In this document: piece after piece, positions 1-13,526 of the stretch | Layout of the letters: every line of letters starts with the position of its first letter | How positions within the stretch are numbered: the first letter of the stretch is position 1 | Source: a virus | DNA length: 13,526 nt | Reading direction: 5' to 3' (one strand) | Virus genome (UHGV): UHGV-1806156 | The notes under the pieces: model-generated | What the model was told of the DNA's origin: nothing | What the model saw: only the letters and a program-made list of their open reading frames with translations | Databases searched by the model: none | Program-made: the position numbers and the translations under genes

Positions 1-98
1 TAAGGGAAAAGCTTAACCCACAAATGAAAGCCTAAAGAGCATGAGCGACTCTTTAGGCAATCTGTGTGGGGAACATCGGAGCAGTATGTGAAGTATGA
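1..98. repeat. Left copy of a 98-bp direct repeat (same as 13429-13526)
   Basis: Positions 1-98 match 13429-13526 base for base except one T/C difference (position 54 vs 13482). The repeat runs to both window edges, so its full extent is unknown. Confidence 0.9.
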
Positions 99-437
99 GC
101 AGACTGTGATGATGTGACTTATATCTATGCGTATAACAGCCTCCGCTGTTTACGCTCTTTGTGTGGGTCCGGCGAATGCGTCAGCATGAGGCCCACAATG
201 TGGACCGCTGCCGAAAGCTTGCCAGCGCCGGAAGGAGGCAGCAAAGAGTCTCCCGCGCGCATGTGTGGGCGTATACGTAAGATATACATTCATAAATCCA
301 ATTCTAGGCCCATAAATGGCCTTCTGGCTGCATTAACTAGTGTGAGTAGTGCAATTGCATTACCTGACCTCTAAATCGCGTTAGAATTGATTTTAGAGCG
401 CCTAAGGCAAAAAGTGCTCTCCCTCCCTTGTGGGCCA

Positions 438-467
438 TTGACAATCTTATTGCATAAATGCTATAAG
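438..467 (+). promoter_or_regulatory. Sigma70-like promoter candidate (-35 TTGACA 438-443, 18-bp spacer, -10 TATAAG 462-467)
   Basis: Hexamers read directly; one of five ATTGACAAT-type sites in 437-765. Confidence 0.3.
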
Positions 468-566
468 TGATTTTGGTTTTGACACGGTAGGGGCCATTAA
501 TAATGCTTACCCCTTTGCTGTGGACTTGCTTGTACATATAGCATACCTAAATGATAATAATTCTCA

Positions 567-595
567 TTGACAATTGGTTGACAATATGATAAGAT
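567..595 (+). promoter_or_regulatory. Sigma70-like promoter candidate (-35 TTGACA 567-572, 17-bp spacer, -10 TAAGAT 590-595)
   Basis: Hexamers read directly; a second TTGACA at 578-583 overlaps it. Sits upstream of the sORF at 631. Confidence 0.3.
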
Positions 596-630
596 TATAA
601 ATAGGGGGAGAAACAGATCCGGAGGTCAAT

Positions 631-780
631 GTGGAAATTACTGATGCAATAGCGATCATCAACCTGGCTGTACTGTGGTGCGGTGTTGCCTACATAGCCG
701 GAGTGACTGCAATCGACAATCTTGAAGAAAAAATGATAGATAAATACAAAAAGATTGTTGACAATTTGACGAATGTCTGA
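631..780 (+). CDS. Small ORF, 49 aa, GTG start, predicted single transmembrane helix (VEITDAIAIINLAVLWCGVAYIAGVTAIDNLEEKMIDKYKKIVDNLTNV)
   Basis: GGAGG at 621-625 sits 5 nt before GTG 631, stop TGA at 778-780. Hydrophobic N-terminal stretch. Below the 60-aa cutoff of the ORF track. Confidence 0.3.
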   Translation: MEITDAIAIINLAVLWCGVAYIAGVTAIDNLEEKMIDKYKKIVDNLTNV

Positions 781-786
781 TAAAAT
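758..786 (+). promoter_or_regulatory. Sigma70-like promoter candidate (-35 TTGACA 758-763, 17-bp spacer, -10 TAAAAT 781-786), likely driving the operon starting at 913
   Basis: Near-consensus hexamers with 17-bp spacing, about 125 bp upstream of ATG 913. Confidence 0.45.
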
Positions 787-912
787 ATAAAGCATAGGGT
801 AATTCTCATCATAGTGAATTTCCTTTAGTAGACTGGCGGGGGCTTGTCTTAAGTTCCCGTTTCTTTTTAATCATATATCGCACAGGTTAGTGAGCTGACA
901 GGAGATTGAATC

Positions 913-1128
913 ATGGCTAAAACCGGACCGATAAGCCAGCTGGTAAACTGGACTACTGACGAAATCGTCGAGAACGTGCTTAAAGGTAACTTTCGAAAAA
1001 CTTCCGTTTATGCATTTATTCGTAAACACAAAGGAGAATATCCACACATTGAAGCGGCAATTTTAGAACTGAATCGTCTCCGCCTTGAGCGTGAGCTGGC
1101 TAAATACACCAACAACATTAATAAATAA
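913..1128 (+). CDS. Hypothetical small protein, 71 aa
   Basis: ORF with AGGAGA RBS 7 nt upstream of ATG 913; first gene after a long non-coding region. No recognisable family. Confidence 0.55.
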   Translation: MAKTGPISQLVNWTTDEIVENVLKGNFRKTSVYAFIRKHKGEYPHIEAAILELNRLRLERELAKYTNNINK

Positions 1129-1141
1129 CTGTGGGGGAACT

Positions 1142-2038
1142 ATGGCAAGTAATTACGGGGAGGTTTTTAATCCCCATTTCGAACGCCTCATTCAGTATAC
1201 TTTTGATAAACCAGTTGCAACAACAATTGCTAATAAAAAGACTGGAAAAACAAAAGAAAGATTTAAGTTAGACCTGACGGAGGTTACAATTTATGGAAAA
1301 ATGGCAGGTTTTCATTTAAACGGGCAAGAAATATTTATCTCAGAGCAGACCTTAGCAAAAATATGTGGAGTGAGCGATAGAAAAATCCGTGATTCGATTA
1401 AATCTCTAGAAAATGCCGGGCTTATTTCTAAAGATAATCGGAAAGGCATGTCTAATATTTACAAACTACTAATTACTCCTTCACAGGTTTGCAAAATGTG
1501 TGACGCTCAAGGAATACAACCTATGAGCAATGCAGGTGGTGAAGATAAACAGCCTCAGGAAGCCCCAAAACAAGCCGCACAGCAAGCTAAAAAGGCTAAA
1601 GTAGTGCAATTGCCTACCCAAGACACTAAAGCGCCTCAAATTAACGCTGTTAGTGACAAGCCACGCCGGGGCCGTCCTGTGAAAGATGTAACCGATGGAG
1701 GGTGGATCGCCCTGGGTGAGAGTGAGGCTAAAGGCATAATGCGATCACTGTGGGAAAGCAAATACAAAGATTTAAACAAACGTCGCCCGATCCTTTTGTC
1801 AAAGATTCAGGAGGATTTTTACACCACAGAAGAGGTAAGCCGACATAAAGGGAAAATAGAGGGTGAAATCTGGAAACCGGAAGAATACTGGCATTTAACC
1901 AGACCTGTGTTTATTTTTGCAAATAAGCTTATTGGGATGGGATTTGAAATATTGTTAGATAAAACCTGCGGAGATTATCCCGAAATATTGTGGAGAAATG
2001 TTAGAAAAAATAAAAAAGGCATTTTAGAGTTTAAATAA
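1142..2038 (+). CDS. Putative replication initiator-like protein with winged helix-turn-helix, 298 aa
   Basis: ATG at 1142 preceded by GGGGGA RBS, right after the stop of the 913 ORF; the track's 1085 start is an upstream in-frame extension. The segment FISEQTLAKICGVSDRKIRDSIKSLENAGLISKDNRKG resembles the wHTH of phage and plasmid replication initiators. Function from motif recognition only. Confidence 0.45.
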   Translation: MASNYGEVFNPHFERLIQYTFDKPVATTIANKKTGKTKERFKLDLTEVTIYGKMAGFHLNGQEIFISEQTLAKICGVSDRKIRDSIKSLENAGLISKDNRKGMSNIYKLLITPSQVCKMCDAQGIQPMSNAGGEDKQPQEAPKQAAQQAKKAKVVQLPTQDTKAPQINAVSDKPRRGRPVKDVTDGGWIALGESEAKGIMRSLWESKYKDLNKRRPILLSKIQEDFYTTEEVSRHKGKIEGEIWKPEEYWHLTRPVFIFANKLIGMGFEILLDKTCGDYPEILWRNVRKNKKGILEFK

Positions 2039-2085
2039 AAACACTGATAATCTTATTTTTTACAGTATTCTAAAGGAAATTTAAA

Positions 2086-2232
2086 ATGTATGGCGATTTT
2101 GATTATTACCTGGAAAAGGAAAAATATTTTGAAGATGAACTATCACAACATTTTTCATATTGGGAAGAATATTGTGGTTGGTTAGCTGAAGATCCAGCAG
2201 ATGAAGAAAACGATTCTGACATCCCTTATTGA
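2086..2232 (+). CDS. Small acidic ORF, 48 aa (MYGDFDYYLEKEKYFEDELSQHFSYWEEYCGWLAEDPADEENDSDIPY)
   Basis: ATG 2086 with AAGGAAA RBS about 6 nt upstream, stop TGA 2230-2232. Strongly acidic and aromatic-rich. Below the ORF-track cutoff. Confidence 0.35.
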   Translation: MYGDFDYYLEKEKYFEDELSQHFSYWEEYCGWLAEDPADEENDSDIPY

Positions 2233-2316
2233 TATCCCCAAATAAACTAAATAAATAAACTAAGCACTAGAACTAGATTGATTGCCCTGATCTTTTAAAC
2301 GTTCGGAGAATTAATC

Positions 2317-2805
2317 ATGTTCAAATCTAATCTTTCTGATTCTCAATTCGAAAAACTGGTAGCACTGCAGAAATATCTTCCCAGTGATGATCAACCAACA
2401 CGACAGGCTAAACACTTATTAGTCGAGGGCTTTACCCCTGAATTCGTGGCGGAATATACAGGCGTTAAACTTGATAAAGTCCAAAAACTATATAATGAGT
2501 CCTGGAATCCACGGTGTCGAGTTCCCCTCAGTGTCTATAACGACATAGATAGAGATAAAAATGTCTTCGAAGATCGCCGCCGCAAATCTCTTTTAATGTG
2601 GAATTGTGGGATGAATATTGAAGAGATAGCAAAAGAATTAAAAGTAACCTGCTTTCATATATGGGGCTTGTTGAGTGAAATCCTGCCACGTAAGGAGCTT
2701 AATCAACGTTTGCCTAAGCCCGGTAGTCGTGCTTATCGCGAATTTATATTCATCTACCGCCGCCATAGAAATAAAGTCCAGAAAGCAATGGCCCAGAAAG
2801 CTTGA
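2317..2805 (+). CDS. Putative DNA-binding regulator with two HTH-like segments, 162 aa
   Basis: GGAGA RBS before ATG 2317. Two segments with HTH character: GFTPEFVAEYTGVKLDKVQKL and GMNIEEIAKELKVTCFHIWGLL. Confidence 0.5.
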   Translation: MFKSNLSDSQFEKLVALQKYLPSDDQPTRQAKHLLVEGFTPEFVAEYTGVKLDKVQKLYNESWNPRCRVPLSVYNDIDRDKNVFEDRRRKSLLMWNCGMNIEEIAKELKVTCFHIWGLLSEILPRKELNQRLPKPGSRAYREFIFIYRRHRNKVQKAMAQKA

Positions 2806-2878
2806 GTTTTATCTCTTCGATTTATTTATTTTCGACTCACTTTAACCCCTTCCGGGGCTCTAATTTAAGGAATTCCAA

Positions 2879-3322
2879 ATGTCTCAAATCGCTAAATTAT
2901 TATCCCAGGTTATCAAAGCTATCGACGCTGAAGATTCAAAAGTTCGCCAGGATCTTTTAGATGGCAAGTTTACCAACACCCTGGCATTTACCCGTGACAA
3001 AGAGCACTTCTTAAAACACAGGCATCACGCTTTTCCTGAATGCAAGTCCGCTAATGGTGATGTTTTCTATGTCGATTTGGTGGTTATGGCATGTAGGCTG
3101 TGGATGATTCAGGACCTTATGCGCCAACACGGTGATGATCCTCTTATCAGCATGTGGAACAGCGCCCAGGATGGCTTTGTGATTGCTGCCTTATCCAAAT
3201 CAATGATTGAGGCAGAAGGGGCAAGCCTTCAGAACATGGCAGATCTCTTTGAAATAAGCGTAGGAATGATGCAGACCATGCTCCAAGCTGTCAAACCTCT
3301 CAAACTGGTTAATCTTGATTAA
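2879..3322 (+). CDS. Hypothetical protein, 147 aa
   Basis: AAGGA RBS before ATG 2879; no recognisable family. Confidence 0.55.
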   Translation: MSQIAKLLSQVIKAIDAEDSKVRQDLLDGKFTNTLAFTRDKEHFLKHRHHAFPECKSANGDVFYVDLVVMACRLWMIQDLMRQHGDDPLISMWNSAQDGFVIAALSKSMIEAEGASLQNMADLFEISVGMMQTMLQAVKPLKLVNLD

Positions 3323-3382
3323 GCTATTGATAAATAAGCACTCCCCATTTTTTGGGGGGTGCATCAATGAGAGGATATGCCT

Positions 3383-3766
3383 ATGAATATTGAAGAAATG
3401 ATAGTTGAATTCGAAGAGGGTGATTTCCTGGAAGAAGGGGAGTTTAGTTACTCCCATTTTAAACAGGCGTTATTTAGCAGCGATGATAAACCACACGTTA
3501 GTGATCTTAACGACGATGATTTATGTCGTTGGGTATGCACCCGCTTAAATGAAGATGGAAAGTATACAGGCCAAAACTTTCCAAATCTCTATTTCAAAGC
3601 ACAAACATTTGAGGAAGGGCAAAGAGTGAAAAACCTGGTCGATAAAATGCTGTCAGCCGGATATTTGCATAAAGAATTATTAAATCCTAAAGCTGAAAGC
3701 AAGCGCCATTATATTTTTGTGTGGACTATTGGCGATAAGTGTCCACTAAGACGCAAAGGCAAATGA
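3383..3766 (+). CDS. Acidic protein, 127 aa; possible tail assembly chaperone by position
   Basis: GAGAGGA (3369-3375) is 7 nt before ATG 3383; the track's ATG 3377 is too close to the RBS. Acidic N-terminus and position two genes upstream of the tape measure gene. Function is positional inference only. Confidence 0.4.
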   Translation: MNIEEMIVEFEEGDFLEEGEFSYSHFKQALFSSDDKPHVSDLNDDDLCRWVCTRLNEDGKYTGQNFPNLYFKAQTFEEGQRVKNLVDKMLSAGYLHKELLNPKAESKRHYIFVWTIGDKCPLRRKGK

Positions 3767-3767
3767 T

Positions 3768-4004
3768 ATGAATACCTACGAAAAGATTTATCAAAAACTG
3801 GTTAAGGACTCCGAAGACACGCCCGAAGGGGTGACAGTAGGTCACCTGCCAGAGGCAGCGAAAGAGGGGGCCACCATTATTAAAAGTGGCTCCCACACAG
3901 AAGGCCTCTCAATCGAAGAGCTGGCGGAGAAATATAATATTGATAAAGAGGCCCTGAAAAGGGCTATTTCATTATCAAAATCTTTAAGACAGGGCGAGGT
4001 ATAA
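3768..4004 (+). CDS. Hypothetical protein, 78 aa, translationally coupled between the acidic protein and the tape measure gene
   Basis: Starts 1 nt after the preceding stop and ends 1 nt before ATG 4006. Confidence 0.45.
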   Translation: MNTYEKIYQKLVKDSEDTPEGVTVGHLPEAAKEGATIIKSGSHTEGLSIEELAEKYNIDKEALKRAISLSKSLRQGEV

Positions 4005-4005
4005 A

Positions 4006-6153
4006 ATGGCAATGAAGGAAGTAGCCAGACTAACAAACGTTATTTACTGGGACTCTGATAAATCCTCCTGGCGAAAAGAAGTTAAACGGCTTGAGGATTA
4101 TAAAAAATCCTGGAAGAAAGCTACCGACGATATAGCTAAAGCTGATTTTAAATCTAATCAGGCTGTGCTCAGAACACAAAGAACACGCGCTAAGGTGGAA
4201 GAGCAGATAGCCAGAGCTCAGAGGAAACAACAGGAAGCACAGAAGAAACAACGTGCTCAGGCTGTCAGCCGTCTGACCGGGGGCAACAATGCCGAACTTA
4301 ACTCTATGCGCAAGTTCTACCAACAACAAGCCAGAGAAGCCGCCAGACAACAAAAACTGTTAGATCGTAGTGTTGGAGATGTTCAGCACAGAAAAGCACG
4401 TGTAGGGGCCAACAGTGCACGAATCAGCAGCATGTTTGATGGCTCCCTGGTTGCTCAGTTCCAGGGGCGCATTCAAAGAGTTAATGCTGATTATGCTAAA
4501 GGGGCTATAAACCTGCAGACCTATAATCAGAGGATGGCCCGACTCAGATCTGAAATGAAGATGGCAACAGCCGAAGCCGGAAAATTCCAGAGCAGACTAG
4601 ACAGAGCTGCGGCCGCAGGCTCCAGGCTGCATGACAACCTGGGGAAACTGAATTCCACACTGGGCAAGATAGCCATTGGCCTTACTGCCGCTGGCTGGGG
4701 TGTTCAGCGTGCTGTTAGTGGTGCTATGGGTAGCCTTGCAGATCGCAACAGTGCTTATTTCGGCTTAATGTCACAGAACAAGGATGATAAATCAAAAACT
4801 GATCAGCAGATGGCTTTTATCAAGAACACAGCCTACACCTACGGGATGGATCAGCGTGAGATGGAAGGCGGCTACATGCGCTTTGCTGCAGCTACCCCCA
4901 CCATGAAGGAATCTGATAAGCAGGCTCTCTTTGAGGCTATGGCTATTAAAGGCCGCTCAGTGGGTGCTACTGGCGAGCAACAGAACAGGGCGCTTGTTGC
5001 GGTCCAACAAATGGCTTCAAAAAATAAAGTCATGGCGGAGGAGCTGCGTGGGCAGCTGGCAGAAGCCTTTGCAGGCTCACAACAGGACTTCCAACAGGCC
5101 GCTATTGATGCCGGAATCATCAAAAATACCCAGGAATTCGATAAAGCCCTTAAAGATGGCAAAATCACCCTGGACAAGCTACTTCCTTCCCTAGTGAAAA
5201 TTTGGGGTGCTGCAAAAGAAACTAAAGCTTTTGCTGAATCCATGAAACAGCCAGAAGTAGCAATGCAGCGCATGAAAAACAGCTTTAACGAGCTGGCGAT
5301 TCAGTTTATGGGTGTTGTGGATCCTGCGGATGGCGTTATTAGCTTATCTGAATCTCTGATCTCCATCTTTGAAGACCTCACCACTGATATGGACGGCAGC
5401 GGGAGCGCGGCAAAACAGTTCGGTGAGGCAGTCGGGTCTGCCATGCGTGAGATCATGTATTGGGTAGGCTTCGCTAAGGGATATATTGAGGTCAAGGCTA
5501 AAGAGTTCGGCATGACCGGATCAGAGGTTGGCGAGCTTATCGGGAAACTGGTAGTCGGCTTAGCTGGTCTGAAAGTTATTACCACACTGCTTTCCCCTCT
5601 AACCGGATTTGTTTCACTTGTCACCCAACTGATTTCTCTGATAGGCAAGATTCCAGGTCTGGGCAATCTCGTTAAGGGTGCTGGCGGGGCAGTCGCTGGA
5701 AGCCCAACAACAGCATTAGCCGCTGGCAGTGCCGCAGGTGTGGGTGTTGGTGTCGCTGGCGCACTAGGCGCTAAGACGGTAGGTGAGAAGTTCAGAGGAT
5801 GGATGCAAAGCAAGGCTGATCAGTTCGGGGAGTGGGCTAAATCTAAAGGCCTGCTTAGCGATGAACAGGACGCTATGACCAAACCGGGGGCCTATAACCA
5901 TAGCTACATCAACAAGGGAGCTTCCTTTAATCCATATCCAACCATTAGCCCTTCACGTCCTACTCCTAGCACTGGTACGGCTATTCAGAATGGCGGATAT
6001 CAACCAGTCCAAGTAAATGTAGCCCCACAAGGTGAGATTTCCGGCAAATGGGAGATAACCATCGATGAGGGGGGAATTGCCAGGGTGATCCAGAAGGAAG
6101 TTAGCGATCAGTTGGATTGGAAAGCCACACAGGAATCTAACCAGCTTTTCTAA
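4006..6153 (+). CDS. Phage tail tape measure protein-like, 715 aa
   Basis: Long Q/R/K/A-rich helical N-terminal region, a central segment that reads like a tape-measure domain (AAATPTMKESDKQALFEAMAIKGRSVGATGEQQNRALVAVQQMASKNKVMAEELRGQLAEAF), and a Gly/Ala-rich hydrophobic block (LAGLKVITTLLSPLTGFVSLVTQLISLIGKIPGLGNLVKGAGGAVAG...). Recognised by eye, not by search. Confidence 0.6.
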   Translation: MAMKEVARLTNVIYWDSDKSSWRKEVKRLEDYKKSWKKATDDIAKADFKSNQAVLRTQRTRAKVEEQIARAQRKQQEAQKKQRAQAVSRLTGGNNAELNSMRKFYQQQAREAARQQKLLDRSVGDVQHRKARVGANSARISSMFDGSLVAQFQGRIQRVNADYAKGAINLQTYNQRMARLRSEMKMATAEAGKFQSRLDRAAAAGSRLHDNLGKLNSTLGKIAIGLTAAGWGVQRAVSGAMGSLADRNSAYFGLMSQNKDDKSKTDQQMAFIKNTAYTYGMDQREMEGGYMRFAAATPTMKESDKQALFEAMAIKGRSVGATGEQQNRALVAVQQMASKNKVMAEELRGQLAEAFAGSQQDFQQAAIDAGIIKNTQEFDKALKDGKITLDKLLPSLVKIWGAAKETKAFAESMKQPEVAMQRMKNSFNELAIQFMGVVDPADGVISLSESLISIFEDLTTDMDGSGSAAKQFGEAVGSAMREIMYWVGFAKGYIEVKAKEFGMTGSEVGELIGKLVVGLAGLKVITTLLSPLTGFVSLVTQLISLIGKIPGLGNLVKGAGGAVAGSPTTALAAGSAAGVGVGVAGALGAKTVGEKFRGWMQSKADQFGEWAKSKGLLSDEQDAMTKPGAYNHSYINKGASFNPYPTISPSRPTPSTGTAIQNGGYQPVQVNVAPQGEISGKWEITIDEGGIARVIQKEVSDQLDWKATQESNQLF

Positions 6154-6204
6154 TATTGTGATCAAAATCAATAAGTTAGCCTGACCGGATAAACTCCAGG
6201 CAAG

Positions 6205-6242
6205 AAAAAAGCCCCTAAGTGTTAACAAAGGGGCTCTTCTCC
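6205..6242. terminator. Hairpin terminator between convergent operons (stem AGCCCCT 6210-6216 / AGGGGCT 6229-6235)
   Basis: 7-bp GC-rich stem with 12-nt loop. On the minus strand it is followed by a run of six T (plus-strand A 6205-6210); on the plus strand by a weaker T-rich tract. Confidence 0.5.
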
Positions 6243-6266
6243 GGTATCCTTTTGATGCGGGGCGAA

Positions 6267-6310
6267 CCTGCTAACAAAAATCAACCTCTCGCGAGACTAA
6301 TGTTAGCAGG
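6267..6310. other. Stem-loop with perfect 10-bp stem (CCTGCTAACA / TGTTAGCAGG) whose 24-nt loop carries TCAACCTCTCGCGAGA
   Basis: Inverted repeat read directly. The loop contains the 10-bp palindrome TCTCGCGAGA and matches the leader motif at 10547 and 11089. Confidence 0.4.
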
Positions 6311-6655
6311 TTGCCGGAAGGTAAGTCAACTCCGGCCTATAAACCTTAAAGCGACTATAAAATCGCCCCGCCAATTGTGATGATCCGACCTTTGAGGCGG
6401 GTCCGGTGCCCAGGGGGGTGCAGTGATGCACAAACCAGGCAACGATAAACAGGCTAACAGTGATAGCGGCGCTCTCTCAGCGCACTAAATCCTAACCAGT
6501 CCGGGAAAGAGGCTGGCTCTATCGACCGCTCATGCACGGGACAATGCATACCTGATAAAGGATTCTCACAAGGGACCAATCGCGAGAAAAAGAAGTGGAA
6601 AGGGGCTGATTTGTGGTGTATCACTACGGCCTCAAAAGAACACTATTGTCTTTTT

Positions 6656-7114
6656 TCAGCCTCTCCCAACATTTGACCAGTATTTGATTGCACCGATCAA
6701 ATCATCATAGTGGCGCATTGCATCATTGAAGCCTTTATAGCTTGCCCATTGTGGGGAAACCTTGTTATTGCTGAATTGCCCACTAATCAGGATAGTCTCC
6801 AGAATGTCGGCATATCGCTTACCAATACGCTTTCTGACGGCCTCAGAGCTCCCACCCTTTACGATTGCATTAATCAGGGCTTTTGTGTGTCTCAGGCTCT
6901 CATAGAGCATTGCAGCGTGGGCAGATTCCATAAAGGAGCGCTTAGGCAAATCACCCCACCCCTCAGAGTGGATAGCCGCCAGTGTGGCGTAATTCAGGCC
7001 GCTATAGTGCTTTCCGTCATCCCAGCCAACCGCTACACCTTCCATCTGTGAGAGCTCTTTATGCAGCTTATCCATCATGCGCTTGTCTATGGTGCAACGG
7101 ACTTTCGGACTCAT
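6656..7114 (-). CDS. HK97 gp10-like head-tail (neck) family protein, 152 aa
   Basis: Segment GVAVGWDDGKHYSGLNYATLAAIHSEGWGDLPKRSF fits the pattern I associate with the HK97 gp10 family. GGAG RBS upstream; ATGA overlap with the preceding gene. Confidence 0.45.
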   Translation of the reverse strand: MSPKVRCTIDKRMMDKLHKELSQMEGVAVGWDDGKHYSGLNYATLAAIHSEGWGDLPKRSFMESAHAAMLYESLRHTKALINAIVKGGSSEAVRKRIGKRYADILETILISGQFSNNKVSPQWASYKGFNDAMRHYDDLIGAIKYWSNVGRG

Positions 7115-7914
7115 TTGTTGATCTCCGTGATGTCATCAAGCAACATGTTGGCCTTATCAATCATCGTTTCGTGGAATTCATTCGACACAACAGACTTATC
7201 ACCTGCGGCAATCTTTCCAGCTGCCTCTCCCTGTGCATATTCCCCGCGATGCTTAGCCCTGGTAGATTTCGTAGCAGCATTGCCAGCGTTACTACCCTCT
7301 TTAGCACTGTTAACAGCACCCTTTTGCTGTGTTTTATTCACCTTCTTACTGTTAGTGAAAACTCCGGCATTTTCGACCATCTTCACCTTGAAGGTGCGGA
7401 ATTCTTCAAAGGTGCAATCGATAGTGATGCAGTCACCGGAGGAAGAGCTACGCTTAACTTCACATTTCGTCATGATGAAGTTCTCAAGGAGTCCGGCATC
7501 TTCACTCACCAGGCTAACCAGCTGGCGCTTGTCTCTCATTTCCATAAGTGCCTGAACAGCGGCAGCAGGGCGCATAGATTCACGGGGATTATCTGGATCA
7601 GTGTTCCGGTCGATGTAGTTCTCTTTCCGGATAATGTGAGGGGAAGAGGTAATAATACCCGTAAAGCTGACAGATTTATCTTTAATGACGGCATGGTCTG
7701 ACATGGTGGTGCCATCTTCTACTGCATAGCTCGACTTTTCGACAGGGAACGAATAACGAACATCAGAGATAGAGTCAAAGAAGATAGCCACATTATCGGT
7801 ATAGTTGAAGCCATCCATTATATTTTTGTTTTGTGAATATCCCCCACACATAACAGTGAATGCGGGAGATCTCGACTCAGCTTGTTTTGCAGCTGTCAGA
7901 GCATCACTAGCCAT
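7111..7914 (-). CDS. Hypothetical protein, 267 aa (start placed at the ATG at 7914)
   Basis: Minus ORF 7111..7941 begins at a GTG; the in-frame ATG at 7914 has GGAGG 10 nt upstream. Normal amino-acid composition, unlike the Cys/Ser/Leu-rich plus-strand ORFs it overlaps. Confidence 0.55.
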   Translation of the reverse strand: MASDALTAAKQAESRSPAFTVMCGGYSQNKNIMDGFNYTDNVAIFFDSISDVRYSFPVEKSSYAVEDGTTMSDHAVIKDKSVSFTGIITSSPHIIRKENYIDRNTDPDNPRESMRPAAAVQALMEMRDKRQLVSLVSEDAGLLENFIMTKCEVKRSSSSGDCITIDCTFEEFRTFKVKMVENAGVFTNSKKVNKTQQKGAVNSAKEGSNAGNAATKSTRAKHRGEYAQGEAAGKIAAGDKSVVSNEFHETMIDKANMLLDDITEINK

Positions 7915-8042
7915 AGTAAACATGCCTCCAAATTGGTCCACTTCATGGATTTGGCTAAAGCCAAACCTGCAAAAGATGCAGGCAAAATAGAACTTATCGT
8001 TGCCCTGCGTGAATTCTGATAAAAAGACAGGGCTATCTATCG

Positions 8043-8303
8043 TTATTTTGCAAAACGATTATGCGCATTCAGGGCTTTTTTGCGGTCCTGGGCTTGTTTG
8101 CGTGCAATAAAATGTTCGAAAGTCTCGGCCCAGGTGCATTTATTATATTCACGGTATTTATGCATAGCCTGGCGGCTAACGTCATAGCAGGCGGCAAATG
8201 TGGAGATACGCAGGAATTCCGGCAGATCCTCGTCATCGATATGGATAATATCAAAAGGCACGTCGTCACGGTCGCCGTATAAAACAATTTTCATAAAAGA
8301 CAC
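8043..8303 (-). CDS. Small HTH DNA-binding protein, 86 aa
   Basis: GAGGTG RBS upstream of ATG 8303. HTH-like segment LRISTFAACYDVSRQAMHKY. Role unknown. Confidence 0.5.
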   Translation of the reverse strand: MSFMKIVLYGDRDDVPFDIIHIDDEDLPEFLRISTFAACYDVSRQAMHKYREYNKCTWAETFEHFIARKQAQDRKKALNAHNRFAK

Positions 8304-8327
8304 CTCAAAAACTTAAGACGGGGATAA

Positions 8328-8377
8328 CAAAAAAGGGAAGAGGGAAAGACCTATCCCCGATCTCTCACCTCTTCCCT
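8328..8377 (-). terminator. Hairpin terminator just downstream of the capsid gene (stem AGGGAAGAGG 8334-8343 / CCTCTTCCCT 8368-8377)
   Basis: 10-bp stem followed on the minus strand by a T run (plus-strand A 8328-8333), immediately after the capsid stop at 8384-8386. Confidence 0.45.
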
Positions 8378-8383
8378 TTGCTT

Positions 8384-9418
8384 TTATTTAGCCTTGGCAG
8401 CGGCGGCGGTGTTTTTAACACTCACTTTCACCACAACTTCAGGCATCATGTTCATGAAAGCATAAGAGGATTCAACGAAGATTTCGCGTTTGCCTCTGGA
8501 CTCTTCCATATACATGAAAGCTTCACGTGCAGCGCCGTTTGCCAGCTTCAGGTTGCGAGCGCAAGGGCCGAAAAATTGAGTATAAACGCCCACCATATCG
8601 CCTAACGCATGCGGCTGGAACTGTGGGACTAGATAAGCAGTATTCTCTGGCAGACTATCCATTTGCACCACACGCAGGGCTAAGCCCGGAATGCGGAAGG
8701 TCGGGAAGCCCGGCAGAATATCCTCAGGGAACATCAGACCTTTGTCGGTAATGTTCTGATTGCCGAACAACAGCACTTTACGGAGCAGTTCATCAGTCTG
8801 AATAGCGGTAAACAGTTCAGCACGGCAGAACAGGGTGAAACCACGCAGGGCACGAACGACACCACGCTGTTTAACCTTGCTCAGTGCAACCAGGTCCTGC
8901 AGCTGTTTAAGGATATCTTTAGCTAGATCCACTTCTGAAGTGGTTTGCTGTGCGCCCAGCAGTTCGCACACATTCAGTTCTTTACCCTTGGTGAGGATAA
9001 TTTTGTTCTCAAAGAGAGCAAGCTGGCGTGCTTCTTCGTGGGTCTGGCGTAAGCCTTCGCCAAGCTGAATAACACGACGAGCGGTTACAGACTCTAGATT
9101 CTCTTCGGAATCTTTGCCCGGAACACGGATACCCTGCCAGTCAGAAGGATAAATAGCACTTGATGCGGCAGTGAATGCCATATCACCCGTGCCCGTTTCA
9201 CGCTCATCTGCGGTAATGGTCGCCATCTGTTCACCGTAGCGCGGATACTGACCGAAAGCGGTTTGTTTCACCTGGCGAACTTTGTCATATTCAAATTTAA
9301 AGGTATTGCACAGAGCAGTAGTGTTGAAGATATCCATTGCAGAAATAATCATGTTATCCGGCGGGATATCTTTAATCAGACCACACAGATCGCGAACTTC
9401 GAATTCTTTCTTAGCCAT
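8384..9418 (-). CDS. Major capsid protein, lambda gpE family-like, 344 aa
   Basis: ATG at 9418 with AAGGAGG RBS 8 nt upstream; the track's extension to 9517 has no RBS. N-terminus FEVRDLCGLIKDIPPDN fits the L-x-G-x-[IV]-x-x-x-PP pattern seen in gpE-family capsids. Size (lambda gpE is 341 aa) and a small beta-rich gene directly upstream agree. Confidence 0.6.
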   Translation of the reverse strand: MAKKEFEVRDLCGLIKDIPPDNMIISAMDIFNTTALCNTFKFEYDKVRQVKQTAFGQYPRYGEQMATITADERETGTGDMAFTAASSAIYPSDWQGIRVPGKDSEENLESVTARRVIQLGEGLRQTHEEARQLALFENKIILTKGKELNVCELLGAQQTTSEVDLAKDILKQLQDLVALSKVKQRGVVRALRGFTLFCRAELFTAIQTDELLRKVLLFGNQNITDKGLMFPEDILPGFPTFRIPGLALRVVQMDSLPENTAYLVPQFQPHALGDMVGVYTQFFGPCARNLKLANGAAREAFMYMEESRGKREIFVESSYAFMNMMPEVVVKVSVKNTAAAAKAK

Positions 9419-9429
9419 TTTCAACCTCC

Positions 9430-9765
9430 TTATTGTGCAACACGCAAATCGCCATTGCTGGCAGCAACAACAGCGGCTAAGCCGTCTTTGTCCACATAGG
9501 CCGGATTGATGTAGCAACCTTTGTTCGCAACAACGATAAAGGAATCACCAACTTCAGCACGTTCTACAACCAGCAGCGGAGTTTTATCTGTGTGCGTTGC
9601 TTTAACGAAGGTCTCAACCTCGCCAGCCTCAGTCACCACAACAACAGTGCCAGCCGGAATCTCAGCCTTAACTTTGTTTTTAACTTCAACGTCGCGAATA
9701 CTAAATTGCTCATCTGCGGCGTATGAAATGATGTGTCCGCGTGTGCGGATAGTCATATCTCTCAT
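9430..9765 (-). CDS. Putative head decoration protein (lambda gpD-like), 111 aa
   Basis: AGGTGA RBS before ATG 9765. Small, beta-rich (Val/Thr/Ala/Gly), immediately upstream of the capsid gene as in lambda D-E. Assignment is positional and compositional. Confidence 0.4.
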   Translation of the reverse strand: MRDMTIRTRGHIISYAADEQFSIRDVEVKNKVKAEIPAGTVVVVTEAGEVETFVKATHTDKTPLLVVERAEVGDSFIVVANKGCYINPAYVDKDGLAAVVAASNGDLRVAQ

Positions 9766-10093
9766 TTGATCACCTGCGATTTAAATTAACTCCCCTCAAA
9801 GGGCTCAGGTATAACCTCTCAAACCACGACAGGCTCGGGCCGAAAAGTTATGCCGGAAATCTAAAGGGGGATTGATATAAGGAGAGGGAGATAGCCCCGC
9901 ACCGTCCAAGCGGGGGCTATTCCACATGGGGAAACCAACAACAGTTGGCTGATAGTTCACTGCATGGTTACAGGTTGCTAGAGAGCACTATCACGAAAGG
10001 CACTCCCCCGGATCAGTTCAGGCTGCGGTCACATCAGCGGGGAAATACCTTTCGGGATAGCTACCCACACAGAAAACCCGCAAAAGAAAACTG

Positions 10094-10102
10094 TGTGGAT
10101 AA
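10094..10102 (-). promoter_or_regulatory. DnaA box (TTATCCACA on the minus strand) inside an inverted repeat (CCACACAG 10065-10072 / CTGTGTGG 10091-10098)
   Basis: Exact 9-mer match to the DnaA box consensus, read directly. Confidence 0.35.
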
Positions 10103-10248
10103 CTAGCCCTGTAGGGAGAATAAGGAGAATTAATCGACCACTCTAAGATGATCATGGGTAGTGTTATTTATAAGGCGGCACCGCTACCTGGTCGCCTTTA
10201 CTTTGGAGGAAAATACGGCAAATCACCTTCGCTAAATGATTCACGGTA

Positions 10249-10268
10249 TACTGTATATTATATCAGTA
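10249..10268. promoter_or_regulatory. LexA (SOS) box-like palindrome TACTGTATATTATATCAGTA
   Basis: CTG-N10-CAG architecture with flanking TA and an AT-rich core, as in gammaproteobacterial LexA boxes. Lies in the large intergenic region between the capsid operon and the small-peptide operon. Confidence 0.45.
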
Positions 10269-10546
10269 TTTACTCACATTGTCAACACCCTGATTATATA
10301 AATTCTAATAATTAGCGTAGTAACGGTATTTTCAGACTGCTATCAATCCCATCAATACGTCATCTCATCGCATCTATCATAACTTTTTCATTCGTGATAG
10401 ATATCTTTTGATCAATATCAATGTTTTCCGGGGATTTGCCCGGCTATAGTTCGAATCAAGGAAGGGGAGCATTGATAGAGACACCCAAAGGGGTGACTGA
10501 AAGTCACCTGGCATAGCCAGTGAAAGCACCCAACCGAACAAACAAA

Positions 10547-10564
10547 TCAACTTCTCGCAAAAGG
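10547..10564 (+). promoter_or_regulatory. Conserved leader motif TCAACTTCTCGCAAAAGG, 26 nt upstream of ATG 10573
   Basis: Repeated with the same spacing upstream of ATG 11115 (11089-11107); a third variant sits in the hairpin loop at 6281-6296. Confidence 0.4.
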
Positions 10565-10572
10565 TGATAGTT

Positions 10573-10695
10573 ATGGGTATCAAGAACAGTGCCAGCGCAT
10601 GGCAAAAGGCCAGGTTTCATCACCCACACATTGTTAAGGCAATTGAGGTGGTTGGAGTTTTAGCCCTGATGTTAGCTCTGTGTGTGGAGGTGTGA
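10573..10695 (+). CDS. Small hydrophobic peptide, 40 aa (MGIKNSASAWQKARFHHPHIVKAIEVVGVLALMLALCVEV)
   Basis: AAGGTG RBS before ATG 10573; C-terminal hydrophobic helix. Below the ORF-track cutoff. Confidence 0.35.
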   Translation: MGIKNSASAWQKARFHHPHIVKAIEVVGVLALMLALCVEV

Positions 10696-10696
10696 G

Positions 10697-10777
10697 ATGG
10701 GCAAAGGAGGCAAAGCATTTTTAATAGGTCTGGCTATCCTGGATGTTCTACTAATCATGATTAAGCGGAGTTTATGA
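10697..10777 (+). CDS. Small hydrophobic peptide, 26 aa (MGKGGKAFLIGLAILDVLLIMIKRSL)
   Basis: ATG 10697 starts 1 nt after the previous stop, with AGGTG just upstream. One predicted TM helix and a basic C-terminus. Confidence 0.3.
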   Translation: MGKGGKAFLIGLAILDVLLIMIKRSL

Positions 10778-10796
10778 ACAGCATTGAGAGGAGTTT

Positions 10797-11057
10797 ATGA
10801 CGGGGGCTAAAGATATCAGGAGACTGAGGGAAGAGCTGATAGCTGAAATTAAAACTAAGGCAAAGCAAATGGAGATAGCCGCACAAATGGATGTAGCGGA
10901 ACAGATGTACAAGATGGTTGAGGAGGGAACGCCACGACAGGTTATCGCTAAAACCTTCGGTGTGGGGATCGCCACCGTGCACAGAAGGCTGAAAGCATAT
11001 GCTGACTACCACAATATCGAGAGAAAGGAGGATGGGAGATTCAGGAAAGCTAAATGA
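10797..11057 (+). CDS. Small DNA-binding protein with a Hin/resolvase-type C-terminal HTH, 86 aa, no recombinase catalytic domain
   Basis: GAGAGGAG RBS before ATG 10797. C-terminus EEGTPRQVIAKTFGVGIATVHRRLKA closely matches the Hin invertase HTH; the N-terminus is a short charged helix only. Confidence 0.55.
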   Translation: MTGAKDIRRLREELIAEIKTKAKQMEIAAQMDVAEQMYKMVEEGTPRQVIAKTFGVGIATVHRRLKAYADYHNIERKEDGRFRKAK

Positions 11058-11088
11058 TGTAAACGGTCCAACAGGTTACTAACTTAAT

Positions 11089-11107
11089 TCAACTTCTCGC
11101 AAAGGGG
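11089..11107 (+). promoter_or_regulatory. Second copy of the leader motif (TCAACTTCTCGCAAAGGGG), 26 nt upstream of ATG 11115
   Basis: 15/15 identity with the copy at 10547 over TCAACTTCTCGCAAA, same distance to the start codon. Confidence 0.4.
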
Positions 11108-11114
11108 TACCACT

Positions 11115-11702
11115 ATGAACATTAAAACTATCATTGCAGCCCTCACCATTGCCTTTAGTGCCAACACCGCAGCTATTGATGTAGGGGCCGTAAAAGATGC
11201 ATCTTGTGCTGATAAACTGGCGGCACTTGATGCGGGATTCGATGCACCCCAGGGCTATCAAATGGGGCTATCTCTTAAAAATATTATTCTCCCCATGGAA
11301 TCTGGCGCTTATGTATACGGAGCGATAGGAAAACTGGAGAAGCCGGAAATTGACCTGCAGGGTGTGAGAGCGAAGATCACTAAAAGAAATGAAAGCCTTT
11401 GTGATGTAGCTGAAATAGCTTTCATGTCAGACGATGAAAAATCTATTTTAGTCTTTTGCAAAGATAGCGATGATAATGATCGCTTCTTTAAGATCACCCA
11501 CAACAGGCCAATCTCTTTCTACTCTAATGCTACTATGGGCGCGGGTATGCAGTGGCTGAAGAGAGCTAAATTAACTGAGATCGACATTGAAAAAGAGGCC
11601 AATGCAGGCAGTTATGGATTCTGGAAAGGCTGGACTAAATACACGTTCCAACAATGCGGCATCGATAGTCAGGCCTACGACAACGGATTTTGGTTTTTCT
11701 AA
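11115..11702 (+). CDS. Secreted or outer-membrane protein with N-terminal signal peptide, 195 aa
   Basis: N-terminus MNIKTIIAALTIAFSANTAA has the basic/hydrophobic/A-x-A shape of a Sec signal peptide. C-terminus ends in aromatics (GFWFF), as many outer-membrane beta-barrels do. No family recognised. Confidence 0.55.
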   Translation: MNIKTIIAALTIAFSANTAAIDVGAVKDASCADKLAALDAGFDAPQGYQMGLSLKNIILPMESGAYVYGAIGKLEKPEIDLQGVRAKITKRNESLCDVAEIAFMSDDEKSILVFCKDSDDNDRFFKITHNRPISFYSNATMGAGMQWLKRAKLTEIDIEKEANAGSYGFWKGWTKYTFQQCGIDSQAYDNGFWFF

Positions 11703-11722
11703 CCTACTAAGTTAATCCCGCC

Positions 11723-11750
11723 AGGGGGCCATCACGGCCCCTTTTTATTT
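11723..11750 (+). terminator. Rho-independent terminator after the signal-peptide gene
   Basis: GC-rich stem GGGGGCC (11724-11730) / GGCCCC (11736-11741) with 5-nt loop, followed by TTTTTATTT. Confidence 0.55.
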
Positions 11751-11800
11751 ATCCCCTATTTAACCCCTATTTAATGGGTATTTAATGCCTATTTATTGAT
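11746..11800. repeat. Five tandem 11-bp units of form TATTTAANNNN (helically phased A/T tracts)
   Basis: TATTTATCCCC, TATTTAACCCC, TATTTAATGGG, TATTTAATGCC, TATTTATTGAT read directly; an 11-bp period suggests bent DNA or phased binding sites. Confidence 0.5.
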
Positions 11801-13063
11801 TTAATCCGTTTTATGCCACAACCGCCCGGTTGACAGAGTAAGATAGAGTGTGTAACCCTCTTTCGTAATACCAATAAAATCAATAGTTTAGCTCAATTGG
11901 CCTTTTCTCTATTTTTGTCAAATTTAACATACCCTCAAAAACTGCAAAATCTGGCTGCAAGATTATCTGCAGCTGGATTTCTTGCGCCTCAATTTGTGGT
12001 ATCACCCTGACTAGTTTGTGCATAAATTGAACAGTTTTTAACATTTCCTCCTCACCTGGTAACCACACAAAAAGCTAAAAACGAGGCACAGATAATCTTA
12101 GAGGCCTGTTTTCTTGTTATCACTCTGGTAACGTCGTAGAAGTGATTTTGATGAAAGATGACCTACCCTATTACACCCCCATTTTTTGTTATCACAATTG
12201 CATCCTGTGCGGTGTATGGCTATGTGCTGAAAGCGGTCTTATGTGTGGGTGTCAGAAATATCCATTAGCGGTATTAATACCCGTCGGAGATTCGTCTGAG
12301 GTGCCAGGCAGGCGCTCCCCCACCTCCCTTTTTTCTTCTAACAATTCTCAAATATCACACCACTGCCCACCACGTTGCTATTATGTTAATTCTTAAGCTT
12401 TGCTGTATGTTGTGCACATTATTTATTCAGGTGGCTGTACGTAAATTCTGTGCCCACTGATCATGATTTTTAAATCAGATTTTGTAGTGCGCTTTATTAG
12501 TGTAGATAAGATCTATTATGTTAAATGCATCTCTCTCAACACTTAAAATCAATGACTTAGAGGTTAGGATGCACTAACACCCCACACAGCACATTAGACA
12601 TATAGATGTCTATACCCCACATTTTTGATTGTTTTGTAGTCATTCCCCTGATCATTTAACCAGTATAGTTTGCTCCCTGCAGACCACAAAATCGGAATTT
12701 ACATCTGATTAACATAATCTGTTAGCATGATCACCATTACCCACACAACAATAACCACATGTAAGCCTCTTCAGGCAATTTATCGGCGTGTTGGTGTGAA
12801 CAGTCTTTCATGTTCTTTATGTATTCATTGTCCTGTGTGAGGGAAGGATGGACTGCCCCAGGGGCCATACTTATGATGCCCGGTCAACATACCTGTCGAT
12901 AAAATCAAAGGGTGTTGATCTGCATATTTCCCACACATGAGAGGAAATCAAAGCAAAGAGAGAGGAGAGAGGTTTGTTAGTCAAAATAGGTCAATAAGGG
13001 TGTATTTCCACACAGACATGATGAGATAACCTGTCGGTATTTCCTACAACTCTTGCACATACC

Positions 13064-13341
13064 CCGGAAGATTTTTCCGGTGTCTCCCACCTGTGAAGAA
13101 TTTTCACACCTGTAAATCCATACAGCACGGTAAAAACTACCGCACCACCTGTGAAAATATTTTACTACTCCCTTTAGTCATACCCCTTTCAGTCATACTC
13201 AGGCACCACACCCCGGTAAATATTTCCCTACCACCCCGGAGAATTTCTCCGGTGTCCAAGCTGTATCCAATACATACCCCGGAAAATTTCTCCGCACTAC
13301 TACGGAAGATTTCTCCGGTGTACCCCGGAAGATTTCTCCGA
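13064..13341. repeat. Iteron-like array of at least 8 copies of a 17-bp quasi-palindrome (consensus about CCGGARRATTTCTCCGG)
   Basis: Copies at 13064-13080, 13236-13252 (perfect palindrome CCGGAGAATTTCTCCGG), 13279-13295, 13302-13318 and 13325-13341, the last three spaced exactly 23 bp apart. Related variants at about 13094-13108, 13150-13164 and 13214-13226. Confidence 0.6.
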
Positions 13342-13428
13342 CTAATAAATAAAGTAATAGACCACACAATAGATCCCCCCTAACCCCCAAGGGGAATGGG
13401 GAGGGATCAGAGAGTGGGGAAGGTTTTC

Positions 13429-13526
13429 TAAGGGAAAAGCTTAACCCACAAATGAAAGCCTAAAGAGCATGAGCGACTCTTCAGGCAATCTGTGTGGGGA
13501 ACATCGGAGCAGTATGTGAAGTATGA
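13429..13526. repeat. Right copy of the 98-bp direct repeat
   Basis: Matches 1-98 with one mismatch (C at 13482 vs T at 54). Confidence 0.9.

Follow-up and report, generated by a model that had tools for sequence, protein, structure and literature searches.

Satellite-encoded tape measure proteins (PLE, EPIP) and satellite plasmids (PISP, cf-PISP) have been known since 2025. The PLEs encode a tape measure protein (TMP), a tail assembly chaperone and a baseplate hub, with 20, 20 and 41% identity, respectively, to their ICP1 counterparts, and assemble chimeric tails (PMC11838301). In EPIP satellites a TMP gene accompanies a capsid gene (bioRxiv 10.64898/2025.12.02.691453), and Vibrio satellite plasmids with a PF03864 capsid gene have been proposed (bioRxiv 10.1101/2025.10.10.681744). 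With these reports, the statement in an earlier sequence-only reading of the DNA considered here, that no known satellite carries a TMP gene together with a capsid gene, is outdated.

The window, meaning the whole 13,526-nt stretch that was analysed, is a complete circular plasmid of ~13.4 kb and probably a satellite of Vequintavirus, the rV5-like, 137-kb virulent myophages. A plasmid-borne phage parasite of this make-up has most likely not been described before. The circular unit measures 13,428 bp, and the window adds to it an overlap of 98 nt:

1..98, repeated at 13429-13526, no strand: circularisation overlap (direct repeat, 99% identical)

The two copies differ by a single mismatch, at position 54 (T/C). 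Such direct repeats had been noted earlier as flanking the element; they are indeed present, but since the junction-spanning sequence is colinear with that of the complete circular plasmid L007 (98.4%), they represent a circularisation overlap and not the element's boundaries.

The family to which the window belongs is widespread in E. coli and consists of plasmids of 13.2-13.9 kb; 7 of 5,426 complete genomes and many draft assemblies contain a member, and five PLSDB plasmids carry the element. Among PLSDB and the 5,426 complete E. coli genomes the carrier is always a plasmid, of 13.2-13.7 kb, and no chromosomal copy was found in those genomes, distant blastn included. The possibility that the window is a fragment of an ordinary full-length prophage thus gives way to autonomous, complete circular plasmids, and the question of integrated versus episomal carriage was answered by a plasmid in every complete-genome carrier. 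In 117 of 138 index blocks the exact capsid protein occurs on contigs of 10-20 kb, and no longer contig carries it. Sixteen plasmids range only from 13,277 to 13,887 bp, though their Rep, iteron and cargo modules have been swapped, and this narrow 13.3-13.9-kb range despite module swapping points to a packaging constraint. E. coli chromosomes harbour integrated cousins that have an integrase, a TMP and a capsid gene, and one such cousin measures 12,962 bp. The plasmids are typed as non-mobilizable and yet come from five continents and from human, cattle, pig and chicken isolates; they therefore need a transfer route. A 30-kb resistance derivative of the plasmid also exists, and one record holds an aberrant trimer whose genes are broken.

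The plasmid has two convergent operons, with sigma-70-type promoters identified by a promoter scan. The replicon and the rightward operon comprise the following:

13060..13349, + strand: iterons, five copies with a 23-nt period, the replication origin (repeat family D2)
567-595: second promoter-like site (promoter scan)
758..786, + strand: sigma-70-like promoter of the rightward operon, orf71 and Rep through TMP (scan, 11/12 matches, TG)
913..1128, + strand: orf71, small conserved protein (ORF list; 66-100% conserved; dN/dS 0.06)
1085..2038, + strand: replication initiator (Rep), winged-HTH, with a lambda-O-like N-terminal domain (HTH_36, 2.5e-7; phrog_270, 1.1e-10)
2317..2805, + strand: orf162, predicted double helix-turn-helix DNA-binding protein (AlphaFold model, pLDDT 78)
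2879..3322, + strand: orf147, conserved protein (95-99% conserved; dN/dS 0.07)
3377..3766, + strand: orf129, directly upstream of the TMP gene (position only)
3768..4004, + strand: orf78, small HTH-like protein (ORF list; weak HTH matches)
4006..6153, + strand: TMP, 715 aa (TMP_3, 7.6e-13; phrog_5255, 4.5e-184)

The plasmid replicates autonomously by its iteron/Rep module. The Rep ORF, whose true start is likely the ATG at 1142, also matches O-like replication-initiator PHROGs. Rep alleles are 30 to 99% identical among the plasmids, and the iterons vary with them, other alleles being accompanied by iterons of different sequence but unchanged spacing; the window's own iteron sequence is shared at the nucleotide level by only 3 of 16 plasmids. 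The AlphaFold model of orf162 combines two HTH units with a long C-terminal helix, and a fold search with it gave no significant match; the protein is 28-34% identical to ORFs lying directly after the Rep genes of L016, L017 and L036, is kept in the integrated cousin islands, and may act as a regulator or in packaging specificity. Profile searches gave no family match for orf71, nor did Pfam, PHROGs, NCBIfam or PADLOC for orf147. By position only, orf129 may be a tail assembly chaperone, as it occupies the usual site of such genes; it has no Pfam or PHROGs match and no similarity to naam_30, and its structure model is unusable (pLDDT 44). The TMP is 26% identical to naam_31, the TMP of phage naam (dN/dS 0.13), and its C-terminal part (5601-6000) is hypervariable among the plasmids. 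At 715 aa against 778 aa it is about 8% shorter, so that the earlier suggestion of a satellite setting its helper's tail length survives as a modest inference at most.

The leftward operon, with a leader of ~490 nt, carries the head and tail genes:

10257..10285, - strand: perfect consensus sigma-70 promoter of the leftward head/tail operon (TTGACA-17-TATAAT with TG, 12/12 matches)
9430..9765, - strand: orf111, directly upstream of the capsid gene (dN/dS 0.11)
8384..9418, - strand: major capsid protein, 344 aa, lambda-gpE-type HK97 fold (phrog_29, 3.6e-21)
8043..8303, - strand: orf86, small conserved protein between the capsid and hub genes (93-99% conserved)
7111..7941, - strand: Dit-like baseplate hub (PF21821, 7e-25; phrog_5197, 3.7e-107)
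6656..7114, - strand: Neck1/tail-completion protein, 152 aa (phrog_222, 7.9e-29)

The capsid profile matches solved capsid proteins, including Phi92_gp124, and relatives carry PF03864 (Phage_cap_E); it is 24% identical to naam_22 (dN/dS 0.11), and only 30 representative clusters were found among 1.84 billion proteins. The neck protein is 45% identical to naam_25, likewise of 152 aa (dN/dS 0.04). The hub, annotated by NCBI PGAP as a phage baseplate protein of 255-267 aa, is 49-51% identical to the product of the Vequintavirus gene that immediately follows the TMP gene (dN/dS 0.08). The sequence-only reading had recognised the initiator gene with its iterons, the gpE-like capsid gene, the neck protein and the TMP, and the matches listed above bear out all four; its report of no baseplate gene was not fully right, because PF21821 identifies the overlooked ORF at 7111-7941(-). 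Its decoration candidate does lie directly upstream of the capsid gene, as orf111, and stays a candidate decoration or scaffold protein by position only, with no family or PDB match. L014 (46%) and L015 retain orf111 together with the capsid gene, and hhalign relates it with 84% probability to the 119-aa ORF that precedes the capsid gene in L016; L014 also has an orf86 homologue at the same position. The order orf111-capsid-small ORF-hub-neck, which is not a phage gene order, recurs in metagenomic relatives even where capsid identity is only 30-43%. More than 16 plasmids were compared, and nearly all have intact structural genes, on which purifying selection acts (dN/dS 0.04-0.13).

Searches of every ORF against Pfam, PHROGs, NCBIfam and PADLOC gave no match to a large terminase, portal, protease, tail tube, sheath, lysis protein or integrase, in line with the absences listed in the sequence-only reading; nor does the plasmid have a fibre gene or any recognised scaffold gene or pac/cos site. 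No small terminase was identified either, although one may be present.

The nearest phage homologues of the four structural proteins are all from Vequintavirus (hub 49%, neck 45%, TMP 26% and capsid 24% identity). Among 50,697 phage records, hub homologues occur almost only in Vequintavirinae-like phages, those of E. coli Vequintavirus being closest. Two non-coding elements, common only to the plasmid family and Vequintavirus, strengthen a connection that the sequence-only reading, though it proposed a satellite, had missed:

10475..10526, + strand: Element A, ~50-nt insertion element with two hairpins (90% identity to naam 100064-100115)
198..259, + strand: Element B, 62-nt non-coding element (85% identical to naam 4752-4813)

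Element A, which in naam sits within a 2.5-kb gene-free region, is found in some Vequintavirus phages and in no E. coli chromosome; among the plasmids it is present or absent at exactly this site. A 51-nt copy lies in frame within orf78 (3815-3865), and other plasmids have 61-aa versions of orf78 without the insert. Element B occurs in 9 of 16 plasmids and once per Vequintavirus record in 120 of 121 matches, the last being a weak match outside the element. Its 6-bp stem is 100% paired, and at three of the pairs plasmid and phage differ by fully compensatory changes. The phage copy contains an in-frame stop, which speaks against a coding role; the element is probably a structured RNA or DNA. 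Since both elements are missing from some plasmids, they are not essential. Their 85-90% nucleotide identity to Vequintavirus, together with their absence from E. coli chromosomes, requires recent co-residence in one cell.

Autonomous replication, missing virion genes, purifying selection, rV5-like homology and shared non-coding elements make a satellite the best-supported explanation. On infection of a plasmid-bearing cell by an rV5-like phage, the plasmid capsid protein would build a small shell (~13 kb) on the helper portal, while the plasmid's TMP, hub and neck protein would replace their helper counterparts to give a chimeric contractile tail; the helper terminase would then package the plasmid, which would spread by transduction and reduce phage yield. 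Such a chimeric tail has been shown for PLE and ICP1. A candidate packaging signal lies between the convergent operons:

6154..6655, no strand: ultra-conserved, highly structured 0.5-kb intergenic region (folding and conservation)

Only 16 of its 502 sites vary (mean identity 98.6%), its folding z-scores are -3.8 and -4.8, and it has no Rfam match and no similarity to the phage; it is a candidate for either a packaging site or a non-coding RNA. Several observations count against a satellite. Both structural operons have sigma-70-type promoters and no evident phage late promoters; a strict small-capsid limit would forbid the spread of the 30-kb derivative; no small terminase, pac/cos site, scaffold or protease is recognised; and Elements A and B are dispensable to some plasmids. 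With capsid and TMP only 24-26% identical to the helper's, co-assembly with the helper portal, scaffold and tube is not assured. Sequenced phages offer no close match, so the actual helper could be a relative not yet sampled.

The consensus promoters would permit helper-free expression, which suits an improbable alternative: a defence plasmid that is never packaged and whose diverged capsid, TMP, hub and neck proteins are dominant-negative decoys, poisoning rV5-like assembly and protecting clonal hosts. The proteins are homologous to Vequintavirus parts yet diverged, the TMP has a hypervariable region as an arms race predicts, and assembly-interference defences are known (PMC11364771 and PMC10884400), with Rta as one example (PMC11838301). 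However, four to five full-length structural proteins under strong purifying selection exceed the needs of known assembly-interference systems; the tight size range and the worldwide spread of a non-mobilizable plasmid speak for packaging and transfer, and PADLOC gave no match. Known satellites both interfere and transfer, so this explanation is partly nested in the satellite one.

It is equally unlikely that the plasmid is a satellite or defective partner of an unsampled temperate phage or phage-plasmid, distant kin of the Vequintavirinae, with its rV5 likeness due to shared ancestry and occasional recombination. Even the closest protein matches reach only 24-51% identity, Elements A and B are dispensable in some plasmids, and integrated cousins of the kind described are typical of temperate-phage satellites. 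Yet those identities resemble the 20-41% between PLE proteins and the proven helper ICP1, no phage closer than Vequintavirus appears among the 50,697 records, and a closer structural module is absent, even by distant blastn, from the chromosomes and plasmids of the 5,426 complete E. coli genomes. The 85-90% identity of Elements A and B to Vequintavirus DNA also speaks against it.

A cryptic plasmid with decaying phage or phage-plasmid leftovers, and no current phage-related function, is very unlikely: many ORFs lack known function, ~4 kb holds no supported gene and the trimer's genes are broken, but the structural genes are almost always intact and under purifying selection, gene set and order persist down to 30% capsid identity, and the non-coding regions are themselves highly conserved. 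A segment of a multipartite phage or larger prophage, with other virion genes on co-resident replicons, would fit a gene set complementary to the missing functions but is largely refuted by complete circular records, a continuous junction, no related structural DNA elsewhere in carrier genomes and, in strain E275a, where the 13-kb plasmid comes last among the assembled replicons, neighbouring replicons without phage genes, the adjacent one being an ordinary F-type toxin plasmid.

The remainder of the putative satellite plasmid holds the following:

10797..11057, + strand: HTH_7-type DNA-binding protein, 86 aa, candidate regulator (PF02796, 3.6e-6)
11115..11702, + strand: orf195, variable cargo slot (N-terminal signal-peptide-like sequence; then a terminator at 11723-11743)
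11800..13000, no strand: conserved 1.2-kb stretch without a supported gene (89-98% column conservation; 93.8% mean identity)

Candidate ORFs in the 1.2-kb stretch are disrupted in some plasmids and lack third-position bias. Orf195 has no Pfam, PHROGs or NCBIfam family match and no PADLOC defence match, and its slot is filled in other plasmids by unrelated genes of 173-239 aa. The 86-aa protein is 93-100% conserved (dN/dS 0.12). The 62 nt at 744-805 have an inverted homologous copy at 10238-10299 (repeat I1).

The first and last 98 nt of the window (1-98 and 13429-13526) form a direct repeat with a single mismatch, at position 54, and one complete circular plasmid contains the sequence across the window junction without interruption. 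It follows that the window is a single circle of 13,428 bp with an assembly overlap added, and the repeats are that overlap rather than the bounds of an element, as the sequence-only reading had mistakenly taken them to be. Among 5,426 complete E. coli genomes, seven match the window by megablast, as do five PLSDB plasmids; the matches cover 81-92% of the window and are 92-96% identical. All of these carriers are plasmids of 13.2-13.7 kb; as to whether the unit is integrated, episomal or both, which that reading had asked, it was episomal in every carrier genome found, with no chromosomal copy in the 5,426 complete genomes. A more sensitive blastn search with the structural region as query returned the seven known plasmids again and no others. 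The exact capsid protein occurs in 138 assembly blocks, of which 117 place it on 10-20-kb contigs and the remaining 21 on shorter contigs; no longer contig carries it. Carrier isolates come from humans, cattle, chicken and feral pig, and from Chile, the USA, China, Japan and South Africa, and PLSDB typing classes the plasmids as non-mobilizable. Megablast against 50,697 phage records gave no DNA-level phage relative of the window, the capsid family had no carriers among species-representative genomes, and an IMG/VR search yielded two distant loci only.

Two of the related records depart from the simple circle. L002 (NZ_CP043822.1, plasmid p3RM10740, 39,610 bp) consists of three units head to tail (13,532 + 13,554 + 12,524 bp), with the tape measure, hub and capsid genes broken in one copy; the trimer could be real or an artefact of long-read assembly. 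L005 (NTNY01000053.1, a 30,105-bp contig) is a plasmid derivative with strA/strB, a tetR-type gene and an IS, the resistance insert lying near the junction of the tape measure and neck genes. As this 30-kb strAB/tet derivative illustrates, the plasmid family can acquire resistance genes.

The genes form a rightward operon, with sigma-70-like promoters at 567-595 and 758-786, and a leftward operon with a perfect consensus promoter at 10285-10257, accompanied by iterons and a cargo region:

913-1128, plus strand, orf71, in the rightward operon
1085-2038, plus strand, Rep, winged-HTH replication initiator (HTH_36 2.5e-7; phrog_270 1e-10)
2317-2805, plus strand, orf162, followed in the operon by orf147, orf129 and orf78
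4006-6153, plus strand, tape measure protein (TMP), 715 aa (TMP_3 7.6e-13; phrog_5255 4.5e-184)
6656-7114, minus strand, neck, a Neck1/tail-completion protein (phrog_222 about 8e-29), in the leftward operon with the next four
7111-7941, minus strand, hub, a Dit-like baseplate protein (PF21821 7e-25; phrog_5197 about 4e-107)
8043-8303, minus strand, orf86
8384-9418, minus strand, major capsid protein, 344 aa (phrog_29 3.6e-21)
9430-9765, minus strand, orf111
10797-11702, an HTH_7 protein and the variable cargo gene orf195
13060-13349, five iterons

The capsid profile matches solved capsid proteins, including Phi92_gp124, and relatives of the protein carry PF03864. With a winged-HTH initiator and directly repeated iterons that co-vary with the Rep allele, the replicon is of the iteron-type theta-plasmid kind. 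No ORF matched a terminase, portal, protease, sheath, tube, fibre, lysis or integrase family in Pfam, PHROGs, NCBIfam or PADLOC, and the remaining unassigned ORFs are all too short for a large terminase or portal. The earlier picture of capsid, tape measure, neck and replicon genes without packaging genes is thus borne out, and specifically so for terminase, portal and integrase; its statement that there is no baseplate gene was not fully right, the hub having been overlooked. With its incomplete set of virion, packaging and lysis genes the plasmid could not form particles alone, as is characteristic of a satellite. The plasmid is not a phage-plasmid, that is, a complete temperate phage genome carried as a plasmid, having only five structural genes in 13.4 kb.

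Several further assignments were considered and found no support. Both orf129 and orf78 occupy the position expected of a tail assembly chaperone, with no sequence match and a poor model; orf129 found no support in that role, having no homologues outside its own family, nothing by hhalign and an unusable AlphaFold model (pLDDT 44). The AlphaFold model of orf162 (pLDDT 78) is a double HTH, and a role as small terminase is not supported. It has no significant Foldseek match in PDB or BFVD, and a PDB profile search gave no terminase, its yield being weak HTH regulators and one short fragmentary match, 8vd6_A 'CAP REPEAT', in which no stretch passes on its own. The identification of orf111 as a decoration protein was set aside, its position being the sole support, as was that of the cargo as a defence gene, for which PADLOC gives no match.

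By tblastn against the 50,697 phage records, the best phage matches of TMP and capsid are Vequintavirus-type myophages of 135-140 kb, such as FV3 and rV5. Homologues of the hub occur in 244 phage records; the matches listed all belong to Vequintavirinae-like phages with genomes of about 120-170 kb, those of E. coli Vequintavirus being closest at 49-51%. For each of the four structural proteins, the nearest phage homologue is found in Vequintavirus; phage naam (complete genome, MN850630) served as the comparison for protein identities.

Plasmid structural proteins and their counterparts in Vequintavirus phage naam (protein; naam counterpart; identity; E-value).
Neck; naam_25 (152 aa, equal length); 45%; 1e-34
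Hub; naam_32, the gene directly after the phage TMP; 49%; 4e-60
TMP; naam_31 (778 aa); 26%; 1e-19
Capsid; naam_22; 24%; 5e-10

The plasmids and these phages also have non-coding DNA in common, chiefly in two short elements, and the plasmids carry a further stretch that is very highly conserved:

198-259, Element B, 62 nt, matching naam 4752-4813
3815-3865, Element A, second copy
10475-10526, Element A
6154-6655, between the convergent TMP and neck genes

Element A, about 50 nt with two hairpins, is 90% identical to a site in a 2.5-kb gene-free region of naam and is common to naam and about 39 other Vequintavirus genomes. It behaves like a mobile insertion, being present or absent at one site among the plasmids, and copies lie in frame (51 nt) within orf78 and within the Rep gene of one plasmid (L011, 2752-2801). 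No copy was found in E. coli chromosomes; beyond the plasmids, only Vequintavirus phages were found to carry it. Element B is present in nine of 16 plasmids and has 82-87% identity across Vequintavirus, with one site each in 120 Vequintavirus records out of 121 matches, the last being weak and outside the element; a match in L021 was discarded as a chance resemblance in GC-rich coding DNA. Within its six-base-pair stem, three pairs differ between plasmid and phages, all of them compensatory and with every cell of the comparison paired, while slid controls gave no compensatory pairs; an in-frame stop in the phage copy is evidence against coding. The covarying stem was missed by RNAalifold when run on three Element B sequences, and the single-sequence minimum-free-energy folds disagree, so the claim of structure is limited to the stem itself. 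The phage copy adjoins palindromic repeats and an AT-rich stretch. Neither the window nor the matching phage regions, Elements A and B included, contain an Rfam family, and no tRNAs were found.

Nucleotide identities of 85-90% beside protein identities of 24-49% imply recent exchange or shared constraint, and this in turn implies that the plasmids and Vequintavirus phages meet inside the same cells. What the homologies and the shared non-coding elements show is relatedness and co-residence, not exploitation.

Nowhere is the plasmid better conserved than in the stretch 6154-6655, where 16 of 502 sites vary (3%); the capsid gene varies at 12.8% of its sites and intergenic DNA elsewhere at about 20%. 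Identity within the stretch averages 98.6%, and both of its strands fold far better than shuffled controls. It is the best candidate for a cis-acting site (pac/cos) or a regulatory or non-coding RNA. Mimicry of a phage pac site was not found, the stretch being without similarity to naam. There is a minus-strand terminator near 6205, within it. Elsewhere, the two operons have promoter regions that are homologous to each other in inverted orientation (744-805 vs. 10238-10299; 62 nt, 71%; I1), and 26 nt shortly after the first promoter (810-835) are complementary to 2063-2088, immediately past the Rep gene; these may be operators in common or sites that pair over a long distance. The terminator after orf195 (11725-11764) is 85% identical over 41 nt to the terminator region at naam 55171-55210, a weak third non-coding likeness between plasmid and phage. 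Downstream of it, at 11740-11800 and also in L011, lie A/T-rich repeats of the TATTTAA type with a period of about 11 nt, which could be a bending, partition or host-factor site in a plasmid that has no partition gene.

The best-supported interpretation of the plasmid, and one that we think probable, is that it is a satellite of Vequintavirus phages. On infection by an rV5-like phage, the plasmid capsid protein, perhaps with orf111, would build a small shell on the helper portal; TMP, hub and neck would substitute for their helper counterparts to give a chimeric contractile tail; helper terminase would load plasmid DNA into the shell; and the particles would carry the plasmid into new cells at a cost borne by the phage. 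The direct precedent is found in PLE and its helper ICP1. All PLEs encode a TMP and most also a hub, plus a chaperone, at 20-41% identity to ICP1 (PMC11838301); mass spectrometry and western blots show that PLE TMP and hub displace those of ICP1 in PLE particles, the tails of which are 10 nm shorter, as the TMP length predicts (PMC11838301). By analogy, the plasmid TMP, 63 residues shorter than that of naam, would predict a tail shorter by roughly 10 nm at the 1.6 Å per residue of PMC11838301. The low protein identities in the present case would also allow the helper to be an unsampled phage; the nucleotide-level sharing with Vequintavirus argues against this, as does the failure to find a closer module in the 5,426 E. 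coli genomes or the 50,697 phage records.

The 16 plasmids are 13,277-13,887 bp long despite module swaps, a narrow range that would fit a packaging size limit. Transfer is favoured over pure defence, in which the structural proteins would serve as decoys, by this constraint on size, by how many structural genes are intact and by the spread of the plasmids; such a defence plasmid is less likely, and in part it overlaps with the satellite model. Gene order is identical in eight plasmids. Neck, hub, orf86, capsid, orf111, orf147 and orf129 have 93-100% protein identity among plasmids, Rep 30-99% and TMP 71-97%; orf195 is replaced in four of seven, and the iteron sequences switch with the Rep allele at constant spacing. 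Values of dN/dS are 0.04 for neck, 0.08 for hub, 0.11 for both capsid and orf111 and 0.13 for TMP. Such selection and conserved synteny contradict a decaying remnant and mark the structural genes as a conserved, selected subset. Weakest of all is a multipartite phage or prophage fragment, which the complete circular records and the lack of a chromosomal copy exclude, the replicons next to the plasmid in the strain E275a data being an ordinary toxin plasmid and the chromosome of another strain.

When 1.84 billion representative proteins were searched exhaustively, capsid relatives came to only 30 clusters, the two nearest (43% and 30% identity) lying on metagenomic contigs. These share the order small ORF-capsid-small ORF-hub, with neck next in one of the two; to our knowledge, a hub gene adjoins a capsid gene in no ordinary tailed phage. 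TMP residues ~532-665 (window 5601-6000) are hypervariable and align at the nucleotide level in only one of 16 plasmids, while the adjoining hub and neck genes are nearly invariant.

Compared with known satellites, the plasmid resembles PLE of Vibrio cholerae in having its own Rep/origin module, in the strictly virulent contractile-tailed helper (here proposed; for PLE the virulent myophage ICP1), and in TMP and hub proteins of low identity to those of the helper (20%/41% in PLE, PMC11838301; 26%/49% here, to naam); its ultra-conserved structured non-coding region likewise recalls the highly conserved non-coding RNA SviR. However, PLE is integrated, about 18 kb long and has a large serine recombinase, whereas the plasmid gives no integrase or recombinase match; PLE uses the ICP1 capsid with a remodelling scaffold, TcaP, where the plasmid has its own capsid and a neck/tail-completion gene; and PLE has a tail assembly chaperone, of which none was recognised in the plasmid. 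The PISP and cf-PISP of Vibrio (bioRxiv 10.1101/2025.10.10.681744), proposed plasmid-borne satellites of tailed phages, are circular episomes of 11-16 kb with replication and capsid genes and without tail tube or fibres. The two marks of a PISP, a PF03864-type capsid gene and no integrase, are both found in the plasmid; the head protease, small terminase and merR-like regulator of PISP, and the portal, protease, adaptors and terminases of cf-PISP, are not. Both groups lack TMP, hub and neck, are reported from Vibrio only and have parA, absent from the plasmid.

EPIP of Mycolicibacterium (bioRxiv 10.64898/2025.12.02.691453), at about 11 kb, also combines a major capsid protein with a TMP, and yields particles whose heads are smaller and whose tails differ in length (bioRxiv 10.64898/2025.12.02.691453). 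It differs in its serine integrase, small terminase, scaffold, head-tail adaptor and stopper, in its siphovirus prophage helper and actinobacterial host, and in being no plasmid and having no hub gene. The satellite idea of the sequence-only reading therefore stands as the best-supported one, but its claim to novelty does not, a satellite with both TMP and capsid being already known in EPIP; the plasmid is not a new category of element, and the claim has to be narrowed. The cf-PICI are of similar size and make their own small capsid, the remaining virion coming from the helper (as proposed for the plasmid), but are defined by integrase, portal, protease, head-tail connector/adaptor and terminase genes, none of which the plasmid has. 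P4, an E. coli satellite about 11.6 kb long, is packaged in a small capsid and can persist as a plasmid; unlike the present plasmid it has no capsid or tail protein of its own, the P2 capsid being resized by Sid, and it has an integrase, alpha primase and a temperate helper. Pfam and PHROGs searches found no Sid, Psu, Delta, alpha primase or integrase in the plasmid. It thus lacks defining features of cf-PICI, of P4-like satellites, of PLE (integration) and of PISP (protease, small terminase), and by analogy is most like a combination of the tail core and virulent helper of PLE, the capsid of cf-PICI or PISP, and the lifestyle of the Vibrio satellite plasmids.

Distant integrated relatives exist in E. 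coli: the islands L016 (88-13083), L017 and L036 (RM10740 chromosome, 3427092-3441712), about 13 kb each and with iterons. Their layout is an O-like Rep, an orf162-like gene, a 127-142-aa ORF, TMP, a 114-119-aa ORF, capsid and integrase, with 28-34% identity to the plasmid in orf162, 24-25% in capsid and an hhalign probability of 84% for the orf111 family. They differ from the plasmid in having a tyrosine integrase and flanking direct repeats, in lacking hub and neck, and in having all genes on one strand; in L016, 12,962 bp lie between 34-bp direct repeats resembling a tRNA 3' end. Strain RM10740 holds both the plasmid and the chromosomal island L036.

More tentatively, and somewhat short of probable, we put forward a joint reading. 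The plasmid would be the first known Vequintavirus satellite and, in Enterobacteria, the first satellite of a strictly virulent tailed phage to be borne on a plasmid, forming a doubly chimeric virion (its own small capsid; its own TMP, hub and neck in helper sheath, tube, baseplate and fibres) and exchanging structured non-coding elements with its helper; with the integrated cousins it would make up a class of capsid-plus-tape-measure satellites rejected by current finders. For PICI and cf-PICI, SatelliteFinder forbids tail genes, and the plasmid has TMP and hub; this would explain why such elements escaped the census, and rules of this kind would miss the entire group. According to a 2025 review only one plasmid satellite has been demonstrated, that of an inovirus, and the papers found mention neither these plasmids nor any Vequintavirus satellite. 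The plasmid is a candidate for the first satellite of therapeutically relevant coliphages, plasmid-borne and with capsid and tail-core substitution. Phages of the rV5 type are widely used or proposed against E. coli, including O157, and if the satellite interpretation is true the plasmid would affect their host range, yield and gene transfer; a worldwide 'non-mobilizable' E. coli plasmid able to gain resistance genes would have a transfer route; and satellite-encoded chimeric tails and satellite plasmids, both very recent ideas, would be extended beyond Vibrio and joined in one element.

The cargo slot (11115-11702) and its equivalents in the related plasmid records L001, L010 and L027 hold unrelated genes of 173-239 aa, the orf195 of the window having a signal-peptide-like N-terminus and no match to a known defence family. 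Upstream of the HTH_7 gene, at about 10570-10770, two short ORFs of ~39 and 26 codons with hydrophobic segments can be made out by eye; the repeated motif AAATCAACTTCTCGCAAAAGG precedes the first of them, again by eye, and also orf195.

Follow-up and report, generated by a model that had tools for sequence, protein, structure and literature searches.

Five copies of a nine-nucleotide element, ATTGACAAT or a one-mismatch variant of it, lie on one strand around a small open reading frame (ORF), and the question that they raise is whether they represent a set of redundant strong promoters or an operator set for a regulator. We analysed the locus in the context of the whole available stretch of 13 526 nucleotides (hereafter the window). 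The first 96 bases of the window recur at its end with one mismatch, indicating a circular element of ∼13 430 bp whose ends overlap in the window, and near-identical plasmids of 13.2–13.7 kb were found in 7 of 5426 complete E. coli genomes (one of the seven plasmid records is 39.6 kb long and contains the unit three times). Judging from the sequences compared here, the repeat is probably in the main the −35 box of near-consensus sigma-70 promoters. As an explanation of the locus as a whole, we consider it likely that three such promoters (P1, P2 and P3) together with a downstream terminator form the early control region of the plasmid.

Distribution of the repeat and the predicted promoters that contain it

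A 9-mer search of the window located exact copies of ATTGACAAT at 437–445 and 566–574 and one-mismatch copies at 577–585 (GTTGACAAT), 712–720 (ATCGACAAT) and 757–765 (GTTGACAAT), all on the plus strand, with distances of 129, 11, 135 and 45 bp between successive sites. A sixth copy of the motif (GTTGACAAT) was found at 10278–10286 on the minus strand. All five sites listed in the sequence-only reading therefore exist, but the one placed at 578 starts at 577 and the sixth copy on the opposite strand had been missed. Because the 9-mer is near-palindromic, the copies at 437 and 566 score on the minus strand as well.

The five same-strand copies within 350 bp form the densest 9-mer cluster of the window, and five copies of any 9-mer within 350 bp were obtained in 8 of 300 whole-window shuffles and in 4 of 2000 local shuffles. 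In the entire window, the number of 9-mer matches was unremarkable (9 versus 5.3 expected, with 9 or more in 22 of 200 shuffles). The cluster could be attributed to chance in AT-rich DNA combined with coding constraint, no more than one of the sites being a genuine promoter, since the window-wide count was not significant, the cluster test that disregards the motif was only moderately significant, and the copy at 712 is a coding coincidence (see below). We regard this explanation as very unlikely, given that three of the sites are followed by a correctly spaced and conserved TGn-extended −10 while their spacers diverge, and that the plus strand has four exact copies of the 8-mer TTGACAAT, all of them within this cluster, where 0.4 per strand were expected. 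Similarly, five of the six plus-strand copies of TTGACA fall in 438–763 (∼0.1 expected within 330 bp).

The three sites in question are each the start of a predicted promoter on the plus strand. P1 (438–467) consists of the −35 hexamer TTGACA at 438–443, an 18-bp spacer, TGc at 459–461 and the −10 hexamer TATAAG at 462–467. P2 (567–595) has TTGACA at 567–572, a 17-bp spacer, TGa at 587–589 and TAAGAT at 590–595, and P3 (758–786) has TTGACA at 758–763, a 17-bp spacer, TGA at 778–780 in the position of TGn and TAAAAT at 781–786. The minus-strand copy heads a fourth promoter, P(−)10285 (10257–10285), in which TTGACA is followed after 17 bp by TATAAT with a preceding TGa, and which reads towards the capsid operon. 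The −35 hexamer matches TTGACA at 6 of 6 positions in all of the four (438, 567, 758 and 10285 on the minus strand), and TGn stands directly before each −10 (TGc, TGa, TGa and TGa, respectively), so that the set has a shared design of (A/G/C)TTGACAAT, N12–13, TGn and TAnnAT.

In a promoter scan, P(−)10285, P3 and P2 were the top three matches in the whole window, with scores of 12/12, 11/12 and 10/12, respectively, all with TG. A −10 element with A2 and T6 at a distance of 16–18 bp is present in these three promoters and in part in P1, where the distance is 18 bp and TATAAG does not end in the T that is usually critical. P1 was read from the sequence by eye, and the scanner rejects it because its −10 ends in G. 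Transcription would start at ∼474 from P1, ∼602 from P2 and ∼793 from P3, and all three promoters are predicted to be strong.

The sequence-only reading had assigned three of the five copies to −35 elements of plausible promoters and had described the other two as lacking a −10. Both statements agree with our results: P1, P2 and P3 have the appropriate geometry and conservation, and the sites at 577 and 712 have no matching partner at 16–18 bp. The five copies are not instances of one element: three belong to promoters, one is an orphan hexamer and one is a coincidence of coding sequence. An additional TTGACA hexamer is located on the plus strand at 479–484 in the early transcribed region of P1; it is kept in 6 of 6 complete plasmids, and in our reading of the sequence no −10 with A2 and T6 follows it at 16–18 bp.

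Conservation among related plasmids and the operator alternative

For the comparison, 36 related loci were gathered from complete plasmids and from contigs encoding the peptide, which together with the window gave 30 distinct versions of positions 371–930; these relatives are ∼85–99% identical and recombining, and the conservation that they reveal is therefore of limited power. The DNA of this region had no relatives in phages or in plasmids outside the E. coli family.

Among the 30 variants, 5–8 positions change in the spacers of P1, P2 and P3 at a fixed length, and the −35 and extended −10 elements are invariant or nearly so. P1 sits in an optional cassette of ∼90 bp and is present in 27 of the 30 variants (missing from L003, L004 and L006). 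Its TTGACAA is invariant and is preceded by A (14 variants) or C (13 variants). As the −10, 24 variants have TATAAG and the other 3 TATAAA; at least six positions vary in the spacer of constant length, and immediately before the −35 the DNA exists in at least five unrelated versions. P2 has kept its two hexamers and its TG unchanged in 30/30, with AAT in 14 and ATT in 16 as the tail of the 9-mer; a Fur-like box was noted at 552–566, next to this promoter. P3 retains GTTGACAAT in 30/30 and has the −10 TAAAAT in 29 and TATAAT in 1, with six varying spacer positions and again a fixed length. P(−)10285 is kept in 6 of 6 complete plasmids with three changes in the spacer. The conserved core among the 30 relatives is thus the hexamer TTGACA and not the 9-mer frame. 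Retention of the hexamers and their spacing with free variation elsewhere is the footprint of sigma-70 promoters, and the proposal of redundant strong promoters was borne out in that the hexamers and TG are kept in the relatives as the spacers diverge at fixed length.

A second TTGACA-type site at P2, at 577–585 on the plus strand, begins 11 bp after the start of the preceding copy and lies inside the P2 spacer. Its sequence is GTTGACAAT in 8, GTTGACAGT in 15, GTTGTCAAT in 6 and CTTGACAAG in 1 of the 30 variants. A −10 partner was sought and none was present at 16–18 bp in any of 11 variants. In the variants with TTGTCA, the opposite strand reads TTGACA-16-AATCAT (L047). Conservation of the TTGACA at 578 exceeds that of the remaining P2 spacer; the site is an orphan −35-like hexamer in that spacer, outside the promoter signal.

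The site at 712–720 (ATCGACAAT, plus strand) covers codons Ile28-Asp29-Asn30 of the peptide, and its hexamer reads TCGACA. In 21 of the 30 variants it is ATCGACAAC and in 9 it is ATCGACAAT (ending in AAT), a synonymous wobble, and the codon that follows wobbles as well (CTT, CTG, CTC or CTA). From this pattern of codon variation, site 712 is a coding coincidence and not a constrained DNA site. We also considered the junction of a phage recombinant (L011) as evidence for counting site 712 as part of the P3 unit and discarded it, the junction being an 8-bp microhomology.

A near-invariant, A-tract-rich block on the plus strand at 724–765 comprises an UP-like region and the P3 −35, and its invariance includes wobble positions: only 1 of 14 third positions varies in 724–765, versus 19 of 31 in 631–723 (Fisher p = 0.0009). 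This invariance fits an A-tract-rich upstream element together with the P3 −35, and could partly reflect a recent spread of the segment.

These data bear on the alternative that RTTGACAAT, a quasi-palindrome of the form ATTGnCAAT, is the operator of a regulator, encoded by the plasmid or by a helper, that binds over the −35 boxes and co-represses P1, P2, P3 and the capsid promoter. In its favour, the AAT following the hexamer is kept at P1 in 26/27, at P3 in 30/30 and at P(−)10285 in 6/6, a conservation beyond the hexamer that exceeds the known requirement of sigma-70; moreover, the two copies at P2, 11 bp apart, lie on the same helix face, and a plasmid that is maintained would plausibly have to restrain four consensus promoters. 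A search for a repressor gene in Pfam, PHROG and NCBIfam gave no CI/Cro-type match, and no CI/Cro-like gene is adjacent to the cluster; the plasmid does encode two small candidate HTH proteins, one of 86 aa matching HTH_7 and one of 162 aa with a weak match to HTH_40.

However, the palindrome is broken at P1 by CTTGACAAT in 13 of 27 variants and at P2 by ATTGACATT and GTTGACAGT in 15–16 of 30, and at nine base pairs the site would be small for the operator of a dimeric HTH protein. Unlike in repressor arrays of the lambdoid OR/OL or P1 C1 type, no site of at least 14 bp is conserved over its full length, only the hexamer being kept with varying flanks, and the sites share no dyad longer than ATTGnCAAT. 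Nor are sites conserved apart from promoter elements; those without a −10 (577 and 712) are the least conserved of the set. The palindromic operator consensus that the sequence-only reading had suggested looking for did not emerge either, as the inverted and direct repeats in 380–930 are only 8–15 bp long, AT-rich and of a size expected by chance. With a varying 9-mer frame, varying sites at 577 and 712, no longer dyad and no consistent change with the rep module, the operator half of the original proposal was not sustained. We retain operator function as an unlikely explanation, because the AAT tail, the second hexamer at 578 and the invariance of 724–765 remain.

The extended motif can be compared with the promoters trp, tac and trc. 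Their −35 region is GAGCTGTTGACAATTAATCAT, and that of trc and tac contains GTTGACAATT, which acts in Ptrc as a plain −35 region and requires no factor at that sequence (PMC3922697). The identical 10-mer GTTGACAATT is found at the P3 −35, and TTGACAAT is shared by P1, P2 and P(−)10285, which argues that the 8–9-mer is simply a good −35 context. The trc promoter differs in that its −10, TATAAT, has no TGn extension, and the operators of trc, tac and trp (lacO and trpO) are located elsewhere. The resemblance has no bearing on common descent.

The membrane-peptide gene, its leader and the replication operon

The ORF amid the cluster encodes a 49-aa single-pass membrane peptide (621–780 on the plus strand, with the Shine–Dalgarno (SD) sequence GGAGG at 621–625, 5 bp ahead of the ORF, and codons from GTG at 631 to TGA ending at 780). 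The same ORF is annotated by RefSeq in relatives (WP_157794903.1). Variation in the gene is concentrated at third positions (22/50, versus 18/100 at first and second positions), the gene starts with GTG in 15 variants and with ATG in the other 15, and the nine protein variants differ by conservative changes. One transmembrane (TM) helix is predicted, with a maximum Kyte–Doolittle hydropathy over 19 residues of 2.18 at residues 7–25. On the combined evidence of the strong SD, the wobble-biased variation, the predicted TM helix and the RefSeq annotation, the ORF is a real gene, as the sequence-only reading had predicted, of membrane type and at 631–780. No match was found in Pfam, PHROG or NCBIfam, and no homologues were found outside this plasmid family.

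The gene is shared with two of the repeat copies, both in frame with the peptide: site 712 encodes Ile-Asp-Asn and site 757 Val-Asp-Asn. The −35 of P3 overlaps codons Val43-Asp44-Asn45, and the TGA stop codon of the peptide doubles as the TGn of P3, so that one promoter is built into the last codons and the stop of the gene.

The segment downstream of P3 (793–871 on the plus strand) would serve as the P3 leader and as the 3′ untranslated region of the peptide mRNA. It contains a 5′ hairpin at approximately 796–826, whose pairing is preserved despite changes in L036 and L040, followed by a predicted strong intrinsic terminator with a 12-pair stem at 835–861, TCTTTTT and a T-run at 862–871. Rfam searches gave nothing near the gathering score, and no tRNA was found. 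An unrelated leader type (type B, carried by L008 and 14 further variants) has a terminator GC hairpin and T-run at the same place; its replacement sequence begins right after the P3 −10, and the relatives that carry it also have a diverged small-gene and rep module. The presence of a terminator in two unrelated leader types indicates a conserved design feature between P3 and the rep operon.

A short structured RNA from a promoter nested in a small hydrophobic-peptide gene raises another alternative, that the peptide is a type I toxin-like stabiliser of the plasmid and one of the nested promoters produces its regulatory RNA. A plasmid-encoded 49-aa single-TM peptide preceded by a strong promoter, together with a structured RNA predicted from P3, would suit a hok/sok-like module, for which the small hydrophobic peptide is indeed present. 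The P3 RNA is co-directional with the gene and overlaps neither its coding part nor its SD, which means that it is not antisense, and matches to an antisense promoter were weak (9/12 at best). Neither an antisense RNA nor similarity to known toxin families (Pfam, PHROG and NCBIfam) was found, nor any Rfam match, and we consider a toxin module highly improbable.

Downstream of the terminator on the plus strand, the first gene (913–1128) encodes a 71-aa protein and is followed by the replication initiator gene rep (1142–2038). Rep matched HTH_36 in Pfam (2.3e-07) and replication initiation and O-like families in PHROG (down to 9e-11), and is by these profile matches a lambda-O-like replication initiator. 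The 71-aa protein is restricted to the plasmid family, and AF2 gave it an all-helical model (pLDDT 87) that had no significant fold match in the PDB. As a candidate regulator it was set aside, having no sequence match in Pfam, PHROG, NCBIfam or the PDB and no fold match. Six 23-bp iterons (TACCCCGGAAGATTTCTCCGGTG, with a spacing of 23 bp) were found at 13060–13349, ∼520 bp upstream of the repeat region, which places that region between the probable origin and the rep operon.

This location invites the explanation that the repeats are initiator-binding sites for autoregulation of the operon by the O-like Rep or by the 71-aa protein. Besides the position between the iteron array and rep, a correlation of the P2 variants with the type of leader/rep module speaks for it. 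The 23-bp sequence of the actual iterons, TACCCCGGAAGATTTCTCCGGTG, bears no likeness to ATTGACAAT, however, and positions 437–787 contain no regular direct repeats of 17–23 bp that match the origin. Furthermore, TTGACAAT is kept at P1 and P3 whichever type of rep module is present, the correlation at P2 fails in one variant (L010), and the capsid-operon promoter, far from rep, is headed by the same motif. Covariation with the rep-module type, tracked by P2 and not by P1 and P3 and with L010 as an exception, was read as linkage, and we assign Rep binding a very low probability.

Under the promoter reading, 437–787 would be the early/replication control region of the circular E. coli plasmid. 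P1 would produce a long-leader transcript, P2 would drive the 49-aa membrane-peptide gene, and P3, set in the final eight codons of the peptide gene and in its stop codon, would produce a structured leader of ∼80 nt. All three transcripts would run into the intrinsic terminator at 835–871, where the peptide mRNA and the majority of P3 transcripts probably end. Since every transcript would meet this terminator, expression of the rep operon, that is, of the 71-aa gene, rep and the genes beyond, would depend on read-through. The promoters and the terminator are a likely control point for the replication of a widespread family of 13–14-kb E. coli plasmids. For the motif itself little changes, apart from the probable early promoters having been located, the peptide gene recognised as real and one promoter traced to its last codons and stop.

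Nature of the host element and comparison with known systems

The host element, a plasmid family related to rV5-like phages, is in our view of more interest than the motif. In its relatives, RefSeq annotates major capsid, tape measure and baseplate proteins; PHROG agrees and adds a tail-completion protein. No terminase or portal was recognisable in the plasmid family, and the plasmid capsid had no match in viral contigs. The family has recombined with an rV5-like virulent phage, and our literature search found no paper describing it.

A speculative and rather improbable extension is that the four TTGACAAT...TGnTAnnAT promoters act as a co-ordinated switch of a plasmid-borne satellite of virulent rV5-like phages. 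Its promoters would be constitutively loaded, and their output would be held back by the leader terminators, by a factor binding the 8–9-mer or by both, and released by antitermination or de-repression from the helper phage, turning on replication and the capsid and tail genes. If the family is such a phage satellite, control by the helper would act at the region described here. As a separate candidate, GTGTGGG/CCACACA was examined as a genome-wide motif of the helper phage and dropped, as 100 kb of phage nom showed no enrichment of it; a local cluster of it at 62–65 kb was unconvincing.

Two well-studied systems resemble the combination of a strong promoter and an early terminator. At lambda PR′–tR′, a constitutive late promoter produces a short 6S transcript that stops at a terminator until Q antiterminates. 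The plasmid similarly has a consensus-like promoter and a strong intrinsic terminator within ∼80–200 nt that gates a long operon, which suggests by analogy that antitermination may operate in the plasmid leader; it differs in that we identified neither a Q-binding element nor a homologue of Q nor a sigma-dependent pause element in the plasmid. The satellite phage-plasmid P4 uses the PLE promoter and RNA-mediated premature termination. It is likewise a small E. coli element capable of existing as a plasmid and carrying phage-related genes, in which early/replication transcription from a constitutive promoter ends prematurely in the leader, but it has no sequence or protein similarity to the plasmid and its structural genes differ.

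For the stacking of the promoters, the closest arrangement is that of phage T7, in which A1, A2 and A3 are three tandem promoters for E. coli RNA polymerase at the left genome end. Both begin the early region with three strong co-directional promoters for the host polymerase at distances of ∼125–190 bp, and all of them feed one terminator-bounded transcription unit. The plasmid differs from T7 in having a promoter inside a small gene and the terminator before the main operon and not after it, and the two share no homology. Stacked strong sigma-70 promoters heading an early/replication region are a well-known arrangement, of which this locus is a fresh example, with the overlap of promoter and coding sequence and the terminator gate as its distinctive touches.

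A plasmid family with rV5-like structural genes

The element in the window, a circle of ∼13,430 bp, is a member of a widespread E. coli/Shigella plasmid family of 13–14 kb (relatives L001 and L044–L047), on which no paper was found in a literature search. The family carries genes for a major capsid protein, a tape measure, baseplate-like proteins and tail completion, while no terminase, portal or integrase was recognisable on its plasmids. The top phage matches of the capsid were major head proteins of the Vequintavirinae, the rV5-like phages (24.8% identity over 97%), and the best-coverage matches of the tape measure were likewise rV5-like. This gene content and these capsid and tape-measure matches together suggest that the element is a plasmid-borne satellite or a relative of virulent rV5-like phages.

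The capsid operon is preceded by a perfect consensus promoter at 10285 on the − strand, followed by an untranslated leader of ∼480 nt (9766–10256) and the first ORF of the operon (9765). Several GC hairpins and a perfect DnaA box, TTATCCACA (+ strand 10092–10100, read on the − strand), were found within this leader. Elsewhere, the terminator of a 195-aa gene (11723–11743) immediately precedes about four 11-bp tandem repeats (TATTTAACCCC / CCTATTTAATG) at 11746–11795.

A 38-kb Logan contig (ERR13318355; L011) consists of rV5-like phage DNA with 99% identity to phage nom and holds at 2673–4083 a 1.4-kb insert with 96% identity to the plasmid family. The insert starts just upstream of the TTGACA-like site 712 and spans the promoter P3, its leader and terminator, genes for 69-aa and 121-aa proteins and the first part of rep, and its left junction is an 8-bp microhomology, TAACTGCA. 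This contig is a phage-plasmid recombinant; the recombinant was present in two sequencing runs (L011 and also L012).

A repeated heptamer, iterons and mosaic non-coding DNA

Non-coding sequence makes up ∼1/3 of the element, and by far the most enriched motif of the window was the heptamer CCACACA / TGTGTGG, which occurs in 20 copies against 1.3 expected, 14 of them in this non-coding third. The related counts were 11 copies against 0.33 expected for CCCACACA and 14 against 1.0 for GTGTGGG, the latter being reached in none of 200 shuffles. Within 1–630 the heptamers are spaced by ∼100 bp. Example copies are located at 64, 161, 263, 428, 518 and 12243 on the + strand and at 12581, 12740, 12930, 13007, 10064 and 10623 on the − strand, the orientation switching near an array of six 23-bp iterons (TACCCCGGAAGATTTCTCCGGTG) at 13060–13349. 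Four of the six iterons are in a tandem register of 23 bp and each contains an internal inverted repeat; the array is probably the replication origin. No genome-wide enrichment of the heptamer was found in phage nom.

Two TGTGGRC copies (428–434 and 518–524) flank a cassette at 428–526 that carries the inferred promoter P1. The cassette is absent with clean edges in one related locus (L003) and its position is occupied by different sequence in two others (L004 and L006), and the non-coding stretch that precedes P1 is mosaic, occurring in five or more versions unrelated to one another. The TGTGG motif looks like a likely site of recombination.

Candidate control elements around P2 and the P3 leader

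Directly adjoining the −35 element of the inferred promoter P2, TGATAATAATTCTCA (552–566) differs at one position from the Fur 7-1-7 box, TGATAATnATTATCA. Because its second half-site has two or three mismatches in several other variants of the P2 region, iron control of the 49-aa peptide gene (631–780) via this Fur-like box is only a lead. The TTGACA-like site at 577 reads GTTGTCAAT in L047 and five other variants, which places TTGACA-16-AATCAT (10/12) on the − strand at the equivalent of 557–584, a possible divergent promoter directed back to the non-coding region.

Downstream, in the predicted fold of the read-through transcript (793–930), the conserved P3 leader segment UUUCCUUU (818–826) pairs with the region around the Shine-Dalgarno sequence (897–911) of the 71-aa gene, and this predicted pairing may possibly add a layer of translational control to that gene.

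Follow-up and report, generated by a model that had tools for sequence, protein, structure and literature searches.

The gene at positions 1142–2038 of the window, by which we mean the whole 13,526-nt stretch of DNA analysed here, probably encodes a theta-type replication initiator of RepA_N/O-like character that binds its own iterons as a dimer, and together these would form the untyped replicon of a family of ~13–14 kb phage-like Escherichia plasmids. The protein (Rep) consists of an N-terminal winged helix, a disordered linker of ~50 residues and a folded C-terminal domain without a known relative. Comparison across related plasmids suggests that the recognition helix of Rep reads the iterons sequence-specifically, and genomic context points to Rep as the protein that initiates replication: we take it to be the plasmid's initiator because the element is an autonomous circular plasmid on which neither other replication genes nor a ColE1-type RNA were found.

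A phage-like plasmid and its rep operon

Bases 1–98 of the window recur at 13429–13526 apart from one mismatch, and the window is thus a single 13,428-bp unit plus overlap, with the end repeat marking the closure of the circle. Related records are circular and measure 13.2–13.7 kb. An alternative origin of the 98-nt repeat, as the att sites of an integrated island, was dropped, since the relatives are circular plasmids and an integrase is absent. Megablast of the window returned five plasmid records. Four are E. coli plasmids, circular and non-mobilizable, with a size of 13.2–13.7 kb and 92–94% identity; the fifth is a record of 39.6 kb holding three copies of the unit (95.6% identity). PLSDB gives no replicon type for these records. 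The family was present in 7 of 5,426 complete E. coli genomes, as a plasmid every time and with one record per genome, and chromosomal copies of the element were found at 0 places among the same genomes. It recurs in Escherichia, Shigella and E. albertii with a unit size of ~13–14 kb, and its stable carriage in isolates suggests that the plasmid is competent to replicate with host functions only.

Gene order in the family is conserved, running from the rep operon to a tape-measure gene (TMP_3) and then, on the opposite strand, to the genes for the neck, Dit-like/tail-tube-initiator and major capsid proteins. Searches of the plasmid genes against Pfam, PHROGs and NCBIfam found neither a further replication gene nor any gene for an integrase, a terminase, a portal or a partition NTPase, and Rfam gave no ColE1-type RNA at E ≤ 1, with two chance-level matches and no RNAI/ctRNA above threshold. 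The structural proteins are akin to those of rV5-like phages (50% identity for the Dit-like protein and 25% for the major capsid protein), and the only phages in which the structural genes have relatives are large ones such as rV5, a type that we take to be virulent. Megablast of the window against a phage collection gave 0 matches, and none of the 34 pattern matches from a scan of IMG/VR with the Rep alignment was confirmed. Our literature search found no specific description of this plasmid family, of rV5-like plasmid satellites or of the accession numbers. As a lead, the element that hosts rep, with its rV5-like capsid and tail genes, is more novel than the initiator itself.

The rep gene (1142–2038, + strand) runs from an ATG at 1142 to a TAA stop at 2036–2038 and encodes 298 residues, in line with annotated homologues of equal length. 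A program-made list of open reading frames begins it earlier, at a TTG at 1085; we place the start at the ATG because orf71 stops at 1128, GGGGGAAC precedes the ATG, and RefSeq annotates relatives with the same 897-nt gene. Homologues of rep fall into one hundred clusters, nearly all on contigs of ~13–14 kb, and annotation pipelines label the product only as 'helix-turn-helix domain-containing protein'. As the second gene of its operon, rep is transcribed away from the origin. The first gene, orf71 (913–1128, + strand), is conserved and has no family match, and the strongest sigma-70-like promoter 5′ of the operon is predicted at 758–786 (+ strand; TTGACA-17-TAAAAT, 11/12, with a TG extension) from its match to the consensus only. 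The interval between origin and rep contains a conserved junction sequence, ~450 bp without a convincing gene and two strong TTGACA promoters, and it also holds a hydrophobic ORF of 49 aa, a hairpin resembling a terminator and orf71. Directly 3′ of rep lies a 48-aa acidic ORF (2086–2232, + strand; C-terminus ...ENDSDIPY; WP_001682500 in the annotation of relatives), which is possibly a component of the replication module; the genes downstream of rep (48, 162, 147, 129 and 78 aa) gave no matches to replication families.

Domain architecture and family matches of Rep

A sequence-only reading of the window had proposed an initiator-like winged helix-turn-helix protein at 1142–2038, and profile matches and a structure model bear this out. 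Pfam HTH_36 (PF13730) matches residues 45–95 of Rep, scoring 31 bits where the cut-off is 25 (E 2.3e-7), and also matches 33 of the 33 family members tested. An AlphaFold2 model built on a 33-sequence alignment contains a canonical winged helix (pLDDT 70–91), with helices at 45–58, 68–75 and 79–91 and strands at 64–66, 95–98 and 105–109. The N-terminal DNA-binding domain as a whole (residues 1–125; 1142–1516, + strand) comprises an N-terminal helix, a beta-hairpin and the winged helix, is modelled confidently over residues 10–125, and has its predicted recognition helix at residues 79–91 (1376–1414, + strand).

Eleven of the 15 PHROG matches of Rep are to replication-initiation or O-like families, with a further one to a DnaD-like helicase loader; the best is phrog_270 (9e-11), and the O-like families range from 7e-9 to 1e-6. 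Sub-threshold DnaD_N and Phage_rep_O signals appear in 15 of the 33 family members. Foldseek places among the top groups for the N-domain the RepA_N N-domains 4pql, 4pt7 and 5kbj and the PLE RepA structure 4ro3; these matches are weak (E 7e-3 to 3e-2, target TM 0.45–0.52), with generic winged-helix regulators interleaved. No non-replicative family, such as an antirepressor, scored above threshold.

Assignment to a named initiator family was not obtained by sequence. RepA_N (PF06970) gave no match at E ≤ 0.1 in the window Rep or in 33 relatives, Phage_rep_O (PF04492) remained below its cut-off (15.4 bits against 28.7, E 0.028; best relative, E 0.0082), and an hhalign comparison of the Rep family with lambda O was insignificant (probability 0.07, E 0.7). 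Rep_3 (PF01051) matched neither the window Rep nor its relatives, and the tandem WH1–WH2 arrangement is absent from the model. Comparison of the Rep sequence and profile with PDB sequences returned only chance matches or generic winged-helix regulators (E ≥ 0.05). HTH_36 itself is not diagnostic of replication: gp094 of phage muut, for example, combines two HTH_36 domains with a MUG113/T5orf172 domain. Overall, Rep probably resembles a RepA_N/O-type initiator in its workings, and by sequence it is a member of HTH_36 only.

The winged helix is followed by a disordered linker containing PQEAPKQAAQQAKKAKVVQLPTQ (residues 126–180; 1517–1681, + strand; pLDDT 27–36; modelled as disordered over residues 130–180) and by the C-terminal orphan domain (residues 181–298; 1682–2035, + strand), which bears a YWHLT motif and belongs to type A among three homologous types. 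The C-terminal half had been described as unrecognised and basic, of which the first holds and the second needs shifting: the linker, with a pI of 10.1, is the basic part, and the C-domain is only mildly so (pI 8.95; 22 K+R against 19 D+E). Modelled alone, the C-domain folds with a pLDDT of 87 and a pTM of 0.80, and it is not a winged helix. A search of its profile against 1.84 billion representatives recovered only its own small family, two proteins of like architecture and a stand-alone protein on contig L018 (about five clusters); a further match, P0104, was discarded as a spurious repetitive protein.

The two folded parts of Rep appear to be exchanged as modules. The three C-domain types are mutually 28–36% identical, with the YWHLT motif common to all, and 11 of the 15 possible combinations of N classes and C types are seen among the main types, with N and C modules meeting at a conserved PQEAPKQA..QQ linker. 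On L018, an unrelated phage-like contig, the C-domain and an HTH_36 N-domain each have a gene of their own; the genes are two ORFs apart, and an ORF of 83 aa separates them. This argues that the domains are separable yet linked modules. Across the family, rep is the most variable gene (52–100% identity for the N-domain and 28–100% for the C-domain, against 94–100% for the backbone), and this hypervariability, together with the shuffling of N and C modules, is as expected for an incompatibility determinant. Tracking of structural-gene alleles by Rep C-type was considered and rejected, as the neck, Dit and major capsid proteins are ~82–100% identical across C-types.

The predicted origin and helix–iteron covariation

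Scanning the window for the consensus CCGGAAGATTTCTCCGG with up to 3 mismatches located iterons at five sites only (13064, 13236, 13279, 13302 and 13325), against 0.04 expected by chance, and 0 of 200 shuffles attained the observed count. Three cognate iterons stand in tandem with a 23-bp period (13279–13295, 13302–13318 and 13325–13341, + strand), with CCGGA..TCCGG arms; a fourth lies 43 bp upstream of this trio (13236–13252, + strand), and a distal fifth occupies 13064–13080 (+ strand). Each is dyad-symmetric about an A/T centre. These five substantiate the repeat array previously placed at 13064–13341, to which we add at least four non-cognate iteron-like palindromes (TGTGAAGAATTTTCACA, CGGTAAAAACTACCG, TGTGAAAATATTTTAC and CCGGTAAATATTTCCC; 13089–13232, + strand) that look like iterons from other classes of plasmid. 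A 34-bp AT-rich tract (13342–13375, 74% A+T), the predicted unwinding element, directly adjoins the last iteron; it contains the AT-richest 30-nt windows of 12900–13526 (13341–13375, about 75% A+T), and its position is conserved across all iteron classes. A conserved GC-rich palindrome (CCCCCCTAACCCCC/GGGGAATGGGG, 13373–13400) adjoins this tract.

Across the circle junction, (13428 − 13341) + 1141 = 1228 bp separate the last iteron from the ATG of rep, in agreement with the ~1.2 kb estimated earlier on the condition that the unit is circular, for which the 98-nt end repeat and the circular relatives speak. Repeat families are likewise absent from rep itself (1142–2038), as had been noted for the iterons. 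The separation had been regarded as an oddity; it is real but not anomalous for such initiators, because ori and repA are apart in the PLE satellite too, and as a matter of replicon layout it calls for no explanation by mechanism. The same CCGGAAGATTTCTCCGG scan (≤3 mismatches) found no cognate iteron near the rep promoter, and an autoregulatory operator there was dropped from consideration because the site is absent.

The relation between Rep and its repeats was examined across 20 family plasmids with a main-type Rep, window included; one more plasmid collected beside them, L007, has an unrelated Rep N-domain. All collected plasmids share one plan of 3–4 tandem repeats at 22–23 bp, then an AT-rich block starting CTAATAGATAA, then a GC palindrome, and the repeat sequence differs among plasmids while the AT block keeps its position. 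Among the 20 plasmids, seven recognition-helix variants pair with seven proximal iteron classes, with two SRPT-type helices common to one class. Helix SDRKIRDSIKSL occurs with iteron ACCCCGGAAGATTTCTCCG in the window, L003, L010 and L012; SDRKIIESIKTL with CTGAAGATTTCTCAC in L001, L016 and L017; RKDRGKIVSAIKSL with ACCTGTTGGAATTTCCCACA in L002, L005 and L011; RKDRGKIASAIKSL with ATATGCTGGGATTTCCCACAT in L023; SRPT[IV]I[KN][AS]IKSL with ACCTGTCAAAATATTTTAC in L004, L009 and L013–L015; TEKTVRSAIKTL with CGGTAAATATTTCC in L008 and L022; and TPKTVRTAI[HY]SL with GGTAAAAATTACCG in L006 and L024. Three of these plasmids (L022, L023 and L024) were obtained after the rule had been framed, and all three conform to it.

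Over the proximal 93 nt, pairs of plasmids with the same helix have an identity of 0.80 against 0.48 for pairs with different helices, a gap that 0 of 5000 label shuffles reached, with close kin among the 20 plasmids overstating the number of independent events. Linkage alone fails to explain the match between helix and iteron, because the intervening 1.1 kb recombines independently: between array and rep, the window is 97.6% identical to L001 and 95.3% to L009, which belong to other classes, and 82% to L010 and 80% to L012, which belong to its own. Iterons and rep lie 1.2 kb apart, and some co-inheritance is unavoidable. The finest contrast is offered by the Rep proteins P0016 and P0023, whose N-domains are told apart by only seven residues. 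Of these, three fall within the recognition helix (R84I, D85E and S89T; R84, D85 and S89 of P0016 correspond to R83, D84 and S88 in window numbering). P0016 is paired with CCGGAAGATTTCTCCGG iterons and P0023 with CTGAAGATTTCTCAC, the difference lying in the outer arms, and this specificity switch would map, from the sequence comparison, to R83I/D84E/S88T. The wing was rejected as a specificity determinant, since its variant (KDNRKGMSNIY or VVKSKGKSNHY) is independent of iteron class and L010 combines the alternative wing with the same iterons as the window.

Proposed mechanism, alternative roles and relation to known initiators

In the mechanism that we propose, the N-terminal winged helix would bind each semi-palindromic iteron (CCGGA-AGATTTC-TCCGG), probably as a dimer, a state suggested by the symmetry of the sites and by RepA_N structures. 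Three to four sites at 23 bp, or ~two helical turns, would line up the dimers along a single face of the DNA, which may be bent or wrapped as a result, and the adjoining 34-bp AT-rich tract would be expected to melt. The C-domain, held on a flexible tether of ~50 residues, may then recruit a helicase or primosome; that it does so is a guess about a fold that has no known counterpart. The partner is presumably host DnaB–DnaC or DnaG, because the plasmid is carried stably in isolates in which a helper phage is presumed absent. Searches against Pfam and PHROGs revealed no helicase-loader gene.

Three other roles for Rep have to be weighed against this, which even taken together we consider unlikely. 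As a copy-control, incompatibility or partition (centromere-binding) protein, Rep would bind the array without firing an origin, and host factors by themselves would start replication at another place. Tandem repeats are also what centromere-binding proteins bind, and these proteins too diversify alongside their sites; TubR is among the weak profile matches (E 0.1), and 12 DnaA-box-like 9-mers occur where 3.4 would be expected, several of them upstream of the array (12501, 12737 and 12894). However, no gene for a ParA-, ParM- or TubZ-type NTPase was found on the plasmid, nor were an alternative initiator or a ColE1-type RNA, the array adjoins the AT-richest tract in an origin-like manner, and the PHROG matches point to initiators; we regard this role as very unlikely. 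That Rep is a transcription factor, either a repressor or an activator, with the palindromes as its operators, would suit the dyad symmetry of the sites and the weak, sub-threshold matches to the GntR, MarR, CodY and Crp winged-helix families, among them a SlyA-like/MarR-family regulator at E 0.062 when the Rep profile is compared with solved structures; NCBI also names some relatives 'GntR family transcriptional regulator'. Yet every regulator family fell below its cut-off (GntR at 16.2 against 27, and all NCBIfam regulator families by far), a consensus scan of 12900–13526 found no sigma-70-like promoter inside the array, and the sole promoter-like match in or near the region, at 12849–12877, is weak (9/12). 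With no cognate site near the rep-operon promoters, and with four phased copies beside an AT tract forming an origin layout, regulation of transcription as the role of Rep is highly improbable.

Since the plasmid carries capsid and tail genes akin to those of rV5-like phages and no terminase, some route into helper capsids is needed, and Rep could be imagined as a small-terminase-like packaging-specificity factor that marks pac/cos and recruits the helper large terminase through its C-domain. Some small terminases join a winged-helix DNA-binding N-domain to a partner-binding C-domain, a layout like that of Rep. Against such a role, the terminase small-subunit/Nu1 family gave no match in Pfam, PHROGs or NCBIfam, Rep has a long disordered linker in place of an oligomerisation core, and at least seven DNA specificities combined with a single conserved structural backbone suit incompatibility better; the plasmid would still require an initiator, for which other candidates are absent, and we hold this role to be extremely unlikely. 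The sequence-only reading had itself allowed for a recruitment protein, here taken as the packaging factor, or a regulator in place of an initiator. Neither gained support: the scans found no cognate site at the rep promoter and no sigma-70-like promoter in the array, and terminase or partition signals were lacking.

With Rep read as a replication initiator, what is new here is a winged-helix iteron initiator with an orphan C-domain, an unusually clear natural specificity series and an untyped replicon; in other respects Rep is most likely a fairly ordinary kind of initiator. This assigns a replicon to a plasmid family for which PLSDB gives no replicon type. The series comprises at least seven matched helix/iteron pairs on a near-identical backbone, with one switch apparently down to three residues, and is suited to work on a winged-helix recognition code and on the origin of incompatibility groups. 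The orphan C-domain is a candidate for a new adaptor between an origin complex and the replisome.

A wider and more doubtful possibility, which we put forward tentatively, is that Rep and its origin are the maintenance engine of undescribed autonomous plasmid satellites, ~13–14 kb in size, of virulent rV5-like (Vequintavirinae) phages. The candidate satellites have genes of their own for the major capsid, tape measure, tail-tube initiator and neck, and lack terminase, portal and integrase. If the element is such a satellite, the Rep/ori module would permit persistence without integration, the three C-domain types could be adaptors through which the origin is coupled with various replisomes of host or helper, and the at least seven helix/iteron pairs could be incompatibility groups born of rivalry between co-infecting satellites, in which stand-alone N-domain paralogues and non-cognate iterons might serve as weapons or decoys.

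Compared with known systems, Rep would share an iteron-based theta replicon with the Rep_3 initiators of Gram-negative bacteria (RepE of F, pi of R6K and, in pPS10 and pSC101, RepA). In Rep_3 plasmids, iterons lie beside an AT-rich element and their specificity defines incompatibility, and classical asymmetric iterons are bound by monomers. Rep differs in having one winged helix and an orphan domain rather than WH1 and WH2, in its dyad-symmetric iterons, which imply dimer binding, in lacking an inverted half-iteron operator at its promoter, and in being encoded away from the origin. Lambda O has a DNA-specific N-half and a partner-specific C-half, as known from lambdoid hybrid phages, and Rep likewise consists of two modules joined by a flexible region. 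Ori-lambda, however, lies inside the O gene, whereas the window origin is 1.2 kb upstream of rep, and a P-like helicase-loader gene is absent beside rep. In ori-lambda, which we read directly for comparison, four dyad-symmetric iterons of 18 bp centred on an A-tract lie at spacings of 20, 24 and 23 bp; an A-rich tract comes next and a palindrome after it (PMC7466680), and the same succession of iterons, AT-rich tract and palindrome is seen at 13236–13400 of the window.

In fold, the best matches of Rep, though weak, are to RepA_N. The structures 4PQL, 4PT7, 5KBJ and 4RO3 represent RepA of the staphylococcal plasmids pSK41 and pTZ2162 and of the Vibrio cholerae satellite PLE, and RepA_N iterons take the form of semi-palindromic repeats in direct orientation that converge on a poly-A tract (PMC7145576). 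The N-domain of Rep has these among its top fold matches (E 7e-3), interleaved with generic winged-helix regulators; its iterons are of the same semi-palindromic, directly repeated kind and likewise converge on an A-tract, and covariation suggests that they are recognised by the N-domain; Rep differs in being unmatched by the Pfam RepA_N model. PLE RepA likewise has no detectable sequence similarity to RepA_N and was assigned by structure; for its variable C-terminal domain, too, no relatives are detectable, and the PLE ori sits in a non-coding stretch flanked by orf5 and orf7, with repA as orf11 (PMC7145576). Rep therefore shares with PLE RepA, from the satellite of a lytic phage, both a C-domain without relatives and an origin detached from its gene. 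The C-domain of Rep is, however, a different orphan fold that comes in three shuffled types, and whereas PLE RepA needs phage ICP1 to drive replication (PMC7145576), the window element persists as a plasmid in isolates presumed free of a helper.

Phage structural genes on a plasmid

Genes for tape-measure, neck, Dit-like/tail-tube-initiator and major-capsid proteins occupy window positions 4006-9765 of the plasmid, and among phages their products are most similar to those of rV5-like Vequintavirinae (50% identity for the Dit-like protein, 25% for the major capsid protein). No terminase, portal or integrase gene is present on the plasmid. Of the 5426 complete E. coli genomes, 7 carry a member of the family, as a plasmid of ~13-14 kb every time. 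One possibility is that the element is a plasmid satellite of virulent phages, of a kind not described before; the literature yielded no paper on one. One family record, L008 (NZ_CP043822.1, 39,610 bp), contains three unit copies arranged head-to-tail, one of them with disrupted structural genes; the arrangement is either a genuine multimer or an error of the assembly.

Regulatory-like sites and repeats around the rep operon and the iterons

Upstream of orf71, the first gene of the rep operon, we located, in the segment 567-795 of the window, a strong promoter-like site (TTGACA-17-TAAGAT) along with a GGAGG ribosome-binding site, both lying 5' of a conserved hydrophobic ORF of 49 aa (631-780; WP_157794903 in relatives). 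This ORF has no family match and may encode a toxin or else a small membrane protein. A terminator-like hairpin with a T-run (835-861) separates the strongest promoter (758-786) from orf71/rep and could act as an attenuator of rep expression.

The cognate iterons, i.e. those matched to the window's own Rep, are interspersed at 13089-13232 with single-copy iteron-like palindromes (TGTGAAGAATTTTCACA, CGGTAAAAACTACCG, TGTGAAAATATTTTAC and CCGGTAAATATTTCCC), which are the same as or similar to iterons that are cognate in plasmids of other classes. Such a mixed 'museum' of palindromes is found 5' of the plasmid's own tandem iteron set in every relative. Recombination relics, decoys and cross-regulation sites are all candidate roles for the non-cognate palindromes. 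DnaA-box-like 9-mers (at most one mismatch) are over-represented, with 12 found against 3.4 expected, and four of them lie in the non-coding stretch 5' of the iterons. The window also holds three copies of AAAATCAATnnnTTAG, which we take to match the IHF consensus; jointly, the two kinds of site are placed at 12017-12902 and at 6164, 11876 and 12545.

Further repeats are dispersed over the window. A 50-nt direct repeat (3815-3864 and 10477-10526, 80% identical) encloses a GGTGAC...GTCACC palindrome; one copy codes for DTPEGVTVGHLPEAAKE within a 78-aa ORF, the other is non-coding, and the DTPEGVTVGHLPEAAKE peptide motif recurs in the linker of the Rep of the family plasmid L007. Four copies of a 21-nt AAATCAACTTCTCGCAAAAGG-like motif (6278, 9783, 10544 and 11086), situated at gene-cluster boundaries, may serve as common sites for regulation or for a response to a helper. 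Short 11-nt tandem repeats, TATTTAACCCC / CCTATTTAATG, are found at 11746-11795, in the large non-coding region 3' of the 195-aa gene.

Winged-helix and acidic genes near rep

In some relatives, orf71 and rep are separated by an extra stand-alone winged-helix gene, devoid of linker and C-domain. The L002 copy (6882-7247) is paralogous to the N-domain of the main Rep; a second type is found in L010 (3520-4017), L011 (9464-9982), L016 (2858-3358) and L017 (6381-6881), and is frameshifted in L012. The extra gene in L023 (2530-2916) matches HTH_36. The second-type winged helix also forms the N-half of the L007 Rep (2187-3098). Three tandem ATATCAA-N2-TGATAT repeats, within a 500-bp insert, occur in L007 alone, and one such site lies within the stand-alone second-type gene in plasmids having that copy.

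Among phage proteins, gp094 of the Stephanstirmvirinae phage muut (L021 2090-3088) is closest to the Rep winged helix, with 39% identity to Rep aa 41-110; it is a 332-aa hypothetical protein with a MUG113/T5orf172 domain and two HTH_36 domains.

Directly 3' of rep, a very acidic 48-aa ORF (window 2086-2232) ends in ...ENDSDIPY. Its variants end in ...DSCIPY (L006, L024) or, only alongside Rep C-domain type C, in ...DDYYDEDY (sequences read for L010, L016 and L017); L023 has the same 53-aa ORF as these three plasmids. L007 has no separate acidic ORF, its own Rep ending in ...NDSAIPY, and the unrelated phage-like contig L018 encodes a 91-aa acidic ORF (...DDDMDGSPF) immediately 5' of its stand-alone C-domain gene. 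The ...ENDSDIPY end of the 48-aa ORF is reminiscent of the C-terminal tip of SSB.

What the first reader, a model, noticed from the sequence alone, without database searches (positions are those of the whole stretch)
2086..2232. Unannotated 48-aa highly acidic sORF between the replication-like gene and the HTH regulator
It has a good RBS and an extremely acidic, aromatic-rich sequence. Small acidic proteins in phages and satellites are often DNA mimics or anti-defence factors, or bind helper repressors. It would be missed by length filters.
Basis: inference. Interest (0 to 1): 0.4.

Follow-up and report, generated by a model that had tools for sequence, protein, structure and literature searches.

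The report
Acidic microprotein partnering a plasmid initiator
A real, conserved 48-residue acidic protein sits just after the replication initiator of a small phage-satellite-like E. coli plasmid, and its free C-terminal tip (…DSDIPY) resembles the docking peptide of bacterial SSB (…DDDIPF), so it most likely helps recruit replication proteins and is probably not a DNA mimic.

Summary
The ORF at 2086-2232 (+) is real. It has an AAGGA ribosome-binding site 8 nt upstream and encodes 48 aa, with 16 D/E, 2 K and 12 aromatic residues. It is not unannotated in relatives: RefSeq lists the identical protein as WP_001682500.1, 'hypothetical protein'. It holds the same slot (initiator, sORF, 162-aa gene) in at least 25 related 13.3-14.4 kb E. 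coli plasmids. It has no indels while both flanks are indel-rich, and dN/dS is 0.10 against the most divergent 48-aa allele. AlphaFold2 predicts one helix (residues 3-34) and a disordered acidic tail. The only distant homologue (71 aa) has a 23-residue longer linker but still ends in VPY. Relatives with an alternative initiator lack the sORF, and that initiator itself ends in an acidic, aromatic tail, …NDSAIPY. A third group has an unrelated 52-54-aa acidic protein in the slot, ending …DDDYYDEDY. My best reading (confidence about 0.38) is an initiator-associated acidic tail, free or fused, whose tip works like the SSB C-terminal peptide to dock host or helper replication proteins. This mechanism is inferred, not shown. 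DNA-mimic or anti-defence roles remain possible but have no specific support. I rate it a new variant of a known kind, of moderate interest.

The parts
2086..2232 (+). sORF coding sequence (48 codons plus TGA). The protein is identical to RefSeq WP_001682500.1.
   Evidence: It has no indels across 15 aligned relatives while the flanks are indel-rich. dN/dS is 0.10 against L003.
2073..2077 (+). Shine-Dalgarno-like AAGGA, 8 nt upstream of the ATG
   Evidence: Read directly from the sequence. An AAGGAA-type site is kept in relatives, including those carrying the unrelated type C small ORF.
2092..2187 (+). Codons 3-34: predicted single alpha-helix rich in aromatic and acidic residues (DFDYYLEKEKYFEDELSQHFSYWEEYCGWLA)
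   Evidence: AlphaFold2 predicts helix 3-34, with block pLDDT of 73-81. This is the part conserved in the 71-aa homologue P0003. Amphipathicity is only modest: muH is 0.23, and 7% of shuffles reach it.
2188..2229 (+). Codons 35-48: disordered acidic tail EDPADEENDSDIPY. The tip NDSDIPY occupies 2209-2229.
   Evidence: pLDDT is 51-57 with no secondary structure. The terminal [IV]-P-Y is kept in P0002, in P0003 (with a linker 23 aa longer) and at the end of the type B initiator.
2199..2232 (+). Stretch where DNA homology with type B elements resumes. In those elements the last ~10 codons of the sORF are read as the C-terminus of the alternative initiator.
   Evidence: blastn of the window against L015: homology runs over 2199-3748 of the window and 3058-4644 of L015.
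1142..2038 (+). Replication initiator (Rep, 298 aa from the ATG at 1142): winged-helix N-domain, disordered linker (about residues 130-180) and C-terminal domain (181-298)
   Evidence: PF13730 is above its cutoff and PHROG O-like initiator families match. Foldseek gives weak hits to RepA_N-type initiator N-domains 4pql, 4pt7 and 5kbj (E about 0.02).
2317..2805 (+). Downstream 162-aa gene of the same operon, function unknown. The 'HTH' label rests on sub-threshold hits only.
758..786 (+). Promoter-like site (TTGACA-17-TAAAAT with a TG extension, 11 of 12 matches) upstream of the + strand gene run 913-6153 that contains Rep and the sORF
   Evidence: No terminator-like site lies between Rep and the sORF.

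Best explanation
The sORF encodes a 48-residue accessory protein of the plasmid's replication initiator. It consists of one aromatic and acidic helix followed by a flexible acidic tail, and the free C-terminal tip of that tail (-Asp-Ser-Asp-Ile-Pro-Tyr-COOH) is the working part. [quoted passage not shown] In that model the terminal aromatic side chain and the alpha-carboxylate dock into a hydrophobic pocket with a basic rim on a replication protein. The partner would be a host SSB-interacting protein (such as PriA, DnaG primase or the chi subunit of the clamp loader) or the equivalent in the helper phage. Docking would bring that factor to the initiator-bound origin. The same acidic tail comes in interchangeable formats in this plasmid family: a free microprotein (types A and A'), a tail fused to an alternative initiator (type B), or an unrelated small acidic protein that also ends in Tyr (type C). 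Shown here: the gene is real, is under selection and is fixed in position. The helix-plus-disordered-tail layout is an AlphaFold2 prediction. The [IV]-P-Y terminus is conserved, and the free and fused forms never occur together in the elements checked. Inferred: that the tip is a docking peptide, what it binds, and that the result is recruitment and not inhibition.
For: 1. The gene is real and selected. It holds the same slot in at least 25 relatives and has no indels although both intergenic flanks and the 3' end of Rep are mosaic and indel-rich. Against L003 there are 13 synonymous and 11 non-synonymous differences, dN/dS = 0.10, Fisher p about 1e-6.
2. The layout fits a tethered peptide: helix 3-34 followed by a low-confidence acidic tail 35-48.
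3. The tip is the constrained feature. A HMMER search of 1.84 billion representative proteins found only one distant homologue, P0003 (71 aa). Its linker is 23 residues longer and unrelated in sequence, yet it still ends in …CVPY.
4. There is a free-or-fused relationship with the initiator. In type B elements (L015, L028) the sORF is absent, the gap from Rep to the next gene is 88 nt, and the alternative initiator lacks the usual C-terminal domain. All 18 full-length type B sequences that I read end in …YDEDEY[NS]PFEDEY[TI]NDSAIPY, even though these proteins fall to about 70% identity elsewhere. They come from 44 full-length clusters in the search.
5. The slot is functionally conserved. Type C elements carry an unrelated protein there (BLASTP E = 4.3) of 52-54 aa that ends …FDDDYYDEDY.
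6. The identical type A protein accompanies Rep alleles that are only 42-46% identical to each other. That fits a conserved host or helper partner better than a co-evolving element-encoded one.
7. The SSB tip (DFDDDIPF) is defined by a terminal aromatic residue, a free carboxylate, a penultimate Pro and preceding Asp residues (PMC10164576). The sORF tip shares Ile-Pro-aromatic-COOH and Asp at positions -3 and -5 from the terminal Tyr (Tyr = 0).
8. A candidate helper phage (Vequintavirus MaxTheCat) encodes a non-Pfam 408-aa protein that ends in the canonical …FDDDIPF, so this peptide is also used in that phage.
Against: No binding or genetic data exist, so the mechanism is inference from sequence. 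Seven points weaken it.
1. The terminal residue is Tyr, not Phe, and I found no data on whether SSB-tip pockets accept Tyr.
2. The A' tip (NCDCVPY) replaces two of the Asp residues with Cys, and type C ends in EDY with no Pro, so the family-wide common feature is only 'acidic tail plus terminal Tyr'.
3. The fused tail of type B shares DNA-level homology with the last 34 nt of the sORF. The fusion could therefore be a recombination product and not an independent 'Rosetta stone', although the tail is then kept unchanged across diverged type B proteins.
4. dN/dS between the window and the A' allele over the first 35 codons is about 0.8, based on 3.2 synonymous and 15.8 non-synonymous differences. 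The helix is therefore not uniformly constrained.
5. Helix amphipathicity is not significant.
6. There is no evidence that the sORF protein contacts Rep, and sORF types and Rep C-terminal domain alleles are shuffled relative to each other.
7. There is a cautionary precedent: the purported SSB-like motif of DdrB turned out not to be needed for radioresistance (PMC3834827).
Confidence: 0.38

Rival explanations
1. The protein is a negative regulator of the initiator. The acidic protein, or the fused tail, would bind the DNA-binding winged-helix domain of Rep as a DNA-like competitor and limit origin firing and copy number. Known parallels are the SSB and T7 gp2.5 tails folding back on their own DNA-binding domains.
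For: The charge is extremely negative. The gene lies immediately downstream of Rep in the same operon. A fused version exists on an initiator, which would act as an autoinhibitory tail. The self-binding of acidic tails in SSB-type proteins is established knowledge (my own knowledge).
Against: The identical type A protein goes with Rep N-domains and C-terminal domains that are only 42-46% identical. Conservation of a specific terminal [IV]-P-Y is not needed for simple charge mimicry. No structural or co-variation evidence for a contact with Rep was obtained.
Confidence: 0.15
2. The protein is directed at the helper phage. It would bind a protein of the rV5-like helper, for example the helper's replisome through its SSB-tip pockets. 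The outcome would be either diversion of helper replication to the satellite or interference with helper replication.
For: The element carries homologues of Vequintavirus structural proteins: Dit-like protein 50% identical, tail-completion-like protein 45%, and TMP and MCP 24% each. This makes it a candidate satellite of these phages. The phage itself encodes a protein ending in FDDDIPF, so its replication proteins plausibly read that peptide.
Against: The helper relationship is itself only inferred from homology. The element is maintained as a plasmid without any helper in all 7 complete genomes that carry it, so the initiator module must work with host factors. Nothing here distinguishes host targets from helper targets.
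Confidence: 0.15
3. The protein is a DNA mimic or anti-defence protein. A small acidic helical protein would block a restriction enzyme, RecBCD or another DNA-binding defence protein, in the manner of Ocr, ArdA or T7 gp5.9.
For: Size, charge and predicted helicity are compatible with this. The gene lies in an early-looking operon of a mobile element. A non-homologous acidic protein occupies the same slot in type C elements, and such turnover is typical of counter-defence genes.
Against: There is no similarity to any known family or structure. The tail is fused to the initiator in type B elements and the free gene is then absent, which is hard to explain for a diffusible anti-defence factor. 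The most conserved feature is a C-terminal peptide, not a surface charge pattern.
Confidence: 0.12
4. The ORF is not a functional protein: it is a chance ORF, or its conservation reflects a cis-acting DNA or RNA element.
For: The ORF is short and the region AT-rich. Most 48-aa alleles are nearly identical, which could partly reflect recent common ancestry or recombination. The window-to-A' comparison gives dN/dS of about 0.8.
Against: Only 2.4% of shuffles give such an ORF. The RBS is conserved. 14 of the 25 differences from L003 fall at third codon positions and dN/dS is 0.10. The frame is kept in the 71-aa variant despite a 69-nt insertion. No other frame is open in both alleles. There is no Rfam match.
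Confidence: 0.04

Closest known systems
[quoted passage not shown]
   Same: Both have a disordered acidic tail ending at the very C-terminus in Asp-Ile-Pro-aromatic, preceded by a flexible linker of variable length. The motif is portable: it is found on different carriers within this family.
   Different: The terminal residue is Tyr, not Phe, and there are fewer Asp residues (D-S-D here, C-D-C in the A' variant). The carrier has no OB fold or ssDNA-binding domain, being a 48-aa helix or a winged-helix initiator. No binding has been demonstrated.
Acidic C-terminal tails of phage T7 gp2.5 (SSB) and gp4 (helicase-primase), which end in an aromatic residue and dock on T7 DNA polymerase (my own knowledge)
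   Same: Both follow the principle of an acidic tail plus a terminal aromatic residue used to couple replication proteins. Type C (…DDDYYDEDY) resembles this pattern more than it resembles SSB-Ct.
   Different: There is no sequence homology. The T7 tails end in Phe. The carriers there are large replication enzymes, not a microprotein.
Short linear motifs on plasmid initiators that recruit replisome parts, for example the beta-clamp-binding motif of RK2 TrfA (my own knowledge)
   Same: An initiator, or its small partner, carries a short peptide that would recruit a host replication factor to the origin.
   Different: The motif (QLSLF-type clamp motif) and its target differ. In TrfA the motif is internal to the initiator, whereas here it can sit on a separate 48-aa protein.
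Small acidic DNA-mimic inhibitors: T7 Ocr, ArdA, T7 gp5.9 (my own knowledge)
   Same: They are small, strongly acidic, at least partly helical, and encoded early by mobile elements.
   Different: There is no homology. DNA mimics act through a folded charge surface, usually as dimers, and not through a conserved C-terminal peptide. None is known to alternate with a tail fused to an initiator.
[quoted passage not shown]
   Same: It is a precedent for an SSB-like tip on a protein that is not SSB.
   Different: DdrB binds ssDNA, and its motif proved not to be needed for radioresistance. This warns that resemblance alone does not prove function.

Membership tests
SSB-Ct-type docking peptide (functional class, not a homologous family) | The motif lies at the extreme C-terminus with a free alpha-carboxylate | tested here: met
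   IPY is followed directly by the stop codon in the window, P0001 and P0002, and at the end of the type B Rep. P0003 ends in VPY.
SSB-Ct-type docking peptide (functional class, not a homologous family) | Terminal Phe preceded by Pro (Ile-Pro-Phe). Loss of the Phe, or a Pro-to-Ser change, abolishes binding (PMC10164576). | tested here: inconclusive
   Ile/Val-Pro is present, but the terminal residue is Tyr in every A, A' and B sequence. Type C lacks the Pro. I found no data on whether Tyr is accepted by SSB-tip pockets.
SSB-Ct-type docking peptide (functional class, not a homologous family) | A run of Asp residues just before Ile-Pro-Phe that contacts a basic ridge | tested here: inconclusive
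   The window has D-S-D with E-E-N upstream. Type B has D-S-A and A' has C-D-C. The region is acidic overall, but the Asp triplet is not kept.
SSB-Ct-type docking peptide (functional class, not a homologous family) | The tip is tethered by an intrinsically disordered linker of poorly conserved length and sequence | tested here: met
   AF2 gives pLDDT of 51-57 and no secondary structure for residues 35-48. The linker is 23 aa longer and unrelated in P0003.
SSB-Ct-type docking peptide (functional class, not a homologous family) | The peptide binds SSB-interacting proteins (PriA, chi, DnaG, RecQ, ExoI and others) | not testable with these tools
   This needs peptide-binding assays or complex prediction.
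SSB protein family (OB-fold ssDNA-binding proteins) | An OB-fold ssDNA-binding domain | tested here: not met
   The protein is 48 aa, predicted as a single helix, with no Pfam, NCBIfam or PDB match. It is not an SSB.
DNA-mimic anti-restriction proteins (Ocr, ArdA and similar) | Sequence or profile similarity to a known DNA-mimic family | tested here: not met
   There are no hits in Pfam, PHROGs, NCBIfam or PDB sequences, and tblastn against 50,697 phage records found nothing.
DNA-mimic anti-restriction proteins (Ocr, ArdA and similar) | A folded surface whose carboxylates mimic the B-DNA phosphate spacing, and inhibition of a DNA-binding enzyme | not testable with these tools
   The model is a single helix of moderate confidence (pLDDT 67.5, pTM 0.35). 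The oligomeric state and activity are unknown.
Lambda-O-like / HTH_36 replication initiators (the upstream gene, which sets the context of the sORF) | A winged-helix DNA-binding N-domain matching PF13730 and phage O-like initiator profiles | tested here: met
   PF13730 scores 30.9 bits (cutoff 25). PHROG 270, 391 and 678 match at E from 1e-10 to 3e-8. AF2 gives a winged-helix N-domain with weak Foldseek hits to RepA_N initiators.

The most novel reading that the evidence does not exclude
A detachable SSB-tip mimic. In this reading, a family of plasmid-borne satellites of virulent rV5-like phages equips its initiator with a portable acidic tail ending in [IV]-P-Y. The tail is either fused to the initiator or carried on a 48-71-aa microprotein. 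It would plug into the SSB-interaction pockets of host or helper replication proteins and so assemble a replisome at the satellite origin without an element-encoded helicase loader. That would be a new class of replication adaptor, and the first stand-alone SSB-Ct-like microprotein that I know of.
Probability: 0.25. Interest if true: 0.65.

Novelty: new variant of a known kind. Interest (0 to 1): 0.48.

Why it matters
If the tip really is read by SSB-interaction pockets, this would be a natural, minimal, genetically separable SSB-tip mimic. It would also show that mobile elements can move a hub-docking peptide between an initiator and a free microprotein. That bears on two questions: how small satellites and plasmids that lack a helicase loader assemble a replisome, and how peptide inhibitors of the SSB interactome, an antibacterial target, could be designed. 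It also gives a starting point for studying an apparently undescribed family of about 13.5 kb E. coli plasmids that carry capsid and tail genes related to rV5-like virulent phages. If the hypothesis fails, the result is still useful: this is a conserved orphan microprotein with three interchangeable formats, and its C-terminus is the obvious place to mutate first.

Tried and rejected
1. Homology searches for the sORF found nothing outside the family. The word-indexed search of 5.8 billion proteins gave 2 clusters. The exhaustive HMMER search of 1.84 billion representatives added only P0003. Pfam, PHROGs, NCBIfam and PDB sequences gave nothing meaningful; the best was FmlD at E = 0.15, judged chance. 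tblastn against the phage records and a scan of IMG/VR also found nothing.

2. Rep in IMG/VR: no relatives.

3. Megablast of the whole window against the phage collection: no match.

4. I looked for a fold assignment of the Rep C-terminal domain that might explain a partner for the sORF. Foldseek against the PDB matched only the winged-helix N-domain, and weakly.

5. Type A versus type C small proteins: no detectable similarity, so I treat them as analogues, not homologues.

6. Helix amphipathicity as evidence of a binding face: not significant, so I do not use it.

7. Literature searches for a stand-alone SSB-tip mimic, for SSB-like tails on initiators and for this plasmid family found no direct precedent. 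The library misses many subscription-journal papers, so this is weak evidence of novelty.

8. I considered and rejected other C-terminal or hub motifs from my own knowledge. The beta-clamp motif QL[SD]LF needs Gln and Leu, which are absent. The FtsZ C-terminal peptide (DIPAFL) shares D-I-P but is not terminal there and needs F-L after P-A. PDZ or DegS YxF signals do not fit because the protein has no signal peptide.

9. Rfam: no RNA family anywhere in the window.

Full report
**The observation**

The + strand of the window carries an ATG-to-TGA ORF of 48 codons at 2086-2232. It encodes MYGDFDYYLEKEKYFEDELSQHFSYWEEYCGWLAEDPADEENDSDIPY. An AAGGA motif at 2073-2077 lies 8 nt before the ATG. The protein has 16 Asp/Glu, 2 Lys, no Arg and 12 Phe/Tyr/Trp, with a calculated net charge of about -14 and pI of about 4.05. 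Only 2.4% of shuffles of the 278-nt gap between the flanking genes give a complete ATG ORF this long on that strand.

Two descriptors are not borne out:
- **"Unannotated".** RefSeq relatives annotate the identical protein as WP_001682500.1, hypothetical protein.
- **"HTH regulator".** This label for the downstream 162-aa gene rests only on sub-threshold hits.

The upstream gene is a credible initiator. It is 298 aa, counted from the ATG at 1142. PF13730 scores above its cutoff, PHROG O-like initiator families reach E = 1e-10, and AF2 gives a winged-helix N-domain, a disordered linker and a C-terminal domain.

**Context**

The window is essentially one copy of a circular plasmid of about 13.5 kb.
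- Seven of 5,426 complete E. coli genomes carry it, always as a plasmid and never in the chromosome. One record is a head-to-tail trimer.
- Hundreds of 13.3-14.4 kb contigs in draft assemblies from E. coli, Shigella and E. albertii encode its initiator variants.
- It carries a major capsid protein, a tape measure protein, a Dit-like 'tail tube initiator' and a tail-completion-like protein, but no terminase or portal.
- The last two proteins are 50% and 45% identical to proteins of rV5-like Vequintavirus phages.

The element therefore looks like a plasmid-borne phage satellite. The sORF lies in a + strand gene run from 913 to 6153, behind a strong promoter-like site at 758-786. There is no terminator-like site between Rep and the sORF.

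**Is it a real gene?**

Every relative with a standard Rep has a small ORF in this slot. In a 15-sequence DNA alignment the sORF is an island without a single indel. The 3' end of Rep upstream is mosaic, with three unrelated alleles, and both intergenic regions are full of indels.

The comparisons with more divergent alleles give mixed results:
- **Against L003, the most divergent 48-aa allele (81% identical protein).** There are 25 nucleotide differences, 14 of them at third codon positions: 13 synonymous and 11 non-synonymous. dN/dS is 0.10, and Fisher p on site counts is about 1e-6. No alternative frame is open in both alleles.
- **Against the 71-aa variant.** Over the first 35 codons dN/dS is about 0.8, from very few synonymous changes. 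Constraint on the helix is therefore not uniform.

Taken together, this is a protein-coding gene under selection.

**Anatomy and what is conserved**

AlphaFold2, run on a shallow 3-sequence alignment, predicts one helix (residues 3-34, pLDDT 73-81) and an unstructured acidic tail (residues 35-48, pLDDT 51-57).

An exhaustive HMMER search of 1.84 billion representative proteins found only one distant homologue, P0003 (71 aa). It sits in the same slot of 14.0 kb relatives. Its first 40 residues align with the sORF, its linker is 23 residues longer and unrelated, and it still ends in …NCDCVPY. The extreme C-terminus [IV]-Pro-Tyr is thus retained through a complete change of the linker.

**The link to the initiator**

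One complete-genome relative (L015, strain 190) lacks the sORF, and the gap from Rep to the next gene is only 88 nt. Its initiator is of a different type:
- It has a different winged-helix N-domain and the same Gln/Pro-rich linker motif.
- It lacks the roughly 100-aa C-terminal domain of the standard Rep.
- In its place it has an acidic, aromatic tail, …SEWWTPSENDYSGSGGYDPYGYDEDEYNPFEDEYTNDSAIPY.

DNA homology with the window resumes at 2199, inside the last ~10 codons of the sORF. The sORF's terminal codons are therefore read in frame as the initiator's C-terminus.

This 'type B' initiator is common. The search returned 44 full-length clusters, down to about 70% identity. All 18 that I read end in the same …YDEDEY[NS]PFEDEY[TI]NDSAIPY, although the middle of the protein is variable. 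A second type B element (L028, 76% identical) likewise has no separate sORF.

A third arrangement, type C (L020-L023, L027), has a standard Rep followed by an unrelated protein of 52-54 aa, MITLDLTDMVVSKEYLDDLATDKQTQEYYEHTAKDGYIAELRTFDDDYYDEDY. It too is acidic, aromatic-rich and ends in Tyr.

The slot next to the initiator therefore always supplies an acidic tail with a terminal Tyr, either free or fused.

**Mechanism proposed**

[quoted passage not shown] Its partners bury the terminal Phe in a hydrophobic pocket, hold the alpha-carboxylate with a basic lip, and contact the Asp residues with a basic ridge. Loss of the Phe, or a Pro-to-Ser change, abolishes binding (PMC10164576; PMC7145534 and PMC5872125, abstracts).

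The sORF tip, -Asn-Asp-Ser-Asp-Ile-Pro-Tyr-COOH on a disordered acidic linker, matches this pattern except for Tyr in place of Phe and fewer Asp residues. I therefore propose that the tail is a docking peptite-like element of the SSB-tip kind: a docking peptide that brings a host SSB-interacting replication protein, or the helper's equivalent, to the initiator.

Several observations fit this:
- The tail is fused to the initiator in type B elements.
- The element shows no recognisable helicase loader. This statement is weak, because three downstream genes have no known function.
- The identical type A protein accompanies Rep alleles only 42-46% identical, which suggests an invariant host or helper partner.
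- A candidate helper phage encodes a 408-aa protein of unknown function that ends in the canonical …FDDDIPF.

Every step after 'conserved C-terminal tip linked to the initiator' is inference.

**Weaknesses and rivals**

The weaknesses are these:
- Tyr is not Phe.
- The A' tip has Cys where SSB has Asp, and type C has no Pro.
- The fused tail shares ancestry with the sORF's 3' end, so the fusion may be a recombination product.
- There is no evidence that the sORF protein touches Rep.
- The purported SSB-like motif of DdrB proved not to be needed for radioresistance (PMC3834827).

The rivals, with my confidence in each, are:
1. An inhibitor of the initiator's own DNA-binding domain, for copy-number control (0.15).
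2. A factor aimed at the rV5-like helper's replication proteins (0.15). This overlaps with the main model and differs only in the target.
3. It is compatible with size and charge but has no specific support, and it is hard to reconcile with the fused form.
4. A non-functional ORF (0.04), contradicted by the comparative data.

**Comparison with known systems**

The protein is not an SSB: it has no OB fold and is only 48 aa. It belongs to no described family. It may work like the SSB tip, or like the acidic aromatic-ended tails of T7 gp2.5 and gp4. As an initiator-borne recruiting motif it would parallel the clamp-binding motif of RK2 TrfA (my own knowledge).

Three searches of the held library aimed at such precedents found no stand-alone SSB-tip mimic microprotein and no SSB-like tail on an initiator. 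That library is incomplete.

**Verdict**

The best-supported reading is an initiator-associated acidic tail protein with an SSB-tip-like docking peptide (confidence about 0.38). I rate it a new variant of a known kind, with interest about 0.48.

Noticed in passing
whole window (1-13526); relatives L001, L015-L017: The window is essentially one copy of a circular plasmid of about 13.5 kb, found only as a plasmid: 7 of 5,426 complete E. coli genomes, plus hundreds of 13.3-14.4 kb draft contigs from E. coli, Shigella and E. albertii. It carries a capsid gene and tail genes (TMP, Dit-like, tail-completion-like) but no terminase or portal. The Dit-like protein is 50% identical, and the 152-aa tail-completion-like protein 45% identical, to Vequintavirus (rV5-like) proteins; TMP and MCP are about 24% identical. 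It is a candidate plasmid-borne satellite of virulent rV5-like phages. Three literature searches found no description of it.
   Followed up: partly
window 13060-13349: An iteron-like array: six copies of a unit of about 23 nt (ACCCCGGAAGATTTCTCCGGTGT, with an internal CCGGA…TCCGG palindrome), mostly spaced 23 nt apart. It lies inside an ORF-poor stretch of about 2.7 kb (11703-13526 plus 1-900). It is a candidate origin or set of Rep-binding sites, or a packaging site.
   Followed up: no
L002 (NZ_CP043822.1, 39,610 bp): This 'plasmid' record is a head-to-tail trimer of the 13.2 kb unit, with three matching places and repeated identical protein accessions. It is either a true multimer or an assembly artefact.
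   Followed up: no
L030 23602-24828 (phage MaxTheCat MZ501094.1, bas57_0085): A 408-aa protein of unknown function (phrog_4477, no Pfam domain) in the candidate helper phage ends in the canonical SSB tip …AQYAFDDDIPF. It may be an unrecognised phage SSB or another carrier of the hub peptide.
   Followed up: partly
L020 5720-6220; L003 6797-7183; L025 964-1482; L027 1103-1489: Some relatives have an extra winged-helix gene (128, 166 or 172 aa) inserted just upstream of Rep. The 166-aa version is the N-domain of the type B initiator as a separate protein. The initiator region is highly modular.
   Followed up: partly
window 567-595 and 758-786: Two copies of a promoter-like direct repeat (TTGACAAT…GATAA[AG]AT). 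The second copy is an 11-of-12 sigma-70 match with a TG extension, just upstream of the operon that starts at 913.
   Followed up: no
window 11115-11702 (+): A 195-aa protein with a signal-peptide-like N-terminus (MNIKTIIAALTIAFSANTAA…) and no family match. Its length varies among relatives (173-233 aa). It sits after an 86-aa HTH_7-like gene (10797-11057). It could be a surface or exclusion function.
   Followed up: no
window 631-780 (+): A conserved 49-aa ORF, annotated in relatives as WP_157794903.1 or WP_157909277.1 (hypothetical protein), lies in the leader region upstream of the Rep operon. It is another small gene of unknown function.
   Followed up: no

What the first reader, a model, noticed from the sequence alone, without database searches (positions are those of the whole stretch)
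3383..6153. Tape measure-like gene in a three-gene coupled operon without any tail tube or baseplate genes
Tape measure proteins set tail length and normally sit between chaperones and baseplate genes. Here a 715-aa tape-measure-like protein follows two small coupled ORFs (127 aa acidic, 78 aa) and is followed only by a terminator. If the element is a satellite, this would be a way to change helper tail length. The protein could alternatively be a tape-measure-derived protein with another role.
Basis: partly seen in the sequence, partly recalled or inferred. Interest (0 to 1): 0.7.

Follow-up and report, generated by a model that had tools for sequence, protein, structure and literature searches.

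The report
Satellite plasmid carrying own tape measure
The 715-residue gene is a real phage tail tape measure, and it sits on a complete 13.4-kb E. coli plasmid that looks like an undescribed parasite ("satellite") of rV5-like lytic phages, carrying its own head-shell and tail-core genes.

Summary
The three tightly spaced ORFs exist as described: 127, 78 and 715 aa with 1-nt spacers. The 715-aa protein is a true tape measure protein (TMP): Pfam TMP_3, TIGR02675, PHROG 5255, and the phiTE TMP in the PDB.

The window is a whole 13,428-bp circular plasmid. About 0.5-1.8 kb downstream, on the other strand, it carries a Dit-like tail-tube initiator and a neck-module gene, then a major capsid gene. 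All four structural proteins have their best phage relatives in rV5-like Vequintavirinae, at 24-50% identity. A 52-nt palindromic DNA element is shared at 84-90% identity with Vequintavirus genomes only.

No terminase, portal, tube, sheath, fibre or lysis gene is present. Hundreds of E. coli assemblies carry the element on 13-15 kb contigs. A second sequenced lineage keeps the same synteny, and all genes are under purifying selection.

Best reading: a satellite plasmid of rV5-like phages that builds chimeric tails on its own TMP, as shown for Vibrio PLEs in 2026. Tails are predicted to be about 10 nm shorter.

The two upstream ORFs are not demonstrable chaperones. No frameshift signal exists, they look HTH-like, and ORF1 is lineage-specific. 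Function is inferred, not shown.

The parts
758..786 (+). Strong sigma-70-like promoter (TTGACA-17-TAAAAT with TG), probable start of the + strand block that ends with the TMP gene. It is followed by a terminator-like hairpin at 835-861.
   Evidence: About 70% identical over 62 nt to the minus-strand promoter region at 10238-10299.
1145..2038 (+). Replication initiator-like protein (winged HTH, lambda O-like / HTH_36).
   Evidence: PF13730 E 2.5e-7. PHROG replication initiation families E 1e-10. dN/dS 0.27-0.34.
2317..2805 (+). 162-aa basic protein with weak HTH signals. It is conserved in the sister lineage at 45% identity.
2879..3322 (+). 147-aa protein, weakly conserved in the sister lineage (about 22% identity), with an HTH-like C-terminus. 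Function unknown.
   Evidence: dN/dS 0.11-0.15. The AF2 model is unusable, pLDDT 43.6.
3383..3766 (+). ORF1, 127 aa, with an acidic N-terminus. It is specific to lineage 1 and shows weak paralogy to the C-terminal half of the 162-aa protein. It is not a recognisable tail assembly chaperone.
   Evidence: dN/dS 0.16-0.26.
3768..4004 (+). ORF2, 78 aa. It has a conserved N-terminus and an HTH-like C-terminus (LSIEELAEKYNIDKEALKRAISLSK). Its variable middle hosts the 52-nt element, and 61-aa and 82-aa forms occur in sibling plasmids.
   Evidence: dN/dS 0.21-0.23.
3815..3865 (+). Copy A of a double-palindrome DNA element, with the core AAGGGGTGAC-N5-GTCACCTG shared by both copies. It is shared with Vequintavirus genomes.
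4006..6153 (+). Tape measure protein, 715 aa, with hydrophobic segments at aa 511-546 and a hypervariable stretch at about aa 540-640.
   Evidence: dN/dS 0.21-0.28.
6210..6235 (.). Hairpin between the convergent operons. It is a canonical intrinsic terminator for the minus strand and a weak one for the plus strand.
6240..6640 (.). Conserved, apparently structured noncoding region. It is the only stretch that megablast detects between lineage 1 and lineage 2.
6656..7114 (-). 152-aa neck-module protein, a homologue of rV5-like Bas57_0011 (43%) and phiTE_219 (49%). Its gene lies between the adaptor and head-completion genes in those phages.
   Evidence: dN/dS <=0.05.
7111..7914 (-). Dit-like tail-tube initiator, 50% identical to the rV5-like 'tail tube initiator'.
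   Evidence: dN/dS 0.01-0.03.
8043..8294 (-). 83-aa conserved protein of unknown function, 39% identical in the sister lineage.
8384..9418 (-). Major capsid protein of the lambda gpE type, 344 aa.
   Evidence: phrog_29 E 4e-21. 24% identical to the rV5-like MCP. PF03864 is recorded on the sister-lineage orthologues.
9430..9765 (-). 111-aa protein in the position that the head decoration gene occupies in rV5-like phages. The assignment rests on position only.
   Evidence: No similarity to the phage decoration proteins by hhalign.
10257..10285 (-). Perfect-consensus sigma-70 promoter-like site (12/12, with TG) facing the capsid-initiator-neck block.
10475..10526 (+). Copy B of the 52-nt element, 88-90% identical to 63 Vequintavirus-type phage records.
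10797..11057 (+). 86-aa HTH regulator, conserved in the sister lineage at 40-45% identity.
11115..11702 (+). 195-aa variable cargo protein with a signal-peptide-like N-terminus. No family match.
12333..12356 (+). 24-mer that is invariant in all seven lineage-1 elements compared and occurs with 1-2 mismatches in the noncoding gap of rV5 and nimi.
13060..13349 (+). Five iteron-like repeats of about 23 nt, the probable plasmid origin.
13429..13526 (.). 98-nt duplicate of positions 1-98. This is the assembly overlap of a 13,428-bp circle.

Best explanation
The window is a complete 13.4-kb circular plasmid that is most likely a phage satellite of rV5-like (Vequintavirinae) lytic myophages of E. coli.

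Gene content:
- It replicates on its own, with a Rep protein and iterons.
- It encodes a capsid shell protein, a tape measure protein (TMP), the Dit-like tube initiator that sits at the TMP's baseplate end, and a neck-module protein.
- It has no terminase, portal, protease, tube, sheath, baseplate wedge, fibre or lysis gene.

Inferred mechanism:
1. When a helper infects, the satellite's TMP and tube initiator take the place of the helper's in the tail-initiation complex.
2. Helper tube and sheath polymerise around the satellite TMP.
3. The resulting chimeric tails are predicted to be about 9-10 nm shorter (715 vs 778 aa). They join heads built from the satellite capsid protein.

Short helper-like DNA motifs on the plasmid probably let helper machinery act on it (packaging, replication or regulation). 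Which of these applies is unknown.

ORF1 and ORF2 are real genes under purifying selection. They look like small DNA-binding (HTH-type) proteins rather than tail chaperones.

Shown here: gene identities, completeness of the element, homology to helper-type phages, and conservation. Inferred: helper dependence, encapsidation and TMP incorporation into tails.
For: TMP identity.

Complete small circular replicon:
- 98-nt terminal overlap.
- 13.2-13.7 kb circular plasmids in 7 of 5426 complete E. coli genomes, never chromosomal. PLSDB types them non-mobilizable.
- All but three of the 120 listed TMP clusters sit on 13.2-14.2 kb contigs.

Link to helper-type phages:
- Tube initiator 50% identical, neck protein 43-49%, TMP 26.5% and MCP 24% to rV5-like phages.
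- Same local order as in the phage: two small ORFs, then the TMP, with the tube initiator gene next after the TMP gene (there on the opposite strand).
- The nearest TMPs from large contigs come from 133-137 kb contigs.
- A 52-nt element is 84-90% identical to 54-63 phage records (nearly all, and above E 0.01 all, Vequintavirus-type), in their noncoding gap. A 24-mer is shared in the same gap.

Missing functions: no terminase, portal, tube, sheath or lysis family in any scanned ORF.

Selection and conservation:
- dN/dS is 0.0-0.4 for every gene.
- A second lineage (TMP 34-35% identical) keeps the same gene set and order on 14-15 kb contigs.
- Further TMP clusters lie on 13-20 kb contigs.

Precedent: Vibrio PLEs encode TAC, TMP and a baseplate hub at 20/20/41% identity to ICP1's. 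They build chimeric tails 10 nm shorter, and deleting the PLE tmp gene cuts transduction by about 99.9% (PMC12987554). Satellite plasmids exist in Vibrio (PMC13230959).
Against: - There is no experimental evidence of helper dependence, encapsidation or TMP incorporation.
- No tail assembly chaperone, small terminase or capsid-size factor was recognised.
- TMP and MCP are only about 25% identical to those of known rV5-like phages, so the true helper could be an unsampled relative.
- Two of the seven lineage-1 elements examined (L012, L015) lack a detectable copy of the 52-nt element.
- IMG/VR and the GTDB representative genomes gave no relatives with the pattern-based scans, so there is no virome support.
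- The predicted tail-length change is small.
Confidence: 0.5

Rival explanations
1. The plasmid is mainly an anti-phage element. Its diverged capsid, TMP, tube-initiator and neck proteins act as dominant-negative decoys that poison assembly of infecting rV5-like phages. The plasmid itself is not packaged.
For: - The structural proteins most likely to contact helper parts are the best conserved against the helper: tube initiator 50% and neck 43-49%.
- Satellites and mobile elements that block tail assembly are documented (Rta in PMC12987554; the Tai systems, PMC11364771, listed).
- A perfect-consensus promoter faces the structural block.
- No packaging gene was found.
Against: - A full shell gene together with helper-like cis DNA motifs is more than a decoy would need.
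- The constant 13-15 kb size across diverged lineages suggests a packaging-size constraint.
- There is no PADLOC match.
- Interference and transfer are not mutually exclusive in known satellites.
Confidence: 0.17
2. It is a satellite that works as proposed, but its helper is not an rV5-like lytic phage. The helper would be an unsampled, distantly related myophage, possibly temperate or a phage-plasmid.
For: TMP and MCP identity to rV5-like phages is only 24-27%. No phage in the 50,697-record collection has a closer TMP.
Against: - The 52-nt element matches Vequintavirus genomes at 84-90% nucleotide identity and no other phage group at E<=0.01.
- The best tube-initiator hits are E. coli Vequintavirus.
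- PLE proteins are equally distant from ICP1's (PMC12987554).
Confidence: 0.15
3. It is a decaying remnant of a phage-plasmid. The TMP gene is a leftover with no present role.
For: The virion gene set is incomplete. There are about 2.2 kb of ORF-poor DNA.
Against: - Every gene is intact and under purifying selection, with dN/dS of 0.21-0.28 for the TMP and <=0.05 for the initiator and neck genes.
- The same gene set and order persist in a lineage with only 34-35% TMP identity.
- Hundreds of independent assemblies carry it at constant size.
Confidence: 0.06
4. ORF1 and ORF2 are the satellite's tail assembly chaperone pair, analogous to lambda G/GT, expressed by translational coupling or an unusual frameshift.
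For: - Their position matches the 157-aa and 82-aa ORFs that precede the TMP in rV5-like phages.
- ORF1 is acidic.
- The stops and starts are 1 nt apart.
- PLEs do carry a TAC (PMC12987554).
Against: - No XXXYYYZ heptamer is present. ORF2 is in the +1 frame, and that frame is open for only 6 codons upstream of its ATG.
- There are no Pfam, PHROG, NCBIfam or PDB hits to chaperones.
- hhalign probability is <=0.4% against bas57_0016/17 and phiTE_224/225.
- ORF1 is absent from lineage 2.
- ORF2 has an HTH-like C-terminus, and its middle tolerates insertion of a DNA element.
Confidence: 0.12

Closest known systems
[quoted passage not shown]
   Same: - A satellite of a lytic myophage that carries its own TMP plus a baseplate-proximal protein.
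- Those proteins are very diverged from the helper's (PLE 20% and 41%; here 26.5% and 50%).
- The satellite TMP is shorter than the helper's (PLE 582 vs 677 aa; here 715 vs 778 aa).
- No tube or sheath genes.
   Different: - PLEs are integrated islands with an integrase, use ICP1's capsid protein and have a recognisable chaperone.
- This element is a plasmid without an integrase, has its own capsid gene and a neck-module gene, and has no recognisable chaperone.
- The host and helper group differ.
Vibrio satellite-plasmids PISP and cf-PISP (Nat Commun 2026, PMC13230959)
   Same: - Small circular extrachromosomal elements (11-16 kb) with a replication gene and phage capsid genes but an incomplete virion set.
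- PISP has a PF03864 (capsid E) protein, as this family does.
   Different: - The Vibrio elements lack tail genes and carry parA, a small terminase and a protease (or a full head module).
- Their authors found no relatives outside Vibrio.
- This element has TMP, tube initiator and neck genes, and no terminase, protease or parA was recognised.
cf-PICIs with predicted tmp genes, and EPIPs of Mycolicibacterium (PMC12987554 Extended Data Fig. 10; PMC12822802)
   Same: Satellites reported to encode a predicted TMP. EPIPs have altered tail lengths.
   Different: These are integrative elements with an integrase, terminase small subunit and connector genes. The helpers are siphophages for the EPIPs. 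There is no link to Vequintavirinae.
Canonical phage tail-length module (lambda G/GT chaperones, TMP, distal tail protein)
   Same: The order is small ORFs, then the TMP gene, with the Dit-like gene next after it. The TMP has the usual domain and hydrophobic segments.
   Different: There is no frameshift signal and no chaperone similarity. The Dit-like gene is on the opposite strand. The tube, terminator and baseplate genes are absent.
Satellite P4 (plasmid-capable satellite of P2)
   Same: Size of about 11-13 kb, the ability to live as a plasmid, and helper-like cis DNA.
   Different: P4 encodes no capsid or tail structural homologues of its helper. It remodels P2's capsid with Sid and carries P2's cos site.

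Membership tests
Tape measure protein (PF20155 TMP_3 / TIGR02675) | Profile match above the curated cut-off | tested here: met
   PF20155: 49 bits against a cut-off of 41. TIGR02675: 28.9 bits against 21.35. phrog_5255 E 4.5e-184. phiTE TMP 9cuy_W E 7e-20.
Tape measure protein | Long protein with C-proximal hydrophobic segments, encoded next to the distal-tail / tube-initiator gene | tested here: met
   715 aa with hydrophobic segments at aa 511-546. The Dit-like gene is the second gene downstream, on the opposite strand.
Tape measure protein | Determines tail length in particles | not testable with these tools
   This needs TEM and mass spectrometry of particles.
Tail assembly chaperone pair (lambda G/GT type) | Slippery heptamer and an overlapping -1 frame extension | tested here: not met
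   No XXXYYYZ heptamer in ORF1 or ORF2. ORF2 is in the +1 frame, which is open for only 6 codons upstream of its ATG.
Tail assembly chaperone pair | Sequence or profile similarity to known chaperones | tested here: not met
   No Pfam, PHROG, NCBIfam or PDB hit. hhalign probability <=0.4% against the Vequintavirinae chaperone genes.
Tail assembly chaperone pair | Chaperone fold | tested here: inconclusive
   The AF2 models of ORF1 (pLDDT 45.6) and the 147-aa protein (43.6) are too poor for a fold search.
Phage satellite (general) | Lacks essential virion, packaging and lysis genes while keeping some phage-derived functions | tested here: met
   Only MCP, TMP, tube initiator and neck homologues were found in 20 ORFs scanned against PHROGs (ten of them also against Pfam and NCBIfam).
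Phage satellite (general) | Specific link to a helper (homologous parts or shared cis sites) | tested here: met
   Best protein hits are in Vequintavirinae. The 52-nt and 24-nt DNA motifs are shared with rV5-like genomes.
Phage satellite (general) | Helper-dependent packaging and transfer | not testable with these tools
   This needs infection and transduction assays.
Satellite-plasmid (PISP / cf-PISP sense) | Small circular extrachromosomal replicon with its own replication functions | tested here: met
   Circular plasmid records only, none chromosomal. Rep-like gene and iterons. No parA was found.
Satellite-plasmid (PISP / cf-PISP sense) | Head or packaging genes (terminase small subunit, protease) and no tail genes | tested here: not met
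   No terminase or protease hit. TMP, tube initiator and neck genes are present.
PLE | Integrase-bearing chromosomal island of Vibrio parasitising ICP1 | tested here: not met
   No integrase family in any ORF. The element is a plasmid in E. coli and Shigella.
PLE | Sequence homology to PLE TAC, TMP or BhuB | not tested
Autonomous phage-plasmid | Complete virion, packaging and lysis modules | tested here: not met

The most novel reading that the evidence does not exclude
This would be a previously undescribed family of E. coli satellite plasmids, with several lineages of 13-20 kb, that parasitise virulent rV5-like (Vequintavirinae) phages. They would supply both their own capsid shell and the tail core (TMP, tube initiator, neck factor). 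That would make them the first satellite plasmids outside Vibrio, the first satellites tied to Vequintavirinae, and an E. coli counterpart of the PLE chimeric-tail strategy. They would use helper-mimicking DNA motifs and possibly a conserved structured RNA next to the TMP gene.
Probability: 0.5. Interest if true: 0.75.

Novelty: new variant of a known kind. Interest (0 to 1): 0.62.

Why it matters
- Satellite-encoded tape measures and chimeric tails were shown experimentally only in 2026, for one Vibrio system. The benefit of replacing the TMP is still open.
- An E. coli plasmid family with the same logic would give a genetically tractable second system. Its likely helpers are already in standard collections (rV5, the BASEL Vequintavirus phages).
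- It would also extend satellite plasmids beyond Vibrio.
- rV5-like phages are used in biocontrol and therapy cocktails against E. coli O157 and other strains. A resident plasmid that hijacks or blocks them would matter in practice.

Tried and rejected
- Pattern-based scans for TMP relatives found nothing in IMG/VR or in the GTDB species representatives. PLSDB holds only the five lineage-1 plasmids.
- Rfam gave no match in the window or in the phage noncoding gaps.
- PADLOC gave only one weak sub-threshold match (PglW, E 0.003, on a lineage-2 cargo protein) and no match on the three upstream ORFs tested.
- The AF2 models of ORF1 (six-sequence alignment) and the 147-aa protein (single sequence) had pLDDT of 46 and 44, so no fold search was run.
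- hhalign of the ORF1, ORF2, 147-aa and 162-aa families against the Vequintavirinae chaperone genes found nothing. The same holds for the 111-aa protein against the phage decoration proteins.
- A PDB profile search with ORF1 gave only noise.
- An RNA-only reading of the 52-nt element was not supported: fold z-scores were -0.9 to -1.8.
- The 39.6-kb record NZ_CP043822 is a trimer whose copies differ by frameshifts. I treat it as a likely long-read assembly concatemer, not as evidence of multimers.
- Literature searches for the plasmid accessions, and for rV5 or Vequintavirus together with satellites, found no description of this element.
Full report
**1. Observation**

An alternative ATG at 3377 lies only 1 nt after the GAGAGGA Shine-Dalgarno sequence. 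The ATG at 3383 has a 7-nt spacing and is the start used in RefSeq siblings.

The junctions read TGAtATG and TAAaATG, so each stop and the next start are 1 nt apart.

The 715-aa protein is a tape measure protein (TMP) by four independent libraries:
- Pfam TMP_3, 49 bits against a cut-off of 41.
- PHROG 5255, E 4.5e-184.
- TIGR02675, above its cut-off.
- The solved phiTE TMP, E 7e-20.

It has the usual C-proximal hydrophobic segments, at aa 511-546.

A hairpin follows the TMP gene at 6210-6235. On the minus strand it is followed by UUUUUUCUU (dG -23.2). On the plus strand it is followed only by CUUCUCC (dG -17.8). It is therefore chiefly the terminator of the convergent minus-strand operon.

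**2. What the window is**

Positions 1-98 repeat at 13429-13526 with one mismatch. The window is thus a closed 13,428-bp circle with an assembly overlap.

How common it is:
- Near-identical DNA (92-96% identity) occurs as 13.2-13.7 kb circular plasmids in 7 of 5426 complete E. coli genomes, never on a chromosome.
- Five records are in PLSDB, all typed non-mobilizable.
- In the large protein collection the TMP has at least 400 clusters at 90% identity. All but three of the 120 listed lie on contigs of 13.2-14.2 kb, from E. coli with a few Shigella (and, one Salmonella) records.

Gene content:

| Strand | Features, in order |
|---|---|
| + | promoter-like site, 71-aa ORF, Rep-like initiator, 162-aa protein, 147-aa protein, ORF1, ORF2, TMP |
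| - | perfect sigma-70 consensus site, 111-aa ORF, major capsid protein, 83-aa ORF, Dit-like tube initiator, 152-aa neck-module protein |
| + | HTH regulator, variable cargo gene |
| (noncoding) | about 2.2 kb of ORF-poor DNA with five iteron-like repeats |

No terminase, portal, protease, tube, sheath, baseplate wedge, fibre, lysis or integrase family was found.

There is no tube gene. However, the tube initiator, which nucleates the tube at the baseplate end of the TMP, and a neck gene are on the same circle, 0.5-1.8 kb downstream.

**3. Link to rV5-like phages**

All four recognisable structural proteins have their best phage relatives in Vequintavirinae:

| Protein | Identity to rV5-like or related phages |
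|---|---|
| Tube initiator | 50% to the rV5-like 'tail tube initiator' (phiTE chain 9cuy_K, E 2e-34) |
| 152-aa neck-module protein | 43-49% to Bas57_0011 / phiTE_219 |
| TMP | 26.5% over 581 aa |
| MCP | 24% |

In phage MaxTheCat the order is tube, a 157-aa ORF, an 82-aa ORF, the TMP (778 aa), then the tube initiator. The plasmid's order of 127 aa, 78 aa and TMP mirrors this.

phiTE_219 lies between the adaptor gene (218) and the head-completion gene (220). It is not among the phiTE chains in the PDB, so its virion role is unknown.

The nearest TMP cluster from large contigs (29% identity) comes from contigs of 133-137 kb, the size of a Vequintavirus genome.

There is also a direct DNA link. 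A 52-nt double palindrome (GAxACACxCCCxAAGGGGTGAC-N5-GTCACCTGGC-N3-GCCAGyGAAAG) occurs twice in the window, at 3815-3865 inside ORF2 and at 10475-10526. It matches 54-63 phage records at 84-90% identity. Above E 0.01 all of them are Vequintavirus-type. The matches fall in the roughly 2.5-kb noncoding gap of those genomes.

In rV5 two inverted copies lie within this region, the second inside the unannotated gap next to iteron-like repeats. A 24-mer at 12333-12356 is invariant in all seven lineage-1 elements compared and recurs with 1-2 mismatches in the same phage gap.

Vequintavirinae package circularly permuted DNA by the headful mechanism (PMC8407724, PMC7344957).

**4. Is it maintained by selection?**

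Every gene compared between the window and three sibling plasmids has dN/dS between 0.0 and 0.4:

| Gene | dN/dS |
|---|---|
| Tube initiator | 0.01-0.03 |
| Neck-module protein | <=0.05 |
| MCP | 0.10-0.15 |
| TMP | 0.21-0.28 |
| ORF1 | 0.16-0.26 |
| ORF2 | 0.21-0.23 |

A second E. coli lineage has a TMP only 34-35% identical and MCP, initiator and neck proteins 48-58% identical. It keeps the same gene set and order on 14-15 kb contigs. Further TMP clusters at 31-37% identity lie on 13-20 kb contigs.

A decaying remnant would not show this pattern.

Among lineage-1 structural genes the TMP diverges fastest. It has a hypervariable stretch at about aa 540-640.

**5. The two upstream ORFs**

Neither ORF gives a chaperone signal:
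- There is no XXXYYYZ heptamer. ORF2 is in the +1 frame relative to ORF1, and that frame is open for only six codons upstream of its ATG.
- There is no family or PDB match to chaperones.
- hhalign against the Vequintavirinae chaperone genes gives a probability of <=0.4%.

ORF1:
- It is found only in lineage 1.
- It weakly resembles the C-terminal half of the neighbouring 162-aa protein (blastp E 0.007; hhalign E 0.054).
- Its AF2 model is unusable.

ORF2:
- It has a conserved N-terminus and an HTH-like C-terminus. The support is weak Pfam and PHROG HTH hits, and one RefSeq record names its 61-aa form an HTH protein.
- Its middle varies and, in some plasmids, simply contains the 52-nt element read in frame.
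- That element sits in other places in sibling plasmids: upstream of the HTH gene, or inside rep. Two siblings lack it.

I therefore read ORF1 and ORF2 as small DNA-binding or regulatory proteins. A chaperone role is a minority possibility, about 0.12.

**6. Mechanism proposed**

Shown here: the gene identities, the completeness and incompleteness of the element, its relation to rV5-like phages, and its conservation.

Inferred: the plasmid is a satellite of rV5-like phages. On infection, its TMP and tube initiator form the tail-initiation complex. Helper tube and sheath polymerise on this complex, and the tails join heads made of the plasmid's MCP.

At about 1.5-1.6 Å per residue, 715 aa against 778 aa predicts tails about 9-10 nm shorter. 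Replacement of the TMP, rather than the length change, is likely the point. Possible reasons are escape from something that targets the helper TMP, or a private assembly line.

This follows the one experimentally established case. PLEs of V. cholerae encode TAC, TMP and BhuB at 20/20/41% identity to ICP1's. They incorporate their own TMP and hub and have tails 10 nm shorter. PLE11 loses about 99.9% of transduction when tmp is deleted (PMC12987554).

**7. Comparison and novelty**

The element is not a PLE: it has no integrase, it is a plasmid, it has its own capsid gene, and its host and helper differ.

It also does not fit the Vibrio satellite plasmids PISP and cf-PISP. Those lack tail genes and carry terminase and protease genes. 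Their authors found no relatives outside Vibrio (PMC13230959).

A 2025 review states that only one plasmid (an inovirus satellite) had been shown to be a satellite (PMC12282955). Searches for the plasmid accessions, and for rV5 or Vequintavirus together with satellites, found no description.

I class it as a new variant of a known kind. The strategy is known (satellite-encoded TMP and baseplate-proximal protein; satellite plasmid). The combination, host and helper group are new.

**8. Caveats**

- Nothing here shows packaging, transfer or TMP incorporation.
- No small terminase, chaperone or capsid-size factor was recognised.
- TMP and MCP are distant from every sequenced phage.
- Virome collections gave no hits with the tools available.
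- A pure defence role, by poisoning assembly, cannot be excluded and may coexist with transfer.

Noticed in passing
window 3815-3865 and 10475-10526; L010 3999-4052; L011 4001-4058 and 6206-6256: A 52-nt double-palindrome DNA element is shared between the plasmid family and Vequintavirus genomes at 84-90% identity. Both stems show compensatory changes between lineages. In sibling plasmids it sits in different places (inside ORF2, upstream of the HTH gene, inside rep), always on the same strand. Two siblings lack it. Its function (packaging, origin or regulator site) is unknown.
   Followed up: partly
window 6240-6640: The noncoding stretch just downstream of the TMP gene is the only DNA that megablast detects between lineage 1 and lineage 2 (about 80% identity over 160 nt). 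In RNAalifold 24-26 of 75-81 predicted pairs keep pairing through double changes, though only three independent lineages are available. There is no Rfam match and the strand is undecided. PLEs carry a conserved sRNA (SviR) that binds helper tail-gene transcripts, so an analogous RNA is a speculative possibility.
   Followed up: partly
window 12333-12356: The 24-mer TTCTTCTAACAATTCTCAAATATC is invariant in all seven lineage-1 elements compared. It is present with 1-2 mismatches in the noncoding gap of phages rV5 and nimi.
   Followed up: partly
window 744-805 (+) and 10238-10299 (-): Two near-identical strong sigma-70-like promoter regions (TGTTGACAAT...TGATAxAAT) face the + strand block (rep to TMP) and the - strand structural block. 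This suggests common control. A terminator-like hairpin (835-861) lies about 50 nt downstream of the + promoter.
   Followed up: partly
window 6278, 9783, 10544, 11086 (+ strand): A 21-nt motif, AAATCAACTTCTCGCAAAGGG (degenerate form AAWTYAACYYCYCKC), occurs four times in the window and three or four times per unit in sibling plasmids, partly just upstream of start codons. It was not found in lineage 2 or in the phage loci.
   Followed up: partly
window 5620-5930 (TMP aa ~540-640): A hypervariable cassette lies within an otherwise 87-99% identical TMP among lineage-1 plasmids. Identity drops to 10-20% in two 40-aa blocks.
   Followed up: partly
window 3383-3416 vs 2611-2644: The start of ORF1 resembles an internal stretch of the 162-aa gene at 74% nucleotide identity, and the proteins show weak similarity. 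ORF1 may have arisen by partial duplication. It is absent from lineage 2.
   Followed up: partly
L002 (NZ_CP043822.1, 39,610 bp): This 'plasmid' is three tandem copies of the 13.2-kb unit, with frameshifted genes in the first and third copies. It is probably a long-read assembly concatemer, though real multimers cannot be excluded.
   Followed up: partly
window 11115-11702; L005 888-2811; L008 12146-13694: A variable cargo slot follows the HTH gene. In the window it holds a 195-aa protein with a signal-peptide-like N-terminus. In one lineage-2 element it holds a 373-aa protein with T5orf172, MUG113 and zinc-finger domains (nuclease-like). There is no significant PADLOC match (only PglW at E 0.003 on the L008 270-aa protein).
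   Followed up: partly
phage records MG0656xx ('Campylobacter phage' A147, C15, A12a and others): These 128-143 kb records match the E. coli rV5-type genes and the 52-nt element as closely as bona fide Escherichia Vequintavirus phages do. Their host labels look doubtful.
   Followed up: no
L011 5707-6117 (rV5 noncoding gap): Four iteron-like 25-nt repeats and several inverted repeats lie next to the phage copy of the 52-nt element. This is consistent with an origin-like region.
   Followed up: no

What the first reader, a model, noticed from the sequence alone, without database searches (positions are those of the whole stretch)
6154..6655. 500-bp structured non-coding region between convergent operons, with a hairpin displaying the leader motif
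Beyond the terminator, this gap has a perfect 10-bp-stem hairpin (6267-6310) whose loop holds TCAACCTCTCGCGAGA, a second hairpin (GCCGGA / TCCGGC, 6313-6336) and further GC-rich palindromes. I found no convincing ORF. If transcribed from the minus strand, the loop would be complementary to the leader motif at 10547 and 11089 over about 12 nt, allowing one G-U pair. That suggests a trans-acting antisense RNA, a decoy for a motif-binding protein, or the element's cos/pac site.
Basis: partly seen in the sequence, partly recalled or inferred. Interest (0 to 1): 0.55.

Follow-up and report, generated by a model that had tools for sequence, protein, structure and literature searches.

The report
Conserved structured RNA locus in satellite plasmid
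The 500-bp gap between the two late operons of this small phage-satellite-like E. coli plasmid is most likely an RNA locus: a long, highly structured non-coding RNA of a family absent from Rfam that is shared with very distant integrated relatives, probably paired with a short antisense RNA that targets two mRNA leaders.

Summary
The hairpin is 12 bp (6265-6276/6301-6312). Its 24-nt loop carries TCAACCTCTCGC, the second hairpin is at 6313-6336, and the motif occurs three times against 0.10 expected by chance.

The hairpins belong to one larger fold. It has a 5' three-way junction (6257-6371), a ~200-nt core closed by a long-range helix (6375-6386/6560-6571), and a 3' tail. A relative whose neighbouring protein is 50% identical keeps every helix with a different sequence.

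The core also lies at one end of ~13-kb integrated capsid-gene islands next to tRNA-Gly or tRNA-Leu. Their proteins are only 20-28% identical to this plasmid's. A covariance model built from those islands alone finds window 6370-6575 (E 6e-7).

Wobble pairs fall almost only on the + strand, so the fold is a + strand RNA. No Rfam family matches, and no phage DNA is similar.

On the minus strand, the same hairpin holds a sigma-70-like promoter that is conserved in the distant relative. A strong terminator lies 90 nt downstream. Together they predict a ~93-nt sRNA whose first 15 nt pair with both leaders.

Antisense and decoy readings are therefore plausible; cos/pac is not supported. No expression data exist.

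The parts
6200..6240 (.). Bidirectional intrinsic terminator. The stem is 6210-6216/6229-6235 with a 12-nt loop. The A-run 6203-6208 reads as UUUUUUCUU after the stem on the minus strand; UCUUCUCC follows the stem on the + strand. It ends the tape-measure operon (+) and any minus-strand transcript, including the candidate sRNA.
   Evidence: Rfam aligns it on the minus strand as a hairpin plus U-run (ctRNA-like, below threshold). It is conserved in L007 with a different loop.
6222..6250 (+). Promoter-like site TTAACA-17-TATCCT. The predicted start is about 6257, the first base of the outer stem of the structured RNA.
   Evidence: The GGTATC block is conserved in L007. An analogous site in island L024 ends about 7 nt before that RNA. 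This is a consensus match only.
6257..6371 (+). 5' three-way-junction domain, found only in the plasmid forms. It comprises an outer stem (6257-6264/6364-6371), hairpin 1 (6265-6276/6301-6312) and hairpin 2 (6313-6318/6331-6336), plus a single-stranded stretch with two CTATAAA repeats (6337, 6355).
   Evidence: L007 keeps all three helices with other sequences (GCTGATA/TATCAGC, GCTGTTAG/CTAACAGC, CCGC/GCGG). C6336T gives a G-U pair on the + strand in three relatives. locates the repeats.
6277..6300 (+). Loop of hairpin 1, carrying AAATCAACCTCTCGC. This is the same sequence as the two mRNA leaders and includes the palindrome TCTCGCGAGA. AACCTCTCGCG is kept in L007.
6370..6575 (+). Core domain of the RNA family shared with integrated islands.
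- P1: 6375-6386/6560-6571
- P2: 6387-6390/6400-6403
- P3a: 6418-6422/6427-6431
- Pa: 6496-6501/6511-6516, loop CGGGAAAGA
- Pb: 6532-6536/6545-6549
   Evidence: The covariance model built from island copies alone hits 6370-6575 on the + strand (29.5 bits, E 5.7e-7, full length). Covariation is shown.
6576..6656 (+). 3' tail. It holds a segment UCGCGAGA (6580-6587) complementary to the loop of hairpin 1 (6287-6294), a terminal hairpin (6602-6608/6627-6633, two G-U pairs on the + strand), a conserved CUAUUG, and a U-run at 6651-6656.
   Evidence: L007 pairs UCUCGCGU with ACGCGGGA, with a compensated end pair and one U-G. Searches show the conserved tail.
6300..6329 (-). Sigma-70-like promoter on the minus strand. 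The -35 TTGACT (6329-6324) is the conserved loop of hairpin 2. After an 18-nt spacer comes TGcTAACAT (-10 at 6305-6300).
   Evidence: L007 has TTGACT-16-TGtTAGTAT at the homologous place, the only promoter-like site in its 600 nt.
6200..6292 (-). Candidate ~93-nt antisense sRNA. Its 5'-GCGAGAGGUUGAUUU is complementary to the leader motif, and it ends in the terminator hairpin and U-tail.
   Evidence: One search gives the fold, and shows that the best + strand targets of its first 30 nt outside its own locus are the two leaders (-30.1 and -27.6 kcal/mol; all windows average -16.7, sd 4.35). Expression was not tested.
10544..10575 (+). Leader 1: AAATCAACTTCTCGC, then the Shine-Dalgarno AAGGTGA and the ATG at 10573. 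It precedes two small hydrophobic peptides (40 aa and 26 aa) and an 86-aa helix-turn-helix gene.
11086..11117 (+). Leader 2: AATTCAACTTCTCGC, then the Shine-Dalgarno and the ATG at 11115. It precedes a 195-aa protein with a signal-peptide-like N-terminus. Relatives have different genes behind the same leader.

Best explanation
The gap is an RNA locus.

**Shown**
- Its helices are maintained by compensatory changes.
- Its wobble pairs lie on the + strand.
- The core belongs to an RNA family, absent from Rfam, that is the best-conserved feature of a superfamily of small capsid/tail-gene-carrying, satellite-like elements of Enterobacteriaceae. These exist as plasmids or as islands at tRNA-Gly, tRNA-Leu and other sites.

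**Inferred**
- The product is a + strand non-coding RNA running from about 6257 to about 6655.
- The opposite strand of hairpin 1 carries its own promoter and gives a ~93-nt sRNA (6292 to about 6200).
- The first 15 nt of that sRNA pair with the sequence just upstream of the Shine-Dalgarno of two + strand genes. One set encodes small hydrophobic peptides. Pairing there would repress their translation.
- The long + strand RNA shows the same 15 nt in the exposed loop of hairpin 1 and is fully complementary to the sRNA's 5' end. It would therefore be the sRNA's entry site and competitor (a sponge or decoy), or its third target.
- What the universal core does is not known. Its extreme conservation suggests it binds a conserved host or helper factor.

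**My probabilities for the separate steps**
- Structured + strand RNA of a new family: about 0.85.
- The minus-strand sRNA exists: about 0.45.
- The sponge/competitor relation holds: about 0.3.
For: **Conservation**
- The gap is 97.4-99.2% identical in relatives whose whole plasmids are 92-96% identical over 81-92% of the length.
- Against L008 it is 95.6% identical (6200-6650). The tape-measure gene is 80%, the 6154-6199 spacer 74%, the capsid gene 71% and the Dit-like gene 67%.

**Structure**
- All nine helices checked in the window exist in L007 with changed sequences. The seven non-Watson-Crick pairs apart from one U-C mismatch are G-U on the + strand.
- Across 16 island copies, 94.5% of cells are paired. 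Nine pairs changed on both sides, against 3.9 +/- 1.2 in shuffles (0 of 500 shuffles reach 9) and 1-3 in slid controls.
- In helices P1, Pa and Pb there are 31 G-U pairs on the + strand against 1 A-C.
- P1 exists in at least five sequence versions.

**Homology**
- Model R1, built only from island copies, finds window 6370-6575 on the + strand at full length (E 5.7e-7). It also finds L007 (7e-13) and L008 (4e-6).
- Apart from a 37-nt stretch of this RNA, no DNA is shared with the islands. Their capsid and Dit-like proteins are 20-28% identical to this plasmid's.

**Not coding, not a known RNA**
- Indels of 1-2 nt break both ORFs over 50 aa.
- No Rfam match appears and no tRNA.

**Orientation in the islands**
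- The RNA is co-oriented with the adjacent tRNA in 8 of 8 cases.
- It is also co-oriented with nearly all island genes.

**The sRNA**
- The promoter is found in the window and at the homologous place in L007.
- Seed-to-leader pairing ranks top in the plasmid.
- The motif is kept in front of the Shine-Dalgarno of both conserved and swapped genes in all plasmid relatives.
- Small hydrophobic peptides lie behind leader 1.
Against: - There is no transcript evidence for either strand.
- Minimum-free-energy folding does not favour the + strand. The window folds at -166 (+) against -178 (-) kcal/mol, and the island copies split evenly.
- The 5' domain rests on only two diverged lineages, and its own strand signal is weak. 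One G-U event favours the + strand, and one terminal A-C pair favours the minus strand.
- G-U counts among island copies are not independent events.
- Promoter-like sites are common by chance (3 found against 1.3 expected per kb).
- If the sRNA starts in the loop it cannot form hairpin 1, so the sRNA does not explain why the stems covary.
- Complementarity between the RNA's own 3' tail and the leaders is no better than chance.
- The islands have the core but neither the 5' domain nor the leader motif. The leader circuit therefore cannot be the core's function.
- E-values from the shortened calibration of the model are rough.
Confidence: 0.5

Rival explanations
1. Only the minus strand matters. 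The gap would be the long structured 3' end of the minus-strand late operon plus a short antisense sRNA. The sRNA represses the two leaders, and no functional + strand RNA exists.
For: - The canonical terminator has its U-run on the minus strand.
- The minus strand folds slightly better by free energy.
- A conserved minus-strand promoter is present.
- The seed forms a 15-bp duplex with the leaders.
- Minus-strand terminators also sit on the tRNA side of the core in several islands (sequences).
Against: - Wobble pairs in covarying helices lie on the + strand (7:0:1, further cases). On the minus strand they would be A-C mismatches. The terminal hairpin, for example, would have 2 mismatches in 7 pairs.
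- In the islands the element is co-oriented with the tRNA and the downstream genes.
- The covariance model hits every copy on the strand that corresponds to window +.
Confidence: 0.15
2. The motif is a protein-binding site, and the hairpin loop is a decoy or third operator. A translational repressor or a DNA-binding regulator, such as the 86-aa helix-turn-helix protein encoded behind leader 1, would bind AAATCAACYTCTCGC at the two leaders and in the loop. No antisense RNA would be involved.
For: - The same sequence occurs on the same strand at all three sites.
- The loop copy is displayed single-stranded on a 12-bp stem in the + strand fold.
- The motif sits 4 nt upstream of the Shine-Dalgarno in front of unrelated genes.
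- A helix-turn-helix gene lies in the operon behind leader 1.
Against: - No candidate RNA-binding protein was identified.
- The motif boundary coincides with the predicted start of the minus-strand sRNA, which this model leaves unexplained.
- Only the loop copy is palindromic. The leaders lack the second half-site expected for a dimeric helix-turn-helix protein.
Confidence: 0.2
3. The element is the packaging signal (cos or pac) that lets a helper phage's terminase package the plasmid or island.
For: - The plasmid has capsid, tape-measure, Dit-like and tail-completion genes but no terminase or portal. It must therefore carry a packaging site somewhere.
- This region is the only non-coding DNA shared across the superfamily.
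- In the islands it sits at the end opposite the integrase and next to a cargo hotspot. In Gram-negative PICIs the end distal to the integrase is where cos sites have been mapped (PMC10111431).
- Two of about 11 assemblies are linearised inside it, which is a weak hint.
Against: - No similarity exists to any of 50,697 phage records, even at E 10.
- Compensatory helices, a long-range closing helix and strand-specific G-U pairs are not properties of double-stranded terminase sites.
- The plasmid has more than 3 kb of other non-coding DNA that could hold the site.
Confidence: 0.1
4. The core is a cis-acting leader RNA, for example a processive antiterminator working like HK022 put. It would let RNA polymerase read through the long one-directional gene array of the islands.
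For: - In the islands the RNA starts a few nt after a promoter-like site.
- It lies at the very start of a ~12-kb array of co-oriented genes.
- A conserved hairpin followed by GCUCU resembles the boxB-boxA order of rrn antiterminators. This is my recollection and was not tested.
- Conservation beyond that of the proteins would fit binding to host RNA polymerase.
Against: - In the plasmids no + strand gene follows the RNA. It faces the 3' end of a convergent operon.
- Size and architecture differ from put, which is about 70 nt with two stem-loops (PMC9378689).
- No sequence match to put or nut was found.
Confidence: 0.15

Closest known systems
P4 CI RNA / P1-P7 c4 RNA (Rfam C4 and IsrK families): immunity RNAs of a satellite and of phage-plasmids
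   Same: Both are small-element-encoded regulatory RNAs that act by short base-pairing with repeated sequences in mRNA leaders just upstream of ribosome-binding sites. P4 is also a satellite that can live as a plasmid or integrated at tRNA-Leu.
   Different: - There is no Rfam C4 or IsrK match.
- CI and c4 lie on the same strand as their targets and are processed from the same transcript. Here the complementary RNA would come from the opposite strand, 4 kb from its targets.
- The same-strand RNA carries a copy of the target, not its complement.
- The fold is about 400 nt and unrelated.
Sense/antisense RNA control loci of plasmids (hok/sok, CopA/CopT, RNA I/RNA II) and type I toxin-antitoxin pairs with trans-encoded sRNAs (tisB/istR-1, zor/orz)
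   Same: - A short antisense RNA with a single-stranded 5' end is transcribed against the 5' part of a long structured RNA.
- It would meet that RNA at an exposed loop on a long stem.
- It ends at a strong terminator.
- One target operon encodes small hydrophobic peptides.
   Different: - No toxin ORF lies inside the long RNA.
- The replication initiator and iterons are elsewhere (1085-2038, 13060-13349), so this is not a copy-number control locus.
- The peptide genes are 4 kb away.
- None of this has been tested experimentally.
SviR, the sRNA of Vibrio cholerae PLE satellites
   Same: It is a satellite-encoded regulatory RNA, mentioned in bioRxiv 10.1101/2020.03.12.988147 (listed).
   Different: It belongs to an unrelated satellite and host, and no sequence or structure relation was tested. 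SviR is described as acting on helper genes, whereas the targets proposed here are the element's own genes.
HK022 put RNAs (cis-acting antiterminator RNAs)
   Same: Both are structured nascent RNAs placed just downstream of a promoter at the start of a long operon, which is the situation of the core in the integrated islands.
   Different: put is about 70 nt with two stem-loops (PMC9378689). This core is about 200 nt with a closing helix and at least five internal helices. In the plasmids nothing follows it on the same strand.
cos sites of P4 and of Gram-negative PICIs
   Same: The position matches: a conserved non-coding block beyond the late genes, at the end distal to the integrase and near cargo genes.
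   Different: No phage carries a similar sequence. The conservation pattern is that of base-paired RNA.

Membership tests
Any Rfam 15 family | The match reaches the family's gathering score | tested here: not met
   - Window at E up to 1 and the region at E up to 10: only sub-threshold terminator-like hits (ctRNA_p42d 23.6 bits against 50; Thr leader 21.7 against 55).
- 16 related loci at gathering thresholds: nothing on the element.
- Island copy at E up to 10: nothing relevant.
C4 / IsrK (P4 CI, P1 c4) antisense RNAs | Match to Rfam C4 or isrK, with same-strand a'/b' or seqB boxes complementary to leader repeats | tested here: not met
   No C4 or isrK hit appears. The same-strand copy in the loop is identical, not complementary, to the leaders. 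The 3' tail does not single out the leaders.
New satellite-associated structured RNA family (defined here) | Full-length match to a covariance model built from independent members | tested here: met
   R1 was built from 14 island copies. It hits window 6370-6575 on the + strand at 29.5 bits, E 5.7e-7, covering model positions 1-180.
New satellite-associated structured RNA family (defined here) | Helices supported by compensatory changes beyond the controls | tested here: met
   9 pairs changed on both sides against 3.9 +/- 1.2 in shuffles (0 of 500) and 1-3 in slid controls; window and L007 keep 9 helices with different sequences.
New satellite-associated structured RNA family (defined here) | It is transcribed as a discrete RNA | not testable with these tools
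   No expression data are available. There are only promoter-like sites ending about 7 nt before the first helix.
Trans-acting base-pairing sRNA | Own promoter, single-stranded seed complementary to targets near the ribosome-binding site, and an intrinsic terminator with a U-tail | tested here: inconclusive
   - The promoter-like site is conserved in two lineages.
- The 15-nt seed ranks the two leaders as best targets.
- The terminator is shown.
- All of this is by sequence only. The chance rate of promoter-like sites is high.
Intrinsic (Rho-independent) terminator | G+C-rich hairpin followed directly by a U-run | tested here: met
   A 7-bp GC-rich stem at 6210-6216/6229-6235 is followed on the minus strand by UUUUUUCUU. 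It aligns as hairpin plus U-run. The simple scan missed it because its loop is 12 nt, beyond the 8-nt limit. On the + strand the tail is only UCUUCUCC.
cos / pac packaging site | Sequence shared with the helper phage's own packaging site | tested here: not met
   No significant match in 50,697 phage records for the window region or for an island copy. The helper is unknown, so an unsequenced helper cannot be ruled out.
cos / pac packaging site | Ends of virion DNA map to the site, and the site alone confers packaging | not testable with these tools
   This needs virion DNA sequencing or transduction assays.
HK022 put-type antiterminator RNA | About 70 nt, two stem-loops, just downstream of a promoter, acting in cis on RNA polymerase | tested here: not met
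   The size (~200-nt core, ~400 nt in all) and the multi-helix architecture differ (against PMC9378689). Position fits only in the islands. Activity is not testable here.

The most novel reading that the evidence does not exclude
The ~200-nt core is a new class of large structured RNA. It would be the defining and most conserved component of a so far undescribed superfamily of capsid/tail-gene-carrying satellites, both plasmid and integrated. It would act directly on conserved host or helper machinery, for instance by making RNA polymerase termination-resistant, or by taking part in capsid assembly or DNA packaging when the helper is hijacked. The plasmid forms would have added a sense/antisense switch to it.
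Probability: 0.2. Interest if true: 0.85.

Novelty: new variant of a known kind. Interest (0 to 1): 0.62.

Why it matters
Regulatory RNAs are central to the few well-studied satellites, such as P4 CI and PLE SviR. No RNA has been described for this group of small E. coli and Enterobacteriaceae elements that carry a capsid gene, and often tape-measure and Dit-like genes, but no terminase.

Here a structured RNA is better conserved than the capsid protein. It is found in plasmids and in islands at tRNA-Gly, tRNA-Leu and other sites, and those islands also carry defence cargo such as Kiwa and restriction-modification systems.

- It is a ready-made marker (model R1) for finding these elements.
- It is a candidate for the step at which they sense or exploit their helper.
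- In the plasmid form it offers a compact, testable RNA circuit: a long RNA, an antisense sRNA, two leaders, and small membrane peptides.

If instead it proves to be an ordinary antisense regulator of accessory genes, it is still a new RNA family for Rfam.

Tried and rejected
- **Known RNA families and tRNA:** four Rfam scans and ARAGORN found nothing.
- **DNA similarity to phages:** none for the window, the region or an island copy.
- **Protein-seeded locus search:** the neighbouring 152-aa protein gave no confirmed loci in viral or GTDB contigs. Its homologue search gave only five clusters.
- **Loosened DNA pattern:** CCGGGAAAGNGNNNNGCTCT in viral contigs returned about 120 loci. The unfiltered listing showed only recurrent, unrelated sequence contexts, and none passed the filter. 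That scan was wasted.
- **Strand choice by minimum free energy:** inconclusive.
- **RNAalifold consensus of the island copies:** it gave a rod-like fold. This conflicts with the local hairpin Pb, whose A-U/U-A switch co-occurs in 15 of 16 copies. I replaced it with a hand-built structure and tested that.
- **The + strand RNA's 3' tail as the antisense partner of the leaders:** rejected. Its best duplexes lie elsewhere in the plasmid.
- **Small ORFs in the gap or core:** rejected because of frameshifting indels and non-conserved peptides.
- **Replication origin:** unlikely. Iterons and the initiator lie elsewhere, and the core is shared by elements with different replication modules.
- **attP arm sites:** unlikely. 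The plasmids have no integrase yet keep the element.
- **CTATAAA repeats as a recurring promoter:** 4 copies against 2.1 expected, not significant.
- **Literature searches:** searches for this satellite type or its RNA found nothing.
Full report
**What the window is.** The 13,526 bases are a complete circular element of about 13.43 kb, assembled with a 98-nt overlap (1-98 = 13429-13526). Near-identical small E. coli plasmids exist in PLSDB, RefSeq and metagenomes: 92-96% identity over 81-92% of the length, with one record a 39.6-kb trimer.

The element encodes:
- an O-like replication initiator (1085-2038) with iterons at 13060-13349;
- a tape-measure protein (4006-6153, + strand);
- on the minus strand, a tail-completion/Neck1-like protein (6656-7114), a Dit-like protein (7111-7941) and a major capsid protein (8384-9517).

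It has no terminase, portal or integrase. The nearest phage relatives of the tape-measure and capsid proteins are rV5-like myoviruses, at only about 25% identity. It therefore looks like a plasmid-borne phage satellite. That is an inference, and I found no paper describing it.

**The observation.**
- The perfect stem is 12 bp (6265-6276/6301-6312). Its 24-nt loop contains TCAACCTCTCGCGAGA.
- The second hairpin is 6313-6318/6331-6336.
- The region folds better than shuffled sequence on both strands (z -3.8 and -4.8).
- The motif TCAACYTCTCGC occurs three times on the + strand (6281, 10547, 11089) against 0.10 expected.
- The two ORFs over 50 aa in the gap are broken by 1-2-nt indels among close relatives.

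**Conservation.** The gap is the best-conserved part of the element.
- It is 97.4-99.2% identical in relatives whose plasmids differ much more elsewhere.
- Against the divergent plasmid L008, positions 6200-6650 are 95.6% identical. The tape-measure gene is 80%, the spacer 6154-6199 is 74%, the capsid gene 71% and the Dit-like gene 67%.

**A larger fold.** A metagenomic relative, L007, has a neighbouring protein only 50% identical. It has a homologous gap in which every helix is kept with a different sequence:

| Helix | Window | L007 |
|---|---|---|
| Outer stem | GCGGGGCG/CGCCCCGC | GCTGATA/TATCAGC |
| Hairpin 1 | AACCTGCTAACA/TGTTAGCAGGTT | GCTGTTAG/CTAACAGC |
| Hairpin 2 | GCCGGA/TCCGGC | CCGC/GCGG |
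| Long-range helix P1 (6375-6386/6560-6571) | TTGTGATGATCC/GGATTCTCACAA | TTTGAGATGATG/CATCATTTCGAA |
| Hairpin Pa | CCAGTC/GGCTGG | CTTATC/GATAAG |
| Terminal hairpin | GGGGCTG/CGGCCTC | GAGGCCG/CGGCCTC |

The loops are conserved: AACCTCTCGCG, TAAGTCAA and CGGGAAAGA. The loop of hairpin 1 (6287-6294) can also pair with 6580-6587. In L007 that pairing is kept through a compensated end pair and one U-G.

The junction sits directly in front of a ~200-nt domain closed by P1, and a structured tail follows.

**The core is shared with very distant elements.** A 30-nt pattern from hairpin Pa found copies in Citrobacter, Enterobacter, Kluyvera, Raoultella, Phytobacter, Scandinavium, Pseudocitrobacter, Klebsiella and E. 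coli.

Annotated examples show islands of about 13-15 kb with this order:
1. tRNA-Gly or tRNA-Leu;
2. the element;
3. variable cargo (restriction-modification, Kiwa, ImmA/IrrE, DUF1643);
4. a small recombinase;
5. replication genes;
6. a capsid gene, in one island (L012) followed by a 617-aa ORF without a Pfam match and a Dit-like gene;
7. an integrase.

One copy (L010) lies about 400 nt beyond a prophage tail-fibre-assembly gene, and four others share its upstream sequence. The island capsid and Dit-like proteins are only 20-28% identical to those of the window, and no other DNA is shared.

- On 16 island copies, a hand-built structure (P1, P2, P3, P3a, Pa, Pb, Pc) has 94.5% of cells paired.
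- Nine pairs changed on both sides, against 3.9 +/- 1.2 in shuffles (0 of 500) and 1-3 when partners are slid.
- A covariance model built from 14 island copies alone finds window 6370-6575 on the + strand at full length (29.5 bits, E 5.7e-7). It also finds L007 (7e-13), L015, L025 and L008.
- No Rfam family matches any copy.

**Which strand.** Free-energy comparison is uninformative. The wobble pairs are informative.
- In the window and L007, the seven non-Watson-Crick pairs apart from one U-C mismatch are G-U on the + strand.
- In P1, Pa and Pb of the island copies there are 31 G-U pairs on the + strand against 1 A-C. These copies are not independent.
- Single substitutions among close relatives also give + strand G-U pairs: C6336T in hairpin 2 and C6403T in P2, and a C-to-T change in P3a of L027.
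- On the minus strand all of these would be A-C mismatches. The terminal hairpin would lose 2 of its 7 pairs.
- In the islands the element is co-oriented with the tRNA in 8 of 8 cases and with nearly all island genes.
- Promoter-like sites end about 7 nt before the first helix, both in the window (TTAACA-17-TATCCT, 6222-6250) and in island L024.

I conclude that the fold is a + strand RNA of roughly 6257-6655. Expression is inferred, not shown.

**The leader motif and a possible antisense RNA.** In a + strand RNA the loop of hairpin 1 has the same sequence as the leaders, so it mimics them rather than complementing them. The motif lies 4 nt upstream of the Shine-Dalgarno. It is kept in every plasmid relative, even where the gene behind leader 2 has been replaced. 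Leader 1 precedes two small hydrophobic peptides of 40 aa and 26 aa.

On the minus strand, the conserved loop of hairpin 2 reads as a -35 element. TTGACT is followed after 18 nt by TGcTAACAT. L007 has TTGACT-16-TGtTAGTAT at the homologous place, the only promoter-like site in its 600 nt. Transcription would start at about 6292, exactly where similarity to the leaders ends. It would stop at the strong terminator, whose U-run is on the minus strand at 6208-6200.

The resulting ~93-nt RNA begins with 5'-GCGAGAGGUUGAUUU. That sequence pairs over 15 nt, with one G-U, with leader 1, and over 12 nt with leader 2. Outside its own locus, the two leaders are its best targets in the plasmid (-30.1 and -27.6 kcal/mol, against a mean of -16.7, sd 4.35).

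However, an RNA starting in the loop cannot explain the covarying stems. Both RNAs may exist as a sense/antisense pair, with the long RNA's loop serving as entry site and competitor for the sRNA. The islands have the core but neither the 5' domain nor the motif. The leader circuit is therefore an add-on of the plasmid forms, not the function of the core.

**What the core does.** This remains open. Its conservation beyond that of the capsid protein, across elements with different integrases, replication modules and cargo, points to interaction with a conserved host or helper component.

- *Packaging site:* positionally attractive. It is not supported by similarity to any phage or by the RNA-type conservation pattern.
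- *put-like cis antiterminator:* fits the islands but not the plasmids. It also fails on architecture.
- *Replication origin or attP arms:* unlikely, for the reasons listed under rejected ideas.

**Verdict.**
Antisense RNA and decoy are both plausible and may be two halves of one circuit. cos/pac is not supported.
- The main result goes beyond the finding. The gap encodes a member of a previously uncatalogued structured RNA family that marks a widespread, apparently undescribed group of satellite-like elements.
- The limits are the absence of any transcript data, only two diverged lineages for the 5' domain, non-independent copies in the counts, and rough E-values.

Noticed in passing
window 1-98 and 13429-13526: A 98-nt terminal direct repeat (one mismatch) shows that the window is a whole circular replicon of about 13.43 kb, assembled with an overlap.
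   Followed up: partly
window 13060-13349: Five copies of a ~23-nt iteron (TACCCCGGAAGATTTCTCCGGTG, itself an inverted repeat), three of them spaced 23 nt apart. They lie about 1.2 kb upstream, across the circular junction, of the O-like initiator gene (1085-2038) and are probably the plasmid origin.
   Followed up: no
window 4006-9517: The gene set is that of a phage satellite rather than a plasmid: tape-measure, tail-completion-like, Dit-like and major capsid proteins, but no terminase, portal, protease or integrase. The nearest phage relatives of the capsid and tape-measure proteins are rV5-like lytic myoviruses at about 25% identity. I found no paper describing this type of element.
   Followed up: partly
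window 10573-10777: Two small hydrophobic peptides lie directly behind leader 1: MGIKNSASAWQKARFHHPHIVKAIEVVGVLALMLALCVEV and MGKGGKAFLIGLAILDVLLIMIKRSL. They look like type I toxins or holin-like membrane peptides, and would be the first targets of the candidate sRNA.
   Followed up: partly
window 3815-3864 and 10477-10526: A 50-nt direct repeat (80% identical) contains two small hairpins. One copy lies inside the 78-aa ORF upstream of the tape-measure gene. The other is just upstream of leader 1 and is absent from several relatives (L001, L005, L006). It may be a duplicated gene fragment.
   Followed up: no
NZ_CP043822.1 (39,610 bp; hits H1/H6): One relative is deposited as a 39.6-kb record holding three copies of the element. 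It is either a true multimer or concatemer, or a long-read assembly artefact.
   Followed up: no
L024 15601-19022; L025 15314-22966; L028 15409-17306; L012 1227-1700: In the integrated relatives the stretch right after the RNA is a cargo hotspot with defence genes: Eco29kI and XcyI restriction-modification, ImmA/IrrE and DUF1643. Kiwa KwaAB lies further in, beyond the small recombinase. The hotspot is usually bounded by a small serine or tyrosine recombinase.
   Followed up: no
L025 15007-15126: This is a natural deletion variant of the RNA core in E. coli EcPF7. P1, P2 and P3 are kept, but the Pa-Pb section is missing (79.6 bits, E 1e-21). The conserved CCGGGAAAG hairpin may therefore be dispensable, or this copy may be decaying.
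   Followed up: no
L010 4404-5668 (IMG/VR contig of 61.8 kb); also L011, L013, L016, L022: In L010 the element lies about 400 nt beyond the tail-fibre-assembly gene of a myovirus-type prophage (Baseplate_J, DUF2612, gpV-like). L011, L013, L016 and L022 share the same sequence upstream of the RNA, but their prophage context was not examined. This may be a helper-embedded configuration like that described for HE-PICIs (PMC10111431), and it is a lead to the helper.
   Followed up: partly
L002 (Klebsiella pneumoniae plasmid p2B30155, 120 kb) 5100-12037: A copy of the island sits next to chromosomal genes (sodB, purR, punC) carried on a large Klebsiella plasmid. This suggests a chromosomal segment, island included, was captured by the plasmid.
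   Followed up: no
window 744-805 and 10238-10299: A 62-nt inverted repeat (71% complementary) links the region upstream of the initiator operon with the region upstream of leader 1. Its meaning is unknown.
   Followed up: no

What the first reader, a model, noticed from the sequence alone, without database searches (positions are those of the whole stretch)
6656..8303. Minus-strand operon led by an HTH protein and ending in an HK97 gp10-like neck protein
A neck-type protein with no adjacent portal or tail gene is odd. Along with the capsid and tape measure genes it suggests the element supplies interface components of the virion. The 267-aa protein in between is unrecognised and could be a helper-interference factor.
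Basis: partly seen in the sequence, partly recalled or inferred. Interest (0 to 1): 0.45.

Follow-up and report, generated by a model that had tools for sequence, protein, structure and literature searches.

The report
Plasmid satellite's own phage-tail core genes
The three genes sit on a small E. coli plasmid that appears to parasitise large lytic rV5-type phages, and two of them encode the plasmid's own versions of inner tail parts (tube initiator and tail-completion protein), so it probably builds hybrid virions to spread.

Summary
The three minus-strand genes are real and under purifying selection, and their order is kept in relatives that are about 50% identical.

- **The "unrecognised" 267-aa protein** is a tail tube initiator. 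It matches Pfam Dit_like and the solved phiTE tube initiator, and is about 50% identical to the rV5-type one.
- **The 152-aa protein** is about 45% identical to the rV5/phiTE gene lying between the adaptor and head-completion genes. PHROGs labels that family "tail completion or Neck1". It does not match HK97-gp10 (PF04883) by any sequence test.
- **The 83-aa protein** is HTH-like in a predicted model only.
- **Operon structure.** The three genes are the far end of a five-gene block (111-aa protein, capsid protein, terminator, then these three). The block faces a tape measure gene.

The window is a complete, roughly 13.4-kb circular E. coli plasmid. It has a replication gene but no integrase, portal, terminase, sheath or tube. 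It shares two short noncoding stretches (85-90% identity) with Vequintavirus genomes.

Best reading: a satellite-plasmid of lytic Vequintavirus-type phages that makes its own capsid shell and a hybrid tail with its own inner axis (tape measure, tube initiator, completion protein). This would parallel Vibrio PLE. Transfer itself is untested. I rate it a new variant of a known kind.

The parts
8043..8294 (-). 83-aa small protein (the ORF extends to GTG at 8303). Predicted beta-hairpin, then a helix-turn-helix-like pair, then a long C-terminal helix. Core gene of the plasmid family.
7111..7914 (-). 267-aa tail tube initiator homologue (Dit-like tube-fold domain). The ORF extends to GTG at 7941.
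   Evidence: PF21821 Dit_like 7e-25 (88 bits, cut-off 24.2) and phrog_5197 4e-107. PDB 9cuy_K phiTE tube initiator 1.9e-34 and phi92 gp135 1e-7. About 50% identity over residues 17-221 to 113 Escherichia and many other Vequintavirinae-type phages; the gene is annotated 'tail tube initiator protein' in MaxTheCat. dN/dS 0.009-0.13.
6656..7114 (-). 152-aa tail-completion / Neck1-class protein. Its start overlaps the tube initiator stop (ATGA).
   Evidence: phrog_222 8e-29. 43% identity to MaxTheCat bas57_0011 and 49% to phiTE_219. No PF04883 or NCBIfam hit. AF2 pLDDT 88. No PDB fold match. BFVD matches to uncharacterised myovirus proteins, a 'putative neck protein' and 'virion morphogenesis protein' entries. 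dN/dS 0-0.13.
8330..8376 (-). Intrinsic terminator (long GC-rich hairpin plus T-run) between the capsid gene and the 83-aa gene.
   Evidence: Sequence. The 91-nt stretch holding the hairpin folds at -35.4 kcal/mol in all. The same layout follows the capsid gene of phage MaxTheCat.
7965..7983 (-). Terminator-like hairpin between the 83-aa gene and the tube initiator gene; possible attenuator.
   Evidence: Consensus scan and fold.
6563..6588 (-). Terminator-like hairpin after the 152-aa gene, marking the end of the block.
   Evidence: Consensus scan.
8384..9418 (-). Major capsid protein (344 aa from ATG 9418).
   Evidence: phrog_29 3.6e-21. 24% identity to the Vequintavirus MCP. The 51%-identical relative in L004 matches PF03864 Phage_cap_E at 3e-15.
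9430..9765 (-). 111-aa protein, first gene of the block. Function unknown; it sits where helper phages have the decoration gene.
   Evidence: Conserved at 40% in L004 and L009. No family or PDB match, and no similarity to the MaxTheCat decoration protein.
10257..10285 (-). Perfect sigma-70 consensus promoter (TTGACA-17-TATAAT with TG), the likely start of the five-gene minus-strand unit.
   Evidence: Consensus scan, 12 of 12 matches.
4006..6153 (+). 715-aa tape measure protein, convergent with the block.
   Evidence: PF20155 TMP_3 7.6e-13 and phrog_5255 4.5e-184. 27% identity to the 778-aa MaxTheCat TMP. Fastest-evolving gene among sister plasmids.
1085..2038 (+). Replication initiator-like protein (winged HTH).
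   Evidence: PF13730 HTH_36 2.5e-7; phrog_270 and phrog_391 replication initiation.
10475..10526 (+). 52-bp noncoding hairpin cluster shared with Vequintavirus intergenic DNA. A diverged second copy lies at 3813-3864.
   Evidence: blastn 88-90% identity to 39 phage records. Copies and variants. Pair counts.
197..259 (+). 63-bp noncoding stretch shared with Vequintavirus intergenic DNA.
   Evidence: blastn 85-87% identity to Vequintavirus records among the 120 that match window 1-4010. Intergenic in phage JEP1.

Best explanation
The region is the tail half of the structural module of a satellite-plasmid. This is a roughly 13.4-kb, non-integrating E. coli plasmid that cannot make a virion alone and most likely exploits lytic Vequintavirus-type (rV5-like) myoviruses.

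**Proposed course of events (inferred).** During helper infection the minus-strand block is transcribed, and the terminator after the capsid gene lowers the dose of the downstream genes. It yields a satellite capsid protein, an 83-aa probable DNA-binding protein, a tube initiator and a tail completion protein. The facing gene yields a satellite tape measure protein.
- The tube initiator hexamer takes the helper's place on the helper baseplate hub.
- The satellite tape measure sets a tail about 60 residues (roughly 9 nm) shorter.
- The completion protein finishes the head-proximal end and, as in SPP1, helps route DNA into the next cell.
- All other parts (portal, terminase, adaptor, head completion protein, terminator, sheath, tube, wedges, fibres) are stolen from the helper.

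The result would be hybrid particles that carry the plasmid, and probably fewer helper virions.

**Shown:** gene identities, conservation, plasmid nature, kinship with Vequintavirinae proteins, and shared noncoding DNA.

**Inferred:** incorporation into tails, small capsids, packaging, transfer, interference, and any role of the 83-aa protein as regulator or packaging-specificity factor.
For: 1. **Complete small plasmid.** There is a 98-bp terminal overlap. Near-identical 13.2-13.7-kb circular plasmids occur in 7 of 5426 complete E. coli genomes, all typed non-mobilizable. It has a replication gene, no integrase and no tRNA.
2. **Only a subset of virion genes.** These are MCP, TMP, tube initiator and a TCP-class protein.
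3. **Nearest homologues are Vequintavirinae-type myovirus proteins.** Tube initiator about 50% (in Vequintavirus itself), the 152-aa protein 43-49% (45% in Vequintavirus, 49% in the Certrevirus group), TMP 27% and MCP 24%. PLE proteins that replace ICP1 counterparts show a similar spread of 20-41% (PMC12987554).
4. **The gene set and size are conserved.** The roughly 14-kb size and gene set are kept in a lineage about 50% identical (L009, 13,971 bp), under purifying selection.
5. **Links to Vequintavirus genomes.** Two noncoding stretches are 85-90% identical to Vequintavirus intergenic DNA, while nothing else matches at DNA level. A 64%-identical homologue of the 83-aa protein sits in a 129-kb Vequintavirus metagenome contig.
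6. **Shorter tape measure.** The satellite TMPs are 715 and 725 aa against 778 aa in the helper type.
7. **Tight linkage of the two tail genes.** The tube initiator and completion genes overlap by 4 nt (ATGA), here and in L009. In the phages the two genes lie about 7 kb apart.
8. **Experimental precedent.** PLE builds hybrid tails with its own TMP, chaperone and hub protein, giving tails 10 nm shorter (PMC12987554). Episomal satellites exist in Vibrio (PMC13230959).
Against: - There is no experimental or virome evidence that the plasmid is ever packaged. No relative was found in IMG/VR or in GTDB representative genomes.
- No terminase, pac or cos function has been identified. The role of the shared noncoding elements is unknown, and their hairpin covariation is statistically weak.
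- The MCP and TMP are only about 25% identical to Vequintavirus proteins, so the true helper may be an unsampled relative.
- How a foreign capsid protein would assemble on a helper portal without its own scaffold or protease is unexplained.
- No tail assembly chaperone was recognised.
- The TCP-class family has never been located in any solved virion, including phiTE and phi92 (PMC11784142). Its place in the model is therefore by analogy.
Confidence: 0.55

Rival explanations
1. Pure defence by decoy subunits. The plasmid is an ordinary vertically inherited plasmid. Its diverged copies of capsid, tape measure, tube initiator and completion proteins co-assemble with those of an infecting Vequintavirus and poison virion assembly. 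This protects the population without the plasmid being packaged.
For: - The proteins are close enough to helper proteins to co-assemble (about 45-50% for the two tail genes) yet diverged at the termini.
- A perfect host-type promoter would allow expression before infection.
- Defences that target tail assembly are known: Rta (PMC12987554), and by title and abstract only Tai (PMC11364771) and an assembly-inhibition defence (PMC10884400).
- No packaging function was found.
Against: - The element keeps a narrow size of 13.2-14.3 kb and the same nine-gene core across lineages about 50% identical. That fits a capsid-size constraint better than a defence cassette.
- Near-identical copies occur in unrelated hosts and continents although the plasmid is non-mobilizable.
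- Noncoding DNA shared with the phage suggests cis-acting use of helper functions.
- No PADLOC model matches convincingly.
- Defence and transfer are not exclusive; in PLE and SaPI they coexist.
Confidence: 0.2
2. Decaying remnant of a phage or phage-plasmid. The structural genes are leftovers with no present function, carried on a cryptic replicon.
For: - The gene set is incomplete, and several ORFs have no family.
- One copy in the trimeric record p3RM10740 has fragmented genes.
Against: - Strong purifying selection acts on every structural gene (dN/dS 0-0.15 for the MCP, tube initiator, 152-aa and 83-aa genes).
- The same subset and order appear in lineages with saturated synonymous divergence.
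- Reading frames are intact in independent plasmids.
Confidence: 0.05
3. The three genes form an autonomous unit whose first product, the 83-aa HTH-like protein, is the regulator or packaging-specificity factor that leads and controls it.
For: - Hairpins bracket the 83-aa gene on both sides.
- The protein is a conserved core gene, always placed between the capsid and tube initiator genes.
- The AF2 model shows a helix-turn-helix-like pair with the invariant motif VSRQA in the second helix.
Against: - No promoter-like site lies between the capsid terminator and the 83-aa start, a gap of about 35 nt.
- A terminator after the capsid gene followed by read-through is also the layout in the helper-type phage.
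Confidence: 0.2

Closest known systems
PLE of Vibrio cholerae: hybrid tail assembly on lytic myovirus ICP1 (Mathur, Boyd et al., Nature 2026, PMC12987554)
   Same: A satellite of a strictly lytic myovirus that carries its own tape measure protein plus partners from the inner or hub part of the tail. Identity to the helper's counterparts is low to moderate (20-41% in PLE; 24-50% here). The tape measure is shorter than the helper's (95 aa in PLE; about 60 aa here). That paper also reports predicted tmp genes in other putative satellites.
   Different: PLE is an integrated chromosomal island with an integrase. It uses the helper's capsid protein, and it encodes TMP, a tail assembly chaperone and the baseplate hub BhuB. 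The element here is a plasmid with its own capsid protein. It encodes a tube initiator and a tail-completion-class protein instead, and no chaperone was recognised. PLE's hybrid tails are shown by TEM, western blot and mass spectrometry; nothing here is experimental.
Vibrio satellite-plasmids PISP and cf-PISP (Nat Commun 2026, PMC13230959)
   Same: Small (11-16 kb) circular episomes with plasmid replication functions and no integrase, carrying phage capsid genes. PISP has a PF03864-type capsid protein, the same family that the L004 relative matches here. They were proposed to spread in helper-derived particles.
   Different: PISP carries a protease, a small terminase and a MerR-like regulator, and both types lack tail genes. 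Those authors found them only in Vibrio. The element here has no protease or terminase, carries three tail genes, and is in E. coli.
Tail completion proteins (TCP / Neck1): HK97 gp10, SPP1 gp16.1, lambda gpZ, P2 gpS, Mu gpG
   Same: Similar size (112-255 aa). The PHROG functional label is the same. The AF2 model is helix-rich with a few short strands, and published AF2 models of TCPs show two long helices and a small sheet (PMC11784142). The family is absent from solved neck structures, as are the phiTE and phi92 homologues of the 152-aa protein.
   Different: No sequence-level match to PF04883 or TIGR01725. In the helper-type phages the gene lies between the adaptor and head-completion genes, not just before the tail terminator as in siphoviruses.
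SaPIbov5 Ccm, a capsid-protein homologue that redirects helper capsid size (PMC8569155; title and abstract only)
   Same: A satellite-encoded homologue of the helper's major capsid protein.
   Different: Ccm belongs to a chromosomal island of a temperate siphovirus, and no tail genes are involved. Whether the capsid protein here co-assembles with the helper's or replaces it is unknown.

Membership tests
HK97 gp10-like (Pfam PF04883 / NCBIfam TIGR01725) | Significant match to the family HMM | tested here: not met
   No PF04883 hit at E<=0.1 for the 152-aa protein, nor at E<=1 for any of 17 family members. No NCBIfam hit at E<=1. As a positive control, HK97 gp10 itself hits PF04883 at 4.7e-12.
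HK97 gp10-like (Pfam PF04883 / NCBIfam TIGR01725) | Profile-level homology to HK97 gp10 | tested here: not met
   hhalign of the 17-sequence family profile against HK97 gp10 gave probability 1.3%. HK97 gp10 is in phrog_5 and the 152-aa family is in phrog_222.
Tail completion protein / Neck1 class (functional class of Lopes 2014, Auzat 2024, Linares 2024) | Membership of a phage protein family annotated as TCP/Ne1 | tested here: met
   phrog_222 'tail completion or Neck1 protein' at 7.9e-29. The phiTE and MaxTheCat homologues score 4.7e-44 and 2.4e-41. The PHROG name is an annotation, not a functional test.
Tail completion protein / Neck1 class (functional class of Lopes 2014, Auzat 2024, Linares 2024) | [quoted passage not shown] | tested here: inconclusive
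   The AF2 model (pLDDT 88) has helices 61-85 and 90-111 and short strands. BFVD Foldseek hits include a 'putative neck protein' (2.6e-4) and 'virion morphogenesis protein' entries (2.6e-3 and 6.8e-3, with high rmsd). No direct superposition on gp10, gpS or gp16.1 models could be run.
Tail completion protein / Neck1 class (functional class of Lopes 2014, Auzat 2024, Linares 2024) | Gene just upstream of the tail terminator and tube genes (rule for siphoviruses; lost in P2 and Mu) | tested here: not met
   In phiTE the homologue (phiTE_219) lies between the adaptor (218 = 9cc7_D) and head completion (220 = 9cc7_E) genes, with the terminator (221) after that. On the plasmid it follows the tube initiator gene.
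Tail tube initiator (Dit_like, PF21821) | Match above Pfam's gathering score | tested here: met
   88 bits against a cut-off of 24.2, covering residues 55-190 and profile positions 1-125 of 127.
Tail tube initiator (Dit_like, PF21821) | Homology to a protein seen as the tube initiator ring in a solved virion | tested here: met
   phiTE tube initiator 9cuy_K at 1.9e-34 over residues 19-237, and phi92 gp135 at 9.6e-8. Their roles are described in PMC11972413 and PMC13450770.
Helix-turn-helix DNA-binding protein (83-aa product) | Match to an HTH family, or a clear fold match to a DNA-binding domain | tested here: inconclusive
Phage satellite | Carries some but not all virion and packaging genes | tested here: met
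   MCP, TMP, tube initiator and a TCP-class gene are present. No portal, terminase, protease, sheath, tube, wedge or fibre gene appears among the ORFs of at least 50 aa.
Phage satellite | Packaged and transferred only with a helper phage | not testable with these tools
No relative was found in IMG/VR. Indirect links to Vequintavirus come from protein kinship, two shared noncoding stretches and one shared accessory gene.
Satellite-plasmid (PISP / cf-PISP sense) | Circular extrachromosomal replicon with a replication gene and no integrase | tested here: met
   Complete circular plasmid records, a terminal overlap in the window, a replication-initiator-like protein, and no integrase-like ORF.
Satellite-plasmid (PISP / cf-PISP sense) | PISP gene set: capsid protein E plus head protease, small terminase and MerR-like regulator, with no tail genes | tested here: not met
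   No protease or terminase was found. Three tail genes are present.
PLE-type hybrid-tail satellite | Own TMP plus a tail assembly chaperone and baseplate hub protein; integrated island | tested here: not met
   A TMP is present. No chaperone was recognised: the ORFs upstream of the TMP gene match no chaperone PHROG and do not match the MaxTheCat locus that holds its chaperone (phrog_3840). The baseplate partner is a tube initiator, not a hub protein. The element is a plasmid, not an island.

The most novel reading that the evidence does not exclude
An E. coli satellite-plasmid that parasitises strictly lytic rV5-type myoviruses and replaces the whole inner axis of the helper tail (tape measure, tube initiator and tail completion protein) as well as the capsid shell. 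Inheriting the completion protein together with the tape measure and tube initiator, with the latter two genes overlapping, would be the first genetic pointer that this never-localised protein class works with the tail core rather than as a neck ring.
Probability: 0.35. Interest if true: 0.8.

Novelty: new variant of a known kind. Interest (0 to 1): 0.62.

Why it matters
- **A gap in known satellites.** Satellites of lytic phages are known in detail only for Vibrio PLE and ICP1. Episomal satellites and satellite-encoded tail genes were reported only in 2026. No paper in the library links a satellite to Vequintavirinae.
- **A tractable system.** An E. coli system with culturable helper candidates (the BASEL Vequintaviruses) and solved relatives (phiTE, phi92) would let hybrid-tail assembly be tested easily.
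- **A handle on an unplaced protein class.** Tail completion proteins are required for infectivity but have never been seen in a virion structure. This element offers a natural experiment on what they pair with.
- **Practical relevance.** rV5-type phages are used against pathogenic E. coli, and such plasmids could blunt them or be spread by them.

Tried and rejected
**Searches that found nothing**
- Rfam (gathering thresholds on the whole window, E-value mode on 10380-10620) and tRNA scans.
- Megablast of the window against phages.
- PDB sequence and profile searches for the 152-aa family. Only low-complexity, repeat-protein noise came back.
- Foldseek of the 152-aa model against the PDB; best E about 1.
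- tblastn of the 83-aa protein against 50,697 phage records.
- Scans of GTDB genomes and IMG/VR with the satellite capsid profile. The metagenome scan gave three close relatives only.
- PADLOC gave no convincing defence model.

**Ideas tested and dropped**
- The 111-aa protein as a decoration protein: no BLAST, hhalign or PDB-profile support.
- The shared 52-bp stretch as coding sequence: rejected, because a 2-nt loop indel in one phage copy breaks the reading frame while keeping the hairpin.
- A tailocin or PLTS-type reading: rejected, as there is no sheath or tube gene.
- An integrated island: rejected, as all complete records are plasmids.
Full report
**1. The observation**

Three minus-strand ORFs lie at 8043-8303 (86 aa), 7111-7941 (276 aa) and 6656-7114 (152 aa).

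The sequence favours later starts for two of them. ATG 8294, preceded by GAGGTG, gives 83 aa. ATG 7914, preceded by GGAGG, gives 267 aa. The 152-aa start overlaps the stop of the 267-aa gene (ATGA). RefSeq annotates the same lengths on sister plasmids.

The genes are real. Against sister elements dN/dS is 0-0.13, with dS 0.02-0.24. Two lineages only 37-57% identical at protein level keep the same order: small protein, capsid protein, small protein, Dit_like protein, 150-aa protein. In both, this block faces a tape measure gene.

**2. What each gene is**

*The 267-aa protein* is a tail tube initiator homologue.
- Pfam Dit_like scores 88 bits against a cut-off of 24.2.
- The solved phiTE tube initiator 9cuy_K matches at 1.9e-34, and phi92 gp135 at 1e-7.
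- It is about 50% identical over residues 17-221 to the gene that BASEL phage MaxTheCat annotates as "tail tube initiator protein", which lies directly after that phage's tape measure gene.
- In phiTE and phi92 this protein forms the six-fold ring on which the tube polymerises. It touches the hub, sheath initiator, spacer and wedge.

*The 152-aa protein* is 43% identical to MaxTheCat bas57_0011 and 49% identical to phiTE_219.
- It falls in phrog_222, "tail completion or Neck1 protein", at 8e-29.
- It does not match PF04883 or any NCBIfam model. Neither do 16 relatives. A family profile shows no similarity to HK97 gp10, which is in phrog_5.
- A confident AF2 model (pLDDT 88) has no PDB match. 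In BFVD it matches uncharacterised myovirus proteins, a "putative neck protein" and two "virion morphogenesis protein" entries.
[quoted passage not shown] In phi92 the chains that match these three proteins are gp126, gp128 and gp129, and the phi92 paper never mentions gp127. I did not confirm directly that gp127 is the phi92 homologue.
- This fits the literature on tail completion proteins. They are present in tails and needed for infectivity, but have not been located in any neck or tail structure; only T5 p143 was tentatively placed, at the tail tip, and its membership of the family is questioned (PMC11784142). In SPP1 the protein helps build the tail surface that binds the connector and routes DNA into the cytoplasm (PMC11099176).

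*The 83-aa protein* has no family.
- Its AF2 model (pLDDT 83) shows a beta-hairpin, two short helices four residues apart that carry the invariant motif VSRQA, and a long C-terminal helix.
- Relatives occur only in sister elements, apart from one Vequintavirus lineage seen in three metagenome contigs: a 64%-identical copy lies among early genes on the longest, a 129-kb contig. None of 50,697 phage records has one.

**3. Operon structure**
- The only consensus promoter on this strand is at 10285-10257 (12 of 12 positions plus TG). It lies upstream of the 111-aa and capsid genes.
- A long hairpin with a T-run follows the capsid gene and ends about 35 nt before the 83-aa start. Weaker hairpins follow the 83-aa and 152-aa genes.
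- The helper-type phage has the same terminator-after-capsid design.
- The three genes are therefore best read as the attenuated distal part of a five-gene unit, not as an operon led by the small protein. This remains an inference.

**4. Context**
- The window carries a 98-bp terminal overlap, so it is a complete circle of about 13.43 kb.
- Near-identical 13.2-13.7-kb circular plasmids occur in 7 of 5426 complete E. coli genomes, from pigs, cattle, chickens and people in several countries. One 39.6-kb record is a trimer. All are typed non-mobilizable.
- The plasmid has a replication-initiator-like gene, a 715-aa tape measure gene and a capsid gene. It has no integrase, portal, terminase, protease, sheath, tube or wedge gene.
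- Its capsid and tape measure proteins are about 25% identical to those of Vequintavirus.
- Nothing matches phage DNA at megablast level. Two noncoding stretches, however, are 85-90% identical to intergenic DNA of dozens of Vequintaviruses. These are window 10475-10526 and 197-259. The first has a diverged second copy at 3813-3864.

**5. Mechanism**

The best-supported reading is a satellite-plasmid of lytic Vequintavirus-type myoviruses. It would supply its own capsid shell and the inner axis of the tail (tape measure, tube initiator, completion protein) and take everything else from the helper.

The closest tested system is Vibrio PLE. It replaces ICP1's tape measure, chaperone and hub protein with its own versions (20-41% identical) and makes tails 10 nm shorter (PMC12987554). 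Here the tape measure is about 60 residues shorter than the helper type (715 and 725 aa against 778 aa), which predicts a tail roughly 9 nm shorter.

Episomal satellites have been described in Vibrio (PMC13230959).

Packaging, transfer, interference and the role of the 83-aa protein are all inferred. The main rival is a pure decoy defence. A decaying remnant is disfavoured by the selection data.

**6. Novelty**

No paper in the library links a satellite to Vequintavirinae. Satellite-encoded tube initiator and completion proteins were not among the PLE genes reported. I rate this a new variant of a known kind, with interest 0.62.

Noticed in passing
window 10475-10526, second copy at 3813-3864; phage copy at L011:12489-12540: A 52-bp noncoding stretch is 88-90% identical to intergenic DNA of 39 Vequintavirus records. 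It folds as three consecutive hairpins with conserved stems and variable loops. One pair shows a compensatory change and two changes are G-U compatible. Sister plasmids carry copy A, copy B or both. Covariation statistics are weak (1 covarying pair; 50 of 500 shuffles as high). No Rfam match.
   Followed up: partly
window 197-259; phage JEP1 at L016:3501-3563: A second noncoding stretch (63 bp) is 85-87% identical to intergenic DNA of Vequintaviruses (120 records match window 1-4010; every listed best match is this stretch). In JEP1 it lies in the 660-bp gap upstream of the tRNA cluster. Function unknown.
   Followed up: partly
L006:10001-10222 (129-kb metagenomic Vequintavirus contig); also L007 and L008: A 64%-identical homologue of the plasmid's 83-aa protein sits among early genes of one Vequintavirus lineage. 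It occupies a slot that is empty in phage APECc02, and it is absent from all 50,697 phage records. This points to gene exchange between the plasmid family and its presumed helper.
   Followed up: partly
window 4006-6153: The tape measure gene evolves much faster than its neighbours among sister plasmids (68-97% amino-acid identity, dN/dS up to 0.35, against at most 0.13 for the tube initiator, 152-aa and 83-aa genes). This would be expected if it were a target in a conflict with the helper.
   Followed up: no
L005:6965-7426 (phiTE_219) and the gene slot between phi92 gp126 and gp128: The helper-type homologue of the 152-aa protein has no chain in the deposited phiTE virion model, although its three flanking gene products do. 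The phi92 chains that match those three are gp126, gp128 and gp129, and gp127 is never mentioned in the phi92 paper. I did not confirm that gp127 is the phi92 homologue.
   Followed up: yes
L002 (NZ_CP043822.1, 39,610 bp): This plasmid record is three tandem copies of the 13-kb unit, and one copy has fragmented capsid and tube initiator genes. It could be a true multimer or a long-read assembly artefact.
   Followed up: no
window 9766-10256: About 490 nt without a convincing ORF separate the perfect minus-strand promoter from the first gene of the block. This is an unusually long leader.
   Followed up: no
window 11115-11702: A 195-aa ORF has a hydrophobic N-terminus that looks like a signal peptide (judged by eye from the sequence). 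It has no match in Pfam, PHROGs or PADLOC and is not conserved in the diverged relative L009.
   Followed up: no
window 757-790: TTGACA-17-TGATAAAAT lies upstream of the replication gene cluster. It has the same form as the TTGACA-N17-TGnTAAAAT sites seen upstream of structural genes in phage MaxTheCat.
   Followed up: no
phage collection records MG0656xx: Many records named 'Campylobacter phage' (about 135-143 kb) match as Vequintavirus-type genomes in every search alongside Escherichia phages. The host label of these records looks doubtful.
   Followed up: no

What the first reader, a model, noticed from the sequence alone, without database searches (positions are those of the whole stretch)
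8384..9765. Orphan decoration plus major capsid pair with no cognate protease, scaffold or portal
The two-gene operon has the lambda D-E order and is closed by its own terminator. In lambdoid phages these genes sit inside a block with portal, protease and scaffold; here the upstream neighbour is about 800 bp of regulatory DNA. An isolated capsid gene in a small element recalls SaPIbov5 Ccm, a capsid homologue that redirects helper capsid size. This capsid may co-assemble with or replace a helper capsid protein.
Basis: partly seen in the sequence, partly recalled or inferred. Interest (0 to 1): 0.7.

Follow-up and report, generated by a model that had tools for sequence, protein, structure and literature searches.

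The report
Capsid genes of a plasmid phage-satellite
The two genes do encode a lambda-style capsid shell protein and its cement protein, but they are not orphans: they head the structural module of a 13.4 kb E. coli plasmid that looks like a previously undescribed satellite of the large virulent rV5-like (Vequintavirus) phages.

Summary
Window 9765-9430(-) encodes a 111-aa protein with a confidently predicted gpD/SHP decoration fold. Window 9418-8384(-) encodes a 344-aa lambda gpE-family (PF03864, HK97-type) major capsid protein. A strong terminator follows, and no portal, protease, scaffold or terminase is detectable anywhere on the element.

The "orphan pair" reading is only partly right. 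The window is a complete circular 13,428-bp E. coli plasmid. Downstream on the same strand, in synteny kept across four diverged lineages, lie a small HTH-like ORF, a tail-tube-initiator homologue and a neck/tail-completion homologue. The other operon ends in a tape-measure gene. All four recognisable structural proteins have their closest phage relatives in Vequintavirinae (24-50% identity). Three non-coding plasmid segments match Vequintavirus intergenic DNA at 80-96%. Both main plasmid promoters have the architecture of that phage's structural-gene promoters. All structural genes are under purifying selection.

My best reading (confidence about 0.55) is a plasmid-type satellite that supplies its own shell, cement and tail-lumen proteins and borrows everything else from a virulent rV5-like helper. 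This is a new variant of a known kind. Satellite-plasmids (2026) and PICI gpE-like genes are known, but not this gene set or this helper. There is no experimental evidence.

The parts
9430..9765 (-). 111-aa head decoration (cement) protein with a gpD/SHP-like fold
   Evidence: AlphaFold pLDDT 82, pTM 0.77. Foldseek PDB: SHP 1td0, lambda gpD 8xqb_J0 and 1c5e at TM 0.57-0.66, then the PhiTE, YSD1, Bas63, Sf11 and T1 decoration proteins. BFVD hits are head decoration, DUF2190 and capsid-fibre proteins. No sequence family. dN/dS 0.13-0.15.
8384..9418 (-). 344-aa major capsid protein, lambda gpE family (PF03864), HK97-type, no delta domain
   Evidence: PHROG 29 E=7e-21. hhalign against phage PF03864 proteins: 95.9%, E=6e-9, full length. 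24% identity to Vequintavirinae capsids over 97% of its length. Sister lineages pass the Pfam cut-off. Foldseek hits are all HK97 capsids. dN/dS about 0.1.
8325..8383 (-). Intrinsic terminator directly after the capsid gene, probably partial
   Evidence: Hairpin plus T-run, dG -32.6, z -5.7. No promoter-like site lies between it and the next genes. Bas57 has the same arrangement after its capsid gene.
10257..10285 (-). P_cap, promoter of the capsid operon (TTGACA-17-TATAAT with TG, 12/12)
   Evidence: It shares the TTGACAAT-N14-TGATAWAATA layout with P_rep and with Bas57 structural-gene promoters.
9766..10250 (-). 485-nt structured 5' leader of the capsid operon
   Evidence: MFE -173.5 kcal/mol, z -5.5, 0 of 100 shuffles as stable. 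Its function is unknown.
10475..10526 (.). 50-nt element shared with Vequintavirus non-coding DNA, 190-240 nt upstream of P_cap
   Evidence: 88% identical to Bas57 90900-90951, which lies inside a 2.5-kb gene-free region. Conserved in E. coli plasmid variants.
3815..3865 (.). Second copy of the 50-nt phage-like element, inside the 78-aa ORF
   Evidence: 80% identical to the first copy and to Bas57. One hairpin carries a compensatory change, CTGGC/GCCAG to CTGCC/GGCAG.
8043..8303 (-). 83-86-aa HTH-like protein, conserved between the capsid and tube-initiator genes in all lineages
   Evidence: Synteny and 32-51% identity across lineages. Only weak HTH hits, plus one member hitting PF16677 (P22 small terminase gp3) at E=0.002. 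Role inconclusive.
7111..7941 (-). Tail tube initiator (Dit-like) homologue
   Evidence: PF21821 E=7e-25. 50% identical to the Bas57 'tail tube initiator', E=6e-66. PhiTE tube initiator 9cuy_K, E=2e-34. dN/dS 0.04.
6656..7114 (-). Neck1/tail-completion-like protein
   Evidence: PHROG 222 E=8e-29. 43% identical to Bas57 gp11, E=9e-40; that gene lies between the tail-capping and sheath genes. No solved relative. dN/dS 0.02-0.09.
4006..6153 (+). Tape measure protein, 715 aa
   Evidence: PF20155. PHROG 5255 E=5e-184. 26% identical to the Bas57 TMP (778 aa), E=4e-21. PhiTE TMP 9cuy_W, E=7e-20.
758..786 (+). P_rep, promoter of the rep-to-TMP operon, related to P_cap
   Evidence: 11/12 with TG. Part of a 62-nt inverted copy of the P_cap region (I1). 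A terminator-like hairpin follows at 835-861.
1085..2038 (+). Plasmid replication initiator (winged-HTH, Rep-O-like)
   Evidence: PF13730 and PHROG replication-initiator families. Swapped between plasmid variants, 39-72% identity.
150..380 (.). About 250-nt non-coding module shared with E. coli Vequintavirus genomes; core at 197-259
   Evidence: 61-63 nt at 84-87% identity in 123 rV5-like phage records, always in unannotated DNA. The central hairpin has two double compensatory changes and a 22-nt invariant loop, and there is no conserved ORF. It has the same order and spacing relative to iteron-like repeats in phage and plasmid.
13060..13349 (.). Iteron-like 23-nt repeats (TACCCCGGAAGATTTCTCCGG, at least 5 copies)
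   Evidence: Presumed origin region; not tested.
10797..11057 (+). 86-aa HTH protein transcribed divergently from the capsid operon; candidate regulator
   Evidence: PHROG 664 DNA-binding, E=6e-7. Homologues occupy the same position in sister lineages L007 and L009.

Best explanation
The pair encodes the shell (a gpE-type HK97-fold major capsid protein) and the cement (a gpD/SHP-type decoration protein) of a particle made by a 13.4-kb circular plasmid. That plasmid is a satellite of virulent rV5-like (Vequintavirus) myophages of E. coli.

Shown:
- The identity of the two proteins.
- The element is an autonomous plasmid.
- It also carries homologues of the helper-type tape measure, tail-tube initiator and a neck/tail-completion protein.
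- It lacks portal, protease, scaffold, terminase, sheath, tube, baseplate and fibre genes.
- It shares short non-coding elements and a promoter architecture with Vequintavirus genomes.
- All of its structural genes are under purifying selection.

Inferred:
- On infection by a helper, the two near-consensus extended -10 promoters, which have the same layout as the helper's structural-gene promoters, express the module.
- The satellite capsid protein, locked by its own cement protein, builds a small shell of roughly T=3-4. This shell forms on helper portal, using helper scaffold and protease.
- Helper terminase fills that shell with plasmid concatemers by headful packaging. The small head excludes the ~137-kb helper genome.
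- The partial terminator after the capsid gene sets high shell/cement output and low output of the downstream genes.
- The satellite's tape measure, tube initiator and neck protein build or adapt a helper-derived contractile tail that joins satellite heads.
For: Protein identities.

Plasmid status:
- Circular records of 13.2-13.7 kb in 7 of 5,426 complete E. coli genomes, never chromosomal.
- The window's two ends overlap by 98 nt.

Helper link:
- Capsid, tube initiator, neck protein and TMP all find their best phage relatives in Vequintavirinae.
- The helper has the same decoration-then-capsid gene order.
- Three non-coding segments are 80-96% identical to Vequintavirus intergenic DNA, and 123 phage records hold the 61-nt core.
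- The motif TGRTAHAATA marks 14 Bas57 sites against 3.3 expected, 12 of them in the structural region. On the plasmid it marks exactly the two main promoters.

Dependence on a helper: no other morphogenetic genes, and no ORF large enough to be a portal or large terminase.

Functionality:
- dN/dS of 0.02-0.30 for all structural genes.
- Five-gene synteny kept across lineages whose capsids are only 40-82% identical.

Divergence pattern: tube-initiator and neck proteins stay 39-52% identical to the phage, as close as the satellite lineages are to one another. The capsid is 24% identical and the cement protein is unrecognisable. This fits parts that must dock onto helper components versus a self-contained shell-plus-cement pair.

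Helper biology: Vequintavirinae have T=13 heads, circularly permuted genomes and probable headful packaging, and PhiTE performs generalized transduction (PMC11972413; PMC7344957).
Against: - There is no experimental evidence of induction, packaging or transfer.
- The element is absent from IMG/VR viral contigs.
- No co-occurrence with a Vequintavirus could be shown.
- No recognisable small terminase or pac site. The conserved HTH-like ORF gives only a weak gp3-like hint.
- At 24% identity it is unclear that the satellite capsid protein can use the helper's portal, scaffold and protease.
- The near-consensus sigma-70 promoter predicts expression without a helper unless it is repressed, and no repressor was identified.
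- One variant is 30 kb because of a resistance-gene insertion, which would not fit a small head as a monomer.
- The promoter motif was defined post hoc.
- The shared short elements are not thermodynamically exceptional.
- The capsid structural model is of low confidence.
Confidence: 0.55

Rival explanations
1. Size redirection by co-assembly, as with Ccm or the PICI 'capsid morphogenesis' gene. The gpE-like protein does not build the shell alone. It mixes with, or caps, helper capsid protein so that hijacked helper subunits close into a smaller shell. The gpD-like protein stabilises that chimeric lattice.
For: Helper and satellite capsid proteins belong to the same family and align collinearly, with conserved N-arm residues F6, D10 and P19 and a conserved C-terminal motif. 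Enterobacterial PICIs and the Vibrio PISP carry a PF03864-type gene that is presumed to act this way (PMC10085698; PMC13230959). SaPIbov5 Ccm is a further precedent (my own knowledge).
Against: Identity is only 24%, with an 18-21-residue insertion and a 14-residue deletion relative to the phage proteins, so mixed capsomers seem less likely. The element also carries its own cement protein, which is unrelated in sequence to the helper's. That implies three-fold sites formed by satellite subunits. Capsid and cement genes co-diverge across the lineages.
Confidence: 0.2
2. Defence plasmid with decoy structural proteins. The diverged capsid, TMP, tube-initiator and neck homologues act as dominant-negative poisons of Vequintavirus head and tail assembly. 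They protect the bacterial population, and the plasmid itself is never packaged.
For: Satellites and other mobile elements commonly block helper assembly; the Tai systems target tail assembly, for example (PMC11364771). The homologues correspond to low-copy nucleating parts of the tail, where a poison would be effective. The element is absent from viral-contig collections.
Against: A decoy needs neither a matched cement protein nor strong purifying selection on a full-length capsid protein together with its partner across four lineages. There were no PADLOC hits. The shared cis elements and the tight 13.2-14.3 kb size of most members fit mobilisation better.
Confidence: 0.12
3. Decaying remnant of a phage or phage-plasmid. 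The structural genes are leftovers with no current role on a cryptic plasmid.
For: The gene set is fragmentary, and PLSDB types the element as non-mobilizable.
Against: dN/dS is 0.02-0.30 for all structural genes. The ORFs are intact and syntenic in lineages with saturated synonymous divergence. The regulatory architecture is conserved.
Confidence: 0.03
4. Autonomous miniature virus whose portal, terminase and tail genes hide among the unannotated ORFs.
For: Six ORFs (71-195 aa) have no assignable function.
Against: None is large enough for a portal or a large terminase. There are no sheath, tube or baseplate homologues.
Confidence: 0.02

Closest known systems
PISP and cf-PISP, the satellite-plasmids of Vibrio crassostreae (Nat Commun 2026, PMC13230959)
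   Same: These are small circular plasmids (11-16 kb) interpreted as phage satellites. PISP carries a PF03864 'capsid protein E' homologue. None has an integrase.
   Different: PISP adds a head-maturation protease, a small terminase and a MerR regulator. cf-PISP carries a full head module (PF05065 capsid, portal, protease, adaptors, terminases). Both have ParA/RepA and lack tail genes. The element here has none of those head or packaging genes and no ParA. It does have a gpD-like cement gene plus TMP, tube initiator and neck protein. It occurs in E. coli and points to a virulent Vequintavirus helper.
Enterobacterial PICIs with a 'capsid morphogenesis' gene (PMC10085698)
   Same: A satellite-encoded gpE-family capsid homologue that is thought to alter or replace the helper capsid so that phage DNA is excluded.
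   Different: PICIs are chromosomal islands with an integrase, an AlpA/Stl-type regulator, a primase-replicase and a TerS or Rpp, and they exploit temperate lambdoid helpers. None of those components was found here. The sequence relationship to the PICI PF03864 clade was not tested.
SaPIbov5 Ccm
   Same: An HK97-fold capsid homologue carried by a satellite that lacks portal and protease genes.
   Different: It is a Gram-positive chromosomal island. Ccm works with helper capsid protein, and there is no decoration partner and no tail genes. This comparison rests on my own knowledge and was not tested here.
P4 (with helper P2)
   Same: It can persist as a plasmid. It makes a small head for an ~11.6-kb genome and encodes its own capsid decoration/stabilisation protein (Psu).
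   Different: P4 uses the helper's capsid protein, re-sized by the external scaffold Sid. It has no capsid or tail genes of its own and its helper is temperate. This comparison rests on my own knowledge.
PLE (helper ICP1) and Aci01-2-Phanie
   Same: Both are satellites of virulent myophages. PLE makes small capsids. Phanie makes its own capsid and borrows a contractile helper tail.
   Different: PLE is integrated and re-sizes the helper's coat protein with TcaP. Phanie is a phi29-like lytic mini-phage with its own replication and packaging machinery (cited in 10.1101/2025.06.18.659913; details from my own knowledge).

Membership tests
Lambda gpE / Phage_cap_E (PF03864) major capsid proteins | Sequence membership in PF03864 | tested here: met
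   The window protein itself gives no Pfam hit at E<=0.1. Its 51%- and 40%-identical sister proteins score 54.1 and 37.6 bits against a cut-off of 22.9. A satellite-only profile aligns full-length with PF03864 phage proteins at 95.9% probability, E=6e-9.
Lambda gpE / Phage_cap_E (PF03864) major capsid proteins | HK97 fold | tested here: inconclusive
   The model has pLDDT 44 and pTM 0.40. All 10 Foldseek hits with E<=1e-3 are HK97 capsid proteins, but TM-scores are only about 0.35. The secondary-structure order fits (E-loop hairpin, a 30-residue spine helix, then the A-domain).
Lambda gpE / Phage_cap_E (PF03864) major capsid proteins | Assembles an icosahedral shell | not testable with these tools
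   Needs expression and electron microscopy.
gpD/SHP-type head decoration (cement) proteins | gpD/SHP fold | tested here: met
   Model pLDDT 82. SHP 1td0 and 1td3 and gpD 8xqb_J0 and 1c5e match at TM 0.56-0.66 and probability 1.00. About 30 top hits are decoration proteins.
gpD/SHP-type head decoration (cement) proteins | Sequence membership in a decoration-protein family | tested here: not met
   No Pfam, PHROG or PDB sequence hit. hhalign against Vequintavirinae decoration proteins gives probability 0.3%. Only 3 full-length clusters appear among 1.84 billion representatives.
gpD/SHP-type head decoration (cement) proteins | Gene lies immediately upstream of a gpE-type capsid gene | tested here: met
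   An 11-nt gap. The order is the same in Bas57, CB7 and KaOmega.
gpD/SHP-type head decoration (cement) proteins | Trimer that binds quasi-three-fold sites | not testable with these tools
   No multimer prediction or structure was available.
SaPIbov5 Ccm-type capsid-size redirection | Satellite-encoded HK97-type capsid homologue without portal or protease | tested here: met
SaPIbov5 Ccm-type capsid-size redirection | Co-assembly with helper capsid protein to change head size | not testable with these tools
   Needs particle composition data.
PICI (enterobacterial type) | Integrase and chromosomal integration | tested here: not met
   No integrase hit was found. All 10 places in complete genomes are on plasmids.
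PICI (enterobacterial type) | Primase-replicase module and an AlpA/Stl-type regulator | tested here: not met
   The replication protein is a winged-HTH Rep-O-like initiator. There are no AlpA or primase hits.
PICI (enterobacterial type) | Capsid morphogenesis gene (PF03864-type) | tested here: met
   Its relationship to the PICI clade itself was not tested.
PICI (enterobacterial type) | Small terminase or Rpp for packaging redirection | tested here: inconclusive
   The only lead is one member of the 83-aa HTH-like family hitting PF16677 at E=0.002, below threshold.
cfPICI / cf-PISP | Complete head module: portal, protease, head-tail adaptor and connector, terminases | tested here: not met
   No hits were found, and no ORF is large enough.
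cfPICI / cf-PISP | No tail genes | tested here: not met
   TMP and tube initiator genes are present.
Phage satellite (general) | Helper-dependent packaging and transfer | not testable with these tools
   Only indirect evidence is available: homologues, cis elements and promoter class shared with Vequintavirus.

The most novel reading that the evidence does not exclude
This is a previously unrecognised class of satellite-plasmid that parasitises large virulent Vequintavirus phages by re-tooling both ends of the virion. It builds its own small gpE/gpD shell without any portal, protease or scaffold gene. It also supplies the three proteins that line and terminate the tail lumen (tape measure, tube initiator, tail-completion/neck). 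It uses mimics of helper cis elements and helper-type promoters to be expressed, replicated or packaged during a lytic infection. Variants can carry antibiotic-resistance cassettes.
Probability: 0.35. Interest if true: 0.85.

Novelty: new variant of a known kind. Interest (0 to 1): 0.72.

Why it matters
rV5-like phages are common coliphages and are used in therapeutic and biocontrol cocktails, and no satellite of them has been reported. A plasmid that hijacks them would be a new route of gene transfer in E. coli. One variant already carries strA/strB-type and tetracycline-related genes. It could also be a hidden cause of phage-treatment failure or interference.

Mechanistically, the element would test two things:
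- Whether a satellite can replace the capsid shell while still using a foreign portal, scaffold and protease.
- Why a satellite would need its own tape measure, tube initiator and neck protein.

No characterised satellite combines these features. The shared non-coding elements also point to still-unknown cis sites of Vequintavirus replication or packaging.

Tried and rejected
- Megablast of the whole window against phages: no match.
- tblastn of the 111-aa protein against phages: no match.
- Profile search of the 111-aa family over 1.84 billion representatives: only 3 full-length clusters.
- hhalign of the 111-aa family against the Vequintavirinae decoration proteins: no homology.
- Rfam on the window and on the phage gene-free region: nothing near threshold.
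- IMG/VR scans with the capsid and cement proteins: nothing.
- GTDB species-representative scan: nothing.
- Metagenome scan: only 96-99% relatives.
- PADLOC and NCBIfam on the unassigned ORFs: nothing significant.
- PDB profile search for the neck protein: nothing.
- The idea that the two phage-shared short elements are stable RNAs: folding z-scores of -0.4 to -2.1 are not exceptional. I therefore describe them only as conserved cis elements with some compensatory changes.
- The idea that the plasmid promoters are the Certrevirus early-promoter type (TGTTGAC-N17-TATAAT): that strict pattern is rare in Bas57 (5 sites), so I dropped it in favour of the late-region extended -10 motif.
- The 39.6-kb 'trimer' record as evidence for packaged concatemers: rejected, because one copy is heavily degraded, which points to a long-read assembly artefact.
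- Co-occurrence of a Vequintavirus with the plasmid in complete E. coli genomes: no Vequintavirus DNA is present in that collection.
- Literature searches for a described rV5 satellite or for these plasmids: none found.
Full report
**1. What is at the coordinates**

The finding spans two minus-strand ORFs. One is a 111-aa gene at 9765-9430, preceded by an AGGTGA ribosome-binding site. The other is a 344-aa gene at 9418-8384, preceded by AGGAGG, and it starts 11 nt after the first gene's stop. Directly downstream is a long hairpin followed by a T-run (8390-8325). It folds at -32.6 kcal/mol, z = -5.7, and none of 200 shuffles is as stable.

**2. The 344-aa protein is a gpE-family capsid protein**

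- It matches PHROG 29 'major head protein' (E = 7e-21).
- It aligns over 97% of its length with the capsid proteins of rV5-like phages at about 24% identity.
- A profile built only from plasmid-family sequences aligns end to end with a profile built only from phage PF03864 (Phage_cap_E) proteins. hhalign gives probability 95.9%, E = 6e-9, over 296 columns.
- Against PDB sequences, only capsid proteins appear.
- Proteins of two sister lineages, 51% and 40% identical to it, pass Pfam's own threshold for Phage_cap_E.
- The AlphaFold model is poor (pLDDT 44), so I do not rely on its geometry. Even so, all ten significant Foldseek hits are HK97-fold capsid proteins, including ICP1, PhiTE (a Vequintavirinae member), Sf14 and Bas63.
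- It has no N-terminal extension, so no fused scaffold (delta) domain.
- Relative to the phage proteins it carries an 18-21-residue insertion (about residues 235-255) and lacks a 14-residue segment.

**3. The 111-aa protein has the gpD/SHP decoration fold**

By sequence it is nearly an orphan. It has no Pfam, PHROG or PDB match and no tblastn hit in 50,697 phage records. Only three full-length clusters turn up among 1.84 billion representatives. There is no profile similarity to the decoration proteins of Vequintavirinae.

With a seven-sequence alignment it models confidently (pLDDT 82, pTM 0.77). The best structural matches are phage 21 SHP and lambda gpD (TM 0.56-0.66, probability 1.0). These are followed by the decoration or cement proteins of PhiTE, YSD1, Bas63, Sf11, HFTV1, Pam3 and T1, and by the phi29 head-fibre base. 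BFVD gives the same picture. Trimerisation was not testable.

**4. The pair is not orphan**

The window is a whole replicon:
- Its first and last 98 nt are the same sequence, so the unit length is 13,428 bp.
- It matches circular 13.2-13.7-kb plasmids in 7 of 5,426 complete E. coli genomes, and never a chromosome.

On the same strand, after the terminator, come three further genes:
- An 83-86-aa ORF.
- A Dit-like gene that is 50% identical to the Bas57 'tail tube initiator' (E = 6e-66) and matches the PhiTE tube initiator in the PDB (E = 2e-34).
- A 152-aa gene that is 43% identical to Bas57 gp11 and matches PHROG 222, 'tail completion or Neck1'.

The other operon ends with a 715-aa tape measure protein related to the Bas57 and PhiTE TMPs.

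Contigs of three further lineages (capsid 82%, 51% and 40% identical) keep the order cement, capsid, small ORF, tube initiator, neck. Each also has a long non-coding stretch upstream, and where the contig extends far enough there is a divergently transcribed HTH gene.

No promoter-like site lies between the terminator and the downstream genes. Bas57 also has a strong terminator immediately after its capsid gene. So the terminator is best read as the usual partial stop that keeps shell proteins abundant and downstream proteins scarce. It does not mark the end of an isolated operon.

**5. What is missing**

No portal, prohead protease, scaffold, terminase, sheath, tube, baseplate or fibre homologue was found in any of the following:
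- Pfam, PHROGs and NCBIfam.
- tblastn of all plasmid ORFs against the complete Bas57 genome.

The unassigned ORFs are 71-195 aa, too small for a portal or a large terminase. The element therefore cannot make particles on its own.

**6. Which phage**

All four recognisable structural proteins find their best phage relatives in Vequintavirinae, and the E. coli Vequintavirus members score best.

The divergence pattern is uneven, and that is informative:
- Tube initiator and neck proteins are 39-52% identical to Bas57. That is about as close as the satellite lineages are to each other.
- The capsid is 24% identical, and the cement protein is unrecognisable by sequence.

This is what one expects if the former must dock onto helper parts while the shell and its cement interact mainly with each other.

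There is also nucleotide-level evidence:
- A 61-63-nt core (window 197-259), within a ~250-nt mosaic, is 84-87% identical to unannotated intergenic DNA in 123 rV5-like phage records.
- A 50-nt element is present twice on the plasmid, at 10475-10526 and 3815-3865. It is 88% and 80% identical to a site inside a 2.5-kb gene-free region of Bas57.
- A 24-nt stretch (12333-12356) matches the same phage region at 96%.

The central hairpin of the first element shows two double compensatory changes between phage and plasmid around a 22-nt invariant loop, and no ORF is conserved. In both phage and plasmid it sits about 280 nt from an array of iteron-like repeats. These elements are not thermodynamically exceptional, so I treat them as conserved cis sites of unknown function (origin, packaging or regulatory). 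They are conserved among the E. coli plasmid variants but not detectable in the diverged lineages.

**7. Regulation**

The capsid operon is preceded by a perfect extended -10 sigma-70 promoter (10285-10257) and a 485-nt leader that is strongly structured (z = -5.5).

A related promoter (758-786) drives the rep-to-TMP operon. The two share a 62-nt region.

Intergenic regions upstream of Bas57 structural genes share the layout TTG(A/C)CAAT-N14-TG(G/A)TA(A/C)AATA:
- The -10 motif occurs 14 times in Bas57 against 3.3 expected, and 12 of those lie in the structural region.
- On the plasmid it occurs exactly twice, at the two promoters. The expectation is 0.21, and 2 of 200 shuffles reach two matches.

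I defined the motif after seeing the data, so this is moderate evidence that the plasmid's operons are wired like helper late genes. A promoter this strong implies repression in the absence of a helper. The divergently transcribed 86-aa HTH protein is the obvious candidate, but this was not tested.

**8. Are the genes functional?**

Pairwise dN/dS between plasmid variants:

| Gene | dN/dS |
|---|---|
| Capsid | 0.08-0.10 |
| Cement (111 aa) | 0.13-0.15 |
| Tube initiator | 0.04 |
| Neck | 0.02-0.09 |
| TMP | 0.13-0.30 |

The replication initiator, by contrast, is swapped between variants (39-72% identity) while the structural genes stay 95-100% identical. The structural module is therefore the conserved core of the family, and the replicon is exchangeable.

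**9. Most likely mechanism**

I interpret the element as a plasmid-type satellite of virulent rV5-like phages.

What is shown is the parts list, the homologies and the shared cis elements. What follows is inferred:
- During helper infection the satellite capsid protein, locked by its own gpD-like cement, forms a small head on helper portal with helper scaffold and protease.
- Helper terminase packages plasmid concatemers by headful. Vequintavirinae are circularly permuted and probably use headful packaging, and PhiTE performs generalized transduction (PMC7344957).
- The satellite TMP, tube initiator and neck protein assemble with helper tube, sheath and baseplate into a tail that joins satellite heads.

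The helper-type head is T = 13 for about 142 kb (PMC11972413). Scaling by the empirical P2/P4 and 80alpha/SaPI1 ratios (my own knowledge, rough) gives about 15 kb for T = 4 and about 9 kb for T = 3. A 13.4-kb genome therefore fits a T = 3-4 shell.

The satellite TMP is only about 8% shorter than the Bas57 TMP (715 against 778 aa). Tail-length change is thus unlikely to be the point of carrying it. Specific fit between the TMP, its initiator and the neck, or interference with helper tails, seems more likely.

Overall confidence is about 0.55.

**10. Rivals**

- **Co-assembly and size redirection** (about 0.2), as in Ccm or the PICI 'capsid morphogenesis' gene. It remains possible because both capsid proteins belong to one family and share N-arm and C-terminal motifs.
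- **A pure defence or decoy plasmid** (about 0.12). It is harder to reconcile with a co-evolving capsid-plus-cement pair.
- **A decaying remnant** (about 0.03). The selection data contradict it.
- **An autonomous mini-virus** (about 0.02). The ORF sizes contradict it.

**11. Comparison with what is known**

- A 2025 review knew of only one plasmid that is a phage satellite, an inovirus satellite (PMC12282955).
- A 2026 paper then described the Vibrio satellite-plasmids cf-PISP and PISP (PMC13230959). cf-PISP has a full head module. PISP has a PF03864 capsid E homologue plus a protease and a small terminase. Both have ParA/RepA and no tail genes.
- The same paper counted 356 PF03864-type proteins in published PICIs.
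- The SatelliteFinder paper lists 'capsid morphogenesis' as a core PICI component in Proteobacteria whose mechanism is only presumed (PMC10085698).

So a satellite-borne gpE-like gene and a plasmid lifestyle each have precedent. I found no precedent for any of the following:
- This combination of capsid plus gpD-like cement plus TMP, tube initiator and neck, with no portal, protease, terminase, integrase or ParA.
- Occurrence of such an element in E. coli.
- The link to Vequintavirinae.

**12. Verdict**

The element is best filed as a new variant of a known kind (a phage satellite). It is of real interest, but it rests entirely on computational inference.

Noticed in passing
window 150-380 (core 197-259); Bas57 131729-131791; L011:2501-2561: A ~250-nt non-coding mosaic is shared with E. 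coli Vequintavirus genomes. The 61-63-nt core is 84-87% identical in 123 phage records. Its central hairpin has two double compensatory changes around a 22-nt invariant loop. In both phage and plasmid it lies about 280 nt from iteron-like repeats. It may be an origin or packaging module.
   Followed up: partly
window 10475-10526 and 3815-3865; Bas57 ~90900-90952: A 50-nt element is present twice on the plasmid, once upstream of the capsid promoter and once inside the 78-aa ORF. It is 80-88% identical to a site in a 2.5-kb gene-free region of Bas57. Window 12333-12356 matches the same phage region at 96%.
   Followed up: partly
window 758-786 (+) and 10285-10257 (-); Bas57 structural region: The two strongest plasmid promoters are related over a 62-nt repeat. 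They share the layout TTGACAAT-N14-TGATAWAATA with promoters upstream of Bas57 structural genes. That motif has 14 sites in the phage against 3.3 expected, 12 of them in the late region.
   Followed up: partly
window 9766-10250 (-): The 485-nt leader between the promoter and the 111-aa gene is unusually structured (z = -5.5). No canonical terminator lies inside it. Its function is unknown.
   Followed up: partly
window 835-861 (+): A terminator-like hairpin lies about 45 nt downstream of P_rep. It could be an attenuator or part of copy-number control for the replication operon.
   Followed up: no
L015 (E. coli contig NTNY01000053.1, 30.1 kb), locus 13400-21041: A variant of the element carries an insertion between the neck and TMP genes. 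The insertion holds two aminoglycoside phosphotransferase genes (strA/strB-like), an IS transposase and TetR-family genes. This more than doubles the element's size.
   Followed up: partly
window 1085-2038 compared with L001 and L002: The replication initiator is exchanged between plasmid variants (39-72% amino-acid identity) while the structural genes stay 95-100% identical. The family is a mosaic.
   Followed up: partly
window 8043-8303 (-): A small ORF is conserved between the capsid and tube-initiator genes in all lineages. It has an HTH-like core (LRISxxAxxxGVSRQ). One member weakly hits the P22 small terminase family PF16677 (E = 0.002). It is a candidate packaging-specificity factor or regulator.
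   Followed up: partly
window 11115-11702 (+): This 195-aa ORF has an N-terminus that reads like a Sec signal peptide (MNIKTIIAALTIAFSANTAA). It has no family hits, and variant L001 carries a different gene at this position. It looks like a variable cargo slot beside the HTH gene.
   Followed up: no
L002 (NZ_CP043822.1, 39.6 kb): This record is three tandem copies of the unit, but one copy has fragmented, low-identity structural genes. That suggests a long-read assembly artefact rather than a natural trimer.
   Followed up: partly
PLSDB record CP057073.1 (137,565 bp, E. coli, cattle faeces): This 'plasmid' has the size of a Vequintavirus genome and a capsid gene 23.8% identical to the query. 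It is evidently an rV5-like phage genome recovered from a bacterial isolate, perhaps in a carrier state. No equivalent exists in RefSeq complete E. coli genomes.
   Followed up: partly
window 1-98 and 13429-13526: The two ends of the window are 99% identical, so this is a circular contig with an assembly overlap. The true unit is 13,428 bp.
   Followed up: yes
window 8384-9418 (-), residues ~235-255 and ~206: Relative to phage gpE-like capsids, the satellite capsid has an 18-21-residue insertion (LPGFPTFRIPGLALRVVQMDS) and lacks a 14-residue segment. These are candidate determinants of altered shell curvature. They could not be placed on the fold because the model is poor.
   Followed up: no

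Follow-up and report, generated by a model that had tools for sequence, protein, structure and literature searches.

A Gene-Free Gap in a 13-kb Escherichia coli Plasmid Very Probably Encodes a Structured Leader RNA Upstream of Capsid Genes

Introduction

The locus studied here raises the question of what occupies 807 bp of gene-free DNA between two divergent operons, a capsid operon on the left and a small-peptide operon on the right, in the virus genome UHGV-1806156 (hereafter the window, 13,526 nucleotides in all). Read directly from the sequence, the gap extends from 9766 to 10572 and is bordered by a 111-aa gene on the minus strand (9765-9430) and by the ATG of a 40-aa ORF at 10573. A preliminary description of the sequence had found it unusually long, had pointed to an exact DnaA box within an inverted repeat, to several palindromes and to a LexA-like box, and had suggested that the gap may encode a structured RNA or act as the main switch of the element.

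The window belongs to a family of E. coli plasmids of ~13.4 kb that falls into two clades, A and B. E. coli strains with such a plasmid include NZ_CP074841 and NZ_CP035869. The family was found in 7 of 5426 complete E. coli genomes, each time on a 13-kb plasmid, and a metagenome scan added four clade A contigs only. The genes found on these plasmids encode a Rep-like protein, a major capsid protein, a tape measure, a Dit-like protein and a neck protein, and there are iterons as well; genes for terminase, portal, sheath and tube were not found. The plasmid looks like a satellite of rV5-like (Vequintavirus) phages, and we infer its helper dependence from this gene content. The family is apparently undescribed, being absent from the literature searched. 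Only one satellite has been demonstrated to exist as a plasmid, according to a 2025 review (PMC12282955). All conservation counts below refer to 25 distinct relatives, six of which belong to clade B.

Results

Contents of the Gap

The motifs claimed for the gap were all present in the sequence, some of them at slightly shifted coordinates (Table 1). The GC-rich repeat placed near 9891-9916 consists of AGCCCCGC (9893-9900) and GCGGGGGCT (9910-9918), inside the hairpin 9887-9923; the 8-bp inverted repeat is formed by ATCTATCA (10372-10379) and TGATAGAT (10395-10402); and the 7-bp repeat (GGTGACT, 10492-10498; AGTCACC, 10502-10508) lies ~6 nt to the right of the ~10485-10502 given for it. As fixed DNA sites the palindromes fared less well: several of them are arms of predicted RNA helices, and GGTGACT/AGTCACC sits within an inserted cassette that is dispensable. 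Five perfect 8-bp inverted repeats were seen, where dinucleotide shuffles gave 1.5 +/- 1.5 and 4.7% of them attained five; a lone 8-mer palindrome is therefore near chance level and unremarkable. Imperfect arms of 19-23 nt in the gap are kept among relatives.

A conserved protein-coding ORF in homologues had been named as the finding that would explain the apparent non-coding stretch. None was found in any frame among the relatives, annotated relatives have no CDS within the equivalent gap, and a tRNA/tmRNA scan gave none. No conserved ORF therefore accounts for the gap, and the proposal of a divergent control region between two operons was borne out. Two coding candidates were rejected. An antisense ORF (10377-10583) is open in several relatives and frame-shifted in L008, L026, L031 and L033, with no conservation at the protein level in clade B. 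A 7-codon UUG ORF with an SD-like site, considered as a leader peptide, was dropped because it is limited to some clade A members. Conservation across all relatives was seen for a single ORF, the 40-aa one at the right border.

Table 1. Features of the gap and its right border, in positions of the window.
Feature	Positions	Strand	Remarks
Spacer and 5′ UTR	9766-9886	minus	Shine-Dalgarno AGGUGAU; precedes the 111-aa gene; insertion hot spot
Structured leader RNA (predicted)	9887-10250	minus	~360 nt, from P_L to the terminal hairpin; fold and covariation
Terminal GC-rich hairpin	9887-9923	minus	contains AGCCCCGC/GCGGGGGCT; ~120 nt before the capsid operon
Small leader hairpin	9935-9948	minus	CCAAC-UGUU-GUUGG; present in the minimum-free-energy fold
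Long leader helix	9988-10060	minus	CUAUCCCGAAAGGUAUUU... / ...AGUGCCUUUCGUGAUAG; 16-23 bp
Leader hairpin, 19-nt arms	10054-10109	minus	18/19 pairs as minus-strand RNA; loop with conserved UUUUGCGG
Exact DnaA box	10094-10102	minus	TGTGGATAA (minus strand TTATCCACA); in one arm of hairpin 10054-10109
Leader hairpin, invariant loop	10172-10198	minus	AAGGCG-ACC / GGU-CGCCUU; loop AGGUAGC
LexA (SOS) box (putative)	10249-10268		TACTGTATATTATATCAGTA; spans the P_L -10 hexamer and the predicted start
P_L, sigma-70 promoter (predicted)	10257-10285	minus	TTGACA 10285-10280, 17-nt spacer, TG-n-TATAAT 10262-10257
Operator-like array	10340-10477		repeated TATCA(A/T)T half-sites
Array palindrome	10372-10402		ATCTATCA/TGATAGAT, inverted repeat
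Array palindrome	10416-10477		TATCAATG/CATTGATA, inverted repeat
Array repeat	10428-10443		CCGGG-N6-CCCGG; kept in both clades
Candidate rightward -10	10445-10450	plus	TATAGT; poor -35
Double-hairpin cassette, 48 bp	10479-10526	plus	GGTGAC-N5-GTCACC, then CTGGC-AUA-GCCAG; in the 5′ UTR of the rightward operon
30-nt block	10543-10572	plus	ACAAATCAACTTCTCGCAAAAGGTGATAGT; upstream of the 40-aa ORF; 27/30 columns identical, both clades
Small hydrophobic peptides	10573-10777	plus	40 aa (10573-10695) and 26 aa (10697-10777); open the rightward operon

Structure and Conservation of the Leader

The left part of the gap very probably encodes a structured RNA on the minus strand, in line with one of the two possibilities raised in the preliminary description. 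Three observations argue for it: covariation on the minus strand, an asymmetry of G-U pairs between the strands, and a folding z-score of -3.1 for the minus strand (-126.3 kcal/mol) vs -1.3 for the plus strand. The homologous leader of clade B folds with a z-score of -4.0, and the RNAalifold consensus reached -38.1 kcal/mol on the minus strand vs -20.8 kcal/mol on the plus strand. The 47 consensus pairs, drawn from the very alignment on which they were tested, were 99.6% paired, vs 46-48% in slid controls. Ten pairs were doubly changed, vs 0-4 in the slid controls, and the independent lineages behind this covariation are few (clade A subgroups, L030-32, L033 and clade B). The helices are kept through compensatory and wobble changes in both plasmid clades, the compensatory changes lie in arms 30-90 nt apart, and both invariant and variable G-U pairs would become A-C mismatches if read on the plus strand.

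Blocks of the leader are 80% identical between the clades by BLAST, where the flanking genes show 72% and 67% DNA identity and the flanking protein 65% identity. The gap as a whole varies by many indels and insertions among relatives, and in every relative the leader shares the strand of the capsid operon and directly precedes it.

Among the individual elements, the hairpin 10172-10198 has a stem in which GC is replaced by CG between the clades, with a loop that is identical in all sequences, and it belongs to the few stretches that BLAST still aligns between clades (80%). Its support is comparative, not thermodynamic, since the isolated 46 nt from 10165 to 10210 fold no better than shuffles (-10.3 kcal/mol, z -0.63). 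In the hairpin 10054-10109, 90% of the cells were paired, vs 28-45% when the arms were slid. The long helix 9988-10060 carries compensatory double changes at three pairs, one of them private to L033, together with two invariant U-G pairs that the plus strand would turn into A-C mismatches; as it shares its first bases with the preceding hairpin, the two pairings are alternatives. In the small hairpin 9935-9948 a compensatory change from A-U to G-C was seen within clade A (CCAAC/GTTGG vs CCGAC/GTCGG).

The leader RNA is without an Rfam family. A scan of the whole window at gathering thresholds gave no match, and the E-value mode applied to the region (E <= 10) gave nothing credible, the best hit being the mgtC leader with 21.5 bits and an E-value of 0.14 where the gathering score is 48 bits; the Rfam release searched presumably holds C4 as a family. 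Duplexes of the leader with two conserved ribosome-binding-site blocks were no better than with shuffled targets, 29% and 38% of which did equally well, and the target search with the invariant loop gave nothing beyond 11 identical nt in the gene-free region of the phages, which is at chance level (~0.3 expected). No distant relatives were found in GTDB species representatives or IMG/VR.

The Terminal Hairpin

We propose that the hairpin 9887-9923, at the end of the leader, may serve as a terminator or attenuator. As RNA it has a free energy of -21.3 kcal/mol, and L033 and clade B show covariation in its stem. Its clade B homologue has a 15-bp stem followed by U7AUUAUUA and was called as an intrinsic terminator; this lies on the strand of the same promoter, ~370 nt past it, and 65 nt separate it from the first gene of the capsid operon. 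The window's hairpin has a C/U-rich tail without a U run and received no terminator call, and the other clade A members also lack a U-tract. No anti-terminator competing with the terminal hairpin is conserved in both clades, the alternative pairings being confined to the upstream helices; a GCUAUCC/GGAAUAGC pairing that is possible in clade A was rejected, as it is not kept in clade B. Between this hairpin and the 111-aa gene, relatives carry insertions of 75-110 nt, and that of L033/L034 includes the double-hairpin cassette in reversed orientation.

The DnaA Box

The exact DnaA box does lie within an inverted repeat, as had been described, and this repeat is larger than the 8 bp claimed, with arms at 10054-10072 and 10091-10109. 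The box is present in a single copy in the window. Boxes with one mismatch number 12 vs 3.4 expected and cluster at 12017-12902, beside the iterons, and the gap, with its single box, holds no DnaA-box cluster of the origin type. The role of a headline feature did not survive comparison with relatives: the box is exact in 15 of 25, changed in four (L030-32 CATGGATAA, L033 TATGGATAA) and absent in the six of clade B. The substitutions that destroy it in L030-L033 yield U-G and G-U pairs, by which the RNA pairing is retained, and DnaA binding is therefore probably incidental. The heptamer CCACACA/TGTGTGG, moreover, occurs 21 times in the window vs ~1.7 expected, and the box is probably a by-product of the RNA hairpin and of this plasmid-wide motif. 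The replication origin likely lies outside the gap, at the six 23-bp iterons (13060-13349), which are accompanied by a Rep-like gene. The DnaA-box annotation is thus attractive yet misleading, and is corrected by reading the repeat as an RNA hairpin. The gap is a divergent regulatory region whose core is RNA, rather than a DnaA site.

Promoter and LexA Box

By promoter prediction, P_L matches the consensus at 12 of 12 positions and has an extended -10; its predicted start is at ~10250, heading leftward to the capsid operon. TTGACA-17-TATAAT or TAAAAT was found in all 25 distinct relatives, clade B included. P_L is of the class of the TTGACA/TGGTAAAATA promoters of the structural genes of phage naam, and a near twin of it occurs at 750-790 of the window.

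The LexA-like box of the preliminary description proved to be a strong match that overlaps the -10 of this perfect promoter. It fits an operator form near TACTGTATATATATACAGTA (CTG-N10-CAG), and its heterology index of 4.3, calculated with a matrix of 17 real E. coli operators, falls among the values of these operators themselves (0.45-8.9). No other site in the window does better, and it outscores the best site of each of 200 shuffles (best 6.4). LexA would bind at 10249-10268 and thereby place P_L under SOS control. The box is intact in 14 of the 25 relatives; CTG is changed to ATG in five, L006 among them (heterology index 10.6), and in the six clade B sequences the box is absent (14.5), so that SOS control is not universal in the family.

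The Right Third of the Gap

In the alignment, both clades keep the TATCA cores of the array, the CCGGG/CCCGG repeat and the -10-like hexamer. It is plausible that the array 10340-10477 works as a set of operators. No rightward sigma-70 consensus promoter was called, and the rightward promoter is weakly defined. The core of the 30-nt block, TCAACTTCTCGCAAA(A/G)GG, recurs ahead of a 195-aa ORF at 11093, and the block may act as a translational operator. After the two small peptides there is an HTH_7 match at 10797-11057 (27.5 bits).

The Double-Hairpin Cassette

The cassette matches, at ~90% identity, a gene-free region in Vequintavirus genomes (33 records), a repeat-dense stretch of 2.5 kb in which an Rfam search found nothing. 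Since the junction carries a repeat of CACCCAA, the borders of the cassette are ambiguous by ~7 nt; apart from this 7-bp microhomology, clear terminal inverted repeats or a target duplication were not found. The plasmid carries no transposase or homing-endonuclease gene. At the site in the gap the cassette occurs in 7 of 25 relatives and is polymorphic between near-identical plasmids. The number of copies per plasmid ranges from 0 to 3, with none in clade B and in several clade A plasmids; copies lying in frame within ORF 3768-4004 and within the L006 Rep gene have lost the loop stop codon, and L033 has a reversed copy. Both stems are kept by compensatory changes. A role as an essential pac or ori site was rejected, as many members of the family have no cassette.

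A second structured element was observed at 190-262. Short structured elements are common to the plasmid and to Vequintavirus non-coding regions at ~85-90% identity. They provide a handle on the exchange of DNA between helper and satellite and draw attention to unstudied cis-elements in rV5-like phages, a group used in phage therapy and biocontrol.

Discussion

The explanation that we favour, with moderate confidence, is that an SOS-controlled P_L and a structured leader of ~360 nt with a terminator gate the capsid genes of a satellite, and that the gap is a divergent hub. P_L, overlapped by the LexA operator, would transcribe the multi-hairpin leader leftward. At one gate, LexA would repress initiation in most clade A members; at the other, transcription would be terminated, or the transcript processed, inside the structured leader. 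Both gates would hold the capsid operon silent in the plasmid state, and its expression would require SOS induction plus read-through or anti-termination, presumably upon helper infection. The DnaA box would be a by-product of one leader hairpin, and the right third would combine operator-like repeats with the 5′ UTR of the small-peptide/HTH operon, into which, in this plasmid, the cassette was inserted. What the sequences show is motifs, conservation, covariation and strand asymmetry; from these we infer transcription, LexA binding, termination and the trigger alike. If true, this would be a compact and testable case of a satellite that holds costly capsid genes off until they are needed. A bolder version, which we regard as doubtful, is that the leader is a helper-sensing switch in which a factor encoded or induced by the helper acts on the conserved loops or the terminal hairpin and causes read-through; the plasmids would then represent an undescribed class of plasmid-borne satellites of virulent rV5-like phages, with the cassette and the element at 190-262 mobile between helper and satellite.

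It is unlikely, to our judgement, that the P_L transcript is instead a stand-alone, trans-acting RNA of ~360 nt that ends at the hairpin, with the capsid genes driven otherwise, e.g., by a helper-dependent promoter. Such an RNA might confer immunity or act against the helper, regulate the rightward operon, or be processed into small RNAs like P4 CI and P1 C4. A discrete RNA would be well delimited by the very strong promoter and the efficient-looking clade B terminator; the invariant loop AGGUAGC and the conserved loop motif UUUUGCGG suggest recognition surfaces, the latter being complementary to CGCAAAA(G) in the near-invariant block before two rightward ORFs; and the 16-23-bp helix would have the size of an RNase III substrate. 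Yet the leader-target duplexes matched those with shuffled targets, the region has no credible Rfam match at E <= 10, and the leader stands just upstream of the capsid operon, on its strand, in every relative. We consider it improbable that everything happens at the level of DNA, i.e., that the palindromes and the DnaA and LexA boxes are operators of a bidirectional switch for which the RNA fold is irrelevant, as conservation in 9887-10250 tracks base pairing and not sequence, the G-U asymmetry marks one strand, and ten of 25 relatives have lost the DnaA box with the pairing retained. The exact DnaA box, the strong LexA box on the promoter, the TATCA(A/T)T half-sites and palindromes of 10340-10477 in both clades and the HTH_7 DNA-binding protein encoded just downstream would all suit such a switch, and the operator reading plausibly holds for the right part only, where it is already contained in the explanation that we favour.

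Two further readings find less room. One takes the gap for a cis-acting DNA site, either a secondary origin or primosome assembly site or, through the cassette, a pac-like site copied from the helper. The ~90% likeness of the cassette to the gene-free 2.5-kb Vequintavirus region, possibly an origin or packaging region, is in keeping with this, as are hairpins on one strand, which are typical of single-strand initiation sites. However, all clade B and several clade A plasmids lack the cassette, which varies in copy number, position and orientation and hence cannot be essential; the relatives do not conserve the DnaA box, iterons and the Rep-like gene are found elsewhere, and a consensus promoter and a terminator flank the hairpins, all of which makes this reading quite improbable. 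The other, which we hardly credit, is that the gap is a largely non-functional spacer with chance palindromes, tolerated in a small, rarely selected plasmid. Its many indels and insertions and the near-chance number of single 8-bp inverted repeats are what a spacer would show, but a promoter in 25 of 25 relatives, blocks that are 80% identical next to a flanking protein with 65%, covariation, and significant folding on one strand only are not.

The favoured arrangement, LexA control of P_L ahead of a gated leader, has parallels in known systems. The morphogenesis/packaging operon I of the SaPIs was reportedly found to be under LexA control by Ubeda et al. in 2007, and in the plasmid, too, a capsid operon would stand behind a promoter with a CTG-N10-CAG box over its -10 and start. 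SOS boxes lie over the promoters of colicin operons and of uvrA, and the box of the plasmid is similar to the uvrA/ssb operator, with which it shares TCAG in the second half-site. Unlike the SaPIs, the element resides in E. coli instead of Staphylococcus and is a plasmid instead of a chromosomal island; it also has a ~360-nt structured leader between promoter and operon, and its box, degenerate in some members, does not occur in one of the clades. Satellite P4 gates an operon by premature termination in a leader, and P4 immunity (the P_LE leader and CI RNA), C4 of P1/P7 and CB of N15, in which a leader-derived RNA controls premature termination, resemble the proposed arrangement in that a satellite or plasmid has a constitutive-looking promoter and terminates a structured leader before an operon; as in these, control would act at elongation, besides initiation. 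The leader is, however, ~5 times longer than theirs, and complementary boxes of the seqA/seqB/seqC type were not identified in it. Like attenuators, riboswitch-like leaders and the processive antitermination RNAs HK022 put and EAR, it is long and conserved and has covarying helices, a putative terminator hairpin ahead of the first gene, overlapping alternatives (10054-10109 vs 9988-10060 vs 9950-9993), and a predicted promoter, with no ORF between this and the operon on its strand. It differs from them in that a leader peptide and any recognisable motif for binding a ligand or tRNA are missing, and in that no alternative pairing reaches the terminal hairpin, which in clade A has no U-tract.

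The cassette, a hairpin element of 48-51 bp found at several sites and in both orientations, recalls Rickettsia palindromic elements, which insert in frame within genes, as well as MITE/REP-like elements and the PeSL of T4-type phages; it is much shorter than Rickettsia palindromic elements and MITEs and is common to a phage and a putative satellite. The plasmid itself is comparable to capsid-forming PICIs and to satellites of virulent phages such as the PLE of Vibrio cholerae with ICP1, being a small element with its own replication initiator and iterons and with homologues of some helper virion genes, but without terminase, portal and most tail genes. Unlike PICIs and PLE, it is extrachromosomal and also bears homologues of tape-measure, tube-initiator and neck genes, and its putative helper is a 137-kb virulent myovirus.

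Gene content and relatives of the plasmid

The window holds a single unit of a circular plasmid of about 13.43 kb, in which positions 1-98 are duplicated at 13429-13526 with one mismatch, as expected of a circular assembly overlap. Among 5,426 complete E. coli genomes, seven contain near-identical DNA (megablast identity 92-95%; 86-94% in a distant-mode plasmid search), in every case on a plasmid (13.2-13.7 kb, and one trimer) and never in a chromosome; searches of GTDB species representatives and IMG/VR found no related sequence. The trimer, RefSeq 'plasmid' L009 (NZ_CP043822.1, 39.6 kb), carries the 13-kb unit three times head-to-tail, with capsid and baseplate genes disrupted in one of the three copies, and may be a genuine concatemer or an assembly artefact. 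The relatives form two clades, both with E. coli as source: clade A, which is window-like, and clade B, whose major capsid protein is 82% and flanking protein 65% identical to those of the window. Distant homologues of the virion proteins occur in rV5-like phages (Vequintavirus), at 24-51% amino-acid identity, and no terminase, portal, sheath or tube genes were found on the plasmid. Virion homologues and a Rep-like gene without these four functions make a gene content of satellite type; from its sequence the plasmid looks like a plasmid-borne phage satellite, presumably dependent on a helper. A literature search found no published description of this plasmid family, which seems to be undescribed.

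A predicted consensus promoter with a LexA-like box faces the capsid operon

In the gap between the capsid operon and the rightward operon (9766-10572) no ORF kept across relatives was found, and annotated relatives have no CDS there; such an ORF was what the preliminary description had named as counting against its reading of the gap. The motifs it listed are all present, at slightly shifted coordinates. Single 8-bp inverted repeats are mildly enriched (five seen, 1.5 expected). A promoter scan reported a perfect sigma-70 match on the minus strand, P_L (TTGACA at 10285-10280, 17 nt, TG-n-TATAAT at 10262-10257), oriented toward the capsid operon. Its TTGACA-17-TATAAT arrangement (TAAAAT in clade B) is kept in all 25 distinct relatives, the structural-gene promoters of Vequintavirus (TTGACA / TGGTAAAATA) are of the same class, and a near twin, TGTTGACAAT-N13-TGATAAAATATA, lies on the plus strand at 750-790. 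This twin is one of several tandem consensus promoters of the TTGACAAT type upstream of the rep operon (430-790, plus strand).

A LexA-like box overlies the -10 element and predicted start of P_L. Using a heterology-index matrix from 17 E. coli operators (training range 0.45-8.9), the box obtained an index of 4.3, the top site in the window and better than the best site of 200 shuffles, and together with P_L it has the sequence features of an SOS promoter. Of the 25 relatives, 14 keep the box intact, five have a degenerate version and six (clade B) lack it; as it is missing or degenerate in 11, SOS control is not family-wide, and in the window plasmid P_L is likely to be under such control. 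A weaker LexA-like palindrome, ACCTGTAAATCCATACAGCA (13108-13127, index 9.0), lies inside the iteron region.

The predicted transcript would fold into a conserved leader RNA

The transcript predicted from P_L would start near 10250, about 485 nt ahead of the 111-aa gene. As minus-strand RNA, 10250-9870 (381 nt) folds at -126.3 kcal/mol (z -3.1, equalled by none of 100 shuffles), compared with z -1.3 for the plus strand, and the clade B homologue reaches z -4.0; RNAalifold gave -38.1 kcal/mol for the minus strand versus -20.8 for the plus strand. Over the whole leader, 47 consensus pairs in 18 sequences were 99.6% paired, versus 46-48% with partners slid, and two-sided changes occurred at 10 pairs versus 0-4, as tested on the alignment from which the structure was derived and over few independent lineages (clade A subgroups, the plasmid relatives L030-L032, L033, and clade B). 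Many one-sided changes (UA to UG, AU to GU, CG to UG) are legal on the minus strand only and give A-C mismatches on the plus strand, an asymmetry that agrees with the direction of P_L; three G-U pairs are invariant. Covariation, one of the checks proposed in the preliminary description, supports the minus-strand helices (see table). In our view a structured RNA is probably produced from the minus strand. The leader fits the description of a conserved structured RNA, shows only some features of a terminator-attenuator, and matches no Rfam family. New here are an unclassified leader RNA of about 360 nt and the way it is joined to a consensus promoter under a LexA-like box ahead of satellite capsid genes.

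Coordinates of repeats, leader elements and genes in the window
Feature	Position	Strand	Remark
Long imperfect inverted repeat	9988-10010 / 10038-10060		23-nt arms
Long imperfect inverted repeat	10054-10072 / 10091-10109		19-nt arms
Long imperfect inverted repeat	9950-9961 / 9982-9993		12-nt arms
Leader hairpin	10172-10198	minus	stem covaries, loop invariant
Leader helix, 16-23 bp	9988-10060	minus	three doubly changed pairs, one private to L033
Small leader hairpin	9935-9948	minus	A-U to G-C change within clade A
Terminal leader hairpin	9887-9923	minus	among supported helices
TGTGTGG/CCACACA sites (examples)	63, 160, 262, 10065, 10092, 12582, 12741, 12931, 13491
Rep-like HTH_36 protein	1085-2038
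Tape-measure protein	4006-6153
Neck/tail-completion protein	6656-7114	minus
Dit-like tube-initiator	7111-7941	minus
Major capsid protein	8384-9418	minus
111-aa protein	9430-9765	minus
86-aa HTH_7 protein	10797-11057

The DnaA box lies in the RNA-sense 5′ arm of the hairpin 10109-10054, where 18 of 19 positions pair in minus-strand RNA. It reads CATGGATAA in L030-L032 and TATGGATAA in L033, both destroying the DnaA consensus; through these changes C-G and A-U pairs become U-G and G-U wobbles, and RNA pairing thereby survives the loss. Clade B has no DnaA box, and an equivalent hairpin can form there from other bases. The probable origin, judged from sequence, is elsewhere: six 23-bp iterons (TACCCCGGAAGATTTCTCCGGTG, 13060-13349) lie upstream of the Rep-like gene, adjoined by clustered near-consensus DnaA boxes (12017-12902). 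As a DnaA site or origin the gap fails on conservation and context, and DnaA binding at its box would be at best incidental; the early emphasis on DnaA was misplaced. The box core coincides with CCACACA/TGTGTGG, present in 21 copies in the window (about 1.7 expected), mainly in non-coding DNA. In extended form, CTCTTCAGG-N3-5-TGTGTGGG, the motif is common to the window and a 2.5-kb gene-free region of the Vequintavirus phage naam, where CTCTTCAGG has four copies inside 1.2 kb.

The terminal hairpin and a possible gate on capsid expression

The AGCCCCGC/GCGGGGGCT hairpin of the preliminary description is the final structure of the leader (-21.3 kcal/mol). In clade B the 15-bp homologue of this hairpin precedes U7AUUAUUA and was called an intrinsic terminator on the same strand as the promoter, about 370 nt past it and 65 nt ahead of the first capsid-operon gene. 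The clade A stem is stronger than that of clade B, and its C/U-rich tail has no U run and was not called a terminator; its role is perhaps termination (possibly with Rho), processing or stability. The upstream leader helices mutually overlap (10054-10109, 9988-10060 and 9950-9993), and alternative leader folds therefore exist; neither a conserved leader peptide nor a rival pairing for the terminal hairpin that holds in both clades was found.

We propose that the capsid operon would be gated twice, by LexA at initiation and, during elongation, by termination or processing within the leader, with read-through upon SOS induction and/or helper infection. SaPI operon I, which is under LexA control, and the P4 leader, with its termination-based immunity, are precedents. 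We place the chances that the predicted leader RNA acts in this manner at about even. The main rival is that the leader is a stand-alone trans-acting RNA. Tested for pairing with the conserved ribosome-binding-site blocks, the leader gave a negative result. The observation itself is real, and the earlier idea of a structured RNA or main switch in the gap is partly right.

The rightward operon

The stretch 10340-10477 contains repeated TATCA(A/T)T half-sites and three palindromes, with cores common to both clades, and a -10-like TATAGT (10445-10450) without a good -35. The arrangement suggests operators clustered around a rightward promoter that is weak or needs an activator, and the downstream HTH_7 protein is a candidate regulator. 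Ahead of the 40-aa ORF, 27 of 30 columns of the block 10543-10572 are identical across both clades; its core, TCAACTTCTCGCAAA(A/G)GG (10551-10568), is invariant in both and recurs at 11093-11110, directly preceding the start codons of the 40-aa and 195-aa ORFs, and may be a translational operator. The first conserved ORF right of the gap, kept in both clades, encodes the 40-aa hydrophobic peptide (from 10573) and is followed by a 26-aa one (10573-10777 together); this small hydrophobic pair, which opens the operon, could be membrane-active, e.g. holin-, toxin- or exclusion-like.

Structured elements shared with Vequintavirus

The GGTGACT/AGTCACC palindrome belongs to a 48-bp insertion (10479-10526) that the alignment places at this site in 7 of 25 relatives. 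This cassette consists of adjacent hairpins, GGTGAC-N5-GTCACC and CTGGC-AUA-GCCAG, and shares 90% identity with part of the repeat-dense 2.5-kb gene-free region of Vequintavirus (33 records, one copy each), the copies differing by compensatory changes (hairpin 1: C-G to T-A; hairpin 2: G-C to C-G). Short structured elements common to the plasmid and its putative helper are new here. Plasmids carry zero to three copies, those of clade B all zero. A second window copy (3815-3865) lies in frame in the ORF 3768-4004, just upstream of the tape-measure gene; this ORF encodes 78 aa with the cassette and 61 aa in cassette-free plasmids. In that copy an ATA to AGA change alters the stop codon of the loop, and a G-C to C-G swap preserves hairpin 2. 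Other copies lie in the Rep gene of the relative L006 and, reversed, in L033 ahead of the 111-aa gene; copies in frame have lost the loop TAG. This variation in presence, copy number, site and orientation indicates that the plasmids can do without the cassette and that it is mobile or prone to recombination. As clade B and many other relatives lack it, the cassette was rejected as an essential operator, pac site or origin. It most resembles palindromic cassettes of the RPE, MITE or PeSL type, but is shorter, and no mobilising activity was identified for it.

In phage naam, within 99860-100160 (L002 2800-3100), the cassette directly follows an 18-bp perfect inverted repeat, is flanked by perfect 20-bp direct repeats (ATGCAAACGAATGGCATGGC twice) and sits among five AAGGCAACTAT repeats, with GTGTGTAAAC repeats close by; this part of the phage genome resembles an origin or packaging region that has not been annotated. 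A second short element links window 190-262 to non-coding DNA of Vequintavirus (phage naam, L003 4750-4813; 85% over 62 nt), with a compensatory stem change, GCTGCC/GGCAGC versus ACCGAC/GTCGGT, around the conserved loop GAAAGCTTGCCAGCGCCG.
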